Translations under genes and position numbers: made by a program
Notes under the pieces: model-generated
What the model saw: only the letters and a program-made list of their open reading frames with translations
What the model was told of the DNA's origin: nothing
Database searches by the model: none
Shown here: positions 1-64,000 of the stretch, in pieces
Position numbering within the stretch: position 1 is the stretch's first letter
Layout of the letters: every line of letters starts with the position of its first letter
Assembly: GCA_963707955.1 (NCBI GenBank)
Contig: OY970176.1
Location: forward strand, 2,048,001-2,112,000
DNA: 64,000 bases
Source of the DNA: Candidatus Bathyarchaeota archaeon
GTDB lineage: Archaea; Thermoproteota; Bathyarchaeia; Bathyarchaeales; Bathycorpusculaceae
Direction: 5' to 3'

Positions 1-1
1 A

Positions 2-232
2 AGCTGGTTCAGAGACGTTGAGGAAGCGAAGAAGAGGGCGGAGGCAGAAGGAGTCGAAGACTGGAAAGCGCTGTGCAAGTCCAAGCCGCCTAAGCTGGAC
101 GCCGCGTTGAAGAGGATCATCGGAGAGATGTACATGGCGGTTTCAAACGAGGTGACGGAGCGGAGGATGTTCGATGTTCCGAGCCTTGCAGAAACGGTGA
201 AAAATTACAGGGATTACGTGGGCCACACTTAG
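2..232 (+). CDS. purC: 3' end of probable SAICAR synthetase (partial)
   Basis: Frame 2 reads SWFRDVEEAKK...DWKALCKSKPPKLD...EMYMAVSNEVT...stop. It resembles the archaeal PurC C-terminus and converges on a purP-family gene. Confidence 0.55.
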   Translation, partial: SWFRDVEEAKKRAEAEGVEDWKALCKSKPPKLDAALKRIIGEMYMAVSNEVTERRMFDVPSLAETVKNYRDYVGHT

Positions 233-1662
233 GTTACAAGCTCGTGCAGTTGGCCCTTCTTCAAGGCTCTCCTCATTTCAAGGGCTATGCGGTCGCCGGT
301 GCTCAGCCGCTTCTTGTACTTCGCGTTCGCGTACTGCGAGCCCAACCCCATGTGCACGTTCGTTCCTCCCCCGTGCCTCAGGGCAACGTCCTGCGTCACT
401 GGAATGTGCATGTACGGGTCCTTTTCTCCGTGTATGTCGTAGAGAGCATAGTCCGTCGTCTTCTTCGCTTCAGCGCCGCCTGTGAAGTCCAGTTTAACCG
501 TGGGCTTCAGCTCATACTTTGAAACTCTGTCCCACGTGATCAGGGTCTGCAGGCACCATGCTCCGATTATTCCTGGGCTCGCGTGTTCTCTGCAAGCGAG
601 CAGGAAACGGTCCGCGTAGCGGTGCATGTCCTTCAGCAAGGATTCTCTGAGGCTAAGAATAGCGTGAGCCGTGACCTCGAAAGACGGGATCCTCTTTATC
701 TTCTCCTGAACGTCAATGGGCAGTCTCTTCAGCCCGTCGAGAATAGTTTCTCTGCGCTCGTCTATCGACAGGAACTGGTTGGCCAGGCAGATGCGGGCTT
801 CTTCCATGCTAACGTTGTAGAGCTTCGCGAACCAGTCGTCAACGTCTCCCCACTCGCTCTTCGCGTCCAGCGGCGAGTAGAAGAAGTTAAAGTTCGCGTG
901 AGGTCCGAGAACGATCTGCTCCACGCGGCCGTTCTCCAGGGCCTTCTTGCTGAGGTTTCCAGCCTTAACTTCCCTCGCAACCTTCTCTTCCAAATCGTTC
1001 GAGTCAGCGGCGAAGATGAACTCTCTCTCAAACGCTCGGTGCGCGTGTTCAGCCTTAAGGATCATCGGCTCGTCAACAGGCTCCTTGAACTTTATCCCGT
1101 TTTTCTGCACTTGGTAGTGATAAGACTTAGGAGTTGGAATGCCGGCTTTTTCCGCAAACCAGTAGTAGTCCTTCTCGACCTCGCCCCTGTTCTCTATCTT
1201 CAGAAGGTTTCTCGAACCGAGTATCGGCACGCCGTACTTGTTCTCGATCACGCTGCACCGCTCGTCTCCACCCACGTAGACGGCGAAGGCCCTGTTCGTG
1301 ACCTGCATACACTCCAGGTCGACGAGCTCGTCGACGTACTTGACTATGTCAGAGTACTTGTCAAGTATGAGTATGACGCTTCTCCAGTCTCCGTTCTTCT
1401 TTATGTCCTTAGGGTCGTTGACGACGCGCAGGTCACGCTTCACCAGGCCCGGCAGGTCTTCAACGGTCTCGTCTGGCCTGCCGACCATGGGGTTCTGAAG
1501 GTAAATTCTCGCCCTTCCAGGCGTCGTGTAAATTATGCTCCTCACGCCGTAGTTGCGTTGGCCCTGCCAAGCGTCCAAGGCAGAGTGGGACCCGAGGTTG
1601 AGTCCGACGGGTTCCCTGTATCTTCTAACTATCTCCTGCATCTCCTCTCTCTTTATGACCAT
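229..1662 (-). CDS. purP: PurP-family ATP-grasp protein (formate-dependent AICAR formyl ligase-like, DUF1246/DUF1297)
   Basis: GSHSALD motif, VTNRAF, NFNFFYS, SIDERRE, LRESLL, RHGGGTN, STGDRIALE. Start set at MVIKRE. Confidence 0.8.
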   Translation of the reverse strand: MVIKREEMQEIVRRYREPVGLNLGSHSALDAWQGQRNYGVRSIIYTTPGRARIYLQNPMVGRPDETVEDLPGLVKRDLRVVNDPKDIKKNGDWRSVILILDKYSDIVKYVDELVDLECMQVTNRAFAVYVGGDERCSVIENKYGVPILGSRNLLKIENRGEVEKDYYWFAEKAGIPTPKSYHYQVQKNGIKFKEPVDEPMILKAEHAHRAFEREFIFAADSNDLEEKVAREVKAGNLSKKALENGRVEQIVLGPHANFNFFYSPLDAKSEWGDVDDWFAKLYNVSMEEARICLANQFLSIDERRETILDGLKRLPIDVQEKIKRIPSFEVTAHAILSLRESLLKDMHRYADRFLLACREHASPGIIGAWCLQTLITWDRVSKYELKPTVKLDFTGGAEAKKTTDYALYDIHGEKDPYMHIPVTQDVALRHGGGTNVHMGLGSQYANAKYKKRLSTGDRIALEMRRALKKGQLHELVT

Positions 1663-1994
1663 AGACTTCACCGCTGTGGGTAGCAAGTTAGCTATTAATC
1701 ACATTTTAAATCTTTTCACAAAAGAAGGCAAAACCCTTGAAGAGTCGGAAAGGAATCTGGAAGGCACACGTCAACGGCGATTTGCTAGAGAAACGACCCA
1801 TTTTTGGGTTACTTATATGCACCTTTCGGTCAAAATTGCTAGGGACAAACCGCCACTTATACCTGTTTCCTTTGTAGCAAGAAATAGAGATATCTCAAGC
1901 ACACTCACTTTTTTTATTTTTTAATGCGCTCTCCATCTGTCGAACGCCAAATCTTAAATATATCTATCAATACACTGACTCTTGTGAGATCATT

Positions 1995-2954
1995 TTGTCA
2001 ACTCAACCATCGTATGGAAATGCCTTGGACGAGTGGAAAGAAGCACGCTCTGTACTCGCCAGGTATGACACCAACCTTCATGACCTGAGGAAGTACGGAT
2101 TCGGCTTCGTCACCGCCCTCCTGGCGGCCAATGGTCTACTCAGCCAAGGCGGTACATCCGTCGTTCCACTCGGAGTCAAGGCAGCCATTCTCGTGGCCAC
2201 TATGGGTTTGATTGTGGCTCTCAAACTTCTGGATACTCACTATCGCCTGTTCCAGAAGGCCGCTTCGATACGTGGCAGAATCTTGGAAGATCGGCTAAAC
2301 CTCGACATAACCAACGACATATCCTTCTTCTACGGCTTGGAAGCTTGGTGGTGGTACGTGCAGGTTCTCTACTACGCATTTGTGGGCCTGACGTTTGTGC
2401 TTGGACTCGCAATCTTGTGGGGCAACGCGCTACTCATTATTGGGATGCTCGTAGCTGCATTGGTTTCATGTTGGCTAATCTGGTTCATCAACAGGGAAAA
2501 ACCCACGGCGTTGGAAGATTGGAGCGTCGATAATAAGATTGTGAGTCAGGGTACCCCTGTGAGGATAACATATACAAATCTGAACTCTGGAGATCGCGGC
2601 GATCATCCAGGCAAGCTGAGGCTTTGGTGGAACGTCAAGCGTGAGGCGGCTATGACGGAGGCAGCGTTTGTGAAGGAGGAATCCCCCGTGGAGGTGCAGC
2701 TGCGGTACTTTGAAAATTACGACTGGCTGTGGGAGACTAAAGAAGTGAACCCCGGTTTGTACGAGCTTGCAATGTTCTCCCCTCCCATAGTGCAAAGGGG
2801 GAGAGAGGCCTTGCGCATGTTGGTGGCCCGCATCGACGCACCTGCGGCGTGGGGACCATCGTCGAGATTGACAATTCAAGTTACTAAGGCGAAGCCGGAA
2901 GAACCCGTTAAGGTTGTGCTGGAGAAGACTGGGGAGAAGACTGGCCACTCGTGA
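1995..2954 (+). CDS. hypothetical membrane protein (about 4 TM plus a beta-rich C-terminal domain)
   Basis: 319-aa ORF with hydrophobic segments; upstream CTTAAATA TATA-like box. Confidence 0.6.
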   Translation: MSTQPSYGNALDEWKEARSVLARYDTNLHDLRKYGFGFVTALLAANGLLSQGGTSVVPLGVKAAILVATMGLIVALKLLDTHYRLFQKAASIRGRILEDRLNLDITNDISFFYGLEAWWWYVQVLYYAFVGLTFVLGLAILWGNALLIIGMLVAALVSCWLIWFINREKPTALEDWSVDNKIVSQGTPVRITYTNLNSGDRGDHPGKLRLWWNVKREAAMTEAAFVKEESPVEVQLRYFENYDWLWETKEVNPGLYELAMFSPPIVQRGREALRMLVARIDAPAAWGPSSRLTIQVTKAKPEEPVKVVLEKTGEKTGHS

Positions 2955-3207
2955 CTTATGTGACACCGACAGAAGCTTATTGATCGTCTGTCATTTGGGC
3001 TGACTGAAGACAACTGTGCCAACGAGGTTTTTTGGGAACTGTCTAATCTAGACAGGTATCTTAGAGAATTGAAATAGCACGCGCTCTGCGACCCGAACCG
3101 AGAATATGCCCAAAATATGGTGATGTTCTAGAGGTTTCTTCTATTTTGTTCTTACATACGTGGTTATAAGAGATGAAAGCGGCTTGATTTCTTGCGGAGA
3201 AGGGAGA

Positions 3208-3393
3208 ATGGCTGAGTCTTGCGGCTGGGTTTTCGTTGACAACGTGCCCCTGCTCTACGACAGGAGAAGGGTTGCGAGGCAGCTTCAAGTGGAAACTTGG
3301 CTGGAGCTCTCGCGGCTCGTGACAGAGTTGAAGATGCTGGACCTGGAACCTTACAAGTTGGGGGCACAGTCGACAGCGGGCTACATCGCTTAG
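3208..3393 (+). CDS. small hypothetical protein
   Basis: ATG after a GGGAG-like RBS; stop overlaps the convergent kinase stop. Confidence 0.35.
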   Translation: MAESCGWVFVDNVPLLYDRRRVARQLQVETWLELSRLVTELKMLDLEPYKLGAQSTAGYIA

Positions 3394-4142
3394 AGGCCGC
3401 AAGACTCCAACACGTCATCGAAATTCTCTCGGTTTACATTCTTCTTGTAGCGTCTAAGCGAGTCAATCATGGTCTTCCTGTCTCTACAGCCAAGTCTCTC
3501 AGCCACTTTACGCGAGAACTCGCTGATGAACAAGAACTGGCAGATCGACGTGACGTTGGATGGCCTTCGGTTCACGCTGGCCGATTCAAAATCAACGATG
3601 AACGCGTTGTCCTCCGCGGTCACGATCACGTGTTTCGGCGCGTGGCTCAGTTCACCATGGTCCAGACCGGCCACGTCCAGACTCCAACACTCCTCAAGTA
3701 CGTCGCGCAGAACCCTCTTCGTCCGCACCCTGCCCACCTTTTCTTCAAGCCATTTTGGAAGCAATTCGCCCTCAACGAACTGCATCATGAGAAAGTCTTT
3801 GCTGACTCCCAAGAGTCTGGGGCCCACGTCCACTAGGTTTGCCTTCCTGAGCATTGCGGCTTCCCGGCGCATACTAGCTCTGTCAGCGTCCATCCTCCTG
3901 ATTTTCAGGGCGACCTTCTCACCGTCCTTGTAAGCAATGGCGACTATGCCGACGCAACCCTTGCCCAGCACGTGCACGTTGAGGACCTGCTTCTCCCCCG
4001 TTAACTCTAGGGCGGCTATTCCCAGTTTTCTCAGCTCAGCCAGACGCTTCCTCAGTTCCGTCTTGGTCGCCATGGGATAGCACACTATCGACGCGTAGTT
4101 GGTTTTCAGAACGTTTTCGTCTCTCTTTAGCATAAGATTCAT
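3390..4142 (-). CDS. archaeal RIO-like Ser/Thr protein kinase
   Basis: LGKGCVGIV glycine loop, VALKIRR, HGELS catalytic loop, IVDFE. Confidence 0.8.
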   Translation of the reverse strand: MNLMLKRDENVLKTNYASIVCYPMATKTELRKRLAELRKLGIAALELTGEKQVLNVHVLGKGCVGIVAIAYKDGEKVALKIRRMDADRASMRREAAMLRKANLVDVGPRLLGVSKDFLMMQFVEGELLPKWLEEKVGRVRTKRVLRDVLEECWSLDVAGLDHGELSHAPKHVIVTAEDNAFIVDFESASVNRRPSNVTSICQFLFISEFSRKVAERLGCRDRKTMIDSLRRYKKNVNRENFDDVLESCGL

Positions 4143-4372
4143 TTTGTGAATCGTTATGGGCTTGTTTGATCCTGTTGAAGAATGGCTTGGCACATGTTCA
4201 ATGAGTACTTTGTGTGTTTATAGCTTACTTTCGTCTTTTTGAGACCTTTATGAAAAAGTCTAGTAGCGCGCGCGAATAGGAGATCCTCTTAAACACTAAA
4301 AAAGGGGATAATGGAAGAAAACTGTTTACATTTGCAGAAATCCATCTATTGCCTCGAAAGCATATTGGCGTT

Positions 4373-4747
4373 CTACAGCGTGACCTGTGCTTCAAAGTCA
4401 TAGACCGTTGCCAACGCGCCAGTCCATGTTATGGTTGAAAGTCCGCTACCGTCTGTAGTCGAACCAGCCCCAATACTATAGTAGCTGACACCATCGGTAG
4501 ATTCTAAAAAGACAACAGTCGTAAGTCCTGCAACCGGGTTGCCATGTGCGTCTAAAACTTGTGCAGTCAGTTCCATACCTGTACCAGGAACATAAGCAGC
4601 CGAAGTTATTGTAACAGTGTATCTCAGATCCACCGTAACAACTGGGCTGGTGATTGTAAATGAGGCATAAGCAACCAGACCAGCACCAACTACGAGTAGC
4701 AATACGCTAGTAGCCAACAACAAACCACTTCTGCTCATTTTCATCAT
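4373..4747 (-). CDS. secreted Ig-like (Big_1-like) protein
   Basis: N-terminal signal peptide; LTAQVLDAHGNPV...TTDGSG Ig-like pattern. Confidence 0.6.
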   Translation of the reverse strand: MMKMSRSGLLLATSVLLLVVGAGLVAYASFTITSPVVTVDLRYTVTITSAAYVPGTGMELTAQVLDAHGNPVAGLTTVVFLESTDGVSYYSIGAGSTTDGSGLSTITWTGALATVYDFEAQVTL

Positions 4748-4830
4748 TTCTATCTCACCTCCTCCTTTCTCCTATTTCTCCTGTTTAGTTCGTAACGTGA
4801 ACCGCTCGGTCATGAAATGACCATTATTGC

Positions 4831-5253
4831 CTATTCCTTTTCGTTGTCTTTCAGAGTGTAGGCTGCGATAAACCAGTAATTGCCGTTGCTGGGTGCTGAC
4901 CAACAGAAAGTCGCTGTACCATTGTGCCCAGTGACGCTATGGCCAATTTCTTTCAGGATGCGGCCGGCAGAATTGCAAGTGTAAAAGTGGATTAGGACTC
5001 CTGCAACGTCTTCTTTATCATAAGACACGCGTCCCTTTTCATAGCGTTCTTCCGTAACCGTAAGACAAGCTGTCAGAGTGATCGTGCTGAAATGCACTTT
5101 TGCAGTGAGAGAGAGGCTGTATCGTTTGCCACTGTCAGCTTCGGCCTGTACCAAAAAAGGTGTGCTGAGCATCACCAGAACGATAAGCCCGATTAATATT
5201 TTCTTCTTATATTCAACTTTCGTAAAGCGAATTTTTCGAATTTGATTGCTCAA
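4831..5253 (-). CDS. secreted Ig-like protein
   Basis: Signal/TM segment; TGHNGTATF...GNYWFIAAY beta-sandwich pattern. Confidence 0.55.
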   Translation of the reverse strand: MSNQIRKIRFTKVEYKKKILIGLIVLVMLSTPFLVQAEADSGKRYSLSLTAKVHFSTITLTACLTVTEERYEKGRVSYDKEDVAGVLIHFYTCNSAGRILKEIGHSVTGHNGTATFCWSAPSNGNYWFIAAYTLKDNEKE

Positions 5254-5663
5254 AATGCACTAGACTCTTTAGCTAGCTCTACGGGTTCATTTATAAAACT
5301 TGTGGAGTTTTCTTCTATAATCCAGCTCTATGGAATAACCTGAAATATTGGCCGAATCGCGCGCGCCAAGAGTGTGCTCAACGTCTGAACGAGTCTCTCT
5401 TTTCTCTTTGGGTTTGGGATAAAACTTTACCCCCACACCGACAAATCGTCGCGTATCTATCCTTAGCCTCGCGCGCGCCATCATTTTGAGTTCTAAAAAC
5501 TGGGAGTCCGCAAACAGGACGCATTTCCGTAGTCAAGCGCATTTACACGATTTCAAAGGATTTTCACGTAAAATACCAGAAGTATTCATTCACTCATAGC
5601 CCGCGCTAATTGATTAGGAGCGAGAAGATTGAATAGGCAAGGAGAGCAACCCAAATACTTATT

Positions 5664-6083
5664 CTAGCGTTTCTTATGGGCACGCTTCCACTCGTCATAC
5701 TTTTCCAATGCCTCATCGACTTGGCGGGTTATGAAGTCCTCCGCACTTTGGTAAGGTGTGCTCATTTCCTTCACAGCGTCATTCAGCTTTTCATACTGTT
5801 CTCTAGGGATTTCCACGCACTCGTTTTCTCCCTTCAACCAGGTTAGTCTGAAACGTATAGCGTCGCGAATGAATTCTTCCTTAGTGGTGAAACCCATGTG
5901 CTTGTTTTCTTCAATGAAATTCTGCGTTTGTATGAGGAGTTCGGGTGGAAGCATGACGGACTCATTGATGAGCGCGTTTATCGCGTCTTGGTAGGTTTGC
6001 ATTTTGCTTGTCTGAACCATCAACTCACCTAGTAGCGATGTAAGTTTCTGATGGGTGTCATCCGATATTTTGAGGGTTTTCAT
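5664..6083 (-). CDS. ribbon-helix-helix/CopG-type DNA-binding protein (tandem RHH units), likely regulator of the element
   Basis: MKTLKISDDTHQKL; GFTTKEEFIRDAIR; YQSAEDFI. Divergent from the packaging operon. Confidence 0.65.
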   Translation of the reverse strand: MKTLKISDDTHQKLTSLLGELMVQTSKMQTYQDAINALINESVMLPPELLIQTQNFIEENKHMGFTTKEEFIRDAIRFRLTWLKGENECVEIPREQYEKLNDAVKEMSTPYQSAEDFITRQVDEALEKYDEWKRAHKKR

Positions 6084-6543
6084 GACGTTTCCATCCTAGT
6101 TCATATGTCATCAGAGCAGCACAAGAATGTTTAGTAGTATTAGGTTTAAAACTTCTCCCCTGTATACCAAGTGTCCTGTGTACCGCCAGCGGACTCTTGC
6201 TCGTCGTCTCGCACGATATCCTCCTGCGTACCGTCTGGTATTTCTAATCCATAAGGCATTGTAAAGACAGAAGCCTCGCCGCCTTTGAGTGGCGTTCGAG
6301 TTGGTATTTTTGACACATAAAAGAAGTAAAGAGACTTTGTTAAGAAGACAGATTCGCCGGCTAACACTTTCTACCAGTTTCCATGATCGTCTGCGTTGCG
6401 AAACCGTCAGTAAGTTGTCACGGATAGAACTCTTAAGATTGCTAAATCATCCTGTCCAACTGGATCAGGTTCCAGAAGTAGAAAAAGGCGAGGTTCTCGT
6501 AGACTCTCGCGGCGAGGGCTCCTTTCAAAGGATGCGTTAGATA

Positions 6544-6897
6544 ATGCCCACTGACCGAAGAGGAGGATGGGTCTATTTGCCTCGTGTAAGCATGAAAAGG
6601 ATGGTTTGTAAACGCCTACAGAAGTGCAGGCGAATTCTTCAGATTGACACTCAGCAGATTCGCTTCAAGGTAATCAAAAAGCTTGAGGAAATGTTCGACT
6701 GCGCTCATGCTTTAAGTCAGAACACAGGTCTGGGTCTTCGCGAACGGCAGAAATGGGCAAGAATCGCGGCCTACATCGCTCAAACGATTAACAGCGTTTC
6801 GGCAGGATTCGACGAACAGAAGGTTAACCGTGAGCTTGACGAGTTAGAGAACCTTGTCAATCAAGCCAGAGCAAAGACGAAGGATGGAAAGGCTTAA
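6544..6897 (+). CDS. putative terminase small subunit
   Basis: Small helical protein overlapping the terL start; positional call only. Confidence 0.45.
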   Translation: MPTDRRGGWVYLPRVSMKRMVCKRLQKCRRILQIDTQQIRFKVIKKLEEMFDCAHALSQNTGLGLRERQKWARIAAYIAQTINSVSAGFDEQKVNRELDELENLVNQARAKTKDGKA

Positions 6898-8233
6898 GCG
6901 CGAGGTGCTCAAGCCTGAGGACGTTGCTCTTCCAAAAGATCCTGTTGAATTTGTGAAGGCCGTTTTCAATTTTAACCCAACAGACTACCAGGAGCGGCTT
7001 CTCAGAGACAAGAGCAAGCGAATAGTCGTGCGGTGGTGCCGTCAAGCTGGAAAAACAACGACTATCGCGCTGGGAGCAATCTGGTTCGGCTTGACCTATC
7101 CGAAAACGTTGACGCTCATCGTGGCGCCAAGCTTGAGGCAAAGCATGATAATGGGTGACTGTGTTCAGGATTTCCTTAACAGTCTACCCCAAGACCTTCA
7201 TGAGGCACTCATAGATAAGCAGCAGCGAACTGTCACGCGGTTCAAGAACGCCAGCAGAATCGTGATCCTGCCAAACTCGCCTCAGCTTCTGCGAGGTTAC
7301 ACAGCTCACAAAGTCGTACTAGAAGAGTGCAACTTTTTCCCTGCAGACGAGCTGATAGTTCACAGTGTCATCTACCCAATGCTTGCAACGACGGACGGTA
7401 CGCTCATCGCTGCGAGTACTCCTTGGAATAAAGACAGCATCTTTTACCGCATGTGCCAAAGCAACCAGTTCAGCAAGCATGTTGCAACGTGCGACGACGT
7501 CGTAAGAGCCGGCACCATCAAACAAGAATTCATCGACCAGATGCGTGCTGAACTTCCGTACGAACGTTTCCAAAGAGAATTCAAAGCAGAATTCATTGAA
7601 GATATCGACACTTGGCTCACCCAGAGCTTGATCGTAAGCTGCATTGACAGTCAATTGCAGCCCTACGATTTTCAGGACCGACCGAAGGGCGAGTTTTACG
7701 TCGGCATCGACTTCGGCAAAGAACAGGACTTCAGCATAGTCCTAGTAGCTGAGAAGTCTGGACCTACAGTACGAATAATTCATGTGCACAGGTTCCCGCT
7801 AAAGACGGAATACGCAAGCGTGATCGGCTACGTGAAAAGCCTCCAGGACCGCTGGCAAACCGTGAGGGCAGTTTACGCAGACATAACCGGCGTAGGGGGT
7901 TACATCGTCGAGGACATGGTCCGCAGCGGGATCCAAGGCGTGACCGGCGTAACCTTCACGGTGCAGTCGAAGGAAGAAATGGCCACGATCATGCGGGAAA
8001 AAATGCGGACAGCTGAGGTCAAGATTCCATACGTACCCGCGAGAAAACTGGAAGATGTCGATTTGACTGCTGAGTTGAACATTGAAAAGTATGAGTTGAT
8101 GAAGACTGGGCACATCAGGTTCAGCCATCCAGAAGGCGGCCACGATGACGTTTTCTGGTCTGCAGCCTTAGCTGTTTACGCTTCTGTCAAGGCGCCGCTG
8201 CCTGGAAGAGGCGCGTTCATGCTTCCGCATTAG
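6854..8233 (+). CDS. terL: terminase large subunit
   Basis: Walker A RQAGKT, Walker B VVLEE, STP coupling motif, nuclease GIDFG...D and HDD. Confidence 0.93.
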   Translation: MSIKPEQRRRMERLKREVLKPEDVALPKDPVEFVKAVFNFNPTDYQERLLRDKSKRIVVRWCRQAGKTTTIALGAIWFGLTYPKTLTLIVAPSLRQSMIMGDCVQDFLNSLPQDLHEALIDKQQRTVTRFKNASRIVILPNSPQLLRGYTAHKVVLEECNFFPADELIVHSVIYPMLATTDGTLIAASTPWNKDSIFYRMCQSNQFSKHVATCDDVVRAGTIKQEFIDQMRAELPYERFQREFKAEFIEDIDTWLTQSLIVSCIDSQLQPYDFQDRPKGEFYVGIDFGKEQDFSIVLVAEKSGPTVRIIHVHRFPLKTEYASVIGYVKSLQDRWQTVRAVYADITGVGGYIVEDMVRSGIQGVTGVTFTVQSKEEMATIMREKMRTAEVKIPYVPARKLEDVDLTAELNIEKYELMKTGHIRFSHPEGGHDDVFWSAALAVYASVKAPLPGRGAFMLPH

Positions 8234-8236
8234 AAG

Positions 8237-9631
8237 GTGTTGAAAGTGAGTTTCAGAGAGAGAGTTAAGAAAGGCTTTAATGCGATTCGCAAAGCTACTG
8301 GCAGGTTTACAGCTCAGAGACAAGTTCCGCCTGAGATTAGCAAGAAGCAGATCCAAGAAGAGATTCCTGTTACTTGGGGAAAAGACCCAACCCTCTTAGG
8401 CTACGTTAACAAGTACATCTTGAAAGCATCAGGCATCGGTTTCATCACTCCGCCCTACATGGCCTACTGGGAGCGAATCTGGGGCGCAACACCGATAGAA
8501 GACCTGCCGAAATACAAAGACATGTACACGTTCACGCCGTACATCAAAGCCTCCATTGATGTAACTATTAACCTTGCTTTGAGCAACGGGTTTGAACTCG
8601 AAGGCGCAGATGACGCTGTTCGAGAATGGCTCACGAACTGGCTTGATGAGCAGAACATCCTGCAAACGCTAAGGATTGTCGGGACAGACATGCTTGTCTC
8701 AGGGAACGCTTACCTAGAACTTTGCCGTGACGAAGACGATGGCACAATACAGTGGCTTAAACCATTAGACCCGGTGCACATGCGCGTTCGCCGGGATGCT
8801 TACGGCAACGTCTTCGGCTTCGTTCAACTTCTAACTTTTCCACCCGTAACGTTCACTGCTCAAGATATTGTTCATTTTCGCTGGGGTTCTAAGAGTTGGT
8901 GGTACGAGTACAGCTACGGCACAAGCCTACTGCGACCGCTTCTTCTCATTCAAGCACTAATAGACGATTTCCAGACCGACATGGCAACGATCATGAAAGT
9001 GTACACGAAACCGATGCTGGTCGTCCAAGCAGGTACGCCTGAGATTCCATGGGGAGATGCGCAGTTAAGCGCTCTTGTTCAGGCTTTTCAAGACAGGATG
9101 CCTGCGACAGACGTGTTCGTAAGAGGCGATGTCACCGCTAAAGTTCTGCCAAGTATGACCAAAGAGATAAACGTTCAATGGTGGCTCGACTATCTTCACG
9201 GGCAGCGTCAAGCCGTTTTAGGCGTTCCGAAGATTTTCCTAGGTGAAAGCGAAGGGACAAACCGCGCAACTGCTGAAATCGTGATGCAAGAATATGTCAC
9301 TAGACTAAGGATGCTTCAAGAGCTTATTGGAGATACGCTGGAAACTGACTTGTTTAAGCAGCTGGTTGAAAGCAAGTTCGGTGAAGGCGTCGAGATTCCG
9401 AAGGTCAAGTGGCGTCCGATTTGGGAGCCGACAGTACAGGAGAAAGCCGCTTACATGGTCGCGCTGGTACAGAACCAAATTGCAACGATACCTGAAGCAA
9501 GAGTAGCCCTAGGCCTACCGCTGGAGCCAGAACAAAGCGAAGGCACATTGCCTACAGCAAGCGGCGGAACTGCGCTCACCGGGCAGCCCGAGGAAAAGAA
9601 GCCTGTTGCTTTGCCTCTTGAAACGAAGTGA
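8237..9631 (+). CDS. portal protein
   Basis: After terL; GNAYLE, LKPLDP, DIVHFR, YGTSLL, LGVP, EARVALG. Confidence 0.9.
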   Translation: MLKVSFRERVKKGFNAIRKATGRFTAQRQVPPEISKKQIQEEIPVTWGKDPTLLGYVNKYILKASGIGFITPPYMAYWERIWGATPIEDLPKYKDMYTFTPYIKASIDVTINLALSNGFELEGADDAVREWLTNWLDEQNILQTLRIVGTDMLVSGNAYLELCRDEDDGTIQWLKPLDPVHMRVRRDAYGNVFGFVQLLTFPPVTFTAQDIVHFRWGSKSWWYEYSYGTSLLRPLLLIQALIDDFQTDMATIMKVYTKPMLVVQAGTPEIPWGDAQLSALVQAFQDRMPATDVFVRGDVTAKVLPSMTKEINVQWWLDYLHGQRQAVLGVPKIFLGESEGTNRATAEIVMQEYVTRLRMLQELIGDTLETDLFKQLVESKFGEGVEIPKVKWRPIWEPTVQEKAAYMVALVQNQIATIPEARVALGLPLEPEQSEGTLPTASGGTALTGQPEEKKPVALPLETK

Positions 9632-9906
9632 CTTCTTTGTCTCGCTACGCAGAGGCTGCCGCATACTACAGCCATTATGCCCAGCTTGCGCCTCTTCAAA
9701 AACCTGTAACGCATACTTGGGTCTTCACTCTAGTTGATGACAAAAAACTCTGCGAAAGTTGTGACGAGTTTCGCGGAGAATCATATGAACTTGCAGACCC
9801 AGCAGAGTTAGAAGAGGCTTTTCCGTATGGCGAGCAAGTTGACTCTGCAACTTTCGCCTGTAACATCCATCCAAATTGCCGTTGCATTATGGAGAGGGTG
9901 ACTTGA
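9628..9906 (+). CDS. minimal MuF/SPP1 gp7-like head morphogenesis protein
   Basis: CxxC plus HPNCRC motif, directly after portal. Confidence 0.7.
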   Translation: MTSLSRYAEAAAYYSHYAQLAPLQKPVTHTWVFTLVDDKKLCESCDEFRGESYELADPAELEEAFPYGEQVDSATFACNIHPNCRCIMERVT

Positions 9907-10139
9907 AACCTGAGAAACTCGTAACGATGCACTGCCCGAGCTGCGGGGCAGATTTCGACAAGCAGCCAATAATCATAATCAACCGTTCAAACGGGTCAAG
10001 CCACATGGAGGAGCATCTTCCGAAGAAGTGTAAATACTGCAAAACAGGCCTTGTCCGCAGCGTTACGAAGACGAAGACCACTTTTAAGTTTGGGAAACTC
10101 AATGCAGAAGATCGACAAAACGTTGGCATACCAGCTTAA
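9903..10139 (+). CDS. zinc-ribbon protein
   Basis: CPSC...CKYC. Confidence 0.45.
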   Translation: MKPEKLVTMHCPSCGADFDKQPIIIINRSNGSSHMEEHLPKKCKYCKTGLVRSVTKTKTTFKFGKLNAEDRQNVGIPA

Positions 10140-10641
10140 CAGCTTGGTGAACCAGAAGCCATATAACCAGCAGCATCCAGCAGCAGCATTCTGGCCTCGG
10201 ATGTCTTGTAGCGGGTTATGTCGCTTTACTCTTGTGATGCGGCGTTTCCATGTAAGCTGCTTCTGGTGTCGTCTCCGCAGGTTCTTCTATGGAAAACTAG
10301 ACAGATCAAAATATCACTTTAATCCAAAATTCGGCCCACTGATTGTGCCGAATGATGTGACTCTGAGAAGCATATTCAAGAAAGTCTATAAAGATAGAAC
10401 TTTTTTGATTCGGACTTCAAAAGGATTACAGGTGAAAAAAGTAAACCACGTATTGATGGATGAAAGGCCGGTCTACAATCTATGGGTTGATAATAATAGA
10501 CGGTTCAAACCTGTCAAAGACATCCTCTTTGATAAAGTTTTCAAGAAAATCGAAGAATTGGTAAATACTGAGAATCTTTCTTTTCCAAAGCAGCTTGAGT
10601 TACGCTATCTTTACAATGTAGCAGAAGCGTTGGCGAATTAA
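10102..10641 (+). CDS. hypothetical viral protein
   Basis: ORF in operon; start uncertain. Confidence 0.5.
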   Translation: MQKIDKTLAYQLNSLVNQKPYNQQHPAAAFWPRMSCSGLCRFTLVMRRFHVSCFWCRLRRFFYGKLDRSKYHFNPKFGPLIVPNDVTLRSIFKKVYKDRTFLIRTSKGLQVKKVNHVLMDERPVYNLWVDNNRRFKPVKDILFDKVFKKIEELVNTENLSFPKQLELRYLYNVAEALAN

Positions 10642-10642
10642 C

Positions 10643-10954
10643 ATGCCCGGCTTAGAAGAAGGTACAACAGTCTGGCGCTACAGAGTTCAAGACCGTGATA
10701 AGCTTGATAAGATGCGGGTCAAGGAACTTGGGAAAGGCGTAAAGATAACTCTCGGCCGCATTAAAGGCTCGCAGCGCTGGGAAATCGAGAACTATATGTT
10801 TGAGAAAAGCGCTTTCAAAACACGGGAAGAAGTACGGAAGTGGCTTGACTCTCACCTGAAGAGTGAGATCCGTAGCTTCCTTGACTTTAAAGCGTTTGAT
10901 GAGTGGCGTCGGCGGTTCATTAATGCTTACATGCAGATCAGCAAGATAGAATGA
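10643..10954 (+). CDS. hypothetical viral protein
   Basis: Starts 1 nt after the previous stop; RYRVQD...F.K..F.T.EE..KW pattern seen in phage head-region proteins. Confidence 0.65.
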   Translation: MPGLEEGTTVWRYRVQDRDKLDKMRVKELGKGVKITLGRIKGSQRWEIENYMFEKSAFKTREEVRKWLDSHLKSEIRSFLDFKAFDEWRRRFINAYMQISKIE

Positions 10955-11002
10955 CCTGACGAATAAATAAGGCAGGGCGAACAGAGTAGTGGTTGGTCGT
11001 GT

Positions 11003-11278
11003 ATGGAAGTGTTACCAGCAAAAGTCCCTCCTTCTGTTCTACTTCCTGACAATGAAGGGCATTTGGTCTATATCAACGTAACAAAGTGCGACAATTGCGG
11101 AGAAAACTTGGTTGACCGAGATGGCAACTTCAAATGGAAGACAGTTCAGATAATAGATGACGCAGTGAGACCTCTCTACTTATGTTCAGAAAAATGTAAA
11201 CGAAGCATGGAAGCAAAGATCAAAGACAATAACGGTCACTTTCCTAATGAGAAGCTGCGAATCGACAGCGTAGTGTGA
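11003..11278 (+). CDS. zinc-finger protein (CxxC...CSxxC)
   Basis: CDNCG...LCSEKC. Confidence 0.55.
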   Translation: MEVLPAKVPPSVLLPDNEGHLVYINVTKCDNCGENLVDRDGNFKWKTVQIIDDAVRPLYLCSEKCKRSMEAKIKDNNGHFPNEKLRIDSVV

Positions 11279-11305
11279 CAGCGAAGTTGGAAGGGTAGGT
11301 TATAC

Positions 11306-11548
11306 ATGATAATTGAGCAAGTCGAAGAAGCGATAAAGCTGTGTAAAGAAGCAGGGAGGGAGCCGATTGCTCTTGTCATTAATCCTAAAGTGTTGGATAA
11401 AATATACGAAGAGCTACGAAGGTCTACACAGCCAAACTTTCCAAGGGCGTACATAATGAAGCTTTTCGACTTAACGATAGTTGAGCATGTAAAGGCGAGA
11501 GATTTCTTTATCGTAGATAACAGAAGCTGGGCAGAGCAGAAATTCTAA
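11306..11548 (+). CDS. hypothetical protein
   Basis: 80-aa ORF with a purine-rich upstream sequence. Confidence 0.5.
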   Translation: MIIEQVEEAIKLCKEAGREPIALVINPKVLDKIYEELRRSTQPNFPRAYIMKLFDLTIVEHVKARDFFIVDNRSWAEQKF

Positions 11549-11601
11549 GTTCATCACAATCCAGCAAAGTATAGTGACCTAATCCATAAAAGATACTCAG
11601 C

Positions 11602-11795
11602 GAATAGAATAGTTGGCGACTACTGCTGGGAATCTTCCTGTGAGTGGCGCAGAGCACCTCCGTGTCTGGGATGTCGCCCGAAGATTCCTGGGGTAGCCAC
11701 TCTATCTATTCTCATCATAGTTACTGCTTGAAGCTACATTTTTTCCGTTCTCGAAGCCTTCTCCTCAGCGGTTTTGATGTGGCTTCAAGCAGTAA
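11602..11795 (+). ncRNA. candidate structured RNA (two long hairpins)
   Basis: Imperfect inverted repeat 11602-11711 (GGAATCTTC/GAAGATTCC core) and a 19-bp inverted repeat 11721-11739/11777-11795 with one G-U. Confidence 0.4.
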
Positions 11796-11817
11796 TAAAA
11801 ACTTTGGAAGTTAAAAA

Positions 11818-12258
11818 ATGAACTCTAATCGTGCACTGACCATAGTTGCTGTTATGCTTCTCTCATCAATCGTCGTAGGTCTTGCTCTCCAGTCTTTCAT
11901 GCGGCAAATCCCAAGCCTTGGAACAATTACTGCGGTCGGTGTAGGCGTCTTCAGTGATGCTGCCTGTACACAGAACGTGACAAGCGTAAACTGGGGAATC
12001 TTAACACCTGGGAGCATAACGAACTATCAAACTTACATCAAGAGCACAAGCAACATACCGATAACTCTGAGTCTAGGCACAGACTCGTGGAACCCAGCAA
12101 GTGCCCCGACTTACATAACGCTTTCTTGGAGCTACTCAGCAGGCGTAGTGATTCAGCCGAACGCTTCGCTTCCAGTGTCGCTTACTCTGACAGTCAGCTC
12201 AACTGTTACAGGGTTCACTTCATTCACTTTTGACATCGACATAACAGGCTCTGGTTAG
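11818..12258 (+). CDS. secreted/membrane-anchored beta-sandwich protein (pilin/TasA-like?)
   Basis: Signal peptide; VNWGILTPG...IKSTSNIPITLSL...FTFDIDITG. Confidence 0.6.
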   Translation: MNSNRALTIVAVMLLSSIVVGLALQSFMRQIPSLGTITAVGVGVFSDAACTQNVTSVNWGILTPGSITNYQTYIKSTSNIPITLSLGTDSWNPASAPTYITLSWSYSAGVVIQPNASLPVSLTLTVSSTVTGFTSFTFDIDITGSG

Positions 12259-12285
12259 GCCCCAGATAGTTAAGGTGTAAACAAA

Positions 12286-12678
12286 ATGAGTTTTGAAGCA
12301 AGAGTTTGGAGTACGAAAGAAGTCAATGATTTCCCAGATGGTTCCTTCGCATACATCGAGCCGGGTGGCAAGAAGGACGGCGAAGGCAAGACGATACCGA
12401 GAGGTTTGAGGCACTTTCCGTACAAAGACAAAAGCGGAAAACTTGATGAAGTTCACATAAACGCCGGGTTTTCATATCTCAGCAAAGCGAAGCTTCCAGT
12501 AGCTGCGAAGAAGCATATACATCAAACGCTAGTCAACGCTTGCAAGAAGCTTGGGAAAGAGCATAAGCCATGCAGCTTCCCAGGTTGCAAAGGCACTAGC
12601 CCAAAGAAGAGCATGCTTGAAGACAGTGAAGCCTTCTATGCCCTGCAAAGACGCGGAATGTACACGACTTTTCTCTAA
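12286..12678 (+). CDS. phage head-associated protein
   Basis: WST..VNDFPD.SFAYIEPGG...LRHFPYKD, a motif often found next to or fused with prohead proteases. Confidence 0.6.
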   Translation: MSFEARVWSTKEVNDFPDGSFAYIEPGGKKDGEGKTIPRGLRHFPYKDKSGKLDEVHINAGFSYLSKAKLPVAAKKHIHQTLVNACKKLGKEHKPCSFPGCKGTSPKKSMLEDSEAFYALQRRGMYTTFL

Positions 12679-12688
12679 GGTGTCCTTC

Positions 12689-13858
12689 ATGCAGCTGAAA
12701 TATTTCGTTCCCTTTAAAGCCCAAGAAGGCGTAAGCGCAGAGTTCGCGCTAAGAGAGAAACTGTTGAACATTGAAGGTCTCGCCATAGATACGAGCGTCA
12801 ACGCTAACAAATGGCAGGTGCCAGAAGAGGACCTTGACTTTTTCGTATCAACACTCATAAGTGCTCAGCTGCGAATCGATCATGCAGAAAGTGCCATGGC
12901 TGTTATCGGTAGAGTTCCTGAAAGCAAGAGGATCGGGAATACTGCTTGGTTCAGGGCTGAGATCGGTGATCTGCCGATAATTGAGAAAGTCCTGAGAGGC
13001 TACTTAACACACGTCAGCGTTCAAGTTGATAGCGATCAAGTAGAATGCAGCAAGTGTATGAAGCCCACGCGGAAAGAAGGAATGCTCGTGCACCTCTGCC
13101 CAGGCGCTTGGGAGATCGTCCATAAGCCGAAGGTGCGGGAACTTAGCATCGTAGCGAGTCCGGCTTATGAGAAGACTGTTTTTGCGCCAGTCGGTTTCGC
13201 TGCTGCCATGAATGAATCGCAGAAGATCGAGTTTCCATGTGCTCATTGTTCCCAGTTACTGCAAAGTAACGAAGATGTGGGTTCTAAGCGGAAGCTGCAA
13301 GAACCTGAAAACAAAAAGAGCGAAACAATGGAGGTGAAACCTTTGTCTGACAATGCTCAGGCGAAGGGTTCTCCACATCAAGCACAAGACGCAGGCATCG
13401 TAAACGTATCACCAGGTGAATCGGCTCCGCAGCAAGTTGAGTATCAGCAGATGATGGACCAACTGACAACTCTGGAAAACAAGATCAAGCAAACGCCGTC
13501 AATCACAGACGCAGAGAGTGCTGCCATGACGAAGCGCGTCGCAGACCTTGAAGCAGAAGTCGCTAAGAGGGCAACGAAGAGGGCGCTCAGTAAGAAGATT
13601 ACTGAGCTAAGCAGGAAACTTACCGAAAGCGCAGAAAGCGCTGAAGTAGCTGGAGACGGCGCTGGTCAAGACGGTCAAGACGGAAATGGCGGAGACGGTG
13701 ACGGCCAGGATGGCGATGGAAAGCAGAAAGCAGAAGCGAAGCGCGCAAGCGGCCACGGAATCGTCGCAGTTGATGAAGCGAACAAAGATATTCTCGGCAA
13801 CTACGCTTGGTTCAAAGACATCATGAAGGCCAGCCAGAAGCTTAAAGGCATGAAATAG
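12689..13858 (+). CDS. prohead maturation protease fused to scaffold
   Basis: IDH, HVSVQ, ELSIVASPAY; CxxC...HxC insert; coiled-coil C-terminus with a G/D/Q-rich tract. Confidence 0.82.
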   Translation: MQLKYFVPFKAQEGVSAEFALREKLLNIEGLAIDTSVNANKWQVPEEDLDFFVSTLISAQLRIDHAESAMAVIGRVPESKRIGNTAWFRAEIGDLPIIEKVLRGYLTHVSVQVDSDQVECSKCMKPTRKEGMLVHLCPGAWEIVHKPKVRELSIVASPAYEKTVFAPVGFAAAMNESQKIEFPCAHCSQLLQSNEDVGSKRKLQEPENKKSETMEVKPLSDNAQAKGSPHQAQDAGIVNVSPGESAPQQVEYQQMMDQLTTLENKIKQTPSITDAESAAMTKRVADLEAEVAKRATKRALSKKITELSRKLTESAESAEVAGDGAGQDGQDGNGGDGDGQDGDGKQKAEAKRASGHGIVAVDEANKDILGNYAWFKDIMKASQKLKGMK

Positions 13859-13868
13859 GTGATAAACT

Positions 13869-14255
13869 TTGTCAACATCTTGGCCATTAGAAGGAACAAC
13901 ACCGCTCATAGCTGATCGTTTCATCGAGACCTACATCGCAGCTGTTAGCCTGCAGACGATTGGTTTGTTTGTAGAACTTACAGCAGACAATACTGTTAAC
14001 GTAACCACAGGTCCGAATAGTAAGAAAGTTGTAGGCGTAACGCTGACTAAGGCGCTCGCTGGCCAGAAAATCTCTGTCGTCTCAAGAGGCAAGGTCAGAG
14101 TTGTCCCATACGCAACACTTACTTATGGAGACCAAGTTTGCGCAACATCAGGCGGAACAGCACTCACAGACAACAGTAGCCTGAATACGACTATTCTCGG
14201 CATCTGCAGTCAAGGCGGTAACAGCGCTGGTACAGCAATCGTTGAGCTCTGGTAA
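13869..14255 (+). CDS. capsid decoration/cement protein (DUF2190-like)
   Basis: Small G/T/A-rich beta protein between protease and MCP. Confidence 0.7.
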   Translation: MSTSWPLEGTTPLIADRFIETYIAAVSLQTIGLFVELTADNTVNVTTGPNSKKVVGVTLTKALAGQKISVVSRGKVRVVPYATLTYGDQVCATSGGTALTDNSSLNTTILGICSQGGNSAGTAIVELW

Positions 14256-14265
14256 GGCGGTTTGA

Positions 14266-15159
14266 ATGAGTTTTGTAAGAGACGCTTTATCATGGATAGA
14301 TACAGGGGCAGTACAGTATCCAACTCTACACCAGAAGATCATCGAGTTGACTATGCCAGCCCTCGTCGTTAAGAGGTTTCTGCCAGAGTTCCCAATCGTC
14401 GCTGGGCGAACTGCAACATTCGTGAAAGAACAAGGCTCGCGCAGCATCGGCATCACAGAGATCGCCGAAGGCGCAGAGATAATGATGGACTTCACACCGC
14501 TTAGCACAGTGACAGTTACGCCGTACAAGAAAGGCGCAAGAGAACGTATAAGCAGAGAAAACATCGAAGACCTCTACATCCCGGTGATTGAGCAGCAACT
14601 GCGGCGTCTAGCAAGACGTGTCGCGTATCAGATAGACTACGACTGTATGAACGTCATCGCAAACGCCGCGGCTTACACATCTGCAGGCACAGGCAAAAGC
14701 ATGGGAACCACAGGTACAGAGTTCACCATAACAGGAGGCCTCGGCACCAAAGACATCTTGGCAGCAGACGCTTATATCGCGAGCAAGAACTTCATCGCTG
14801 ATTCACTGATCTGCAACCCGATTCAGGCTCGTGACTTGAAGTATCTGCCTCAGTTCATGCTAGCAGGCTTCTACGGTGAAACTGCTATCCAAGCAGGAGC
14901 AGTCGGCAGAGTCTACGGCTTAGACCTTTATGTCAGCAACGTCTGCAGCGCAGGCACCGCTTACGTCGTAAGCACAGGGCAGAACTTGAGCTCAAGCTAC
15001 GCGCCGCTCGGATTCTTCGTGATCAAGAGACCACTAATGAGTGACATAGATCCGAAGAAAGAGTTTGACAGCGTTGACATCGAGCTGACTACGAGATACG
15101 CGCCTGTCGTGCTGAACGGAGAATGCATCGCCCAAATAACAGGACTAGCAACCACATAA
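14266..15159 (+). CDS. major capsid protein (HK97 fold)
   Basis: EIAEGAEI, KKGARERISRE, LICNP, VGRVYGLDLYVSN; position in operon. Confidence 0.88.
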   Translation: MSFVRDALSWIDTGAVQYPTLHQKIIELTMPALVVKRFLPEFPIVAGRTATFVKEQGSRSIGITEIAEGAEIMMDFTPLSTVTVTPYKKGARERISRENIEDLYIPVIEQQLRRLARRVAYQIDYDCMNVIANAAAYTSAGTGKSMGTTGTEFTITGGLGTKDILAADAYIASKNFIADSLICNPIQARDLKYLPQFMLAGFYGETAIQAGAVGRVYGLDLYVSNVCSAGTAYVVSTGQNLSSSYAPLGFFVIKRPLMSDIDPKKEFDSVDIELTTRYAPVVLNGECIAQITGLATT

Positions 15160-15170
15160 ACTCAGTAATC

Positions 15171-15229
15171 CATTTCCCCTCTCTTTTCCCCTTTTTTGTT
15201 CTAAAGCCTGTCCTCAAGCAGGATAGGCG
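15171..15229 (+). terminator. pyrimidine/T-rich terminator plus hairpin after MCP
   Basis: TTTTCCCCTTTTTTG and a GCCTGTCCT...AGGATAGGC stem. Confidence 0.45.
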
Positions 15230-15296
15230 GAACCGTTTTTGCGCACACGTTAGTTGCGCCCGTAAATAAAAACTTCATGGAGGTGAATGAAGAAAA

Positions 15297-15764
15297 ATGT
15301 CTCTGGTATTCAACTTGTCAAAAGGCTTGCTTTACGGCATAACGCTCGGCATACTCTTCGGCCTGTCCATATTCCTGATAGGCACAGTTGCTTCTAACAT
15401 GGGCTTCATTACTATAGCGCCAACGACTCTCGCAGCGCTCGTATTCGCAAACGGCATACTCGGCGGCATAGCGATGGAGTATGGCAAATGGCTCAAGAAC
15501 CAGCATAACGGCGGCTTGATCTTCGGTTTGGCAAACGGTTTCTTGTCAGGTGTTGTGCTCGGCATATACTTCGGTCTAGCAGTCTTCTTGATGGCTGGGG
15601 CTATCTTTGCTTTAGGATGGCTCACTTTAACACCTGTCCAGCTAGCCAGCCTATCATTCGCAGTTTGCATCCTGATGTTCGTCACATACGAGTACAGCAA
15701 CTGGCTTGATGCTCAAAATGCTACTGCAGCGGCCGCAGCGACTACGCCTCCAGTTAAGCAGTAA
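15297..15764 (+). CDS. 4-TM membrane protein with internal duplication
   Basis: Two homologous halves ending EYGKWL / EYSNWL. Confidence 0.7.
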   Translation: MSLVFNLSKGLLYGITLGILFGLSIFLIGTVASNMGFITIAPTTLAALVFANGILGGIAMEYGKWLKNQHNGGLIFGLANGFLSGVVLGIYFGLAVFLMAGAIFALGWLTLTPVQLASLSFAVCILMFVTYEYSNWLDAQNATAAAAATTPPVKQ

Positions 15765-15844
15765 GAGAGCTTAGCAAAAAATCTCCTTTCCCCTTTTTAG
15801 TTGAAAATTATATCGGGTTATACCCATTATCTCGTGGTGAAAAC

Positions 15845-16303
15845 ATGAGTGTAACTTTCATTCAGATAACCGACGTTCAAGCGCAGCTTAATGCCGCGTT
15901 TGACGGTGTTCACACGTACACAGTGTACGGGCTCACGATTTTAGATACGACAATGCAGGCCCACGTAGACTATGCAAACCTCTACATGAACGGACTAATA
16001 GCCAACTTGTCCACTTCTGACTCGCGTTATCCGCTCGCGAAGCTTGCAGCACTCAACATCGCCTGCTTGCGAGTCCTCGTGATTTCAAGCGGCGGCTCTC
16101 TTGTCGGAGCGTTTGACTATTTCTTAGGAGACATGCGCGTTATGAGAAACGCACCATACGGAGCTGCCCTTCTGCGGACGATTGCGGGACTCAAAGATGA
16201 CCTTCTAAAGATGATGACGAACCTGAGCACGCCGATAATGACTGCTGACGCTGCTGCAGGTAGTCAAACGCCGACTTATCGTGGAGGCTTAGCGAGTCCA
16301 TGA
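15845..16303 (+). CDS. head-tail adaptor/connector
   Basis: Position after MCP; helical; TDVQAQL N-terminus. Confidence 0.55.
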   Translation: MSVTFIQITDVQAQLNAAFDGVHTYTVYGLTILDTTMQAHVDYANLYMNGLIANLSTSDSRYPLAKLAALNIACLRVLVISSGGSLVGAFDYFLGDMRVMRNAPYGAALLRTIAGLKDDLLKMMTNLSTPIMTADAAAGSQTPTYRGGLASP

Positions 16304-17151
16304 CAATTAAGATCGATGGAAGCGTTGAGGCGGGCGTGTCTGGTTCTTCAATACCTCTGTCCTTACAAATAGAAAATAACAATGATGTAATAATTGTTGC
16401 TGTTGGAACATTGGATCATAATGGGTACGTAACAGTTAGTCAGATTGCGTCTTCTCCTTCATTAACATGGAAAAAGAGGCAATCACAGACATATTATACG
16501 TCTTCTGGATATTATGAAGACTTTGAAGAATGGTATGCTATTTCACCGAGTAGCGGAAGTCTCTCTATAACGGTTACATTAACAAGTGCACCGAGTTGGT
16601 CAGGACAAGGAGTTGCGTTTGGCATAAGCGGTGCCGATACAACAATTATTTTTGATAGTAATGCCAACGCTAATCCAACTGGTTCTGGTCACGGCACTAC
16701 TTGCAGCGTTTCAATTTCTACTTCTAACGTCAATGATCTTATAGTTGGGCTTGTATCTACTTCTGGGTTTCAACCTCAAGCTGGCAGTGCCTATACTCCA
16801 ATCCAACTTAAGACTCAGATTGGTTCAGAATATAACGTAGTTTCATCTCCACAGAGCGGCACAATAGTTGATTTTTCCTTTTCTACTACATTTTGGATTG
16901 AAATCGCTGATGCAATTGTAGCAGGACCAGATATACCAGCTCCTCCAACCCAAGATTCAAGTGCCCCTCTTGCATCAAGCGCCGGGACAGCTCAAGACTA
17001 TAGCATTCCGCAGCAGCCGACTGGGAAGACGCTTTACACTGGAAACTACATCATTGCCAAAGTTAACGGCTACCGCATGCTCATAACTGACGCGCAGCTT
17101 CAGCAGTATCTTGATAACGGTGATGACGTCGAGGTCGTGAATCTGCCGTGA
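16300..17151 (+). CDS. virion protein with a Ser/Thr-rich beta domain plus a short C-terminal domain
   Basis: Overlapping start/stop with both neighbours; AT-richer N-terminal two-thirds. Confidence 0.6.
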   Translation: MTIKIDGSVEAGVSGSSIPLSLQIENNNDVIIVAVGTLDHNGYVTVSQIASSPSLTWKKRQSQTYYTSSGYYEDFEEWYAISPSSGSLSITVTLTSAPSWSGQGVAFGISGADTTIIFDSNANANPTGSGHGTTCSVSISTSNVNDLIVGLVSTSGFQPQAGSAYTPIQLKTQIGSEYNVVSSPQSGTIVDFSFSTTFWIEIADAIVAGPDIPAPPTQDSSAPLASSAGTAQDYSIPQQPTGKTLYTGNYIIAKVNGYRMLITDAQLQQYLDNGDDVEVVNLP

Positions 17152-17603
17152 CAGACACAGCGCAAGTCGTAAGCGCGATGCTTCAGGCAAAGTGGGGTCT
17201 CTCGTCTCCGAAGGCAAGTGATATCTTCTGGGCAACTACGCGCTTTACAGCGATGCAGTTTGGGCAGGTCACAAACTCTTATGCTATCGCCTGCTATAAC
17301 CCTGGTAACCCGGTCGCTTCTGACCCTTTATCTCGCGAAGTCTGGCAGATGCTTGAAGACGTAATCATTGACATCGTCGTTAAAACAGCGGGTATGAGCA
17401 GCGCAGGCTCAGCGATTCAGGAAGCGATTGATGCGCGGGAAAGCATGCGGCAGCAGGTTTATAGCATCATCCACCAGAACGAGTTTGCTTTCTCTGAATG
17501 CGCAGACGTTTATCCTCTGCGAGAACAGACGAAGGCTGAAAGCCCAGAACTTGTTAGGCTCGCAATCCAGGTCAAGTGCAAGAGCTTCAGTGTGCAGAGT
17601 TAA
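17148..17603 (+). CDS. tail completion/terminator-like protein
   Basis: Position and size in the neck module. Confidence 0.5.
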   Translation: MTDTAQVVSAMLQAKWGLSSPKASDIFWATTRFTAMQFGQVTNSYAIACYNPGNPVASDPLSREVWQMLEDVIIDIVVKTAGMSSAGSAIQEAIDARESMRQQVYSIIHQNEFAFSECADVYPLREQTKAESPELVRLAIQVKCKSFSVQS

Positions 17604-17613
17604 GGCGGTCTTT

Positions 17614-18000
17614 ATGAGTGCTCGCATAGAGTGCGAAGTTGAGTATGCTGACCAACTCTCATCAGTTCTACGAAATGTCTTTCCAGGGGCGCTTGATACA
17701 AACATTTCCCAGGCCATTCAGACAGTTGTGGACAGAATCTTAGGAGATGCCCGTAGCTTGGTCCCGGTTCGTACTGGCTTCTTGTTAAGCACGATTGGCG
17801 CTGAGACTCTTGCTAGGTGGGCATTCACGCTTTATGCCCGTGCTCCATACGCCGGATATGTGGAGTGGGGCACAGTCCGTATGGCTGCGCGACTTTACAT
17901 GACTCGGGCAATCGAGATGCATCAGGGAGAGCTTACCCAGGAAGTGGCTAACGCAGTGAGGCAGTCTGCTGAGGATTGTGGAGTGATAAGCCTTGGATAA
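17614..18000 (+). CDS. HK97 gp10-family neck protein
   Basis: PVRTGFL.STI...APYAGYVEWGT.RM.AR.YM. Confidence 0.85.
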   Translation: MSARIECEVEYADQLSSVLRNVFPGALDTNISQAIQTVVDRILGDARSLVPVRTGFLLSTIGAETLARWAFTLYARAPYAGYVEWGTVRMAARLYMTRAIEMHQGELTQEVANAVRQSAEDCGVISLG

Positions 18001-18484
18001 GTGGAAGAAGCTGCATTGGCGAAAGAACTTTCTGAACTTCGCTGTACGCGTTCTTAATCGCTTAATACCTGAGATTGCGTCGACTTATCCGCAGACTGAA
18101 ATGCTTGACTCAGTGTTCTGCCAGCTAACCAGCGCTTATGAGACTGAAGTTAGTGCCGGGAGATTTGATGATATTGCATATCAAACGCTTGCTGGGTTGA
18201 AAGATAGAAACTTCCAACGGCTCCTGCAACTTTCTCGGAAGCTCCTTATCTACTTCAGCGAAGAGGACCGCTATTACAGGCAGTGGCTCGGTGCAACTAT
18301 GCTACTTGTCAAAAAAGAAGTTGATTTCTGGCTGAAAAACTTGCGCTTTGAAGAGTTCCAGGAACTTGTCTGGGATCAGTGGCAGTTTGACATGAAAGGA
18401 GCTGTTCCAGAAGAGTACTTTAACGCTCATAAGGAAGATTTCCTGAATATTGTTCTCGCGAACTTCCTTATGAATCTTGTTTGA
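17993..18484 (+). CDS. hypothetical viral protein
   Basis: 163-aa ORF overlapping both neighbours. Confidence 0.6.
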   Translation: MDKWKKLHWRKNFLNFAVRVLNRLIPEIASTYPQTEMLDSVFCQLTSAYETEVSAGRFDDIAYQTLAGLKDRNFQRLLQLSRKLLIYFSEEDRYYRQWLGATMLLVKKEVDFWLKNLRFEEFQELVWDQWQFDMKGAVPEEYFNAHKEDFLNIVLANFLMNLV

Positions 18485-18507
18485 ACCTGAATAGAGGTGA
18501 AAAAGGC

Positions 18508-18909
18508 ATGAGCACACCATTGATAGGTCGTAACGCCGCGATACAATATGTGTCAGGCGGCACAGCGGCAACGATAGGTTTCGCGCAAGGAGTCACAGAA
18601 GACTTCAACGTTGAGCTGATCAAAGAGTTTCAGCTTAACAGCGACAAAGCAGCGATTCTCGCAGCAGGCAACAAGACTTTCAAAATAGCAGTTGACAAGA
18701 TGTATATTGACAATACTTTCGGTGCCGTTATGTATGGAAATCAGGTTGTAGACTTTGTTATGGGTCCGGCAGGGTCTAGTACAGGAAGTCAGAAGATAAC
18801 CATAAAGAACGTCGTCATCACAGCACGAAATGTGAAATACGATCAGAAAGGCATTGTCGGAGAGAAGGTAAGCGGCGAAGGAAACGACCGAATAGTAGGC
18901 GTATTCTAA
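18508..18909 (+). CDS. tail tube (major tail) protein
   Basis: About 133-aa beta-rich protein with a GAGGTGA RBS, before TAC and TMP, followed by poly-T. Confidence 0.7.
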   Translation: MSTPLIGRNAAIQYVSGGTAATIGFAQGVTEDFNVELIKEFQLNSDKAAILAAGNKTFKIAVDKMYIDNTFGAVMYGNQVVDFVMGPAGSSTGSQKITIKNVVITARNVKYDQKGIVGEKVSGEGNDRIVGVF

Positions 18910-18913
18910 GCAC

Positions 18914-18938
18914 CTTTTTTTTCTTTTTTTCTTTTTTT
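18914..18938 (+). terminator. oligo-T terminator
   Basis: Three consecutive T tracts directly after the tail tube gene. Confidence 0.55.
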
Positions 18939-18978
18939 CGGCGCGTTGCGCCAATTCACAATTTCGGAGGTATAAGAA

Positions 18979-19443
18979 TTGAGCAAAAATGGAGAAATAG
19001 ACTGGACGAAAGTGACAGAGATGGAAGAGCGCCTTAAGGAGATTGATGAAGAAAAGCTTGCAAGAGTCAGAATCTTCGACCCGAAAGAGATCGTACGCAG
19101 AGCCAAAGATATCAGAGAAATCATTGACGAGGACTTAGGCACTATTCGCTATGTCTTGCTGAACTACGATGAGCTAAATGAAATCGTAGAGAAGCACAAA
19201 GATAACAAGGACAGAAGTATTCAGCTTCTCTTTTATCAGCTCGTACCGGCTAATGAAGGTCTAACAGTTGACGACATACGCAAGATGCCCTATGAAGTCG
19301 TTGTACGGCTCTTGACGAAGCTGCAGACTGAAGGAAGTTTTTTTCCACATCCTCAGAGACCGTCGCAGAATGGATCGGAATCGACGGAAGAGCGCAGACC
19401 ATCGGATTCATCGCGCATGAGTACAGTTACACACTTCAAATGA
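18979..19443 (+). CDS. tail assembly chaperone (G-like), with a -1 frameshift extension to 19520
   Basis: Between tube and TMP; slippery T TTT TTT at 19338-19344. Confidence 0.75.
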   Translation: MSKNGEIDWTKVTEMEERLKEIDEEKLARVRIFDPKEIVRRAKDIREIIDEDLGTIRYVLLNYDELNEIVEKHKDNKDRSIQLLFYQLVPANEGLTVDDIRKMPYEVVVRLLTKLQTEGSFFPHPQRPSQNGSESTEERRPSDSSRMSTVTHFK

Positions 19444-19543
19444 TCGGCGAGCTTACGCCTTTTCAAATCCAATTCCTCAAGGAGTGGGCTCGATGGTGGT
19501 GGGCGCAAAGGCAAGAGTAAAGCAGTGACGTTGAAAGACTCTT

Positions 19544-19690
19544 CTACTCTTTAGGGACAATAGTCTTTTCGTGCGCGGAAAGAATCTCAGCGAGTTTCCA
19601 TAGTCCATAGAGGTCAAGGATTGGGATGATTAGTATGAGAAACCATTTGAGCGTTGACTCTTTCTTTCGATGCTTGACTGTTTCGATCAT
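19544..19690 (-). CDS. small antisense membrane protein (48 aa, moron-like)
   Basis: MIETVKHRKKESTLKWFLILIIPILDLYGLWKLAEIL...; upstream GGGGGTGA RBS and CTTATAAG box. Confidence 0.5.
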   Translation of the reverse strand: MIETVKHRKKESTLKWFLILIIPILDLYGLWKLAEILSAHEKTIVPKE

Positions 19691-19789
19691 TTCTCCCACA
19701 TCTTTCACCCCCTTTCCTATTGAGATTAAAAACGTACTGTCAATATCTGACGCAGCTTACTTATAAGGTCAATTTAAAGAGGGAACGAA

Positions 19790-21687
19790 ATGAGCCAAGA
19801 CGTTGAGATTCACCTGATAGCCTACGATGAGGCTTCAGATGTTATACAGAGCGTCGGCTCTAACCTTTCAGTCACTTTCACGAATATTGAAGGGCAAACA
19901 GAGAACTTGGTCTCCACGACTGATGACGCAACTTCCCAGATTGCTGCTGACTATAGCCAGGTTAGCAGTGCTGGGCAGAATCTTCAGAATAGTCAATCAG
20001 CAGTGCAAACTAGTACAACCCAGAGCGCTTTGGCTTTCAACAACTTGGCAACTTCAGGCATGAGCCTCTATATGGCTGTTAACAATATAGAAAATGCCCA
20101 GGTCTCGCTTGACAGAGCGCACCTAATGGTTGAGAAGTCAACGAATGCTGTAACCTCAGCCCAGAACGCGTATAATACGGCAGTTACGAAGTACGGGCCC
20201 AACAGCAAAGAAACCCAGGACGCGCTTGCTAAGCTAAGTACTGCGCAAGACGCTTTAGTCGTTGCTCAAGAACGCGCTGATGAAGCTCAGAGAAACTACA
20301 ACAACACAATAGCCTTCAGCGCCATGACCATTATCCCTAGCTTAATCACTGCTTTTACAAGTATAACAAAAATCGGCCCGGCAGTAACAGCGGCCACTGA
20401 CGCAATGAGTGGAGCATTAGACTTTCTCGCGGCCAACCCTATCGTGCTCGTTATAGTTGTGATCGCTGCCCTTATTATGGGCCTTATCTGGGCTTATGAA
20501 AACTGTGCGCCTTTCAGAAATGCTATAAACGAGATTGGCTCAGCCCTCAGCGGCGCTTTCATGACTGCAGTGAATGCTGTTCGTGACGCTCTAACGTGGC
20601 TCTGGCAGAATGTCTTGGCACCTATTGGAAACTTCATCGAAGCAGTATTCATTGCTGACGTCAGAAACCTGACAGAATTTTGGAATGCTTTAGGCGCAAC
20701 ATGGAATTATGTCTGCTCAGGAATCAGCAGCTTCTGGGATAGTTACGTTAAGCCTGTAGTTGACTTCATTGTTGGCGTCTTCGTCTCTAGCTTAAAGAAT
20801 CTTATGTCTGTTTTGGACGATGTTAAAGGCGTTTGGGATGCGCTCTGCAGCGGGATAAGCTCAATATGGAACGCTACTGTAGGGCCTATCATCGCAGCCA
20901 TTACGTCATTTGCAGACACGATCCATGGAATCTTTGAGACGCTCTTTGGCTGGATTGTTGGCGGTCTCGATCTGGCGAGACTTGTGCGGTGGCTTAGTCT
21001 CAATCTGGAATGATGTTATTGGACCGCTAATCGGCATAATTCAGGGTTTCGTAAGTGACATCGAAGGATTCTTCAGCGGCTTAGCTTCAACGCTTGGCGG
21101 AATCTGGAACGGCATAGTCGGCGGAGTGCAGTCAGCAGTCAAAGATACGGGCTCAGCAGTGAGCACAGTTAGTAGTACTATAAGTTCTATTGGATCGGCC
21201 GTAACTAATGCTGCACGTACAGTTGCCTCAGGAATGGGGTCAGTTGCGAGCAGCGTCGGCGGCGCGCTGAATACAAGCTGGCTCAGCGATAAGCAACTTC
21301 ATAGGCTCAATCTGCTTTGCGCACGCACTTGAGAACGCAGCGAATGCAAGCAAAGCCACGATGAGTAGTTGGGTCAGCATGATTCAGGATACCATGAATA
21401 AAGGGCTTGAGAGTATCAAGAACTTTGGTACGCAGGCTGGACTCGCTAGTGGTCTTGGAGCTGGAGGAACTGCTTCTCCTATAAGTGGAATAGCTGCTGC
21501 AGGCGCCAGCAAAGCACCCGTTATCAACATTACTGCACCGCTTGTGCAGGTTCAGGGCAACCCGCACAAGGAAGATGCGAAGTATATCGCTGACCTTGTA
21601 CAGCAGTGCCTCAAAGACGTGATAATTGAGCCGACAAGTGGGGGAGCGCAAACGCGAAAGAGAGTTCGCCTTGGGTATGGTCAGTGA
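19790..21687 (+). pseudogene. tape measure protein interrupted by two +1 frameshifts (about 631 aa if restored)
   Basis: Three ORFs in successive frames. Ala/Ser-rich with periodic Trp. Removing single bases near 20966 and 21276 gives WIVGGSIWRDL and NTAGSAISNF. Confidence 0.8.
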
Positions 21688-21705
21688 TAAAAAGAGGCGA
21701 GAAAG

Positions 21706-22740
21706 ATGCTGTTGTGTGAACAAGAAAGAAACTTAGCTGCAGAGAAAAGTCTCATCAATGACCCTACTTCATATCAGACAAGCTCAACAAGTCTTGTGAC
21801 GATACACGATTACGGTAATATCACTGTCCCAGCGGGCGGAAGCTTAGTTATCTTCAGCGCTGACTCTTTATGTAGTCTTACAGCCGGGATTAGCGGAGTT
21901 ATCGCGATCCAGGTTGGCAGCCTCATGTATGCCGCAGGCTATTGCTTTGACGCTAACAGCGGGCCTGCTAACACAATTGGAACTAAGCATCTCAGCTCCT
22001 TAATCTGGCTCCCAGCAGGAACATATGACGTTTCAGTCGTGGGCCTCACTGCTGTAGCCTTAAGCGTAGGAAACATGAAAGTTGGACTCGTCAATTTCAA
22101 TGATGTTCAGCCGTCAGCACTAGCATACTACACGAGCGCGACAAACTCGATACAGCTAACAGTTCCAAATCGTACCCTCCCAGTTGGAAGCTTGAACCAA
22201 GCAGTGTTCGCAATCAATATCTGTACAAGTGGGACTTTAGGATCAACTTTCAACCTTACTGTTGACGGCGTAGCTCATACTGATATGGATGAAATTAGTG
22301 GCGTTTCAGGAACTGAGCCGATTAACGGGTATTACATTTACAAGCTTTACATTCCGCTTTCTGTCGGCGTTCAGCATACTGTTGCCTTCACGTTGTCAAG
22401 CGGAGCTGTCGCTTACGTCTCCGTTGTCGCGTGCCCGTGGATACTGGCTGCTGCAGGAAGAGGCCACCAACCCTTCTTGTTGAGTTTCTCACAGTTAAGC
22501 ACTTTCTACATAAATATTGGGAGCCTCTTCGCTGACGGAACAAAAAACTGTTACATAGGCATATCTAAAAGCATTTCATACGGGGCAAGCGATTATTATG
22601 CTTCAGGAACAGTCCTCGGCGGGGTTCTTTCTTTCAGTTACACTTTCACTTCCTTAAACGTGATAATCGCATCCTTAACAATGGACTCATCAATTCTTCT
22701 CGGCGCATGCGTGGAAAATATCGGAGTGGACATTCAGTGA
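21706..22740 (+). CDS. minor tail/baseplate protein
   Basis: After TMP; S/T/G-rich beta composition. Confidence 0.6.
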   Translation: MLLCEQERNLAAEKSLINDPTSYQTSSTSLVTIHDYGNITVPAGGSLVIFSADSLCSLTAGISGVIAIQVGSLMYAAGYCFDANSGPANTIGTKHLSSLIWLPAGTYDVSVVGLTAVALSVGNMKVGLVNFNDVQPSALAYYTSATNSIQLTVPNRTLPVGSLNQAVFAINICTSGTLGSTFNLTVDGVAHTDMDEISGVSGTEPINGYYIYKLYIPLSVGVQHTVAFTLSSGAVAYVSVVACPWILAAAGRGHQPFLLSFSQLSTFYINIGSLFADGTKNCYIGISKSISYGASDYYASGTVLGGVLSFSYTFTSLNVIIASLTMDSSILLGACVENIGVDIQ

Positions 22741-24269
22741 GCGTCTATAAAAACACTCCTCCGCCACTTGTAGACTCATCAGTCTTGAACATAGTTAAGA
22801 GATACATGGCTCCTGAAAAAGTAGCAGGATACATAATATTGATAGACCCAGATTCAGGAACATATCAAGGAATTAACGGTCACACAGGAGCAACAGACTT
22901 CGGCGGACCGTCAAACGCTGGAGGAATATGGGGAAATGACGTTGGCCAGCTCTTGCAGGCCTGCCTGAAGGCAGCTCCTGGAAAGAAAGTCTTCATCAAA
23001 AATGGCGTTTACTATGCTATTACGTGCATCTCAGGCGTTAATCAGGCTGATTTGATAATTGAAGGAGAAGAGATGGGCGCCTTCGACAACTTCAAAGAAG
23101 GCACAACATTAATCTTCAACGGCTCTGCAGGGAAAGTGTTTATTGATGGCTTAGGCTGCCGAAACGTAACGCTTAGAAACATCAAAATCAAGAATCAAAG
23201 CTCAGTTAGCAACCTCATAGGCGTAAGAGTGGGCGATAACACAAACTCTGCAAATAAGACAAAATGTAGCAGCTGGCTTGACGTTGTCATTGACAGCTTC
23301 CCAAACGGGCTCCAAGGCGCTACATATGGACCCGATGACTCAACATTCATAAACTGCTACTTCGGAAACTCATCCATAGTTGCCGTCAATAATCTAAGTA
23401 GCCAGTGCAAGTTTCTCGGCGGCACATTTTACAGCAGTGCAATAGGCTATCAATTTGGTAGAGCTGCTGGTGCAAGTGCGGCTGATTCTGGTGCAGAGTT
23501 CTATGGTACAGTCTTCAGTGGCTGCGCAGTACCATTTGAGATCATAGGCGGCCAGAACATGAATGTTCTCTACTGTGCTGGAGTATGGGTAGAGAATGCA
23601 AACACAATGATACTGAGAGTAACAAATGCCTCAACAGGAATCTACATCGGCTCAATAATCTTTGATGGATGCACGATGACGACTAACAGCACCACATTCT
23701 TCGACCTGAGTGGCAGAAACCTAACTCTTGAAGTTCGCGGCGGCACGCTATATCCGACGAACCTTACAGGAGCCAACATCATAACAAATGGCCAATATGG
23801 TACTGTTCAAAAAGTCAGAATAAGCCACGTCATAGGAAATAACCTAGTCACGTTTGTCGATTCAAACTCTGGCCTCAGAGGCTTTGACAGGGCAATAGTC
23901 CCGCTAGTAGACGACAGCTTTGGATACGGGTACATCCCAGCAGTAGGAACAACTTATTCTCCTTACACCCAAGCCCACCCATTGCCTAATGAACAGTTTG
24001 AAGTTGTTAAAGCAACCATAATCTATAGGTGGAATCCCGGCTCTGCATCTGGCAAAGTCAGATTGGAATGGTCTGTTGGTGGGGTTGCTACGGGATTTGG
24101 AGAATGTGCTCCAGCAGATGGTTCTGGCAGTAACAGGTATGACAAGATAGATGTTAGTAACTTTGTAAGGAACTATACTGGTGATTTGGGAGATGTGAAT
24201 CTGCAAGTTGCAGATGATGGGACACACCCTGTTATCCTCTTCTTGGCATGGTTAGTCTATGAATATTGA
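22737..24269 (+). CDS. tail spike with right-handed beta-helix (pectate-lyase-like)
   Basis: LLQACL...KVFIKNGVY...IIEGE N-cap followed by N/G/S-rich rungs. Confidence 0.7.
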   Translation: MSVYKNTPPPLVDSSVLNIVKRYMAPEKVAGYIILIDPDSGTYQGINGHTGATDFGGPSNAGGIWGNDVGQLLQACLKAAPGKKVFIKNGVYYAITCISGVNQADLIIEGEEMGAFDNFKEGTTLIFNGSAGKVFIDGLGCRNVTLRNIKIKNQSSVSNLIGVRVGDNTNSANKTKCSSWLDVVIDSFPNGLQGATYGPDDSTFINCYFGNSSIVAVNNLSSQCKFLGGTFYSSAIGYQFGRAAGASAADSGAEFYGTVFSGCAVPFEIIGGQNMNVLYCAGVWVENANTMILRVTNASTGIYIGSIIFDGCTMTTNSTTFFDLSGRNLTLEVRGGTLYPTNLTGANIITNGQYGTVQKVRISHVIGNNLVTFVDSNSGLRGFDRAIVPLVDDSFGYGYIPAVGTTYSPYTQAHPLPNEQFEVVKATIIYRWNPGSASGKVRLEWSVGGVATGFGECAPADGSGSNRYDKIDVSNFVRNYTGDLGDVNLQVADDGTHPVILFLAWLVYEY

Positions 24270-24284
24270 GGAAAGTGACTGTAT

Positions 24285-24731
24285 ATGGGTAGACTAATAG
24301 ACATTGACTTATTTCCATTGATTGATAACACATTCAGCTTAGGTGAAGTTGGCAAGACATGGGCAGGCATCTATGTCCAGAAGCTATACGTCTATAGTCA
24401 ACTTATCGTGTCAGGTACTGTTGGGAGCAACCTTACTCCAACTTCTGATAACAGTTATGATCTAGGTCTTGACAGTCTCAGATGGTCAATGGTACGAGGA
24501 GTCTTAGGCAATTTTGATAGCCTAGGGATTGGCGGAACTGCAGTTATCACTAGTGGTAGAGTTCTTGAAAACGTCAGCATAGATGCGGGTCTAATTACAA
24601 GCGGCGTATTCAGTACAAGTAGAATACCTGTCTTGGACAGTTCAAAGATGACGGGAGCATCAGGTTCATTCACGACTGTTGATGGGAAGACTGTTACAGT
24701 AACAAATGGAATAATCACGAGTATAGCTTAG
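24285..24731 (+). CDS. tail fibre-like protein
   Basis: P..DN.YDLG..SLRW-type repeats; GSFTTVDGKTVTVTNGIIT C-terminus. Confidence 0.6.
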   Translation: MGRLIDIDLFPLIDNTFSLGEVGKTWAGIYVQKLYVYSQLIVSGTVGSNLTPTSDNSYDLGLDSLRWSMVRGVLGNFDSLGIGGTAVITSGRVLENVSIDAGLITSGVFSTSRIPVLDSSKMTGASGSFTTVDGKTVTVTNGIITSIA

Positions 24732-24740
24732 GGTGAGAAT

Positions 24741-25124
24741 ATGAGCTATCAAGTTTCAGCAGGAACAGCAGCTCTCATAGTCATCGATTGGCAGGAGATT
24801 GCGACAAGCGCGTTCACAGAGACTGACAGTTGGAAAGTCAGCGCAGGCATCGGCTATTACGTGCATCCGACACGAGTTTACGGCAAGTATCACCAGTACG
24901 CGCTTACATGTATCGAGCAGGGCGTTACGTGGGCAAACAGTGCAGTTCCATACTTGTTCGGGATCCAAAGCGCTGGGACAGCAATTCTTCTCCAGTGCAA
25001 CCATCCTTTTAGGCCGCTCAACGTTAGCGTTGTCGTTGCAAAATGCACGATGAACCCGCCGTTCGAGGCAGGACAAAACATTCGCAAATTCATCGTAGAC
25101 TTCAGAGAATACATCACGCCATAA
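24741..25124 (+). CDS. putative tail-tip protein
   Basis: Position; 127 aa. Confidence 0.45.
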   Translation: MSYQVSAGTAALIVIDWQEIATSAFTETDSWKVSAGIGYYVHPTRVYGKYHQYALTCIEQGVTWANSAVPYLFGIQSAGTAILLQCNHPFRPLNVSVVVAKCTMNPPFEAGQNIRKFIVDFREYITP

Positions 25125-25138
25125 GAGAGGTATAAAAG

Positions 25139-25360
25139 ATGAGCACATGGGGCGGCGAAGCAACTCAGCAAGCGATTCTCAGCGCCATAACTAGCGCTCC
25201 GCCTGGGTTTCCTGTAGCACGCGTTAACAAGATCGCGTTCAGCTACAACGCAGACGGAAGCATCAACACGATTCAGTTCTTTGACGTGAACAATAATCTT
25301 CTGTTCACGCTAACTTTCGCTTACAGCGCTGGCAGCGTTCTTAGCATAACGAGAAGCTGA
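25139..25360 (+). CDS. small virion protein
   Basis: FSYNADGSINTI...LTFAYS beta-hairpin pattern. Confidence 0.5.
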   Translation: MSTWGGEATQQAILSAITSAPPGFPVARVNKIAFSYNADGSINTIQFFDVNNNLLFTLTFAYSAGSVLSITRS

Positions 25361-25364
25361 TAAC

Positions 25365-26810
25365 ATGGTTGGGACATGGACTTATGATCCCGTTAATAAC
25401 ATCATAACCGTAACTGGCGGCACTTCTGGCGCTCCAGTTGGGTTTATTGACGCTTGGAACGCAGATAAAGCTGGGACCCGCACTCTCTTAGCGACAATAG
25501 CATGTGGCTCTGGAATGTCTCTAACGACGCCGGTAAAGCCTACAGATAAACTTGCATTGAAACTAACTTTCGTCGTCTCGGGTTTCTCAGTTGCTGGAGT
25601 CATCTCGGTTAACGGGTTGGACGCGTGGGGAAACGCAATCTCTGAGAATATCACGGTAAACGCGAACGGCAGCTATACGACAACACTGTACTATTCCTCT
25701 ATCAACGCTGCTGGAATCAGTTGCACGGGCACGTACAGCATAAGCGTAACTCAGCCGCAGTGGGGCGTCGTCTGGAAGCGAAGCACAAACTCATTCCTGT
25801 TTGACTGTGGAATCGTATTCGGTGATGGAACAACAGCAACAGTCTTCACAGACTATGCTAAGCAGATAACTTTCTCGGCAACAGCCATAAGCGCAAACGG
25901 CAAGAACTGGATTGCTGATACAGCTAATGCAACGATTACGTTTGGACAGTGCGCTGATACAAGCAAGAAAACAACATATAACGGGATCACGTTTAGCATC
26001 TTAGACGCAGCACATTATGGCTATTTAGGAACTAGCTCAGTTGCAGTCGCATACTTTTACAGTTGCGAGTTCTGGTCAGCAGGAGGATCACTATTCATCC
26101 GTGGAACGAGAATATGGAACTGCCTTCTCGACAGCAACAGCGACCTGAATCAAGTAAACAGCGGCGGAGACATCGACACAATCGTAGCGACAAACGCATA
26201 CCGTGGAGTGCGCTGTTATGCTGGAGTTTCGATCGCGCGAGTTTTCCTTATCGGCTGCACATATGGCATCTTTGCTGGCGGAAGTGCAGGACCATACACA
26301 ATTTCAAATCCTTACACACGATATTGTTCAAATACGCTTTACTTGAGCTATCTTGTTTCAGACCTCTACCTCGTCAACTGGGACAGCGATACTTACGCTT
26401 GCGCTGGCGACCATTCCACCGGAACTGTTTATCGACAGTACACACTTGATCTGCTCGTAACCGACAAGGCAGGCAACCCAATCTCAGGCGCAACCGTCAC
26501 AGTCACAGATGTAAATGGAACGCTGGTCTTTTCCGTTACAACTCAAGCAGACGGGACAATAGTTACCCAGACGATAACTCGCATCACGTACGGCGGGACC
26601 AATGGCGGCACAGTTACAGACTACGCTCCGCATGCCCTGACCATAATCAAGGCGGGATACCAGACATACGTGAAAACCTTCGTGCTTTCAGCAAAGACGA
26701 GCTGGGAGATTAAGCTCGCAAAGGCCCAAGCCCTACTGTTAGACTCTGGGAATCCCATTGTGAACCTCTCACCAGCAGATCCAGAAAACAAGATGGTGTT
26801 AGCGTTATGA
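25365..26810 (+). CDS. adhesin-like virion protein (beta-helix plus carboxypeptidase-regulatory-like Ig domain)
   Basis: VTDKAGNPISGATVTV...TQADG...IIKAGYQ. Confidence 0.65.
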   Translation: MVGTWTYDPVNNIITVTGGTSGAPVGFIDAWNADKAGTRTLLATIACGSGMSLTTPVKPTDKLALKLTFVVSGFSVAGVISVNGLDAWGNAISENITVNANGSYTTTLYYSSINAAGISCTGTYSISVTQPQWGVVWKRSTNSFLFDCGIVFGDGTTATVFTDYAKQITFSATAISANGKNWIADTANATITFGQCADTSKKTTYNGITFSILDAAHYGYLGTSSVAVAYFYSCEFWSAGGSLFIRGTRIWNCLLDSNSDLNQVNSGGDIDTIVATNAYRGVRCYAGVSIARVFLIGCTYGIFAGGSAGPYTISNPYTRYCSNTLYLSYLVSDLYLVNWDSDTYACAGDHSTGTVYRQYTLDLLVTDKAGNPISGATVTVTDVNGTLVFSVTTQADGTIVTQTITRITYGGTNGGTVTDYAPHALTIIKAGYQTYVKTFVLSAKTSWEIKLAKAQALLLDSGNPIVNLSPADPENKMVLAL

Positions 26811-27196
26811 AAAAGAGAATAGTTGATGAAATCAAAAGTCTGAACCTAGGCGACTTGGTCCTTGTCGAATGGTGCGATGCGAGCACGGGCAAGAGTCTCG
26901 GTTCAGGCAGTAACATTGACGTCCCCGTTGAAAGCTGGGGCATATACTTGGCTGTCTTGGGGGCAAAAGCGAAGCACATCATTCTCGCCCAGAACAATTT
27001 TCGATACGCGGACGGCTTGTACGACCTCGACTATACGGCCATACCGCTCCACTGGAGCGTAAGCGTAACGGTTCTCGAGAAGAATCATGTGCGGCTAAAA
27101 GAAGCGCAGGAGATGCTTAACAGCTTCCTCACGGGTGGACGTAGAACTCTAGGCCAGAAGAAGCAGCAGCGAAGGGTGCTGAATCATCATGCCTGA
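26807..27196 (+). CDS. hypothetical protein (SH3/Sm-like fold possible)
   Basis: GDLVLVEWCDA...SWG...IILAQ...AIP. Confidence 0.6.
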   Translation: MKKRIVDEIKSLNLGDLVLVEWCDASTGKSLGSGSNIDVPVESWGIYLAVLGAKAKHIILAQNNFRYADGLYDLDYTAIPLHWSVSVTVLEKNHVRLKEAQEMLNSFLTGGRRTLGQKKQQRRVLNHHA

Positions 27197-27440
27197 CTGG
27201 GTGAAAAGGGCTCTCACAAGTAAGCGTTGTAAAAGAGGGCCCAGACGCTTTGACATTGTCGAGGAGCCAAATGAGAAGCTTGTTTACACCGTCAAATTTG
27301 CACTTGGCATGACAGGCTTCTTGTCAGGCGTTGAGGTTACAAACATCATTGTTCTGCACGTTTGGAACAGTGAGGTCTTCGCTGCAATCACCGGCTTAAT
27401 CGGCACGGTCACAGGCGTTCTAATCGGGCAAAGAGCTTAG
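27189..27440 (+). CDS. small 2-TM protein (holin-like)
   Basis: Basic N-terminus, two hydrophobic helices, end of tail module. Confidence 0.5.
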   Translation: MPDWVKRALTSKRCKRGPRRFDIVEEPNEKLVYTVKFALGMTGFLSGVEVTNIIVLHVWNSEVFAAITGLIGTVTGVLIGQRA

Positions 27441-27486
27441 CGCCCAATCGCTTTTTCAGCATTTAACTTTGGAGTCAGTGGATACC

Positions 27487-28920
27487 ATGCGAAGACACGA
27501 GTTCTTCCACATCAGAAAGTTCCGCAGAACTTACGACCGGGCCCGGAACACGTTTTCCTTCAACATTTCGTATAACACAGCGGTAGCCTTAACGCCCAGA
27601 ACCACGTCTGTCGCTGAAGCGTTTGGACTCGGCGTTGACGAGGAGCACACGTTCACCGTCCTGGATGCCGAGATGAAAATAAACCCCGCAGACATCGTGT
27701 ACATAACAGGCGACTCTGGCAGCGGAAAGAGCGTCCTATTGCGAGCCATTAAGAAGGACCTCGGAGACATTGCAGTCGACGTCGCGGACATCCAGGTCCG
27801 TCGAGATAAGCCGCTGATCGAGACAGTTGGTAAGACGGTTGAAGAGGGTCTTGAGCTGCTGGCTAAGGTGGGCCTGGGCGACGCTTTCCTTTTTCTTCGG
27901 TCCTACGACCAGCTCAGCGACGGGCAAAAGTACAGGTATCGCCTGGCCAAGCTTGTTGAAAGCGATAAGCAGTGGTGGATCCTCGACGAGTTTGCGGCTA
28001 CCTTGGACCGAGACACGGCGAAGATCGTGGCTTTCAACCTTCAGAAACTTGCACGCCAACAGGGCAAAGCAGTGTTAGCAGCGACTACACACATGGACCT
28101 GTTTGAAGACTTGCATCCAAGCGTCCACGTTCACAAAAGGTTTGGGAAAGAGATCACCATCAAATACTTCCCAAACGGCCCTGCCACAGAGTGCACTTTG
28201 GTCAAGGAAATGCGCGTTGAAGAGGGTTCTACGGAAGATTGGCGGGCCTTGGCAGGCTTTCACTACCGAAGTCACAGAATAAGCGCGCCGCGCAAGATTT
28301 TCTGTTTGAAGCGTGGCGATGAGCTCTGCGGGGTGATCGTTTACTGTTATCCGCCTTCTGCAAGCTTTGGGCGAAGGATTGTCCTTTCAAGAATGAGCAT
28401 GCGGGAACTGAATGAGAAGCTGAGTGTCATCAGCAGGGTTGTTGTCCATCCAAAGTATAGAACGGTCGGCTTAGGTGTTAAGCTTGTAAGGGAGACGTTA
28501 GCCCTTGCTGGAACAGACTATGTTGAAATGTCAGCCGTCATGGCAAAGTATAACCCGTTTGCGGAAAAGGCCGGAATGAAGAGAATAGTGGAACAACACC
28601 CGCCAAAAGAAGCTGAAAAGATCATGGATGTTCTTGAAGGCCTCGGGTTTAACACTCAACTGCTCGGCAGCACAAACCACGTGTTGAAGACGCTTCAAGC
28701 GCTCAACGAAGAGGGCGTAGCGAAAATAAGAGAAACCTTAGCCACGCAGCGGCATCCACGCTTTCTGAAGAGTTTCTCTAATGACCTTCCTTTTGGCACG
28801 AGAGATGCTTATCAGAAGGAAATAGCGAACGCAAGCCTGGAGAAGCTTGCAAGCCTGATCAAAATCTGCGGCTTTCTGATGCAGACGAAGGTCTATCTGT
28901 TCTGGCAAAAAGAAAAGTGA
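27487..28920 (+). CDS. ABC-type ATPase fused to GNAT acetyltransferase (COG2401-like)
   Basis: GDSGSGKS, LSDGQ, WILDEF, TTH; GNAT HYRSH and RVVVHPKYRTVGLG. Confidence 0.88.
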   Translation: MRRHEFFHIRKFRRTYDRARNTFSFNISYNTAVALTPRTTSVAEAFGLGVDEEHTFTVLDAEMKINPADIVYITGDSGSGKSVLLRAIKKDLGDIAVDVADIQVRRDKPLIETVGKTVEEGLELLAKVGLGDAFLFLRSYDQLSDGQKYRYRLAKLVESDKQWWILDEFAATLDRDTAKIVAFNLQKLARQQGKAVLAATTHMDLFEDLHPSVHVHKRFGKEITIKYFPNGPATECTLVKEMRVEEGSTEDWRALAGFHYRSHRISAPRKIFCLKRGDELCGVIVYCYPPSASFGRRIVLSRMSMRELNEKLSVISRVVVHPKYRTVGLGVKLVRETLALAGTDYVEMSAVMAKYNPFAEKAGMKRIVEQHPPKEAEKIMDVLEGLGFNTQLLGSTNHVLKTLQALNEEGVAKIRETLATQRHPRFLKSFSNDLPFGTRDAYQKEIANASLEKLASLIKICGFLMQTKVYLFWQKEK

Positions 28921-28976
28921 AGAGCGCGCGCTTCCACTTTTACGTGCAAGAATAGACAAAGGGGGTTGTGCGGGAG

Positions 28977-29002
28977 AAAACCCCGCCAAATAGCGGGTTT
29001 TT
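28977..29002. terminator. hairpin with flanking A/T tracts (possibly bidirectional)
   Basis: AAAACCCCGC-CAAATA-GCGGGTTTTT between convergent genes. Confidence 0.45.
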
Positions 29003-29068
29003 GCAACATTACTGATATACCGAGTGAATTAAATTAATCAGTTGATTAAACGACAAAATCCCTCTTAC

Positions 29069-29284
29069 CTATTCCATCACAGGCTCCAAACTCTTAATCA
29101 TCATTAAGACTCCAAAAAAGCCAATTATCCCGCCCGCTATTATAAGCAATAAATCTAAGACTTCTTGTGTACCTTGGGACAGAACGCTTTTAGGGTTGAA
29201 CTGAACACTTGTTCCCATAAATAGCGCGCCAATGATTAGAAGAATCAGACCAACAAGAAAGACACCTTTTCTCATAAAATACAC
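29069..29284 (-). CDS. small 2-TM membrane protein
   Basis: Two hydrophobic helices. Confidence 0.55.
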   Translation of the reverse strand: MYFMRKGVFLVGLILLIIGALFMGTSVQFNPKSVLSQGTQEVLDLLLIIAGGIIGFFGVLMMIKSLEPVME

Positions 29285-29428
29285 TTAGTTCGACTATTCT
29301 TGACGGGTTAATAAATTCTCTTCTTTTGATAGTTATTTTGATATTCTCGCATTTCTTTATATTCTTTGGTCATTTTCAATCACCAAAACAAAAAAAAAAA
29401 GAGAAATATGAGAAAGGAAAACTTGGAC

Positions 29429-29663
29429 TTACGGTGGTGGTGGAGTTTGAGGTATTTTCTTTTCTAGCCTAACTATGAAACCGATTGCTCCCAGCACCCC
29501 GAAACCAAAACCCAAATAGAGGAACCCCATAGTGAAAAAAGCTTGCGTGCTAAGAAATGGGTTGTTTGCAGAAGGAATATTGCTTCTTTACAAACCAATC
29601 AAGACGATACCAATTACGAGCCAAACAACCACTACGACAAGAAGCCTGATGTGAATCCTTCAT
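29429..29663 (-). pseudogene. degraded 2-TM membrane protein gene
   Basis: Frame reads RLLVVVVVWLVIGIVLIGL*RSN...GFLYLGFGFGVLGAIGFIVRLEKKIPQTPPPP* with an internal TAA. Confidence 0.45.
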
Positions 29664-29717
29664 AGATTCAACCCATAGTTACTAGGGTTCAACCAACTTA
29701 TATTATTTTACCTCTCA

Positions 29718-29769
29718 AGAAATCTTAAATCTGCACAGCAACACAAGACAAACTAGAGGTTCGAAAATG
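29718..29769 (+). repeat. promoter/RBS repeat A, copy 1 (copy 2 at 31899-31950; partial copy at 31290-31312)
   Basis: 47/52 identity between full copies; contains CTTAAAT and GAGGT...ATG. Confidence 0.8.
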
Positions 29770-30186
29770 GACGACAGAATAATTAAGAAATATGTGAAAG
29801 ACTATGATGGATTGATTTCGGAACTAACGAACGCTCCTTTCGTGTGGCAACCTCAGTTCGAAATCGGAGAACAAGCCGTGGTTTTCTTGTTTGCGATGAT
29901 TTTCAAGTACCTGAAATTCAAGGATATCAGTATCGGACACTTGAAAGACCTAGAGAACAAATTAGATGCTACAGCACTATTAGAAGATGGTGAAGAATTG
30001 TGGGTGGATATCGAATTTGAGTCTCGGAGCAGTCATGCTAAGAACGACATAAGAAAGGTTAAGCCAGAAGAGTATTCGAAAACATTGATAGTATGCTGGG
30101 ATGACAATTGGAGAACTCGTCCTTCTGAAATAGATGTCTTTGACATAGAACCTTTGTGGAAAAAAGCCCAAGAGAAAGCAACTTAA
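29767..30186 (+). CDS. PD-(D/E)XK-like endonuclease
   Basis: E..V...F, LDATAL, DIEFESRS, IVCW. Confidence 0.6.
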   Translation: MDDRIIKKYVKDYDGLISELTNAPFVWQPQFEIGEQAVVFLFAMIFKYLKFKDISIGHLKDLENKLDATALLEDGEELWVDIEFESRSSHAKNDIRKVKPEEYSKTLIVCWDDNWRTRPSEIDVFDIEPLWKKAQEKAT

Positions 30187-30187
30187 T

Positions 30188-30228
30188 AGAGGCTCTAGTC
30201 AAGCTGAAAGAGGAATCAGAGCGGAAAA
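30188..30228 (+). repeat. repeat B, copy 1 (copy 2 at 30545-30585; partial copy at 31880-31895)
   Basis: AGAGGCTCTAGTCAAGCTGAA...GAGCGGAAAA. Confidence 0.8.
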
Positions 30229-30257
30229 AAGAGGGAAAAAGAGGCGATAACCGAAAC

Positions 30258-30494
30258 CTAGAGCAATGAACTGAAAAGCATTTCCGCCCTCATTTTATAG
30301 TAAGTTGCTTCTGTCAAAGCACCATTCTTGAGGGCGGTTTCCATAGCATTCAATTCTCTTCGAATAGCCCTTTCAATTTGGGCATTGAATTCTTTAGTCA
30401 TTCCACTAACCATATCATTTGTCTTTTTCTCAAGCTCTTGATTCAAGGTGAGGAACTTTGCAATAAGCGATTCTCTTGACACATTACCCCTCAT
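30258..30494 (-). CDS. hypothetical protein
   Basis: 78-aa helical ORF between repeat B copies; CTTTAAG box upstream. Confidence 0.45.
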   Translation of the reverse strand: MRGNVSRESLIAKFLTLNQELEKKTNDMVSGMTKEFNAQIERAIRRELNAMETALKNGALTEATYYKMRAEMLFSSLL

Positions 30495-30668
30495 GTTGCT
30501 GTTTGTAAGATGAGAACTTAAAGAATTTGCGGTTTCGGCATAGAAGAGGCTCTAGTCAAGCTGAAGGAAAGCCACGAGCGGAAAACTTCGAGTTAATCAA
30601 CTGATTAAAAAGGCGTTATTCCGAGCGTCTTCATATATCGAAGTTAATCAGGAAAGGAAAAATTGACC

Positions 30669-31238
30669 TTAGACGAGTGGAACGGTTTTTATTTCTCTTG
30701 GGTCAAAAGGTTCTGGGATAGTCGAATAGAGTCTCTTGTCAAAACTAAAGTTGTTGTTTGCTTCGTGAAATTGAGCAATGATAACATTTCCTCTTATCGC
30801 CCATCTATTGCTTATGAATCTCTCTGTTTCTGTTCCAATCCCTTGTGTTGAAATAAGCATTCCATATTTAGCATTGAAAATATCTGCATACAATTTCGCT
30901 CTCGAAATACTTTGAATGCTGATTTTTTCATCTTTAACTTCAATGGTAATAAGTTCCTTTTGATACTGAGTTTTTTCTATAAACCCCATGAGGTCTGGAG
31001 AGAACTTTTCGACTCTTATGATGTGCAATATTTCGTTATCGAGCACTTCTTTCAGTTCTTCAGGAAAATGTCCGTTTGCAGTTATCTCTGAATGGACTTT
31101 ACCCGTAAATTGTGGTCCTATCCTTTCTCTCTGAGAATTCAGATATTCTTTAAGCTCTCTCTCCAAAGCATTCTTGATAGGGAGATAAAGCCGTTCTTCC
31201 CTATTCTCTCTCTTTTTTACTAAATCCATAGTTATCAC
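30669..31238 (-). CDS. PD-(D/E)XK nuclease-family protein
   Basis: E..LY.PIK..L, SPDLMG, ITIEVK, S..RAKLY. Confidence 0.65.
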   Translation of the reverse strand: MITMDLVKKRENREERLYLPIKNALERELKEYLNSQRERIGPQFTGKVHSEITANGHFPEELKEVLDNEILHIIRVEKFSPDLMGFIEKTQYQKELITIEVKDEKISIQSISRAKLYADIFNAKYGMLISTQGIGTETERFISNRWAIRGNVIIAQFHEANNNFSFDKRLYSTIPEPFDPREIKTVPLV

Positions 31239-31309
31239 TATCCAATGATGTCAAATAAAAAGCTTTTATCCGAGTGGATAGCAAACGAAAACAAACTAGG
31301 GGTTCAAAA

Positions 31310-31861
31310 ATGAGTGAAGAGGACAGAAAAAGGCTTGACGACCTGTTCAATGTTGCTCTTGTGCTAATAACCGTATTAGGAGCGGCAGAATTCGGATTCG
31401 TTGCAGTCGTCTCGAACGACATAAGCACAACAAAGTATTTCTTCTGGATTTTCACGTATCCCATCGTTACACTTATCATGGCATGGATGTTGAAAGAATT
31501 CATTTCTGTTCATGTAGAAGTGCTTCAAGATACCTCTCACGTGCGAACTGCAAAATTAGTGGGTTGGTTTTACGGAGATGGAACTATACTTCTCACGGAA
31601 TTTTGCTGGTATTTTTGGGCGATTATACTCTATTATTTCCTAAATTTCTTTTTGGCTTTTGTGACGGGTAGTATTAATTGGCTCCTTGTAGGCTTGACAT
31701 TAATCGTTTGGGGGTGTCTAGTTTTCGAAATAAAATTTGCTTATGTGAGAGCACTTGAGAGAAGTCTTTATTCTAAACGCAAATCGTGGGGATATTTTAT
31801 AGTTCTATTATCTCTTTCAATGTCCATAATGTTTCTTTTCACGCGAATGCATTTCGCATAG
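31310..31861 (+). CDS. multi-pass membrane protein
   Basis: About 5 hydrophobic segments; low GC. Confidence 0.6.
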   Translation: MSEEDRKRLDDLFNVALVLITVLGAAEFGFVAVVSNDISTTKYFFWIFTYPIVTLIMAWMLKEFISVHVEVLQDTSHVRTAKLVGWFYGDGTILLTEFCWYFWAIILYYFLNFFLAFVTGSINWLLVGLTLIVWGCLVFEIKFAYVRALERSLYSKRKSWGYFIVLLSLSMSIMFLFTRMHFA

Positions 31862-31947
31862 CGGTCATGCTGAGTGATGAAGCTGAAAGAGGAATATGAG
31901 AAATCTTAAATCTGCACGGCAACAGAAGTCAAACTAGAGGTTCAAGA

Positions 31948-32331
31948 ATGCGTGGAAAAAAATTGGTAGATGTCTGTGTTGTGCATGATATTTGTACTGA
32001 CTATAATCCTGAATGGGCGAAGCTGATGCAGGAAGCTGTGTGGAAACAATTGAAAGGAAAAGAACAACTAGACGTGAGTTTACAAATAAGGTTAGAATTC
32101 TTCTTAACGAAAAGTCGTTATGAAGGTAAAATGGACGTAGACAACATGATAAAAACCGTTATTGACAGCCTTAATGCTAATGAACACGATGATAGAACAG
32201 AATATCCGATTTATGACGATTGTTGGATAGAGAACATTGAGGCAACGAAAATCCCCACAGAAGAACCCGATTTTCGAAAAGAGAAAACCCATATCGAAAT
32301 ATGGGAATGGAGTGAAGCAAAGATAAACTAG
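31948..32331 (+). CDS. rusA: RusA-family Holliday junction resolvase
   Basis: DVDNMIKTVIDSL...IYDDCWI. Confidence 0.75.
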   Translation: MRGKKLVDVCVVHDICTDYNPEWAKLMQEAVWKQLKGKEQLDVSLQIRLEFFLTKSRYEGKMDVDNMIKTVIDSLNANEHDDRTEYPIYDDCWIENIEATKIPTEEPDFRKEKTHIEIWEWSEAKIN

Positions 32332-32417
32332 GGATTAAAGCCGCGCGCATAAGAGAGTAAACAGATGTCCTTTTCATTATCACACTTTCTATTGCACCTC
32401 TCGCGCGTTTTCGCAGG

Positions 32418-33398
32418 TCATTTTGACAGGTCATAGGATTGTTTTATCAGTTCCATGGCATAGTCTAATTGGTCTTTGATGGTCATCTTGAACTCTCTTT
32501 CTCCTGCTTTGAAGAACCAGTGATATTCTTTGTCTCCGGTCCATTTCTTGGGATCTCTGAATGCTGCTGGGTCAGTTCTTATTCTGACTTTCAGGGCAGG
32601 TTTTGTGAGAAACAGGCCTGTGAAGGCTAATTTTCTGCCAGATATTTCCTTGTAGAAAAGGTAATCGGGCCCGCTTGGCCTGTGGGATACATTCCCAAGC
32701 TGCGTTATTCTATTTGTCAAAGCCTTGGCGATTTCTCTCACGTTTTCGTCGACCGAAGCGAGCTTTTCCTCCCAGTTTGGATGCTCAGGTGGCGGTAGAG
32801 GAGGCTTGGAAAGTGGATCAAACAAGTATGCGTGAACGGTTTCGGCATTTTCTCTCACGTAGGTTTTGAATTCAATTATATGGGTTGGATATTTTAGGAC
32901 TCGACATGCCTCTTGTACTTCTGGAGTTCTCTGGTCTATTATGATCACTATTCTCGGGGGAGTGGAAAGTAGCTTTGATAAAAAGTAGTGGATATCATCT
33001 AAGTCGGTTAGTTTTTTCACGGTGGCTTTCATCACGCCGTCCTTGTCTATTTTTTCGTATAACATTTCGAGAATCTGACTTCTGGCGTTTTGATTTTCGA
33101 TGCCGTTGATGAATTTCGTGAGTTGTTTCACGACATGATCGTATACTGGATGAGAGGCAAGTTCATTCTCTACGACGTACCATTCAGGAGGCTTTGACAG
33201 GTTGATGACGTACGCGTCCGGAATGGAACCGATTCCCGAAGCTGTTTTAAGGACGTGTTTGACGTCAAAGTACAGGGAGTTTTCGCCGAATATTTCTTTT
33301 GAGTGCTCCCTCACGATGGGATGAAACTCTTTCTCTTCGTCCTTGGGCGTCCACATGTTAAACTTGACCCCATCCATTATGATCATACGAATCAGCAA
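32418..33398 (-). CDS. PD-(D/E)XK nuclease plus DUF5655-like C-terminal domain
   Basis: E.EF, IPDAY, VVENEL..H; C-terminal DQLDYAMELIKQSY. Confidence 0.65.
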   Translation of the reverse strand: MLIRMIIMDGVKFNMWTPKDEEKEFHPIVREHSKEIFGENSLYFDVKHVLKTASGIGSIPDAYVINLSKPPEWYVVENELASHPVYDHVVKQLTKFINGIENQNARSQILEMLYEKIDKDGVMKATVKKLTDLDDIHYFLSKLLSTPPRIVIIIDQRTPEVQEACRVLKYPTHIIEFKTYVRENAETVHAYLFDPLSKPPLPPPEHPNWEEKLASVDENVREIAKALTNRITQLGNVSHRPSGPDYLFYKEISGRKLAFTGLFLTKPALKVRIRTDPAAFRDPKKWTGDKEYHWFFKAGEREFKMTIKDQLDYAMELIKQSYDLSK

Positions 33399-33465
33399 GA
33401 ATGTTATAACTGTGAAAAGTATTTAACACTTGAACTTTCGATTATTTCTAAGAGGCAGGGCTTCT

Positions 33466-33546
33466 ATGACTGAGGCTGATACTTGTCTTAAGTATGCGGT
33501 TCTTAAACTACATAGTGCTGGTTGCTCTGCTGATCAGATGATAGCA
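33466..33546 (+). pseudogene. hsdR: 5' remnant of a type I restriction subunit R
   Basis: MTEADTCLKYAVLKLHSAG resembles the HsdR N-terminus (M.EADTCRK.V.PKL..AGW); breaks at a CGCGCGC run. Confidence 0.55.
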
Positions 33547-33637
33547 CGCGCGCCAATTAGGAATAATAGTCTGCCTAATTCTTATATTCGAAGCGACAGA
33601 TATCCTCTTTAGCTGATTTGTCAAGAGAGAAGAATAG

Positions 33638-36232
33638 ATGCGAGAGGAGACTGCTATCGTCGGCGATTCAGATTTCTCAATGGATAAGAAGGGATACAAA
33701 GAACCTGAAAAAGCAGCGGCAACATTACTGAACGGTTTGTCCAAACTGATTGCAGTTCCAGAAGAAGGCACAACTTACAGCACACATGGAATACATCCTT
33801 ATGCTGCCAAGTTCATACCCCAAGTGCCTGCCAAGATAATTGAAGAGTGCGTCAATGAAAGACATACTGTTCTTGACCCCTTTTGTGGTTCAGGGACGAC
33901 ATTGTTGGAAGCATACATCAGAGGTATTCGTTCCATCGGTTTCGATGTCAACCCAATTGCAGTCATGGTAAGCAGAGTTAAGACGACAAAACTTTCGAAA
34001 GAAGATTGGGATAGCATTGAGTCGGCGGTTCTGAGCATACAGGCAAAACTCAAAGCTAAGGATTACTCAGAGAACTGGATCCCGAGAATTCCAAAGATTG
34101 ATCATTGGTTCCACAACAACATCTCTATGGATTTGGGATTAATTGCTGGCGAGCTGAAAAAAATTGACAACGTTAAGGCACGGAATTTTCTTGAAGTTGT
34201 GTTCTCATCTATAATAGTTTCTGTATCGAACCAAGAGAGCGAAACGAGATTTGCAGCCATAGACAAAAATCTCGGATCCGACATAGTGCAGACTTTGTTC
34301 TTGCGCAAAGTCAAGAGTATGTCAAAGAAACTTAAAGAACTCTCCTCTCAGTTGGAGAACAAACGGGTTGAGAGCAAAGTTTTTCTTGCAGATACAAGAA
34401 CGATGACGAAATACATCCCTCTGCGCTCAATAGACCTGGTAGTGACTTCTCCACCCTACCTCAACAGCTACGATTACTACCTGTATCACAAGTTCAGGAT
34501 ATATTGGCTGGGTTTTGACAAGGAAGTGACTAATGTCGAAAATGTGAAACACCTAGAACTTGGTTCACGTTTTCACTATTCAGGCACGAATGGCAGGTCC
34601 GTTGACGAGTTTCGACACGAGATGAAGGAGTGCTTCTCTGAGATAGCAAAAGTAACTAAACTGGGGAAGCTAATCTTCGTCCTAGTAGGTGATTCGATAG
34701 TCCGTAAGAAATTCATTGAGATGGACAAGTTTTACGAGGAAATCTGCAAAGAAATTGGCTTGCCTCTTGTAGCTAAGACATCTTATCTCCTTCGAGACAT
34801 AACTCGATCATTCAAGTCACAAAATGCAGCTCTGAAGAACTCCTTTATCAAGCGTCAGCACATCTTGGTATTTCAGAATTTGCATCATCTTCCCAAGCCG
34901 GAGATCAAAACACAAGGTGTGGCGGTTTCTGAGAAGCAGGTGTCCTTTCCAACAGCAAACCTGGTTGTAAAGGAAATACCTAAAGTAGTTATGAATGGAA
35001 CGACCCTTAGGATTGACAATAATAATGTGGCGAGTTACACCCATGGCATGATTAAGTATCCGTCGAAGTTCATACCCGACATTCCACGCTGGGCCATCAT
35101 AAACTACTCAAGTGATGGAGATCGCATTCTAGACCCTTTTGTTGGTTGCGGTACAACGATGGTTGAGTCTCGCTTGCTCGGACGAAACAGCATAGGACTC
35201 GACATAAATCCTTTGGCCGTCCTAGCATCTAACGTTAAAGCGAATCCGCTGTCTGGAGACTCACTGGAGAGAGAATTGGAGAGAATTCTCGTAAGAATTA
35301 GAGAAATTCAGTTTACCGACCTTCCCGAGTTTCCGTTACGTGATTTTTGGTTTGACCGCAGAATATTGGAAAAATTATGTAAAATCCGCGCTGCGATTTT
35401 TGAACAAAACGACCTTGATCTCCAGGGTTTTTTCCTTCTAGTACTAGGCAGCATAGTGAAACCATGCTCTTTTTGGGATGAGTCGCAGATCAAAATAGAA
35501 CGTGATCAGAAAAAACTGCTTCAAGGCGTACCAGATCCAGAGGATTTGTTCACAAGAAAATCAATTTCTGCAATTAGGGGAATGAAGAGATTCGCCGCTG
35601 TCGCTTCTCCAAAGACTTACGCGCAGTCGTTTGTTTGCGATTCCACAAAGATTCCGAAAAGTGCCGTCAGATATGACCAGACATATCTACTTAATGAATT
35701 TGATTTGGTTGTAACGTCTCCCCCCTACATTAACGCAATAAACTACTCTATGTTCACGAGGTTTGAGTTATTCCTTTTGAACTTGGTTAACCCTAATTCG
35801 TACATCACCCATCAAAGAGACTACATTGGCACCGAAAGAGTCTATTCCTGCGAATACGAGCGGATAGAGGATTTTGCTTTAGGACGAAGGTCATTTGATG
35901 ATCTCAACCAAAGGATCAGCAAGATTTGCAAATTAGAACCGAAGCGTGCATACATAACGAGAAGATATCTTGATCTTATGGCAAAATCAATGGAAGAGAT
36001 TCATCGCGTGCTTAGACCCGATGGAAAGTTCGTGTTTGTCGTAGGATCAAACACTATAAAAGGTGTTGAAATTCCGACTTTTGATATACTTAGACAATGT
36101 GCCGAGGAAATTGGATTCCACACTGTCAACGTTTTCTCCTACCAAATTCAAAGGCACAGATTCAAGATTACACGGCACGTGACAGGGAGGAAAATTAACA
36201 TTGACAATATAATAGTCATGGAGAGAGAATGA
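33638..36232 (+). CDS. fused double DNA amino-methyltransferase (two m4C-type SPPY domains)
   Basis: Two copies of H...Y..KF.P / DPFxGxGTT / VTSPPY. Confidence 0.9.
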   Translation: MREETAIVGDSDFSMDKKGYKEPEKAAATLLNGLSKLIAVPEEGTTYSTHGIHPYAAKFIPQVPAKIIEECVNERHTVLDPFCGSGTTLLEAYIRGIRSIGFDVNPIAVMVSRVKTTKLSKEDWDSIESAVLSIQAKLKAKDYSENWIPRIPKIDHWFHNNISMDLGLIAGELKKIDNVKARNFLEVVFSSIIVSVSNQESETRFAAIDKNLGSDIVQTLFLRKVKSMSKKLKELSSQLENKRVESKVFLADTRTMTKYIPLRSIDLVVTSPPYLNSYDYYLYHKFRIYWLGFDKEVTNVENVKHLELGSRFHYSGTNGRSVDEFRHEMKECFSEIAKVTKLGKLIFVLVGDSIVRKKFIEMDKFYEEICKEIGLPLVAKTSYLLRDITRSFKSQNAALKNSFIKRQHILVFQNLHHLPKPEIKTQGVAVSEKQVSFPTANLVVKEIPKVVMNGTTLRIDNNNVASYTHGMIKYPSKFIPDIPRWAIINYSSDGDRILDPFVGCGTTMVESRLLGRNSIGLDINPLAVLASNVKANPLSGDSLERELERILVRIREIQFTDLPEFPLRDFWFDRRILEKLCKIRAAIFEQNDLDLQGFFLLVLGSIVKPCSFWDESQIKIERDQKKLLQGVPDPEDLFTRKSISAIRGMKRFAAVASPKTYAQSFVCDSTKIPKSAVRYDQTYLLNEFDLVVTSPPYINAINYSMFTRFELFLLNLVNPNSYITHQRDYIGTERVYSCEYERIEDFALGRRSFDDLNQRISKICKLEPKRAYITRRYLDLMAKSMEEIHRVLRPDGKFVFVVGSNTIKGVEIPTFDILRQCAEEIGFHTVNVFSYQIQRHRFKITRHVTGRKINIDNIIVMERE

Positions 36233-37446
36233 TGGCTCACCCTTTGAGATGGACACTCTTCTACCACAGAGAAACGAGCAGACCACTTGCGGAATTCCTG
36301 AGGGATAATACAAAACTGAAGCAGTACGGCGACGACGTCGTCATTCATGCATTGCCCAATACTAATTCCAATCCTCAATTTGGATTGCTGCCCTATGGTG
36401 TCCGAAGACTACTCTTTTTCGGACATCCTGATGTTATACTGAGCTATTACGATGGAATTCAGCCAGAGAGAGCGGTCTTTGCTTGGGAAATCACCGACGC
36501 AAAACCTGCGACAGATCATTGGATGCAGAGGTTTACGAGTTTAGTAGGTGCATGCGAAACTGGAGTTCCGAGCGTGTTCATTCTAAGATTTGAAACGATC
36601 ACTGATGCTTGGTCATCCAAAATCAAATCCGAGTTCTTCTACGCCTACAACAGAGTCATGGATATTCACCGGATCCCTATCTATATTGCGAATTGGCAGT
36701 CGGATTCAGCAGGCAGACTCCAAGAAGATCCCCAGTATCCAGGAATTCCAGATAGAAGAAGTACTCCAATGGTAGATTCGATTGCTTTTTTTGAGATGGT
36801 TATGGAATATACTGTTCATGGAAGAGACTTTAGGAATTTGCCTCAAGAACGGCTTATCGTAGAACTAAGGGATAAGCTAGTAGTCCAGATTTCTCAAATA
36901 CCAAAGCCTTCAGATTATGAAAGGTTGTGTGTGGCAGATAGGAATGGAATCGTGGACACATCGTCAGCATTGGATTACATCAAGGGAAAAGTGAAACGAG
37001 AATTACCAGAAATTCCGGAGAGAATCAAGAATCGCAGAAAGAGTCTTGTGTTTGTTCCGCGCCCTCAGATTCTCTCGAGAAGGCGCAGGAATCCCAAAGA
37101 AAGTCTGCTTGGCAGAATCCAAAAAAGAAATGGTAATCCCTACAATGGAATGCCACTTGCTTTTGATTTCATGTTTTGTCGGCTGGGAATCACGCCCCGC
37201 GAAAGAGACGTAAACCTTATCATAGATCTAAGCGAATTGTCGTTTGCGGACTTTGCAAGCTTTCACAAGAGCATACATGATGCAAGTCCTTTGGGCAGTA
37301 TTTCGCAACCTTCCCGGCGCATTCTTCCCAAGTATTCTTTGCATCTGACACAAGGTTATTCGCACGAGTTGAAAGACTTTATACGTCAGTATTGCTACGC
37401 CGCTGACATCTTAGTCTTTAAGGATTTTGTGGTGCCATTTTATTGA
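36229..37446 (+). CDS. putative restriction endonuclease (large subunit)
   Basis: Overlaps the MTase stop; GHPDVIL...WEITDAK...QRF. Confidence 0.6.
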   Translation: MMAHPLRWTLFYHRETSRPLAEFLRDNTKLKQYGDDVVIHALPNTNSNPQFGLLPYGVRRLLFFGHPDVILSYYDGIQPERAVFAWEITDAKPATDHWMQRFTSLVGACETGVPSVFILRFETITDAWSSKIKSEFFYAYNRVMDIHRIPIYIANWQSDSAGRLQEDPQYPGIPDRRSTPMVDSIAFFEMVMEYTVHGRDFRNLPQERLIVELRDKLVVQISQIPKPSDYERLCVADRNGIVDTSSALDYIKGKVKRELPEIPERIKNRRKSLVFVPRPQILSRRRRNPKESLLGRIQKRNGNPYNGMPLAFDFMFCRLGITPRERDVNLIIDLSELSFADFASFHKSIHDASPLGSISQPSRRILPKYSLHLTQGYSHELKDFIRQYCYAADILVFKDFVVPFY

Positions 37447-37958
37447 ATGTGAGGAGAATAACCGAAGGCGAAGTGCAATGCCTTATTCGCCGTTTTCTCT
37501 TGGAGAATGGCTTTGGGCTCTATACAAAGACTATCAAAGGAGAACCTCTTCACTACAGAATTGCTTTTACGAATCCGCCGAGATTCAAAAGACCTGATCA
37601 CGTCGCAATCAGAAGGAATGCTGTTTTGATTTTTGAAGACAAAGTCAAATATGCCGATTTGTTCAGAGGCAAATGCTCTGATTTGGAAAAGATATCGTCT
37701 TTCTTGAATAACGTGCAGGCCATGAGTGAGTTCAGGAAGCTTCTTGGAAATGTTGAGCCGCCTCCTAGGGATCCGTTGATTGTAGGAGCACTTGCCTCTT
37801 TCCTACCCAACAAATCTAGTCGCACGATTCCCGAAAGTTACGTATACTTGGGCATCAAAGAAGGCGTAGACGGCTTTCTCGTAGAACTATGTCAAGATGC
37901 CAGTCTCAAAAGGCTTTTCGAGCGTAGCTTATGCAAAATTAGCTTTTCTGAAGTTTAA
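37443..37958 (+). CDS. small PD-(D/E)XK nuclease (putative second REase subunit)
   Basis: TEGEVQ, RPDHVA, FEDK; overlaps the previous stop. Confidence 0.6.
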   Translation: MNVRRITEGEVQCLIRRFLLENGFGLYTKTIKGEPLHYRIAFTNPPRFKRPDHVAIRRNAVLIFEDKVKYADLFRGKCSDLEKISSFLNNVQAMSEFRKLLGNVEPPPRDPLIVGALASFLPNKSSRTIPESYVYLGIKEGVDGFLVELCQDASLKRLFERSLCKISFSEV

Positions 37959-38366
37959 TACGCATTGTCAAGACAATTCTTGCCTCAAAAAATCGACATG
38001 GCAGCTCAATTTTGCATGAGCACCATCAGAGAATATAAGCGTCTTCAAGGCAAATCCCGCGCGCGCTGACACTCACGCCAATAACTCTCAGCCTTTTAGC
38101 CCTGACCGTGGCATTCGCAGCCGCAGGAATCTTTCGCCAACAACGAGCCACAATCAGATCCCAGTTGGAGAACGAATCCGATAACTAACAATTCGCAACA
38201 TCAGAGAAACCCAGCGTGTGTTGGAGACCATACTGCCCTATGGAAAAGACGGGCGGTCTTCAATACCTCACGCGTCAATATGGATGATTGAGCTTACGTA
38301 GACCCAAGAGCGCGCGCAGTCGCTCACACCATGACCACCTCAACGTGACGCACCGCCAAGACCGGT

Positions 38367-38954
38367 TCACGTTTTAGCCTTTTCATTGCTCTTGAGTTCT
38401 TCTCGGATTTGACGTATCTTCTTCAAAAATTCTTGCGATTGTTCTTCTGTATAGTCATGGTCCGCAAACTGTTTCTTGATCTCTCCGATTCTTTCTGACA
38501 TAGTAGCCGCTGCAGGCTTGAGAGGCGGCTCTTCCTTGGCCACTGGCTTCTCTTTCACCCTTGATTTACTCTCGCCTCTCTTGCGAGCCTGTTCAAGCCG
38601 CCTAATCATAAGAGCCTCTTGGATCTCTTTGCGCAGCTGCGGGTCTGCAACCTCTTTCAAAGCCTGCAACAACATCGATTCTACAGAAGCATCATTCTCA
38701 TCCGTAACACGGATCCAATGCTTCTCGTTCGTGTACCAGTTGAGCAGCACGCGGGCATGGGCTTCAACACCTTCGGACCTTGCCTTTGCCATGCCTTGTA
38801 TCATGTTCAAAACGGTCAATGCTGAACCGTTCCGCAGGATAACCCTAAGATACTCTTCTATTGGCTCAGATGGCCGCAGCTTTTCATGGCTGCAAAGATC
38901 TCGGTAAGCTTCCCATACCTGAGCATCGATCCACATGCCTGTCTGCTTCTTCAA
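38367..38954 (-). CDS. RHH-like DNA-binding protein at the right end of the element
   Basis: KKQTGMWIDAQVWEAYRDLC...RPSEPIEEYL. Confidence 0.6.
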   Translation of the reverse strand: MKKQTGMWIDAQVWEAYRDLCSHEKLRPSEPIEEYLRVILRNGSALTVLNMIQGMAKARSEGVEAHARVLLNWYTNEKHWIRVTDENDASVESMLLQALKEVADPQLRKEIQEALMIRRLEQARKRGESKSRVKEKPVAKEEPPLKPAAATMSERIGEIKKQFADHDYTEEQSQEFLKKIRQIREELKSNEKAKT

Positions 38955-38989
38955 GGCTTGTTACCACACAACATTACCATAGACGTTAC
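38917..38989. repeat. 73-bp inverted repeat with 53127-53199 (and 59111-59183)
   Basis: 68/73 identity; contains TGGTAA/GTAAC sub-repeats and the RHH gene start. Confidence 0.85.
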
Positions 38990-39239
38990 TTAAAAAGAGG
39001 GGGGGGGGCGGGCGCGCGGTAGCACAGACTCGCACTCAGGCGCTAACGTTTTGGGATCACAAGCCGTATGAGTATCTGCTCAAGAGAGCAAGTAGATGTA
39101 TCTCCTAGTGGACGTTCCGAAAACCTTGAACGCCTCTTCGCAGGCTCCGGAATTTGCGTGCCTGTTCTCTGATGAAGTTTCTGCAAAGAGCATGCCTAAA
39201 TACTTCAGGCCTTAGATGAGAGTCGGGGGTGAGCGATGC

Positions 39240-39389
39240 ATGGCTAAGGATCCTGTTTGCGGGATGATGGTGGACGAGAAAACTGCGAAGTTTAAGTCGC
39301 AGCACAGGGGCAAGACCTACTACTTCTGTGCTCAGGCTTGCAAGACAGCGTTCGACGAGAACCCATCAAGATACGTCATTGGACAATAG
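39240..39389 (+). CDS. YHS-domain (metal-binding) protein
   Basis: MAKDPVCGMMVD...GKTYYFCAQACKTAFDENPSRY; not in the ORF track. Confidence 0.88.
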   Translation: MAKDPVCGMMVDEKTAKFKSQHRGKTYYFCAQACKTAFDENPSRYVIGQ

Positions 39390-39542
39390 AGTCAAGAGCT
39401 GTGGCTTGCTCGGCTGCGAAGTTCACCCCAGCCTCTATCACGCGCGCGTTGCGCAAGCGTGCGGTGGGTTCCCAAGATCTGGAGAACTGCGTCCCTTTCT
39501 TTCATCCGCTCGGCCTCTTCCTGAGCCTTCACCATACAATGT

Positions 39543-40187
39543 CTAACGGGCAGCGAGCATGACGTGGTCTAAGAAGATGTTCTCGGGCACGGCTCCGACG
39601 AATTCTATCTGCTCGTTTATAACTATCTTTGGGACTCCCATGACTCCGTATTTGGAGGCCAACTGTGGAAACTCGCCTGCGTCGATGACGTCTGCTTTTA
39701 TAAGCTCGTTCTCGACGGCGAACTTGTGAGCCATGCTTGCCGCGGCTGGACAGTGTGGACACGTGAGTGTCACGAAGACTTGAATGTGAACGGGCGTTCT
39801 GACCGTTTGAAGCTTCAACTTCGTCTCTTCTGACAGGTCTGTTCTGCCGCGCGAAACGACCGTTAAAGCTGACATCAATGTTTGAAACTCGTATCCGTAC
39901 GGAAGTCCGTAGAGCCTCACGCCGTAATCTCTCTGTCCCACAAGAACGACAGCTGGGATCTTGTCCACCCCGAACTGCTTGGCCAGCTCAGCGTCCGCGA
40001 CGAAATCATGAACCTCAGCTTGGATCTTATCGTTTAACGCGGCGATTTCTGTCACCAACTGTTTGGTCTGCACGCACATTTGGCATTCCAACTGCTGAGT
40101 AAACATGATCAGTCTCACAGGGTTCACGAGGTTTTCGGCAAGCTCATTTTTTATGTGTTCCCTGTGCTCATCAGGTATCAGACTCAT
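39543..40187 (-). CDS. protein disulfide oxidoreductase (glutaredoxin-related, two thioredoxin folds)
   Basis: CQMC and CPHC motifs; GVPK. Confidence 0.88.
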   Translation of the reverse strand: MSLIPDEHREHIKNELAENLVNPVRLIMFTQQLECQMCVQTKQLVTEIAALNDKIQAEVHDFVADAELAKQFGVDKIPAVVLVGQRDYGVRLYGLPYGYEFQTLMSALTVVSRGRTDLSEETKLKLQTVRTPVHIQVFVTLTCPHCPAAASMAHKFAVENELIKADVIDAGEFPQLASKYGVMGVPKIVINEQIEFVGAVPENIFLDHVMLAAR

Positions 40188-40385
40188 TCAGCCACACCAT
40201 CCGAACTATGGTTGAACATTTCGTTCCTTCAGAATCGACAAGGCGTAGATGATTCTTCACCTTCTACTGTTCCGGCTCTCCAGAATATTAACCTATAGCC
40301 GTTGACTAAAAAGGCATTATTCTCCTGCAAGAAGCTTTAACTTCCACATTTCCAGTTACACCCTCCTTGTTGAAGGCGATGTGCC

Positions 40386-40802
40386 GTGACAAAGCTTCAT
40401 GCAAGAGCAAAGCTGGTTGAAAACTATAGAATCGATGTTGACGACCAGAGGACACATGCAGTGTGTTTGGACCAGCCTTCCCCAGATGGAACTGACATGG
40501 GCCCCTCAGCATTGGACCTCTGTCTTATGAGTTTTGCAGGCTGCTACGCGACGATCTTCGTCTTGACGGCGAAGAAGATGAGGTTCTCACTCAAGAATCT
40601 GGAAGTCAACGTTGAAGCCGTGAAGTCCGAAGCCGTGGGAACGATAAGCGAAGCCAACGTTAACGTTCTTGTGGAAACCGATATGCCGAAGGACAGACTC
40701 CAAAGAGCACACGAACTGACCGTGCGGACCTGCCCCGTTGGAAAACTCTTTGAAAAAGCCGGAGTCAAAATGAGGTACAATCTGAGAAACACAACGGAAT
40801 AG
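40386..40802 (+). CDS. OsmC-family protein
   Basis: GTDMGPS.L...FAGC...CPVG. Confidence 0.85.
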   Translation: MTKLHARAKLVENYRIDVDDQRTHAVCLDQPSPDGTDMGPSALDLCLMSFAGCYATIFVLTAKKMRFSLKNLEVNVEAVKSEAVGTISEANVNVLVETDMPKDRLQRAHELTVRTCPVGKLFEKAGVKMRYNLRNTTE

Positions 40803-40852
40803 TGCTGCTTTCATCCTCGCGTGTGCGCCAAGATTAGCGCGCGCTACTAATG

Positions 40853-41212
40853 CTATGATAATCTACATGGCAGAAGTTGAATTCTTCTGCAAGGCTCATG
40901 TTCATCATCTTCAGTTTCCAGCAACTCCATGATTTCACGGCAGTGGTACAAGAACTTCATGCCCCTTTCCGTTGGCTTGAACACCACTTTGTTCTTCAAA
41001 TGCACTTTGTCCAGCAACCTAGCATTCATCATGAGCCCGAGATAACCGTTCAGCATATCGTAACTCAGTCCTGCTCTCCACATAATATTGCTCTTCAAGA
41101 CTCCGCCACGGGCCATTTCCAGAATCTCCGCAACGATGGCTATTCTGTCCCTTTCGCGTTTCCTGAGCCGAATCTCCACAGTCTCCCTTCCCTTCCAGAA
41201 CTGAGAGAACAA
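40853..41212 (-). CDS. winged-helix transcriptional regulator
   Basis: RDRIAIVAEILE...KSNIM..AGLSY...YL...TERGMKFL. Confidence 0.75.
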   Translation of the reverse strand: MFSQFWKGRETVEIRLRKRERDRIAIVAEILEMARGGVLKSNIMWRAGLSYDMLNGYLGLMMNARLLDKVHLKNKVVFKPTERGMKFLYHCREIMELLETEDDEHEPCRRIQLLPCRLS

Positions 41213-41386
41213 ATGGTCAACGAGAAACTTAATTCTACGCTTTTGTACGCCCGTACAAATAATTTGAACCAGGCTGATTCATAGCCTAGACTGCTGTACA
41301 AATAATTTGAACTCTACCTTGCCATAGCTTGAACTGCAATCTCTCGGCACCGGTTAAACGCGCCCTGCGCGATGGGCGTCGCCGCG

Positions 41387-43477
41387 CTAGGGGAATGGAC
41401 AGTTCTTGGTGGGGCAGCCGCCGGCGTATTCTGGTTCTAGAGAGACGAACTTTCCCTTCTCAGTTTTTATTTCGCCGATGTACAGCACCTGCTCGGGTTT
41501 GCTTCCGTACCTGAACACGGTTACTCCTTTGCACTTCAGCTTCCAGGCTAAGTCGTATATTTTCCTGACGTCTTCAACCGTTGCGTCAGTCGGCAGGTTA
41601 ACGGTTTTTGACACGGCGTTGTCCGTGTACTTTTGGAATGCGGCCTGCATTCTCACGTGCCATTCTGGTTTGATGTCTAGAGCCGTTACAAAAAGCTTCT
41701 TGATGTCTTCCGGGACTCCTTCAATCTTCTGAACAGAACCCGTTTTGGCTATTTCTTCCAGAAGCTTTGCGGTGTAGAAGCCTCTTTCCTTTGAAATCAT
41801 CTCGAACAGCGGGTTAGTTTCGAAGAGTCTAGTCCCGCTCAGCACGTTCCGTATGAAGGAGATCGCGAAAATCGGCTCGATGCCTGATGAGCAGCCGGCG
41901 ATTATGCTTATGGTTCCTGTTGGCGCCACGGTTGTCACTGTCGAGTTCCTCATGGCCGAGTACTTGTCCTTCCAGATGCTTCCCTCAAAATTCGGAAATG
42001 ACCCTCTTTCCTCACCCAGCTCTATGGACTTCTTATGTCCCTCCTCTTGGATGAACTTCATTATCTTCTCCCCGACGCTCAGAGCCTGCTCAGAATCGTA
42101 GGGAACTCCGAGTTTTATCAGCATGTCTGCAAAACCCATCACGCCCAGGCCTATCTTCCTGTTGGCCCTCGTTATCTTCTCAGTCTCCTTCAAAGGATAC
42201 CTGTTCCCGTCCACCACGTTGTCGAGAAAATGAACCCCGTTCCGCACGGTTTCCCTCAGTTTCTCAAAGCTTACTTTTCCATCCTCAACAACGTGTGAAA
42301 GATTAATTGAGCCCAAATTGCAGGACTCATAAGGAAGCAGCGGTTGCTCCCCGCAGGGGTTGGTGGACTCCATCATTCCAGCTTGAGGCGTGGGGTTGTG
42401 CCTGTTGATCTCGTCTATGAAGACTACGCCGGGGTCTCCGCTGGCCCAAGCGGACCTTGCCATCTGAGCCCAAACGTCTCTGGCGTTGAGTTTCTTCGTT
42501 TTTTCTTTGTTTCTAGGGTTGACTAACCAGTATTCCTCATTTTCCTCCACGGCTTTCATGAAGGCGTCCGTAGCAGCGACTGAGATGTTGAAGTTAGACA
42601 GAAAACCAGGCTGCTGCTTTGACGTTATGAATTCAAGGATGTCCGGATGGTCAACCCTCAGGATCGCCATCATTGCCCCTCTTCGTTTTCCACCAGCCTT
42701 TATCACTTCTGTACCAGTGTCAAAAACCCTCATGAAACTGACAGGGCCAGATGCTACGCCCTTGGTCGACATGACCAGGTCTCCCTTAGGTCTGAGCCTC
42801 GAAAAATCGAAGCCGACTCCACCGCCGCTCTTCTCGATGATCGCCATGTCCTTTGCAGCGTTGAAAATACCTTCCAGCGAATCTTCAACGGGCAGGACGA
42901 AGCACGCAGACAGTTGACCAAGCTCTGTTCCAGCGTTGAACAGAGTCGGAGTGTTCGGAACAAACTCGAGCTTCGCCATCATTTCGAAAAATGTCTTTTC
43001 ACTTTGAATGACGTTTCCACCGTGTTCTCCGTCAGGTCTTGCCACCGCTCCTGCGACTCTCTTGAACAGCTCTGCAGGGGTCTCAGTGATCTTTTCAGTC
43101 TCGTCTCTCAGAAGGTACCTCTGCCTCAAGACTTCAAGAGCGTTGACCGTGAGCTTGGGCTCTTCAATGCCGAACTTTTCTCTGAGCTCCCTTATTTCGA
43201 GCTTCTTCTGCCTGTAAACTTGATATTCCCTTGCAACTCTTTCAAAACCCTCTTTCTTCAGAACCTCTATCACGAGGTCTTGCGCATCCTCAACGGAAGG
43301 AGTTCTTCCATCGAATTTCTCCTCCAGAAGCCTAACTACCTCTCGGGATATGCCCTCAGCTTTCTTACCATCCTCCAACTCAACAGCAATAAAAGCCTTG
43401 TAAATAGCGTCTCTAATTCTGTTAGAATCAAAATCAACTACTCTGCCGTCTCGCTTAACGATGTTCTGGATAGTCAT
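41387..43477 (-). CDS. nrdJ: class II (adenosylcobalamin) ribonucleotide reductase with ATP cone
   Basis: IVKRDG ATP cone, PNTPTL, SACFV, TNPCGEQPL, VAPTGTIS, C-terminal CxxxxC. Confidence 0.93.
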   Translation of the reverse strand: MTIQNIVKRDGRVVDFDSNRIRDAIYKAFIAVELEDGKKAEGISREVVRLLEEKFDGRTPSVEDAQDLVIEVLKKEGFERVAREYQVYRQKKLEIRELREKFGIEEPKLTVNALEVLRQRYLLRDETEKITETPAELFKRVAGAVARPDGEHGGNVIQSEKTFFEMMAKLEFVPNTPTLFNAGTELGQLSACFVLPVEDSLEGIFNAAKDMAIIEKSGGGVGFDFSRLRPKGDLVMSTKGVASGPVSFMRVFDTGTEVIKAGGKRRGAMMAILRVDHPDILEFITSKQQPGFLSNFNISVAATDAFMKAVEENEEYWLVNPRNKEKTKKLNARDVWAQMARSAWASGDPGVVFIDEINRHNPTPQAGMMESTNPCGEQPLLPYESCNLGSINLSHVVEDGKVSFEKLRETVRNGVHFLDNVVDGNRYPLKETEKITRANRKIGLGVMGFADMLIKLGVPYDSEQALSVGEKIMKFIQEEGHKKSIELGEERGSFPNFEGSIWKDKYSAMRNSTVTTVAPTGTISIIAGCSSGIEPIFAISFIRNVLSGTRLFETNPLFEMISKERGFYTAKLLEEIAKTGSVQKIEGVPEDIKKLFVTALDIKPEWHVRMQAAFQKYTDNAVSKTVNLPTDATVEDVRKIYDLAWKLKCKGVTVFRYGSKPEQVLYIGEIKTEKGKFVSLEPEYAGGCPTKNCPFP

Positions 43478-43655
43478 GTCCCATCAACTCAAATTTGCCC
43501 CTACTTTGCATATAAAGTTTCTAAAAAACCAAAAAAACCATGAACAAGAAGCCGATCAGCACGTTGAGCAAACGACTGTCCTCGTCTAGGTTGGCTGGCA
43601 TTTCATGAAAAGTTATTTCAGAGACCAGTTGATACTGTTGTAGTGGTCTATTGGC

Positions 43656-46600
43656 ATGTCAGATGCGTCAGGTGCCGAGGCAGTTCTGATTCAAGCAGAG
43701 GAAAAGGAAAAAGAGTACGATTGGCTGGGAGCGGTTGAATCTTATAATAAGGCGTTGGGCTTGTTTTCTGAGCAAGACGCCTTTGGCATGGGCGACACTT
43801 ACGAGCGAATGGGTTGCGCTTTCTACAAAGCTGCTATGCAGGTTGAGAGCGTCAATGAGTTTAATGAAAGAATTCGAGGGGCGATCGCGAACTACGACAA
43901 GGCCAAGAAATTCTATGGCAGTTTAGGTGATGTGGAAAAAGCGCCAAGGATGCTTCGATGTGAAGCCATGGTAGTCTTCATGGGCTACTGGATGGCAACC
44001 GAAGCGTCTGAGAAGAAAAAACTACTCAATGATTGTTGGAGGCTGACAAAAGCTGCTCTAGAAGCTTTTGAAGCTGCTGAGGCCTCTTGGGATTATGGAA
44101 AGACGTACAATCAGCTGTCCGTGGGCCCCGTTTTTGAATTCACACTTGAGTCGGATTTTCAAGCACGCGTAAGGATCATGAAGGAAACCGTGGATTGCGG
44201 AGAAAAGGCAATAAAGTTCCTTACCGCTTCCGAGGACGTTTCCGAACTCGCGAGAGCCTGCGCAAAAACGGTTGTCTGTCTAGGAGTGTTCGGCTACTAC
44301 TGCCAGGACGGACGTGAGCGAGAACGGTCCTATCAAAAAGGTCTGGACTACTGGGTCAAGGCCAAAGAGCTTTCCGAAGAGATAGCCATCCTTGAATCGC
44401 TATGCCCACTGTTTGGAGGTCAACCCATATTTGGCTTGGAGGGTTCGGATGAAGCTCTATCGAATTACAAGAAAGGATTGGAGTTTGCTAAGAAAACCAA
44501 AGACAGATTCTTCATCGGATGCGCATTGGACTGGCTGACTTATCACACTGTCTGGAAGACAAACGGCATCGAAGACAAGGACGAGATAGCTCGGCTCGCC
44601 AAAGCAGTCATGCAGTACCTTCAAGGCGCCAGAGAACAGTTCATTCAAATCTCGTTCATAAGTCCACGCGCAGACCTTGCTTGGATCGAAGCGTCTCCTG
44701 CCGATTCCGACATGTGGCTAGCTGGTATGGAAACAGACGCTGGGAAAAAGCGTGATCTGTTAGAAAAAGCCGTGAAAGCCGCACCGGAAATGCTGAAGAA
44801 GGCTGAGAATTCTGGGTATCCGGAGGCAATTATGTATGCGCATAGCGTGTTCGGCGGGATTATTTCAGCTTTAGCCAAAACAGAAACCAACTGCGACGAG
44901 AAAAAGAAGCTACTTGAACAGGCTCTGCAACACAAGAAAGAATCTGTTGCAAGAACTGAGCAGCTTACGCCCCTTCTCTACTGGAACCGTGGCATAACGC
45001 AGGACAGTTTGGCTAAGGAAAAATCTGATCTTGCCGAGCTAGCAGATGACCCTGAGACCAAGAAGAACCTGCTCGAGGAAGTTGCATTATCCAGAGAGAA
45101 CTCCTTAAAACTTCTTATCAAAGAATTGACATTCGTTGAAAGCAAACGTTCAGGTTTAACATCGCTATTTGCTGTTCTCGGGCATTCGCAATCTGAATAC
45201 GGAAATGTGTTGAATCGTCTATACGGCCTTACTCGAAACCAAGAGTTTTTGAAAAAGGCCATAGAAGCCTTTAGAGAAGCGACTGAATCACTTCAAAAGC
45301 TCAATCTTAAAAGTCGCGTGGCTGAGTGCCACTGGAAGATCGCCCAAGCTTATGACGCACTGGGCGAGCATTCAAATGCGGCTCAACACTTCGGCTCAGC
45401 CTCAGACAACTACGTGAGCGCCGCAGAAAGCATTCCTCAGCTCAAGGGCTTTTATCAGGATCACGCGTGTTACATGCAGGCCTGGAGCGAAATCGAGAAG
45501 GCACGGTATCATCACGAAAGACAAGAGTGTGGTTTAGCAGAAGAGCACTTCGAGAAAGCCGCCAACATGCACAAATCCTTGAAACAGTGGAGTTACCTAG
45601 CTCCAAACTACTTTGCTTGGGCCCAAGTTGAGCATGCGGAAGAATTGAGCAGAAAAGACCAGAGCGAAGAAGCCCTCCAAGCCTTTGAACAAGCAGCCAG
45701 ACTTTTTGAAGAAACCAAGAAATCAATCCAGGATGGGCTTGCCAAGATTGAAGACCCAGACGAGAAACAGATGGCTACTCATATGGTCAATGCAACCGAC
45801 TCAAGGCGCGAATACTGCTTGGCGAGAATCGCCATCGAAGAGGCAAAAATCCTTGATAAGAAAGGCGACCACTACGCCAGCTCAGAAAAATACTGTTCGG
45901 CAGCGGAGACTCTTCAGAAAATAGCCCAGGCGGCAGAGTCGGAACAAGACAGGAAGGAATTCAGACTCATCACGATTCTTTCTCAGGCTTGGGCAAAAAT
46001 GACGGGGGCAGAAGCTGAGGGATCCCCAGACCTGTACTTGGAAGCGTCCCAGCTCTTCGAGGAGGCCAAAGAGTTCAGTCCCAACGAGAAAGCGAAAATG
46101 CTGGCGCTGGGGCACAGTCGCTTCTGCAGAGCGCTTGAAGCCGGAACAAAATTTGCTGACACTGGAAACGCAGAATTGTACAAGATCGCCATTCAGCAAC
46201 TAGAAAGCGCCGCGAAACACTATGTAAGAGCTGGCTTCCAGAACGCATCAGAGTATGCCAAGGCAACCGAACTGCTCCTTGATGCTTACATGCGTATGGA
46301 CAATGCTAAGGAGGAAAGCGATCCTGAGAAAAAAGCAAGGCTCTACATGATGGCCGAAAAGGTGCTGCAGACCTCAGCAGGCTCGTTTATGAAGGCGGAG
46401 CATCCGGAGAAAAGGGAACAGGTGCTTAGGCTGCTGGAGAGGGTGAAGGAGGAACGAGAACTAGCCCTGTCTCTCAGCGAGGTGCTGCACGCGCCGTCGA
46501 TCGTTTCAACAACCTCCGCTTTCACAACGCCCACACCAAACCAAGAAAATGCTGTGGGCTTGGAGAAATTTGAAAACGCGAATGTACAGGCAAACCTCAT

Positions 46601-46970
46601 TACACGCCAGAAGCAACTGAAAGTCGGCGAAAACCTGGATCTTGAGATAGAGCTTGTCAACGCGGGAAAAAGCTCTGCCCAGCTCATTAAGATCACGGAG
46701 GTCATTCCCGCAGGTTTTGAGCTGGCAGAGAAACCTGAAATCTACCGCGTAGAAGACAGTTACCTCAACATGAAGGGAAAACGGCTTGACCCGTTGAAGA
46801 CAGAAGAGGTGAGGCTCACTATTAAGTCAAAGGCGCAGGGAGAATTCTTTTTGAAACCTACGATACTGTATCTGGATGAAAACGGCACATACAAATCGCA
46901 CCAGCCGGAACCGGTTAGCATAACAGTCAGAGAATTGGGGATCAAAGGCTGGATCAAAGGGGAAAGATGA
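43656..46970 (+). CDS. large TPR/SNAP-like helical repeat protein with C-terminal Ig-like domain
   Basis: A/E/K-rich helical repeats; C-terminal ELVNAGK...EVIPAGFEL beta domain. Confidence 0.7.
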   Translation: MSDASGAEAVLIQAEEKEKEYDWLGAVESYNKALGLFSEQDAFGMGDTYERMGCAFYKAAMQVESVNEFNERIRGAIANYDKAKKFYGSLGDVEKAPRMLRCEAMVVFMGYWMATEASEKKKLLNDCWRLTKAALEAFEAAEASWDYGKTYNQLSVGPVFEFTLESDFQARVRIMKETVDCGEKAIKFLTASEDVSELARACAKTVVCLGVFGYYCQDGRERERSYQKGLDYWVKAKELSEEIAILESLCPLFGGQPIFGLEGSDEALSNYKKGLEFAKKTKDRFFIGCALDWLTYHTVWKTNGIEDKDEIARLAKAVMQYLQGAREQFIQISFISPRADLAWIEASPADSDMWLAGMETDAGKKRDLLEKAVKAAPEMLKKAENSGYPEAIMYAHSVFGGIISALAKTETNCDEKKKLLEQALQHKKESVARTEQLTPLLYWNRGITQDSLAKEKSDLAELADDPETKKNLLEEVALSRENSLKLLIKELTFVESKRSGLTSLFAVLGHSQSEYGNVLNRLYGLTRNQEFLKKAIEAFREATESLQKLNLKSRVAECHWKIAQAYDALGEHSNAAQHFGSASDNYVSAAESIPQLKGFYQDHACYMQAWSEIEKARYHHERQECGLAEEHFEKAANMHKSLKQWSYLAPNYFAWAQVEHAEELSRKDQSEEALQAFEQAARLFEETKKSIQDGLAKIEDPDEKQMATHMVNATDSRREYCLARIAIEEAKILDKKGDHYASSEKYCSAAETLQKIAQAAESEQDRKEFRLITILSQAWAKMTGAEAEGSPDLYLEASQLFEEAKEFSPNEKAKMLALGHSRFCRALEAGTKFADTGNAELYKIAIQQLESAAKHYVRAGFQNASEYAKATELLLDAYMRMDNAKEESDPEKKARLYMMAEKVLQTSAGSFMKAEHPEKREQVLRLLERVKEERELALSLSEVLHAPSIVSTTSAFTTPTPNQENAVGLEKFENANVQANLITRQKQLKVGENLDLEIELVNAGKSSAQLIKITEVIPAGFELAEKPEIYRVEDSYLNMKGKRLDPLKTEEVRLTIKSKAQGEFFLKPTILYLDENGTYKSHQPEPVSITVRELGIKGWIKGER

Positions 46971-47069
46971 CCTTCGAAACAGGTCCGTGAGAACGCTCGA
47001 AGGGAATACTGGAAACTTTTTTATAACGTGTCTGACTTGCCCTACACTGTCATTGAAGAGGAATGTACG

Positions 47070-47474
47070 TTGATCGAAGCTATCGATCACATCGGGATAG
47101 CCGTGAAAGACCTGAATGAAGCAATCCGCGTTTACCGTGACATTCTAGGTCTTCGGCTTGAAGGAGTCCACAAGCTGGAAGAGCGGAAGGTAAGAGTTGC
47201 CTATTTCTCAGCAGGAAAGGAAAGCCGCATAGAACTGTCAGAGCCTCTTGGCAGCGACAGCCCAGTTGCAAAGTTCCTTGAAACACGAGGCGAGGGCATA
47301 CAACATCTCGCTTTGAGGGTCAAAAACATCGAGGCTGTGCTTGAAGATTTCAAGAAGAAGGGGTTAACACTGATTGATGAGAAGCCGAGGTCTGGCGCAG
47401 AAGGAGCAAAGATCGCTTTCGTCCATCCGAAAAGCACCCGCGGCGTTCTTCTTGAACTCGTTGAGAAACCGTAA
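47070..47474 (+). CDS. mce: methylmalonyl-CoA epimerase
   Basis: IDHIGIAV, GEGIQHLA, FVHPKSTRGVLLELV. Confidence 0.9.
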   Translation: MIEAIDHIGIAVKDLNEAIRVYRDILGLRLEGVHKLEERKVRVAYFSAGKESRIELSEPLGSDSPVAKFLETRGEGIQHLALRVKNIEAVLEDFKKKGLTLIDEKPRSGAEGAKIAFVHPKSTRGVLLELVEKP

Positions 47475-47557
47475 TTCTTTCCACATGAATGTTTGATGAA
47501 ACCCCCGTTTGTCCTAAATACATGCACAACAGTATACTCGAGAATATGGGGGATTAT

Positions 47558-49126
47558 ATGAGCCCGACAAAGGAGCCCACAGTCGAGGAGAAGATCAAAC
47601 ACCTGAAAGAACTCGAGAAGCAAGCCGAGCTTGGCGGTGGACAAAAACGGATCGAAGAACAGCATGCTAAGGGCAAATTGGCGGCCAGAGAACGCATTGA
47701 CCTACTGTTAGATCCAGGAAGCTTCAACGAACTCGACAGGTTTGTTGTTCACCAATGCACAGAATTCGGCTTGGGAGAAAAGAAGTTCCTCGGAGACGGT
47801 GTTGTAACGGGCTACGGCACGATTGATGGTCGATTGGTCTACGTTTTCTCTCAGGACTTCACAGTCTTCGGAGGCTCATTGGGCGAGATGTTCGCAAAGA
47901 AGGTCTGCAAGCTGATGGATCTTGCCATGAAAACAGGTGCACCCGTCATAGGTTTGAACGACAGTGGCGGCGCTCGCATACAGGAGGGCGTAGCAAGCCT
48001 CGCCGGATACGGGGACATCTTCTTCCGAAACGTCACAAGTTCAGGTGTGATACCGCAGATTTCCGCTATAATGGGGCCATGCGCAGGAGGAGCCGTGTAT
48101 TCCCCAGCGCTTACGGACTTCATAATAATGGTTGACAAGACAAGTCACATGTTCATCACGGGCCCAGACGTTGTCAAAACCGTTCTAGGACAGGAAGTGA
48201 CATTCGAAGAATTGGGCGGAGCCATGGTTCACAGCCAGACCAGTGGAGTGACACACTTCATCGCAAGAGACGAGCAGCATTGCGTACAGATCGTCAAGAA
48301 ACTCTTGAGCTACTTGCCCAGCAACTACTTGGAAGACCCGCCTATTCTTGAAACAGGCGACGACCCTAACCGCGCTGATGAAACCTTGGTCAGAATTTTA
48401 CCTGACGACCCGGACAAGCCGTACGACGTAAAAGAAGTCATCGACCGTGTGGTGGACAGCGGTGAATTTTTCGAAATTCAATCCCTCTGGGCGCAGAACA
48501 TAGTTATAGGCTTCGCACGTCTAAACGGCAGAACAGTGGGAATCGTCGCCAACCAGCCTGCCCACTACTCAGGTGCACTGGACATAAACAGTTCAATGAA
48601 AGCGGGAAGATTCGTACGCTTCTGCGACGCCTTCAACATCCCAATAGTAACCTTCGTAGATGTCCCCGGATTTCTGCCGGGAATTGAACAAGAACACGGC
48701 GGAATAATCAAACACGGCTCAAAACTGCTCTACTCCTACTGCGAAGCAACCGTGCCAAAAGTCACAGTCATCCTAAGAAAAGACTACGGCGGAGCCTACG
48801 ACGTTATGGGTTCAAAACACAGCGGCGCAGACATAAACTACGCTTGGCCAACAGCAGAAATAGCCGTCATGGGTCCACAAGGCGCCATAAACATCATCTT
48901 CAGAAAAGAAATATCCGAAGCAAAGGACCCGAAGCAGAAACACAGTGAACTCGTTAGCGAATACCGCCAAAAATTCGCAAGCCCATACATAGCCGCACAA
49001 AAAGGCTACATAGACGAAGTGATCAAACCGGCAGAAACCCGACCCAAACTCATCAGTGCCCTCGAAAGTCTGGCCACCAAACGCGAAGCCAGACCATCAC
49101 GAAAGCATTCAAACTTACCATTATAG
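47558..49126 (+). CDS. acyl-CoA carboxyltransferase (PccB/MmdA/transcarboxylase 12S-like)
   Basis: [41 protein letters not shown]. Confidence 0.92.
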
Positions 49127-49192
49127 ATTAATACATCTTCAACTCATTTTTTCACGTTCCTAGTTCCTAGCAGACTGAAGAGGTAGCCTACG

Positions 49193-50737
49193 TTGGTTCC
49201 GAAACCAGTGAAAATCACTGATACGACCTTCCGGGATGCGCATCAGAGCCTGATCGCAACGAGAATGCGAACGGAAACGATGCTGCCTATAGCTGAGAAA
49301 ATGGACCAGGTTGGCTTTTTCTCGCTTGAAGCGTGGGGCGGAGCCACTTTTGACGTCAGTATCCGGTACCTTTCTGAGGACCCGTGGGAGCGGATCCGTC
49401 AGCTGAAACGTCATGTCAAAAGGACACCCCTTCAAATGCTTCTTCGGGGACAAAACATTGTTGGCTACCGGAACTATCCCGATGATGTTGTCATAAAATT
49501 CGTAGAGAAAGCAGCGGAGAACGGCATAGACATTTTCCGTGTGTTCGACGCGTTAAACGACATAAGAAACATGGAAGTCGCCATCAAGACAGTCAAGAAG
49601 GTGGGTGGACACGCTCAAGGCACCATCAGCTACACCATCAGCCCGTTCCACACGATTGAATACTTCGTGGAGGTTGCCAAGAAACTTGCCGAATTAAACT
49701 GCGATTCGATATGCATCAAGGACATGGCCGGAATGCTCGCTCCCAAACCGGCCTACGACCTCATTTCTGCCCTGAAAAAAGAAGTGGGCCTACCAATCCA
49801 CCTGCACAGTCACAGCACAAGCGGCATGGTCATGATGACCTACTTTCACGCTTGCGAAGCAGGCGTGGACATCTTGGACACGGCGTTCTCCCCGTTGGCG
49901 TGGGGCACATCACAACCGCCTGTGGAATCAGTCGTCGCTGCCCTGAAAGGGACCCCTTATGACACGGGCCTAGACAGCGAGTTGCTTAACGATATCGCAC
50001 AGTACTTCCGTGAACTGCGCGAGAAGTACTACGACCCTTTGAAACTGATAGACCCAAAGGCTGAAAGAGTTGACGCCTCAATCATTGTGCACCAAATTCC
50101 GGGTGGAATGTTCTCAAACCTGCTTGAACAGCTGCGAGAACAGAAAGCATCGGACAGGTTGAATGAAGTGCTCGCAGAAGTGCCGAAAGTGAGAAAGGAG
50201 CTGGGCTATCCGCCTCTCGTCACGCCGACCAGTCAACTCGTTGGGATACAAGCGGTCTTGAACGTTATCTCGGGTAAGAGATACAGCATCGTTCCTAAAG
50301 AGATAAAAGATTACGTGAAAGGCTTGTACGGCAAGCCTCCAGCGCCTATCGACGAGAAGGTAAAGAAGAGAATTATCGGTGATGAAAGAACCATCACATG
50401 CCGTCCTGCCGACCTCCTTGAGCCAGCCCTTGGCAAGATCCCGGAAGATGTAATGCCTTTCATTGAATCTGAAGAAGACAAGATAACCTACGTGTTGTTC
50501 CCACAGCCCGCTCTAGAATTCTTCAAGAAAAGAAAAGCAAGACGCGAAGAAGCCAAGCCTGGAATACGACCAGAAAGGCTAGCGGAGCTTGAGGAAGTGG
50601 CTGCTCTTTCAGTGGCGGCTGTAAACCATCTGCAAAGATCGTCAGGAACGAAAGCACTCACGGTGCAGAGAGCCAAAAACACGCACTCATACTGGGTGTT
50701 AGTTGCTCGCCAAAACCAAGCAGAGCACGGTGCATAA
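49193..50737 (+). CDS. pyruvate/oxaloacetate carboxyltransferase (PycB/OadA/transcarboxylase 5S-like), no biotin domain
   Basis: RDAHQSL, WGGATFD, IKDMAG, HSH, QIPGGM, LVTPTSQ. Confidence 0.9.
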   Translation: MVPKPVKITDTTFRDAHQSLIATRMRTETMLPIAEKMDQVGFFSLEAWGGATFDVSIRYLSEDPWERIRQLKRHVKRTPLQMLLRGQNIVGYRNYPDDVVIKFVEKAAENGIDIFRVFDALNDIRNMEVAIKTVKKVGGHAQGTISYTISPFHTIEYFVEVAKKLAELNCDSICIKDMAGMLAPKPAYDLISALKKEVGLPIHLHSHSTSGMVMMTYFHACEAGVDILDTAFSPLAWGTSQPPVESVVAALKGTPYDTGLDSELLNDIAQYFRELREKYYDPLKLIDPKAERVDASIIVHQIPGGMFSNLLEQLREQKASDRLNEVLAEVPKVRKELGYPPLVTPTSQLVGIQAVLNVISGKRYSIVPKEIKDYVKGLYGKPPAPIDEKVKKRIIGDERTITCRPADLLEPALGKIPEDVMPFIESEEDKITYVLFPQPALEFFKKRKARREEAKPGIRPERLAELEEVAALSVAAVNHLQRSSGTKALTVQRAKNTHSYWVLVARQNQAEHGA

Positions 50738-50739
50738 CG

Positions 50740-51294
50740 ATGTCAGAGTACGAAGTTTTCATCGACGACAAGCCCAAAAAGGTAGAGGTGACAAAAACTG
50801 GCCAAAGCTCTTTTAGCATCAGAGTAGATGGCAAGGCTCGCAGCGTGGAGTTCGTGACCAGCGCACCGGACCTCGAAAAACCGTTCACTCTGAAGGTGGA
50901 TAACAAAAACTACCGCGTCGAATTGCCTAAAATAGATCGAGGGAAAGAATTCTCAGTGAAAGTTGAGGAAGCAACGTTCAAAGCCGAGGTTAAAGTACCT
51001 GCGAGAAAAGCATCTCTAACCGCATTTGAGCCGACTGCAGCAACGCCGACAAAGAGAACAGCCGCAAACAGACAGGCTGTTGAAGGTGGCATAACGGCGC
51101 CGATGACGGGTAAGATAGTCAAGGTTAAGGTCAAGAAGGGCGACGAAGTCAAGGCGGGCCAAGTGCTCTGCGTCATCGAAGCCATGAAAATGGAAAACGA
51201 AATAACCGCGCCCAAGGCCGGCGCCGTCAAAGAAGTCTACGTTTCTGATGGCTCCTCAGTGAGCGAGGGAGAGCCGCTTCTCATGATTGGCTAA
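50740..51294 (+). CDS. biotin carboxyl carrier protein
   Basis: EAMKMENEI motif. Confidence 0.92.
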
Positions 51295-52982
51295 AAGATG
51301 GAAGGCGGTTTATACTCACCGAAAACTTCGCGCAGCGTGCCGCATATTTCGCCCAAAGTTGCATATTCCTTGACAGCCTCAAGCATGAAGGGCATCAGAC
51401 TCTCGTTTTCGCGTTCAGCTGCAATGCGCAACCTGTCTAGGGCCTCGCTAACCTTCAGCTGGTTTCTCTTATTTTTTATCTTCTTTAACCGTTCGACAAG
51501 AGTTTTTTCTACTGTCTGATCTACCTGTAAGGTCTTGATCGAAATCTCTTCTTCACCGATGAAGTCATTCACGCCGACAACAATTCTCTTCTTGGCCTCG
51601 ACTTCCTTCTGGAAGCGATAAGCACTCTCAGTGATCTCACGCTGCATGAAACCTTTCTCAATCGCAGCGACCGCGCCGCCCATTCTGTCAATTCTGTCAA
51701 TGTATTTTCGTGCCCTCTCTTCAATTTCATTCGTCATATACTCAATGTAGTACGAACCAGCCAATGGGTCAACAGTATCTACGACTCCGCTTTCGTAGGC
51801 GATTATTTGCTGGGTCCTCAAGGCAACCGTCACAGCATGCTCGCTAGGCAAAGCATAAGCTTCATCGAACGAGTTGGTGTGCAGAGACTGGGTTCCTCCC
51901 AGAACTGCTGACAAAGCCTGCAACGCCACGCGTACAACGTTGTTGTACGGTTGCTGAGCCGTGAGTGAAACTCCAGATGTCTGAGTGTGGAAACGAAGCA
52001 TCCATGAGTTGAGATTCTTGGCTTTGAATCGTTCTCGCATGATGTTCGCCCACAGCCGGCGTGCTGCCCTGAACTTGGCAACTTCTTCGAAGAAGTTGCT
52101 GTGGGCCGCGAAGAAGAAGGACAGCCTTCCAGCAAACTTGTCCACGTCCAAGCCTCGGTCGATGGCTGCTTGCACATAGGCAATCGCGTTTGCCAACGTG
52201 AAAGCAACTTCCTGAACAGCAGTAGAGCCGGCCTCGCGTATGTGATAGCCACTCACGCTTATCGTGTTCCACTGCGGCATGTTCTGGCTACAGTAAACGA
52301 AGATGTCTGTAATCATGCGCATGGATGGCTTCGGTGGAAATATGTACATGCCTCGGGCCACGTATTCCTTCAGAACATCGTTCTGAACCGTACCGCCAAG
52401 CAGCGATTGTTTAACACCCTGTTTATCGCCTACGGCGGCATACATTGCAAGCAGCACATTTGCAGGGGCGTTGATCGTCATTGAAGTTGTTACCTTGTCA
52501 AGCGGGATTCCGTTAAACAGGATTTCCATGTCTCTCAGTGTGCTCGCGCTGACTCCGACCTTTCCAACCTCGCCGAGCGCCATAGAATGGTCACAGTCGT
52601 ACCCAACCTGCGTTGGAAAGTCGAAAGCAACGCTCAAGCCAGTTTGTCCGTGTTCCAGCAAGTACCTGAAACGCTTGTTTGTCTGTTCAGCTGTACCAAA
52701 ACCCGCGTACTGCCGCATGGTCCAGAAGCGGGCACGGTACATCGTTGGGTAGACGCCACGCGTAAGCGGATACTCTCCTGGAAAACCTTGTTGGTTCATG
52801 TAATCCAATTCTGCCACGTCAATCGGAGTGTAGAGTCTCTTGACAGGGATGCCTGAGCTTGTTGACAACTCGCCTCTTTCTGGAAGCCTGTCGAAACTCT
52901 TCACGACGGTTTCCTTCTCCCAGTTCATCATTTGTTTTTGGATGTCATCCAGTTTCTTTTTGTTGAACATCATCGATGGCAC
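51291..52982 (-). CDS. methylmalonyl-CoA mutase, substrate-binding (large) subunit
   Basis: [35 protein letters not shown]; no B12-binding domain. Confidence 0.92.
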
Positions 52983-53301
52983 CTAGAAGCTAGACTACTC
53001 GGCGAACATAAAAGAATTGTTTAAATGAACGTTCTTGATTGATGAAGGAAGATCCTCGGCTAACGGTAAGTATCTTGAGATGTACCCTGCATCAGTTTTC
53101 AAAGTTCGGCCCCCCTCCCTTTTTTGGTAACGTCTGTGGTAATGTTGTGTGGTAACAAGCCTTGAAGAAGTAGACAGGTGTGTGGATCGATGCTAAGGTC
53201 TGCGTTCGCGCGCGCTCTGCGTTCAACGTAGGTTTTGAGAAGCCGTCCTTGTGTCTTGAATGTAGTCTTTTGCGTGTTGCTCCGTGCGAGGCGCAGACTG
53301 A

Positions 53302-53838
53302 AACGAATATAGGCGTCTAGTTCGGAAAGCTGGTATAAACACGGGTGGGAAGCAGGTACGTTTCCACTGCATGCGTAAGTTCCTCTGCGACCACCTCAGT
53401 AGTTTCATGTCCGAAAGTAAGTGGAAGCAGGTCGTTGGCAAGCAGATTTCCGAGGGCGCGTACGTCAGCCCGGACACTTTACGCGAAGACTACGCAAGAG
53501 CCATGGGAGAGACGACGTTTACGAAGAGGGCTAGCGATGACATCCAAAAAATCGCCAAGCTAGAGGCATTAAAGCTCTTCGCTAAGTCATCAGGTGGCTT
53601 TACTGAGGCGGACATAGCGCGGATAAAGATGAGAAAGCCAACAGCCACTGCTCAAGAAGAGATTGACGAGCTTGAGAAAATGCTCGCGAAGTCTAAAGAA
53701 GAAGATTGCCCAGACGGCGAGCACTGCGCAGAGTTCTCCCAGATACCTGAGGCACAGCTCTTAACGCACCTCAAAGATGGCTGGGAAATAGTCAAAGAAC
53801 TCAGCGACGGGCAAATCATCGTCAAGCGCGTCTCGTGA
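53302..53838 (+). pseudogene. C-terminal remnant of a tyrosine integrase
   Basis: RRLVRKAGI...RFHCMRKF (HxxR)...VGKQISEGAY (catalytic Tyr); upstream in-frame stop and no N-terminal part. Confidence 0.7.
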
Positions 53839-54098
53839 CCTCCCCCCTAGTATTTTCTCCGAGCTTCAAGAAGTCTCCCTGCCGAAGTTTAAACGTCCGC
53901 AGACAGAGCGCTAATACTATAACATTAGCCGTCGGATTCTCCGTATGAACAACTGCCTGGGACATAAGACCCGCGCGCGAGGAGTATGGCAACAGTGCAG
54001 GGAATCTTTCAGGTTCCTGCGTTAGCTCGAACAGAGCTTTCCTCTATAACATTGTGTAGCAAAACTTAAAGCGCGCGCGGGTGGCTCTTTGAGCATAC

Positions 54099-55115
54099 GT
54101 GTACAGTTACAAGAGGGAGAGCAAATTGGTCAAGTACGTGGCTGTGTTATTGATTGTTTTGATCACCGTGTCTTTTCTTCCTTCAATCGGATTTGTTCAA
54201 CCAGCTCATGCATTCTCATCTGTAGTGACTGTTACTGCAAATCCTCTTTGGACAGACACTGAACTTAGTGTGGAGATTGGTCAAAAAGTAGCGATCAACG
54301 CCTCAGGATCTTGGGATTGGGGGGCAGGAGTAGTTGGTCCTGACGGCACAATCGGTACGGCTGGAGGTTCAGATTATTTCCTATATGATGCAAACCATGG
54401 AGAGCTAATAGCATTCGTTGGATCAGATCCATACCAAGGGCATTGGGGGGACGGCAGCTTTTTCCCACAGCACACTGGATACTGGAATGTAGGCAGCAGT
54501 GGCCAATTCATAAGCAATAAGACCGGCGAACTCTGGCTTGGCTGCAATGACGCCGCTGTGACTAAGATCTCAGGTGACAACAGCGGCACAGTCACCGCAT
54601 CGATAACTATTACATCGGGGCCCGTTGAAGTTTCAATCACGCCATCCAACGCAACAACGAGCATCGGGGGAGTGGCAACCTATGAGATCGGGATACAAAA
54701 CTATGAGAATATCTCAGATACGTTTGCCATAAACATCCAAGGGGTTGACCCGTTATGGTGCTCATTGAGCCAACAAAATATGTCCCTTGCTGCCTACGGC
54801 GTTGCGAATGTAACACTTGACTTGGTGCCTGCTGAAGATCCTGCCTATGCTGGAACTTACTGGTTCAACGTCACCGTTTCTGGTACTTGGGGTCAAGGAA
54901 TGGCTACTGCAAACCTTGTTGTGACCAAAGCCCCATTAATGTACGGTTTGGCACCAGATGATAATTCTACTGTCGGATCGACAAACATTCTACATAGACG
55001 AAGTGATCAAACCGGCAGAAACCCGACCCAAACTCATCAGTGCCCTCGAAAGTCTGGCCACCAAACGCGAAGCCAGACCATCACGAAAGCATTCAAACTT
55101 ACCATTATAGATTAA
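54099..55115 (+). pseudogene. truncated/chimeric copy of the surface protein gene, created by the duplication junction
   Basis: Identical to 60083 onward up to 54992, then reads into carboxyltransferase 3' DNA out of frame. Confidence 0.8.
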
Positions 55116-55176
55116 TACATCTTCAACTCATTTTTTCACGTTCCTAGTTCCTAGCAGACTGAAGAGGTAGCCTACG

Positions 55177-56721
55177 TTGGTTCCGAAACCAGTGAAAATC
55201 ACTGATACGACCTTCCGGGATGCGCATCAGAGCCTGATCGCAACGAGAATGCGAACGGAAACGATGCTGCCTATAGCTGAGAAAATGGACCAGGTTGGCT
55301 TTTTCTCGCTTGAAGCGTGGGGCGGAGCCACTTTTGACGTCAGTATCCGGTACCTTTCTGAGGACCCGTGGGAGCGGATCCGTCAGCTGAAACGTCATGT
55401 CAAAAGGACACCCCTTCAAATGCTTCTTCGGGGACAAAACATTGTTGGCTACCGGAACTATCCCGATGATGTTGTCATAAAATTCGTAGAGAAAGCAGCG
55501 GAGAACGGCATAGACATTTTCCGTGTGTTCGACGCGTTAAACGACATAAGAAACATGGAAGTCGCCATCAAGACAGTCAAGAAGGTGGGTGGACACGCTC
55601 AAGGCACCATCAGCTACACCATCAGCCCGTTCCACACGATTGAATACTTCGTGGAGGTTGCCAAGAAACTTGCCGAATTAAACTGCGATTCGATATGCAT
55701 CAAGGACATGGCCGGAATGCTCGCTCCCAAACCGGCCTACGACCTCATTTCTGCCCTGAAAAAAGAAGTGGGCCTACCAATCCACCTGCACAGTCACAGC
55801 ACAAGCGGCATGGTCATGATGACCTACTTTCACGCTTGCGAAGCAGGCGTGGACATCTTGGACACGGCGTTCTCCCCGTTGGCGTGGGGCACATCACAAC
55901 CGCCTGTGGAATCAGTCGTCGCTGCCCTGAAAGGGACCCCTTATGACACGGGCCTAGACAGCGAGTTGCTTAACGATATCGCACAGTACTTCCGTGAACT
56001 GCGCGAGAAGTACTACGACCCTTTGAAACTGATAGACCCAAAGGCTGAAAGAGTTGACGCCTCAATCATTGTGCACCAAATTCCGGGTGGAATGTTCTCA
56101 AACCTGCTTGAACAGCTGCGAGAACAGAAAGCATCGGACAGGTTGAATGAAGTGCTCGCAGAAGTGCCGAAAGTGAGAAAGGAGCTGGGCTATCCGCCTC
56201 TCGTCACGCCGACCAGTCAACTCGTTGGGATACAAGCGGTCTTGAACGTTATCTCGGGTAAGAGATACAGCATCGTTCCTAAAGAGATAAAAGATTACGT
56301 GAAAGGCTTGTACGGCAAGCCTCCAGCGCCTATCGACGAGAAGGTAAAGAAGAGAATTATCGGTGATGAAAGAACCATCACATGCCGTCCTGCCGACCTC
56401 CTTGAGCCAGCCCTTGGCAAGATCCCGGAAGATGTAATGCCTTTCATTGAATCTGAAGAAGACAAGATAACCTACGTGTTGTTCCCACAGCCCGCTCTAG
56501 AATTCTTCAAGAAAAGAAAAGCAAGACGCGAAGAAGCCAAGCCTGGAATACGACCAGAAAGGCTAGCGGAGCTTGAGGAAGTGGCTGCTCTTTCAGTGGC
56601 GGCTGTAAACCATCTGCAAAGATCGTCAGGAACGAAAGCACTCACGGTGCAGAGAGCCAAAAACACGCACTCATACTGGGTGTTAGTTGCTCGCCAAAAC
56701 CAAGCAGAGCACGGTGCATAA
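55177..56721 (+). CDS. pyruvate/oxaloacetate carboxyltransferase (duplicate)
   Basis: Identical translation to 49193-50737. Confidence 0.85.
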   Translation: MVPKPVKITDTTFRDAHQSLIATRMRTETMLPIAEKMDQVGFFSLEAWGGATFDVSIRYLSEDPWERIRQLKRHVKRTPLQMLLRGQNIVGYRNYPDDVVIKFVEKAAENGIDIFRVFDALNDIRNMEVAIKTVKKVGGHAQGTISYTISPFHTIEYFVEVAKKLAELNCDSICIKDMAGMLAPKPAYDLISALKKEVGLPIHLHSHSTSGMVMMTYFHACEAGVDILDTAFSPLAWGTSQPPVESVVAALKGTPYDTGLDSELLNDIAQYFRELREKYYDPLKLIDPKAERVDASIIVHQIPGGMFSNLLEQLREQKASDRLNEVLAEVPKVRKELGYPPLVTPTSQLVGIQAVLNVISGKRYSIVPKEIKDYVKGLYGKPPAPIDEKVKKRIIGDERTITCRPADLLEPALGKIPEDVMPFIESEEDKITYVLFPQPALEFFKKRKARREEAKPGIRPERLAELEEVAALSVAAVNHLQRSSGTKALTVQRAKNTHSYWVLVARQNQAEHGA

Positions 56722-56723
56722 CG

Positions 56724-57278
56724 ATGTCAGAGTACGAAGTTTTCATCGACGACAAGCCCAAAAAGGTAGAGGTGACAAAAACTGGCCAAAGCTCTTTTAG
56801 CATCAGAGTAGATGGCAAGGCTCGCAGCGTGGAGTTCGTGACCAGCGCACCGGACCTCGAAAAACCGTTCACTCTGAAGGTGGATAACAAAAACTACCGC
56901 GTCGAATTGCCTAAAATAGATCGAGGGAAAGAATTCTCAGTGAAAGTTGAGGAAGCAACGTTCAAAGCCGAGGTTAAAGTACCTGCGAGAAAAGCATCTC
57001 TAACCGCATTTGAGCCGACTGCAGCAACGCCGACAAAGAGAACAGCCGCAAACAGACAGGCTGTTGAAGGTGGCATAACGGCGCCGATGACGGGTAAGAT
57101 AGTCAAGGTTAAGGTCAAGAAGGGCGACGAAGTCAAGGCGGGCCAAGTGCTCTGCGTCATCGAAGCCATGAAAATGGAAAACGAAATAACCGCGCCCAAG
57201 GCCGGCGCCGTCAAAGAAGTCTACGTTTCTGATGGCTCCTCAGTGAGCGAGGGAGAGCCGCTTCTCATGATTGGCTAA
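56724..57278 (+). CDS. biotin carboxyl carrier protein (duplicate)
   Basis: Identical translation to 50740-51294. Confidence 0.85.
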
Positions 57279-58966
57279 AAGATGGAAGGCGGTTTATACT
57301 CACCGAAAACTTCGCGCAGCGTGCCGCATATTTCGCCCAAAGTTGCATATTCCTTGACAGCCTCAAGCATGAAGGGCATCAGACTCTCGTTTTCGCGTTC
57401 AGCTGCAATGCGCAACCTGTCTAGGGCCTCGCTAACCTTCAGCTGGTTTCTCTTATTTTTTATCTTCTTTAACCGTTCGACAAGAGTTTTTTCTACTGTC
57501 TGATCTACCTGTAAGGTCTTGATCGAAATCTCTTCTTCACCGATGAAGTCATTCACGCCGACAACAATTCTCTTCTTGGCCTCGACTTCCTTCTGGAAGC
57601 GATAAGCACTCTCAGTGATCTCACGCTGCATGAAACCTTTCTCAATCGCAGCGACCGCGCCGCCCATTCTGTCAATTCTGTCAATGTATTTTCGTGCCCT
57701 CTCTTCAATTTCATTCGTCATATACTCAATGTAGTACGAACCAGCCAATGGGTCAACAGTATCTACGACTCCGCTTTCGTAGGCGATTATTTGCTGGGTC
57801 CTCAAGGCAACCGTCACAGCATGCTCGCTAGGCAAAGCATAAGCTTCATCGAACGAGTTGGTGTGCAGAGACTGGGTTCCTCCCAGAACTGCTGACAAAG
57901 CCTGCAACGCCACGCGTACAACGTTGTTGTACGGTTGCTGAGCCGTGAGTGAAACTCCAGATGTCTGAGTGTGGAAACGAAGCATCCATGAGTTGAGATT
58001 CTTGGCTTTGAATCGTTCTCGCATGATGTTCGCCCACAGCCGGCGTGCTGCCCTGAACTTGGCAACTTCTTCGAAGAAGTTGCTGTGGGCCGCGAAGAAG
58101 AAGGACAGCCTTCCAGCAAACTTGTCCACGTCCAAGCCTCGGTCGATGGCTGCTTGCACATAGGCAATCGCGTTTGCCAACGTGAAAGCAACTTCCTGAA
58201 CAGCAGTAGAGCCGGCCTCGCGTATGTGATAGCCACTCACGCTTATCGTGTTCCACTGCGGCATGTTCTGGCTACAGTAAACGAAGATGTCTGTAATCAT
58301 GCGCATGGATGGCTTCGGTGGAAATATGTACATGCCTCGGGCCACGTATTCCTTCAGAACATCGTTCTGAACCGTACCGCCAAGCAGCGATTGTTTAACA
58401 CCCTGTTTATCGCCTACGGCGGCATACATTGCAAGCAGCACATTTGCAGGGGCGTTGATCGTCATTGAAGTTGTTACCTTGTCAAGCGGGATTCCGTTAA
58501 ACAGGATTTCCATGTCTCTCAGTGTGCTCGCGCTGACTCCGACCTTTCCAACCTCGCCGAGCGCCATAGAATGGTCACAGTCGTACCCAACCTGCGTTGG
58601 AAAGTCGAAAGCAACGCTCAAGCCAGTTTGTCCGTGTTCCAGCAAGTACCTGAAACGCTTGTTTGTCTGTTCAGCTGTACCAAAACCCGCGTACTGCCGC
58701 ATGGTCCAGAAGCGGGCACGGTACATCGTTGGGTAGACGCCACGCGTAAGCGGATACTCTCCTGGAAAACCTTGTTGGTTCATGTAATCCAATTCTGCCA
58801 CGTCAATCGGAGTGTAGAGTCTCTTGACAGGGATGCCTGAGCTTGTTGACAACTCGCCTCTTTCTGGAAGCCTGTCGAAACTCTTCACGACGGTTTCCTT
58901 CTCCCAGTTCATCATTTGTTTTTGGATGTCATCCAGTTTCTTTTTGTTGAACATCATCGATGGCAC
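57275..58966 (-). CDS. methylmalonyl-CoA mutase large subunit (duplicate)
   Basis: Identical translation to 51291-52982. Confidence 0.85.
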
Positions 58967-59285
58967 CTAGAAGCTAGACTACTCGGCGAACATAAAAGAA
59001 TTGTTTAAATGAACGTTCTTGATTGATGAAGGAAGATCCTCGGCTAACGGTAAGTATCTTGAGATGTACCCTGCATCAGTTTTCAAAGTTCGGCCCCCCT
59101 CCCTTTTTTGGTAACGTCTGTGGTAATGTTGTGTGGTAACAAGCCTTGAAGAAGTAGACAGGTGTGTGGATCGATGCTAAGGTCTGCGTTCGCGCGCGCT
59201 CTGCGTTCAACGTAGGTTTTGAGAAGCCGTCCTTGTGTCTTGAATGTAGTCTTTTGCGTGTTGCTCCGTGCGAGGCGCAGACTGA

Positions 59286-59822
59286 AACGAATATAGGCGT
59301 CTAGTTCGGAAAGCTGGTATAAACACGGGTGGGAAGCAGGTACGTTTCCACTGCATGCGTAAGTTCCTCTGCGACCACCTCAGTAGTTTCATGTCCGAAA
59401 GTAAGTGGAAGCAGGTCGTTGGCAAGCAGATTTCCGAGGGCGCGTACGTCAGCCCGGACACTTTACGCGAAGACTACGCAAGAGCCATGGGAGAGACGAC
59501 GTTTACGAAGAGGGCTAGCGATGACATCCAAAAAATCGCCAAGCTAGAGGCATTAAAGCTCTTCGCTAAGTCATCAGGTGGCTTTACTGAGGCGGACATA
59601 GCGCGGATAAAGATGAGAAAGCCAACAGCCACTGCTCAAGAAGAGATTGACGAGCTTGAGAAAATGCTCGCGAAGTCTAAAGAAGAAGATTGCCCAGACG
59701 GCGAGCACTGCGCAGAGTTCTCCCAGATACCTGAGGCACAGCTCTTAACGCACCTCAAAGATGGCTGGGAAATAGTCAAAGAACTCAGCGACGGGCAAAT
59801 CATCGTCAAGCGCGTCTCGTGA
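59286..59822 (+). pseudogene. tyrosine integrase remnant (duplicate)
   Basis: Copy of 53302-53838. Confidence 0.65.
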
Positions 59823-60082
59823 CCTCCCCCCTAGTATTTTCTCCGAGCTTCAAGAAGTCTCCCTGCCGAAGTTTAAACGTCCGCAGACAGAGCGCTAATA
59901 CTATAACATTAGCCGTCGGATTCTCCGTATGAACAACTGCCTGGGACATAAGACCCGCGCGCGAGGAGTATGGCAACAGTGCAGGGAATCTTTCAGGTTC
60001 CTGCGTTAGCTCGAACAGAGCTTTCCTCTATAACATTGTGTAGCAAAACTTAAAGCGCGCGCGGGTGGCTCTTTGAGCATAC

Positions 60083-63000
60083 GTGTACAGTTACAAGAGG
60101 GAGAGCAAATTGGTCAAGTACGTGGCTGTGTTATTGATTGTTTTGATCACCGTGTCTTTTCTTCCTTCAATCGGATTTGTTCAACCAGCTCATGCATTCT
60201 CATCTGTAGTGACTGTTACTGCAAATCCTCTTTGGACAGACACTGAACTTAGTGTGGAGATTGGTCAAAAAGTAGCGATCAACGCCTCAGGATCTTGGGA
60301 TTGGGGGGCAGGAGTAGTTGGTCCTGACGGCACAATCGGTACGGCTGGAGGTTCAGATTATTTCCTATATGATGCAAACCATGGAGAGCTAATAGCATTC
60401 GTTGGATCAGATCCATACCAAGGGCATTGGGGGGACGGCAGCTTTTTCCCACAGCACACTGGATACTGGAATGTAGGCAGCAGTGGCCAATTCATAAGCA
60501 ATAAGACCGGCGAACTCTGGCTTGGCTGCAATGACGCCGCTGTGACTAAGATCTCAGGTGACAACAGCGGCACAGTCACCGCATCGATAACTATTACATC
60601 GGGGCCCGTTGAAGTTTCAATCACGCCATCCAACGCAACAACGAGCATCGGGGGAGTGGCAACCTATGAGATCGGGATACAAAACTATGAGAATATCTCA
60701 GATACGTTTGCCATAAACATCCAAGGGGTTGACCCGTTATGGTGCTCATTGAGCCAACAAAATATGTCCCTTGCTGCCTACGGCGTTGCGAATGTAACAC
60801 TTGACTTGGTGCCTGCTGAAGATCCTGCCTATGCTGGAACTTACTGGTTCAACGTCACCGTTTCTGGTACTTGGGGTCAAGGAATGGCTACTGCAAACCT
60901 TGTTGTGACCAAAGCCCCATTAATGTACGGTTTGGCACCAGATGATAATTCTACTGTCGGATCGACAAACATTCTATTCTCTTGGGAGACATCTTCAAAC
61001 GCCAGCTCTGAAGTCTACATCAAACAGACAGGCGATTTGACTTTTAACCACATTCTTGACACTGCAGGAGAGAACCATTATGTATATGCGACCAACCTAA
61101 CCAGGAACGCAGACTACGTGTGGTATGCTTATAGCGAGACGGCTTATGGAAATGTCAGCAGTAACATGAGGGCTCTGCATGTTAGCAACGGCGTAAGCTT
61201 CACTCAGAGAAACTATACGTTTAATGTCCAACGAGACTATGCACAGAACGAGTCGATTTCTGTCGTGAACACAGATGTGGTGCCACATGACTTGCTTCTT
61301 GAAGCGACCAATCCGTACGACGACCTTATCGTGGGCTTCGTAGGTCCAGGCTCCGTCGATGAGAATGTCACTCTTCAGCCTGGAGAGACAAAACCATTAG
61401 ACTTTGAAGTTTTTGCGCAAGATGCAATGCAGCAGAGCTACACGTTTACAGTGAACCTGACAAACCTTGGACCTGAGCAAATAACTGACTACGCATTGGT
61501 CAATGTCAACGTGAGACAACCCAACCTAAATTTGACACTGACCGAAGATTCAACAGATCCCGTAACGTTGACGAAGACTATAACTGCAACCAATTATGGA
61601 GATCCAATAACCGACTTGTCCGTTAGCAGCAGCGACGGTCTAGTTGGTGAAGTCTCTTTTGAGCCAACAGTTTATCATGACGATCTTCCAACAGGAGGAT
61701 CTTTGACGTTCCAAGTTGTGCCCGTCCTCACAACCGATTTCACGGGCATTGAAGGTAACATAACAGCAACTGGTGCAGGACAAGTCATTGCGACTTTGCA
61801 GGTCAATTTCACCTTGCCCCCAGGCAAAAGCGTATACTCGGCCACCATACCTCAGGTAAGCATAGAATTCGACAACTACTACGACACAGACGATTCGCCG
61901 AATACTAATCCTCTGCTAGGTCAGCCGGTTGAATCGTACCTCGCAAATGGAACATTAATTTTTGCAAGCCAGATAATAGTAGACGTATTCCAAAATAATA
62001 CCCCGGCATCTGGCGCGAACGTTTCGCTCACTGTGTGGGATTCGACAGGCGCCGTCGCATCTCTTGAATACACTGTGACTGATTTTACTGGGAAAGCCTT
62101 GTTCAACGTCGTTGGTCCAGCAGGCAACTATTCCTATCAGGCTGAACTCGTTGACTATGGCTTAAAAACCGAGACGAGAAGCTTCTCAGTTAGCACGAGC
62201 CCCCTTTATGAGATTCGCTCCAACGGCATTACGTGGCTTGACGTGTCCGACGAGAGTTCAACGTACAATTTGACAGAAAATATGGGCACAGTCACACTCA
62301 CTGAAGCACCATTCACGTTCAGGGCGACGACGGCTACTACAGGAGAGAATGCTACTTTCGCCCTCGTGCTAAGATGGGACCTTGATGTGTTCAAGGATGT
62401 GTATATTCTGGGATCGATTCAAAACGACACACTCACTTTTCAAACAGACGGCATCCCTGCTGGAAACTTCACAGCCATAGTGTTCTACTATTCTCCAGCC
62501 ACGGGACTATCAGTTTCCCCAGCCATCAACGTAACAAACGCAGATTCAACGAGCATGTACATTCAGGGAAACTACACGTACTACACGCCATTTCCATTCA
62601 ACTCTACATATTTCATAAGGCTGGTTACCGAACGTTCGGTTTCATCCAGAGATCCTGCTGTAGCCTTTGACCTCGTCAACATAGAACCTGCTGATGCCAC
62701 GGGCTCACTTTACCAACTCGAGTACGTAATAGTGTCAAACGAGACGGTTCAGAAAGATTTTCAATTCTGCGTGAACACGACAGAAGGAGAATTGTACAAC
62801 ACGACTTTCCATTTGAATCTTGAACCTGCAACGCCTGTTGAAGTCAATTTCACGGTTCCTGTGGAGCTATCGAACGGGACGCTACAGGGAGAATTTGATG
62901 CGACCCTTTCAACAGACTCAGCTTCAGTCACGACCATGACCACGCCTCAATTGAGCTACATTTATGACTCAAGAATTTGGGTTGGTTCGGACAAGGGTAT

Positions 63001-64000
63001 CATGGACTATGTCTATATGGCACTTTTTCCCCCTTATGGTGCTTGGGAAGCCTACCAAAGTGCAAGCCCTGAGATGAAAGAAGTGTATACCTGTGGAGCA
63101 TTTGCAATAACAGGCTCAATGGGAAGAATTGTAGGAACAGCGAGTAGTTTCGTGGGCGCGGTAAGCGATGGATGGGCTTTTTTTACGAAAGCTGACGACA
63201 TAGAAAAGGGAATAATGGTTACCGAATACGGCGGAGCTGCGTTTGTGCTTGCATTAGGTGGCGGGGAGGCGGTTGGCGCTGCAGGATCTATACTTCTGGT
63301 CGGTGGCCTTGGGCAATGCGTATATGACGCATACAGAGTGGTTGCAAAAGGGGCAGAAGGGAGCATTGGATATTGTGTGTGCGTGCTGTCGAAAATAGGT
63401 ATGTGGTATTGTACTAACCGTCCTGTGGTGAGTGCTCAAGTCTGCATTGACCCTGCCTCTGTTGATGTGGTGCAGGCTGCTGCTGTTGTCAAATTCTCTC
63501 TTCCTTGGCCAATGGACACTTATAGACATCACAATGTCCGCTTGTACATAAATGGTGTTGAAATAGGCAACCTTACAAACACGATACCTCAGGGGTACTA
63601 TATTTTTCCGTTCAACAGCTCACTATTAAACTATGCGGCCAACGGTCCTTCAGAGAATACGATCACCATGAAAATGGATAATCTGAATGGCGGGCACTAT
63701 GTTGTCACATCAGATTGGGAGATAATTCTGCAATTAAAGCAAATTGCGCTCACGGTTGTAGCGTCAAATCAGACCGAGGCAGATAGCTTGGTGGAGCAGC
63801 TGAGCGGTGCAGTTGCTTGTTTGCCCGACTTTAACGTAGCTCCAGGCCTAGCTTTCTCGACATCCCAGCCAAGAGAAGGCCAAAGCATTACAATCACGGC
63901 AAACGTGTTGAACTTAGGAACTGTTGGAATGAGTTACGTTCCTGTCGACTTGTACGTTGACTCAGTGAAAGTCGAATCTGCAATTGTCAGCTTCCTTCCA
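60083..64000 (+). CDS. large secreted/cell-surface glycoprotein (PA-IL/LecA-like lectin, Ig/FN3-like and CARDB-like domains), partial
   Basis: Signal peptide; WTDT...ASGSW...GELIA...GELWLGCND...DNSG; many NxS/T sequons; same frame at the window end. Confidence 0.75.
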   Translation, partial: MYSYKRESKLVKYVAVLLIVLITVSFLPSIGFVQPAHAFSSVVTVTANPLWTDTELSVEIGQKVAINASGSWDWGAGVVGPDGTIGTAGGSDYFLYDANHGELIAFVGSDPYQGHWGDGSFFPQHTGYWNVGSSGQFISNKTGELWLGCNDAAVTKISGDNSGTVTASITITSGPVEVSITPSNATTSIGGVATYEIGIQNYENISDTFAINIQGVDPLWCSLSQQNMSLAAYGVANVTLDLVPAEDPAYAGTYWFNVTVSGTWGQGMATANLVVTKAPLMYGLAPDDNSTVGSTNILFSWETSSNASSEVYIKQTGDLTFNHILDTAGENHYVYATNLTRNADYVWYAYSETAYGNVSSNMRALHVSNGVSFTQRNYTFNVQRDYAQNESISVVNTDVVPHDLLLEATNPYDDLIVGFVGPGSVDENVTLQPGETKPLDFEVFAQDAMQQSYTFTVNLTNLGPEQITDYALVNVNVRQPNLNLTLTEDSTDPVTLTKTITATNYGDPITDLSVSSSDGLVGEVSFEPTVYHDDLPTGGSLTFQVVPVLTTDFTGIEGNITATGAGQVIATLQVNFTLPPGKSVYSATIPQVSIEFDNYYDTDDSPNTNPLLGQPVESYLANGTLIFASQIIVDVFQNNTPASGANVSLTVWDSTGAVASLEYTVTDFTGKALFNVVGPAGNYSYQAELVDYGLKTETRSFSVSTSPLYEIRSNGITWLDVSDESSTYNLTENMGTVTLTEAPFTFRATTATTGENATFALVLRWDLDVFKDVYILGSIQNDTLTFQTDGIPAGNFTAIVFYYSPATGLSVSPAINVTNADSTSMYIQGNYTYYTPFPFNSTYFIRLVTERSVSSRDPAVAFDLVNIEPADATGSLYQLEYVIVSNETVQKDFQFCVNTTEGELYNTTFHLNLEPATPVEVNFTVPVELSNGTLQGEFDATLSTDSASVTTMTTPQLSYIYDSRIWVGSDKGIMDYVYMALFPPYGAWEAYQSASPEMKEVYTCGAFAITGSMGRIVGTASSFVGAVSDGWAFFTKADDIEKGIMVTEYGGAAFVLALGGGEAVGAAGSILLVGGLGQCVYDAYRVVAKGAEGSIGYCVCVLSKIGMWYCTNRPVVSAQVCIDPASVDVVQAAAVVKFSLPWPMDTYRHHNVRLYINGVEIGNLTNTIPQGYYIFPFNSSLLNYAANGPSENTITMKMDNLNGGHYVVTSDWEIILQLKQIALTVVASNQTEADSLVEQLSGAVACLPDFNVAPGLAFSTSQPREGQSITITANVLNLGTVGMSYVPVDLYVDSVKVESAIVSFLP

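Follow-up and report, generated by a model that had tools for sequence, protein, structure and literature searches.

The locus analysed here raises the question of whether a long block of head and tail genes, set in an archaeal chromosome with no visible means of integration or replication, belongs to a gene transfer agent (GTA) kept by its host or to a virus that entered the chromosome. It lies in a window of 64,000 nucleotides (positions 2,048,001 to 2,112,000 of contig OY970176.1, GenBank assembly GCA_963707955.1) from Candidatus Bathyarchaeota archaeon, whose genome is called G000 hereafter, and the first-pass annotation had singled it out as a candidate GTA-like or domesticated particle, with a decaying provirus as the fallback. 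Our data point to a provirus in this Bathyarchaeia chromosome, running from window position 5622 to about 39064 (~33.4 kb), which is probably an integrated temperate tailed archaeal virus, most likely a stranded one without an integrase, rather than a GTA.

The co-oriented head-tail block that drew attention to the locus is real, and from 6289 or 6544 to 28920 the + strand carries TerL, portal, capsid, neck and tape measure genes. The long operon opens with an 83-aa gene (6289..6540, +), with homologues in 44 of the 82 other loci compared by blastp, followed by a 117-aa small-terminase candidate (6544..6897, +), so named from its position directly before, and overlapping, the large terminase; the candidate has homologues in 47 of these loci and matched no Pfam or PHROG family above threshold. 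The large terminase TerL (6854..8233, +; PHROG 2, E 1.9e-38; Terminase_6N, E 4.2e-11) and the portal (8237..9631, +; Phage_portal, E 1.2e-14; Portal_Mu, E 2.7e-9; PHROG 9232, E 3.6e-26) are followed by small head-module genes with full-length homologues in relatives (9628..13858, +), including a 92-aa MuF-like gene (9628-9906, +; Phage_Mu_F, E 2.9e-5, below cut-off) and a scaffold/protease candidate of ~389 aa (about 12689-13858, +), its putative role taken from position. A cement/scaffold-like protein (13869-14255, +; Phage_cement, E 1.2e-5) precedes the HK97-type major capsid protein (14266-15159, +; Phage_capsid_4, E 2.4e-10; PHROG 1650, E 5.3e-14), which is 89-91% identical to the C6 and C7 copies of the sister genome G007. 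The capsid protein matched no GenBank phage, and TerL reached at most 30% identity there. Large terminase, portal and HK97-fold capsid genes stand in one module, the combination that marks Caudoviricetes-type viruses.

Connector, neck and proximal tail genes (15297..19443, +) are conserved over their full length in relatives and have roles suggested by gene order; a neck/tail-completion protein (Neck1; 17428-18000, +; PHROG 5, E 2.3e-13) is among them. Beyond the tape measure lie putative distal tail, tail-tip and fibre genes (21706..27440, +), of which 21706-22740 is conserved in the same position in G007 and G009 at 36-39% identity. The ORFs at 22707-24269 and 24285-24731 had no homologue in any of the 82 other loci, the former (520 aa) also having no relative in a close-relative search of IMG/VR, and 25365-26810 resembles a prealbumin/Ig-like domain at scores below cut-offs. 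No ORF had a Pfam or PHROG match to a tail sheath protein. Overall, the head-tail gene set, packaging included, is complete; 32 of the 35 + strand ORFs in 6289-28920 have homologues, mostly full-length, in the 82 other loci, and no structural gene besides the tape measure is truncated relative to them. The predicted virus is of the long-tailed, sheath-less, Caudoviricetes type, with a Mu-like head module.

The tape measure gene (19790..21687, +; PHROG 58, E 5.5e-18) had been read as a sign of decay, and in the letters of the window it is indeed split into three ORFs (19790-21013, 20910-21332 and 21361-21687; 407, 140 and 108 aa). The contigs of all four public runs, at depths of 5-31.5, lack a single letter at each of 20965 and 21275, and when both extra letters are omitted a single ORF of 631 aa is restored, which aligns over residues 1-626 with the 596-aa tape measure of a relative. 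Moreover, the three pieces are collinear with, and fall in one frame of, the 596-aa ORF in locus L044. The four runs come from one study, possibly including the source sample, and are not independent of the window; the comparison with them covers positions 19500-39400, and in these 19.9 kb the window differs from them by three indels and six substitutions. The two tape-measure frameshifts are assembly errors, and because of this the structural module shows no decay; after the two omissions the tail module has an intact tape measure.

The element does not end with this block at 28920, as first annotated, but extends to about 39064. At its left end (5622..5663), the match to the closest relative, G007:C3, breaks off at 5622, and positions 4086-8076 of locus L013 align to window 9619-5622 at 86% (blastn); outside it, the window carries Ig-like membrane proteins and a RIO-like kinase where G007 has polysaccharide-synthesis genes. 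Just inside lies a divergent 139-aa gene, a putative lysogeny regulator (5664..6083, -), which is 93% identical in G007:C3, has homologues or partial homologues in seven of the 82 other loci (blastp; several of these loci overlap one another) and has a 71% paralogue at 565 kb in G000. It looks RHH-like by eye only, and that earlier label could not be confirmed: the protein has no Pfam match, PDB sequence searches with it and with the right-end protein gave nothing below E 0.1, and its AlphaFold model, built from a five-sequence alignment, was unusable (pLDDT 47.8). At the right end, a 195-aa gene (38367..38954, -) is shared with G007:C7, where it comes after a recombinase pair; its residues 1-129 are 79% identical to L022, and homology to G007:C7 spans window 38311-38981 and 39021-39064.

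The last gene of the head-tail block (27469..28920, +), previously taken for a receptor-binding protein, encodes a fusion of an ABC-type ATPase and a GNAT acetyltransferase (ABC_tran, E 2.1e-10; Acetyltransf_1, E 1.1e-4; PHROG 11143, E 2.3e-34). It is 92-94% identical in both G007 copies and present in 34 of 61 related genomes, adjoins TerL in most loci, and falls in atlas clusters that are mostly viral. The ABC-ATPase/GNAT gene is a hallmark of the virus family, tied to its terminase.

A low-GC accessory arm (28921..38310; GC 41.5%), which run X1 joins to the structural module at an even depth, is made up of small, cassette-like genes, several of which resemble PD-(D/E)xK nucleases by eye. 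The arm includes a RusA-like Holliday junction resolvase (31948..32331, +; RusA, E 2.2e-5, above cut-off; PHROG 140, E 1.5e-6) and a predicted BsmI-like type IIS restriction-modification pair (33638..37446, +), formed by an 864-aa double N6/N4 methyltransferase (33638-36232, +; N6_N4_Mtase, E 1.8e-35, in two regions; PADLOC MTase_II, E 3.6e-94) and, overlapping it by 4 nt, a predicted 405-aa endonuclease (36229-37446, +). The model of the latter (pLDDT 86.7) was matched by Foldseek to BsmI (PDB 9f38, chain 9f38_A; E 4.6e-10, probability 1.00, TM 0.54 on the query). It would share the BsmI fold and comes after a fused two-domain methyltransferase, although sequence identity is 12%, its length is 405 against 676 aa, and BsmI is only partly covered (TM 0.35 on the target). 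Homologues at 42-57% identity are listed under bacterial names in their source records. G007:C7 has only two tyrosine recombinase genes where the window has this arm, and a foreign defence island that replaced the integrases was considered; this view was softened, as the conserved leader of its cassettes is shared with the left arm of the viral record G061. The arms of relatives are low-GC too (43-47%), and because of these and of the leader in G061 the accessory arm probably represents the variable region of the virus itself.

The absences noted at the outset were all borne out. No window ORF had a Pfam match to MCM, primase, polymerase or Orc, PF00589 was unmatched in six frames across the window, and the window contains no tRNA. 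The longest direct repeat between both ends is 13 nt, and words common to 4100-6300 and 28900-39500, in either direct or inverted orientation, do not exceed that length. Furthermore, a relative's integrase found nothing in the window better than E 0.03 (tblastn), a whole-genome search with both recombinases of G007:C7 gave no match within the window, and neither end holds a PF00589 fragment of a split (SSV-type) integrase. The nine PF00589 matches of G000 lie at 157-854 kb, outside the window; the serine recombinase family Resolvase (PF00239) is unmatched anywhere in the genome, and rve (PF00665) is unmatched in the window, its four matches in G000 all being elsewhere. Rfam gave no match over the whole window, and a crude script looking for spaced exact 18-mers picked up only repeat-protein genes in G000 and no CRISPR array. 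This copy has neither the own integrase and flanking att repeat of a site-specifically integrated provirus nor the DDE/rve-type transposase of a Mu-like transposable virus, and the missing integrase is the only visible defect of the element. As for replication, the accessory arms of two integrase-bearing relatives (CheckV 100% complete) gave no replication-gene match either, and because of this the lack of recognisable replication genes says little either way.

The first-pass annotation had suggested surveying related genomes for the cluster, and ours found a patchy distribution with no conserved locus. Of 61 related genomes, 37 have TerL; within the genus it occurs in four of ten, one of these four being a different, 34%-identity type. 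G007 has two copies of TerL and G032 has nine. In G001 (~91% nucleotide identity) the kinase and YHS genes that flank the element lie 3 kb apart and the element is absent between them. The G007 relatives, with TerL 79-92% identical, sit at other loci. One (C16+C6, TerL 79%) has a terminal 463-aa tyrosine integrase beside the host nrdD gene and is flanked by a 26-bp repeat that is single in G000 (609775-609800), beside tRNA-Pro(CGG). The closest one (C3+C7, TerL 92%) has two PF00589 genes directly after its ABC/GNAT gene, and its left flank is a polysaccharide-synthesis cluster, unlike the flank of the window; the same repeat word search at its junctions gave nothing longer than 10 nt. The record G061 (38.3 kb, CheckV 100%) carries three integrases and lies directly against tRNA-Ser, PF00589 was matched at E<=0.01 in four of five IMG/VR records tested, and TerL is 75-92% identical to IMGVR_UViG_3300038425_000597, _000588 and 3300032069_000027. 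These relatives are integrating proviruses, equipped with tyrosine recombinases and seated at different chromosomal sites.

A second copy in the genus, G009:C20, had no PF00589 match on its 150-kb contig; beyond TerL, ABC/GNAT and L044 segments, no orthologues of this integrase-less cluster were found among the loci, and its flanks did not map to one site in G000. A degraded relative at 284-300 kb in G000 consists of fragments only. Divergence of the element exceeds that of the host: measured to the G007 copies, dS runs from 0.39 for TerL to 1.20 for the portal, and is 0.19-0.37 for flanking host genes. It is also mosaic, the capsid protein being closer to the copy at the other locus. The low dN/dS expected of a GTA was found (0.06-0.19), and is equally expected of circulating viruses.

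We propose that the element entered by site-specific recombination, as its relatives do, and that its recombinase was then lost or never carried. The mode of entry is taken from the relatives because this copy is without integrase, tRNA and flanking repeat, and loss or lack of the recombinase is suggested by the closest relative, which has two recombinase genes exactly at the position of the accessory arm. Without a recombinase the copy would be unable to excise itself and would be stranded in the chromosome, where the divergent 139-aa gene probably acts as repressor of the long rightward operon; on derepression, particles could still be built from the locus. A still-active temperate virus, with a recombinase acting in trans or of an unrecognised kind and with replication by host machinery, is an unlikely reading. 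All structural genes are intact, and the arm is like that of integrase-bearing relatives in its low GC and in its content (Holliday junction resolvase, methyltransferase, nucleases); G000 does have PF00589 matches elsewhere. Its best matches to the recombinase pair of the nearest relative, however, are only 21-26% identical. Besides, neither a serine recombinase nor an rve transposase is present in the window, the largest uncharacterised protein of the arm is predicted to be a BsmI-like endonuclease and no recombinase, and no excision joint was seen in the comparison with reads over 19500-39400.

That the host has retained the provirus for its particles, as an early domestication or as a copy that packages neighbouring chromosomal DNA in place because it cannot excise, and that this recurs in Bathyarchaeia, as G009:C20 might suggest, seems improbable to us. 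A GTA-like or otherwise domesticated locus, in which the host keeps the structural genes and particles transfer host DNA, possibly packaged in place from the stranded copy, is improbable. Between 4.2 and 39.2 kb there is an intact head-tail set with no integration or replication genes recognised, the genus contains a further cluster without integrase, G009:C20, dN/dS is low, and a young domesticated locus would equally show an intact structural module without integrase. A GTA locus would, however, be inherited vertically at a conserved place and diverge in step with its host, and this is not what we found: the element is absent from G001, has other flanks in G007 and lies elsewhere in G009, it diverges in a mosaic manner and further than the host does, its arm is typically viral with its own restriction-modification system, and the low dN/dS does not discriminate. 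The GTA proposal is unsupported because close homologues sit in integrase-carrying proviruses at varied sites, patchily distributed in the genus. The fallback of a provirus stands, without the frameshifts given as its reason; a dead, decaying provirus, with a tape measure truly broken in the sequenced strain, is hardly credible. The three ORFs read from the window letters would favour it, but none of the four runs carries that version and the omissions restore one ORF; the remaining structural genes show no truncation against their homologues, and the truly degraded relative in G000 looks different. Of the original observation, then, the head-tail block and the absences hold, the tape-measure breaks, the receptor-binding label and the end at 28920 do not, and the RHH label is unconfirmed.

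The stranded provirus can be set beside several known systems. In bacteria, cryptic or stranded prophages and PBSX-like defective particles do not excise, and particles may still form. The present element differs in being archaeal and, known from its genes alone, is at most a putative particle maker. Head-tailed viruses and proviruses of Bathyarchaeia, with the named families Fuxiviridae and Kunpengviridae, have been described from metagenomes (PMC10848311; PMC11705971) and, as outlined there, share with it the host class, the HK97-type capsid, terminase, portal and tail genes; the relatives of the element have tyrosine integrases and integrate beside tRNA genes, whereas this copy has no integrase. 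Against Kunpengvirus, as outlined in PMC10848311, the element and its close relatives show no MCM or polymerase genes. GTAs, such as RcGTA and the VTA of Methanococcus voltae, are reviewed in PMC11841831 and, in the outline given there, likewise consist of a head-tail cluster without replication or integration genes that resembles a defective prophage, but RcGTA-type loci pass vertically and evolve together with their hosts (PMC11841831), whereas our element is patchy and mosaic. It also differs from GTAs in its mobile-provirus relatives and ~10 kb of viral accessory genes. With Mu-like head modules (e.g. Pseudomonas phage B3, TerL 24% identity) it shares Portal_Mu and Mu F-like matches and a terminase of the same broad type; unlike Mu-like transposable phages, the window has no DDE transposase, and the relatives use tyrosine integrases with a flanking repeat.

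We know of no archaeal gene transfer agent with a known gene cluster, and a real candidate would matter; the present locus does not hold up as one. In this group, the absence of recognisable replication genes alone cannot support a GTA call and, as the artefact described here warns, single-letter frameshifts in this genome are poor ground for inferring decay. The element is one of a widespread family of tailed viruses that integrate in Bathyarchaeia of soil and sediment, a family with a conserved ABC-ATPase/GNAT gene linked to the terminase.

Homology to the closest relative, on contig C3 of the congeneric genome G007, stops at window position 5622, and homology to contig C7 of the same genome breaks off at 28915, restarts at 38311 and ends at 38981, with 44 nt more at 39021-39064. 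On these alignments, the element would extend from 5622 to about 39064 (33.4 kb) in the single-contig source genome (G000, 2.35 Mb; window, C1:2048001-2112000). In G001, of the same genus, the flanks are about 91% identical and the kinase and YHS genes are separated by about 3 kb that encode small winged-helix and membrane proteins; therefore, compared with G001, the 34 kb of the window are an insertion. The stretch 4100-5622 (1.5 kb), with genes for two Ig-like membrane proteins, is specific to G000. Short multi-copy sequences are found close to both element ends (5400-5446 and 38938-39006); an end motif of 27-40 nt has about nine copies in G000 and many across four other congeneric genomes, and one of about 65 nt has further copies at 53110-53178, 59094-59162 and G000 2315537.

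The co-oriented head-tail block described in the first-pass annotation was recovered, since every plausible gene at 6289-28920 is on the + strand and family scans identified the large terminase (TerL, 6854-8233), portal (8237-9631), a small MuF-like gene (9628-9906), a cement/scaffold-like protein (13869-14255), the HK97-type major capsid protein (14266-15159), a neck/tail-completion protein (17428-18000) and the tape measure (19790-21687). Upstream, a 139-aa gene (5664-6083, - strand) is divergently transcribed; the RHH character first assigned to it was not confirmed by Pfam or PDB sequence searches. Since no sheath protein was matched in the family scans of the window, the particle would probably be long-tailed and non-contractile. 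Among 82 other loci compared (several mutually overlapping), homologues were found for 32 of the 35 + strand ORFs of the block, full length in most cases, the exceptions being 11306-11548, 22707-24269 and 24285-24731, and no truncated structural gene was seen. ORF 16300-17151 carries a 218-aa N-terminal extension absent from relatives.

By family scans, the last gene of the block (27469-28920, + strand) encodes not a receptor-binding protein but a fusion of an ABC-type ATPase with a GNAT acetyltransferase. This ABC/GNAT fusion is the most strongly conserved protein of the virus family, being 92-94% identical in the two G007 copies (TerL identity, 92% and 79%). It was found in 34 of 61 related genomes (E<=1e-30), in most such loci at most about 250 nt from TerL by coordinate comparison, and Atlas clusters sharing the ABC and GNAT domain pair are viral for the most part.

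As the window reads, the tape measure falls into three ORFs (407, 140 and 108 aa), each in a different frame, and these frameshifts had been regarded as a possible sign of decay. In either G007 copy it is a single 783-aa ORF, and the three pieces are collinear within one frame of a 596-aa ORF of the IMG/VR locus L044, with frame changes at about 20966 and between 21264 and 21361. We aligned Logan contigs of four public metagenome runs, from one study that may include the source sample, to window 19500-39400. All four runs (depths 31.5, 8.1, 6.1 and 5.0) lack a letter at 20965 and another at 21275, and the version of the window was present in none. With both letters left out, a single 631-aa ORF starts at 19790, whose residues 1-626 align with residues 1-590 of the L044 protein; the tape measure is thus not broken, and the reported frameshifts are artefacts. 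A further single letter is omitted at 29642 in the same contigs, and six A>G or T>C substitutions (20213, 21469, 23719, 25438, 26242 and 34660) were each shared by three or all four runs; therefore, the window assembly carries consensus errors, in what looks like a systematic pattern. Elsewhere in the window, 48997-60964 is a tandem direct duplication with a period of 5984 nt (48997-54000 and 54981-59984 are 99.94% identical, gapless), which may be real or an assembly artefact.

The accessory arm (28.9-38.3 kb) has a GC content of 41.5%, against 47.8% in the structural block and 47.9% in the genome. It encodes small proteins that resemble PD-(D/E)xK nucleases by eye, a membrane protein, RusA (31948-32331), a 171-aa protein, a 326-aa protein with a DUF5655-like end and a weak PADLOC PDC-S18 match, and an 864-aa double N6/N4 methyltransferase whose gene overlaps by 4 nt that of a 405-aa protein. 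The latter was the largest arm protein without a prior assignment, and its model (24 sequences; pLDDT 86.7) matched the type IIS endonuclease BsmI (9f38_A; Foldseek E 4.6e-10, TMq 0.54). From this predicted fold, the 405-aa and 864-aa proteins would form a restriction-modification system, with neither a replication nor an integration function. The BsmI methyltransferase is a two-domain protein.

Accessory arms of relatives are similar in make-up, with Holliday-junction resolvases, C5 methyltransferases, Vsr, HhH-GPD and an HD protein, and have a GC content of 43-47% against 49-50% in their own structural blocks. Two arm genes share a conserved 5' leader of about 50 nt; it ends in a strong ribosome-binding site directly 5' of ORFs 29767 and 31948, and is partly present before 31274. 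At 30189 and 30546, the ORF ends are followed by a conserved tail, about 30 nt long, that contains a short palindrome, and window 29690-31970 has a cassette-like build. A few more leader and tail copies occur in G000, including 1120.9-1122.2 kb and 2138.2-2139.8 kb, and metagenome-run contigs join leader and tail across different contents. The single IMG/VR copy of the leader stands in the left arm of the related viral record G061, before a gene with weak homology to ORF 29767. From this and the make-up of the relatives' arms, the arm is probably a variable region that belongs to the virus itself. Arm and structural block are contiguous and of equal depth (31.5 and 30.1) in run X1.

The absences first reported, of an integrase, tRNA, replication genes and a terminal repeat, stand, since all re-tested searches of the window were without a match. 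There is no tRNA in the window, a search of the element ends for flanking repeats gave nothing above 13 nt, and no window ORF matched the MCM, primase, polymerase or Orc families. The tyrosine recombinase family PF00589 (six frames, E<=0.01) had no match within the window, the nine matches of G000 all lying at 157-854 kb; Resolvase had none in G000, and the four rve matches in G000 are all outside the window. The integrase of G007:C6 gave only E 0.03 at best against the window by tblastn. The two recombinases of G007:C7 had no match inside the window and no close homologue in G000, where the best matches are only 21-26% identical.

The relatives are mobile, integrating proviruses. G007 holds two copies, each broken over two contigs at a shared repeat. 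In C16+C6 (TerL 79% identical), a left arm of unassigned genes is followed by the structural block, ABC/GNAT and an 11-kb accessory arm, with a 463-aa tyrosine integrase directly beside host nrdD. Both flanks map to G000 609.7 kb, beside tRNA-Pro(CGG), with an overlap of 26 bp (609775-609800); therefore, G000 has the empty site, and these 26 bp are duplicated at the provirus ends. The other copy, C3+C7 (TerL 92%), shares its left end and a right-end 195-aa gene with the window, is flanked on the left by a polysaccharide-synthesis cluster, and carries, at the exact place of the window's accessory arm, an overlapping pair of PF00589 genes (493 and 421 aa). The same pair follows ABC/GNAT in G061 (38,287 bp; CheckV 100%), and after it come a displaced ABC/GNAT 3' fragment (aa 405-480, 75% identity), a further arm, a third integrase and, at the end, tRNA-Ser. 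The pair, directly after ABC/GNAT at L022:3642-6385 (G007:C7) and L084:9996-12604 (G061), could be an independent small element that targets the end of that gene.

PF00589 was matched at E<=0.01 in four of five IMG/VR records tested (three above the cut-off). Both types are represented among the IMG/VR records with a completeness rating of 100%. Across the 61 related genomes, TerL has an integrase 15-29 kb downstream on its own contig in G012:C38, G012:C15, G032:C37 and G032:C20 at least, a lower bound from 150 of 352 matches listed. A further copy in the genus (G009:C20, 104740-123128; L016:9740 to L017:8128), of about 18 kb, has a shorter tail region, a 385-aa tape measure and host-like flanks on both sides; the whole 150-kb contig had no PF00589 match.

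The locus had been proposed as GTA-like or domesticated, and the hallmarks of GTAs named in PMC11841831 include domestication, vertical inheritance, a lack of replication genes and random host DNA in small particles. The lack of replication genes was borne out, but it lost its value as a pointer: a Pfam scan of ORFs outside the structural blocks of G007 C16+C6 and G061 recognised none either, matching only winged-helix proteins, methyltransferases, nucleases and an HD protein, and since both relatives bear integrases, such an absence says nothing on domestication. The dN/dS of element genes is low (0.06-0.19), and purifying selection is expected for a GTA and a virus alike. The proposal is not supported, given a patchy TerL, mosaic divergence above that of the host and relatives that are integrase-bearing proviruses at other sites. 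TerL was matched in 37 of 61 related genomes and in four of ten of the same genus (G002, 68%; G007, 92% and 79%; G009, 66%; G001, a different type at only 34%), with nine matches in G032 alone. Two genomes from other families of the order (G038, 48%; G049, 47%) have a TerL closer to that of the window than do most genomes from other genera of the window's family (37-46%). TerL identity is 41-93% at 39 IMG/VR loci, and 20 of the 21 records of close TerL relatives are labelled Bathyarchaeia/Bathyarchaeota, the other being Candidatus Acidoferrum. G000 also encodes another large terminase, of a different type (31-34% identity), at C1:1286717-1288132, and this one is present with the same identity in G001 and G026.

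Against the G007 copies (Nei-Gojobori counting, Jukes-Cantor correction), dS was 0.39 for TerL (C3), 1.20 and 1.16 for portal (C3 and C16), 1.06 for capsid with C7 and 0.64 with C6, a copy at another locus, 0.71 for the fibre and 0.39-0.43 for ABC/GNAT, against 0.19-0.37 for flanking host genes. The element has thus diverged more than its host and unevenly along its length; the nearest relative switches gene by gene, and among the loci compared genes 9628-11278 match best the IMG/VR loci L026 and L027, not G007. Such a mosaic is that of a recombining virus pool and not of a single locus passed on vertically. What real decay looks like in G000 is shown at 284-300 kb, where fragments of a badly degraded relative lie among three integrase matches; what is left at C1:284000-300000 comes from the scaffold-like gene (fragments, 69%), the distal tail gene (69%, full length) and the 83-aa gene. 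The element copy is intact yet without an integrase. In sequence, a young domesticated locus would look the same as a recently stranded provirus; the former seems improbable. Head-tailed viruses and proviruses of Bathyarchaeia have already been described, for instance in PMC10848311 and PMC11705971, the latter defining complete proviruses by an integrase, a direct repeat and a tRNA. Unusual only in lacking an integrase, the element is a tailed provirus of Bathyarchaeia, of a known kind.
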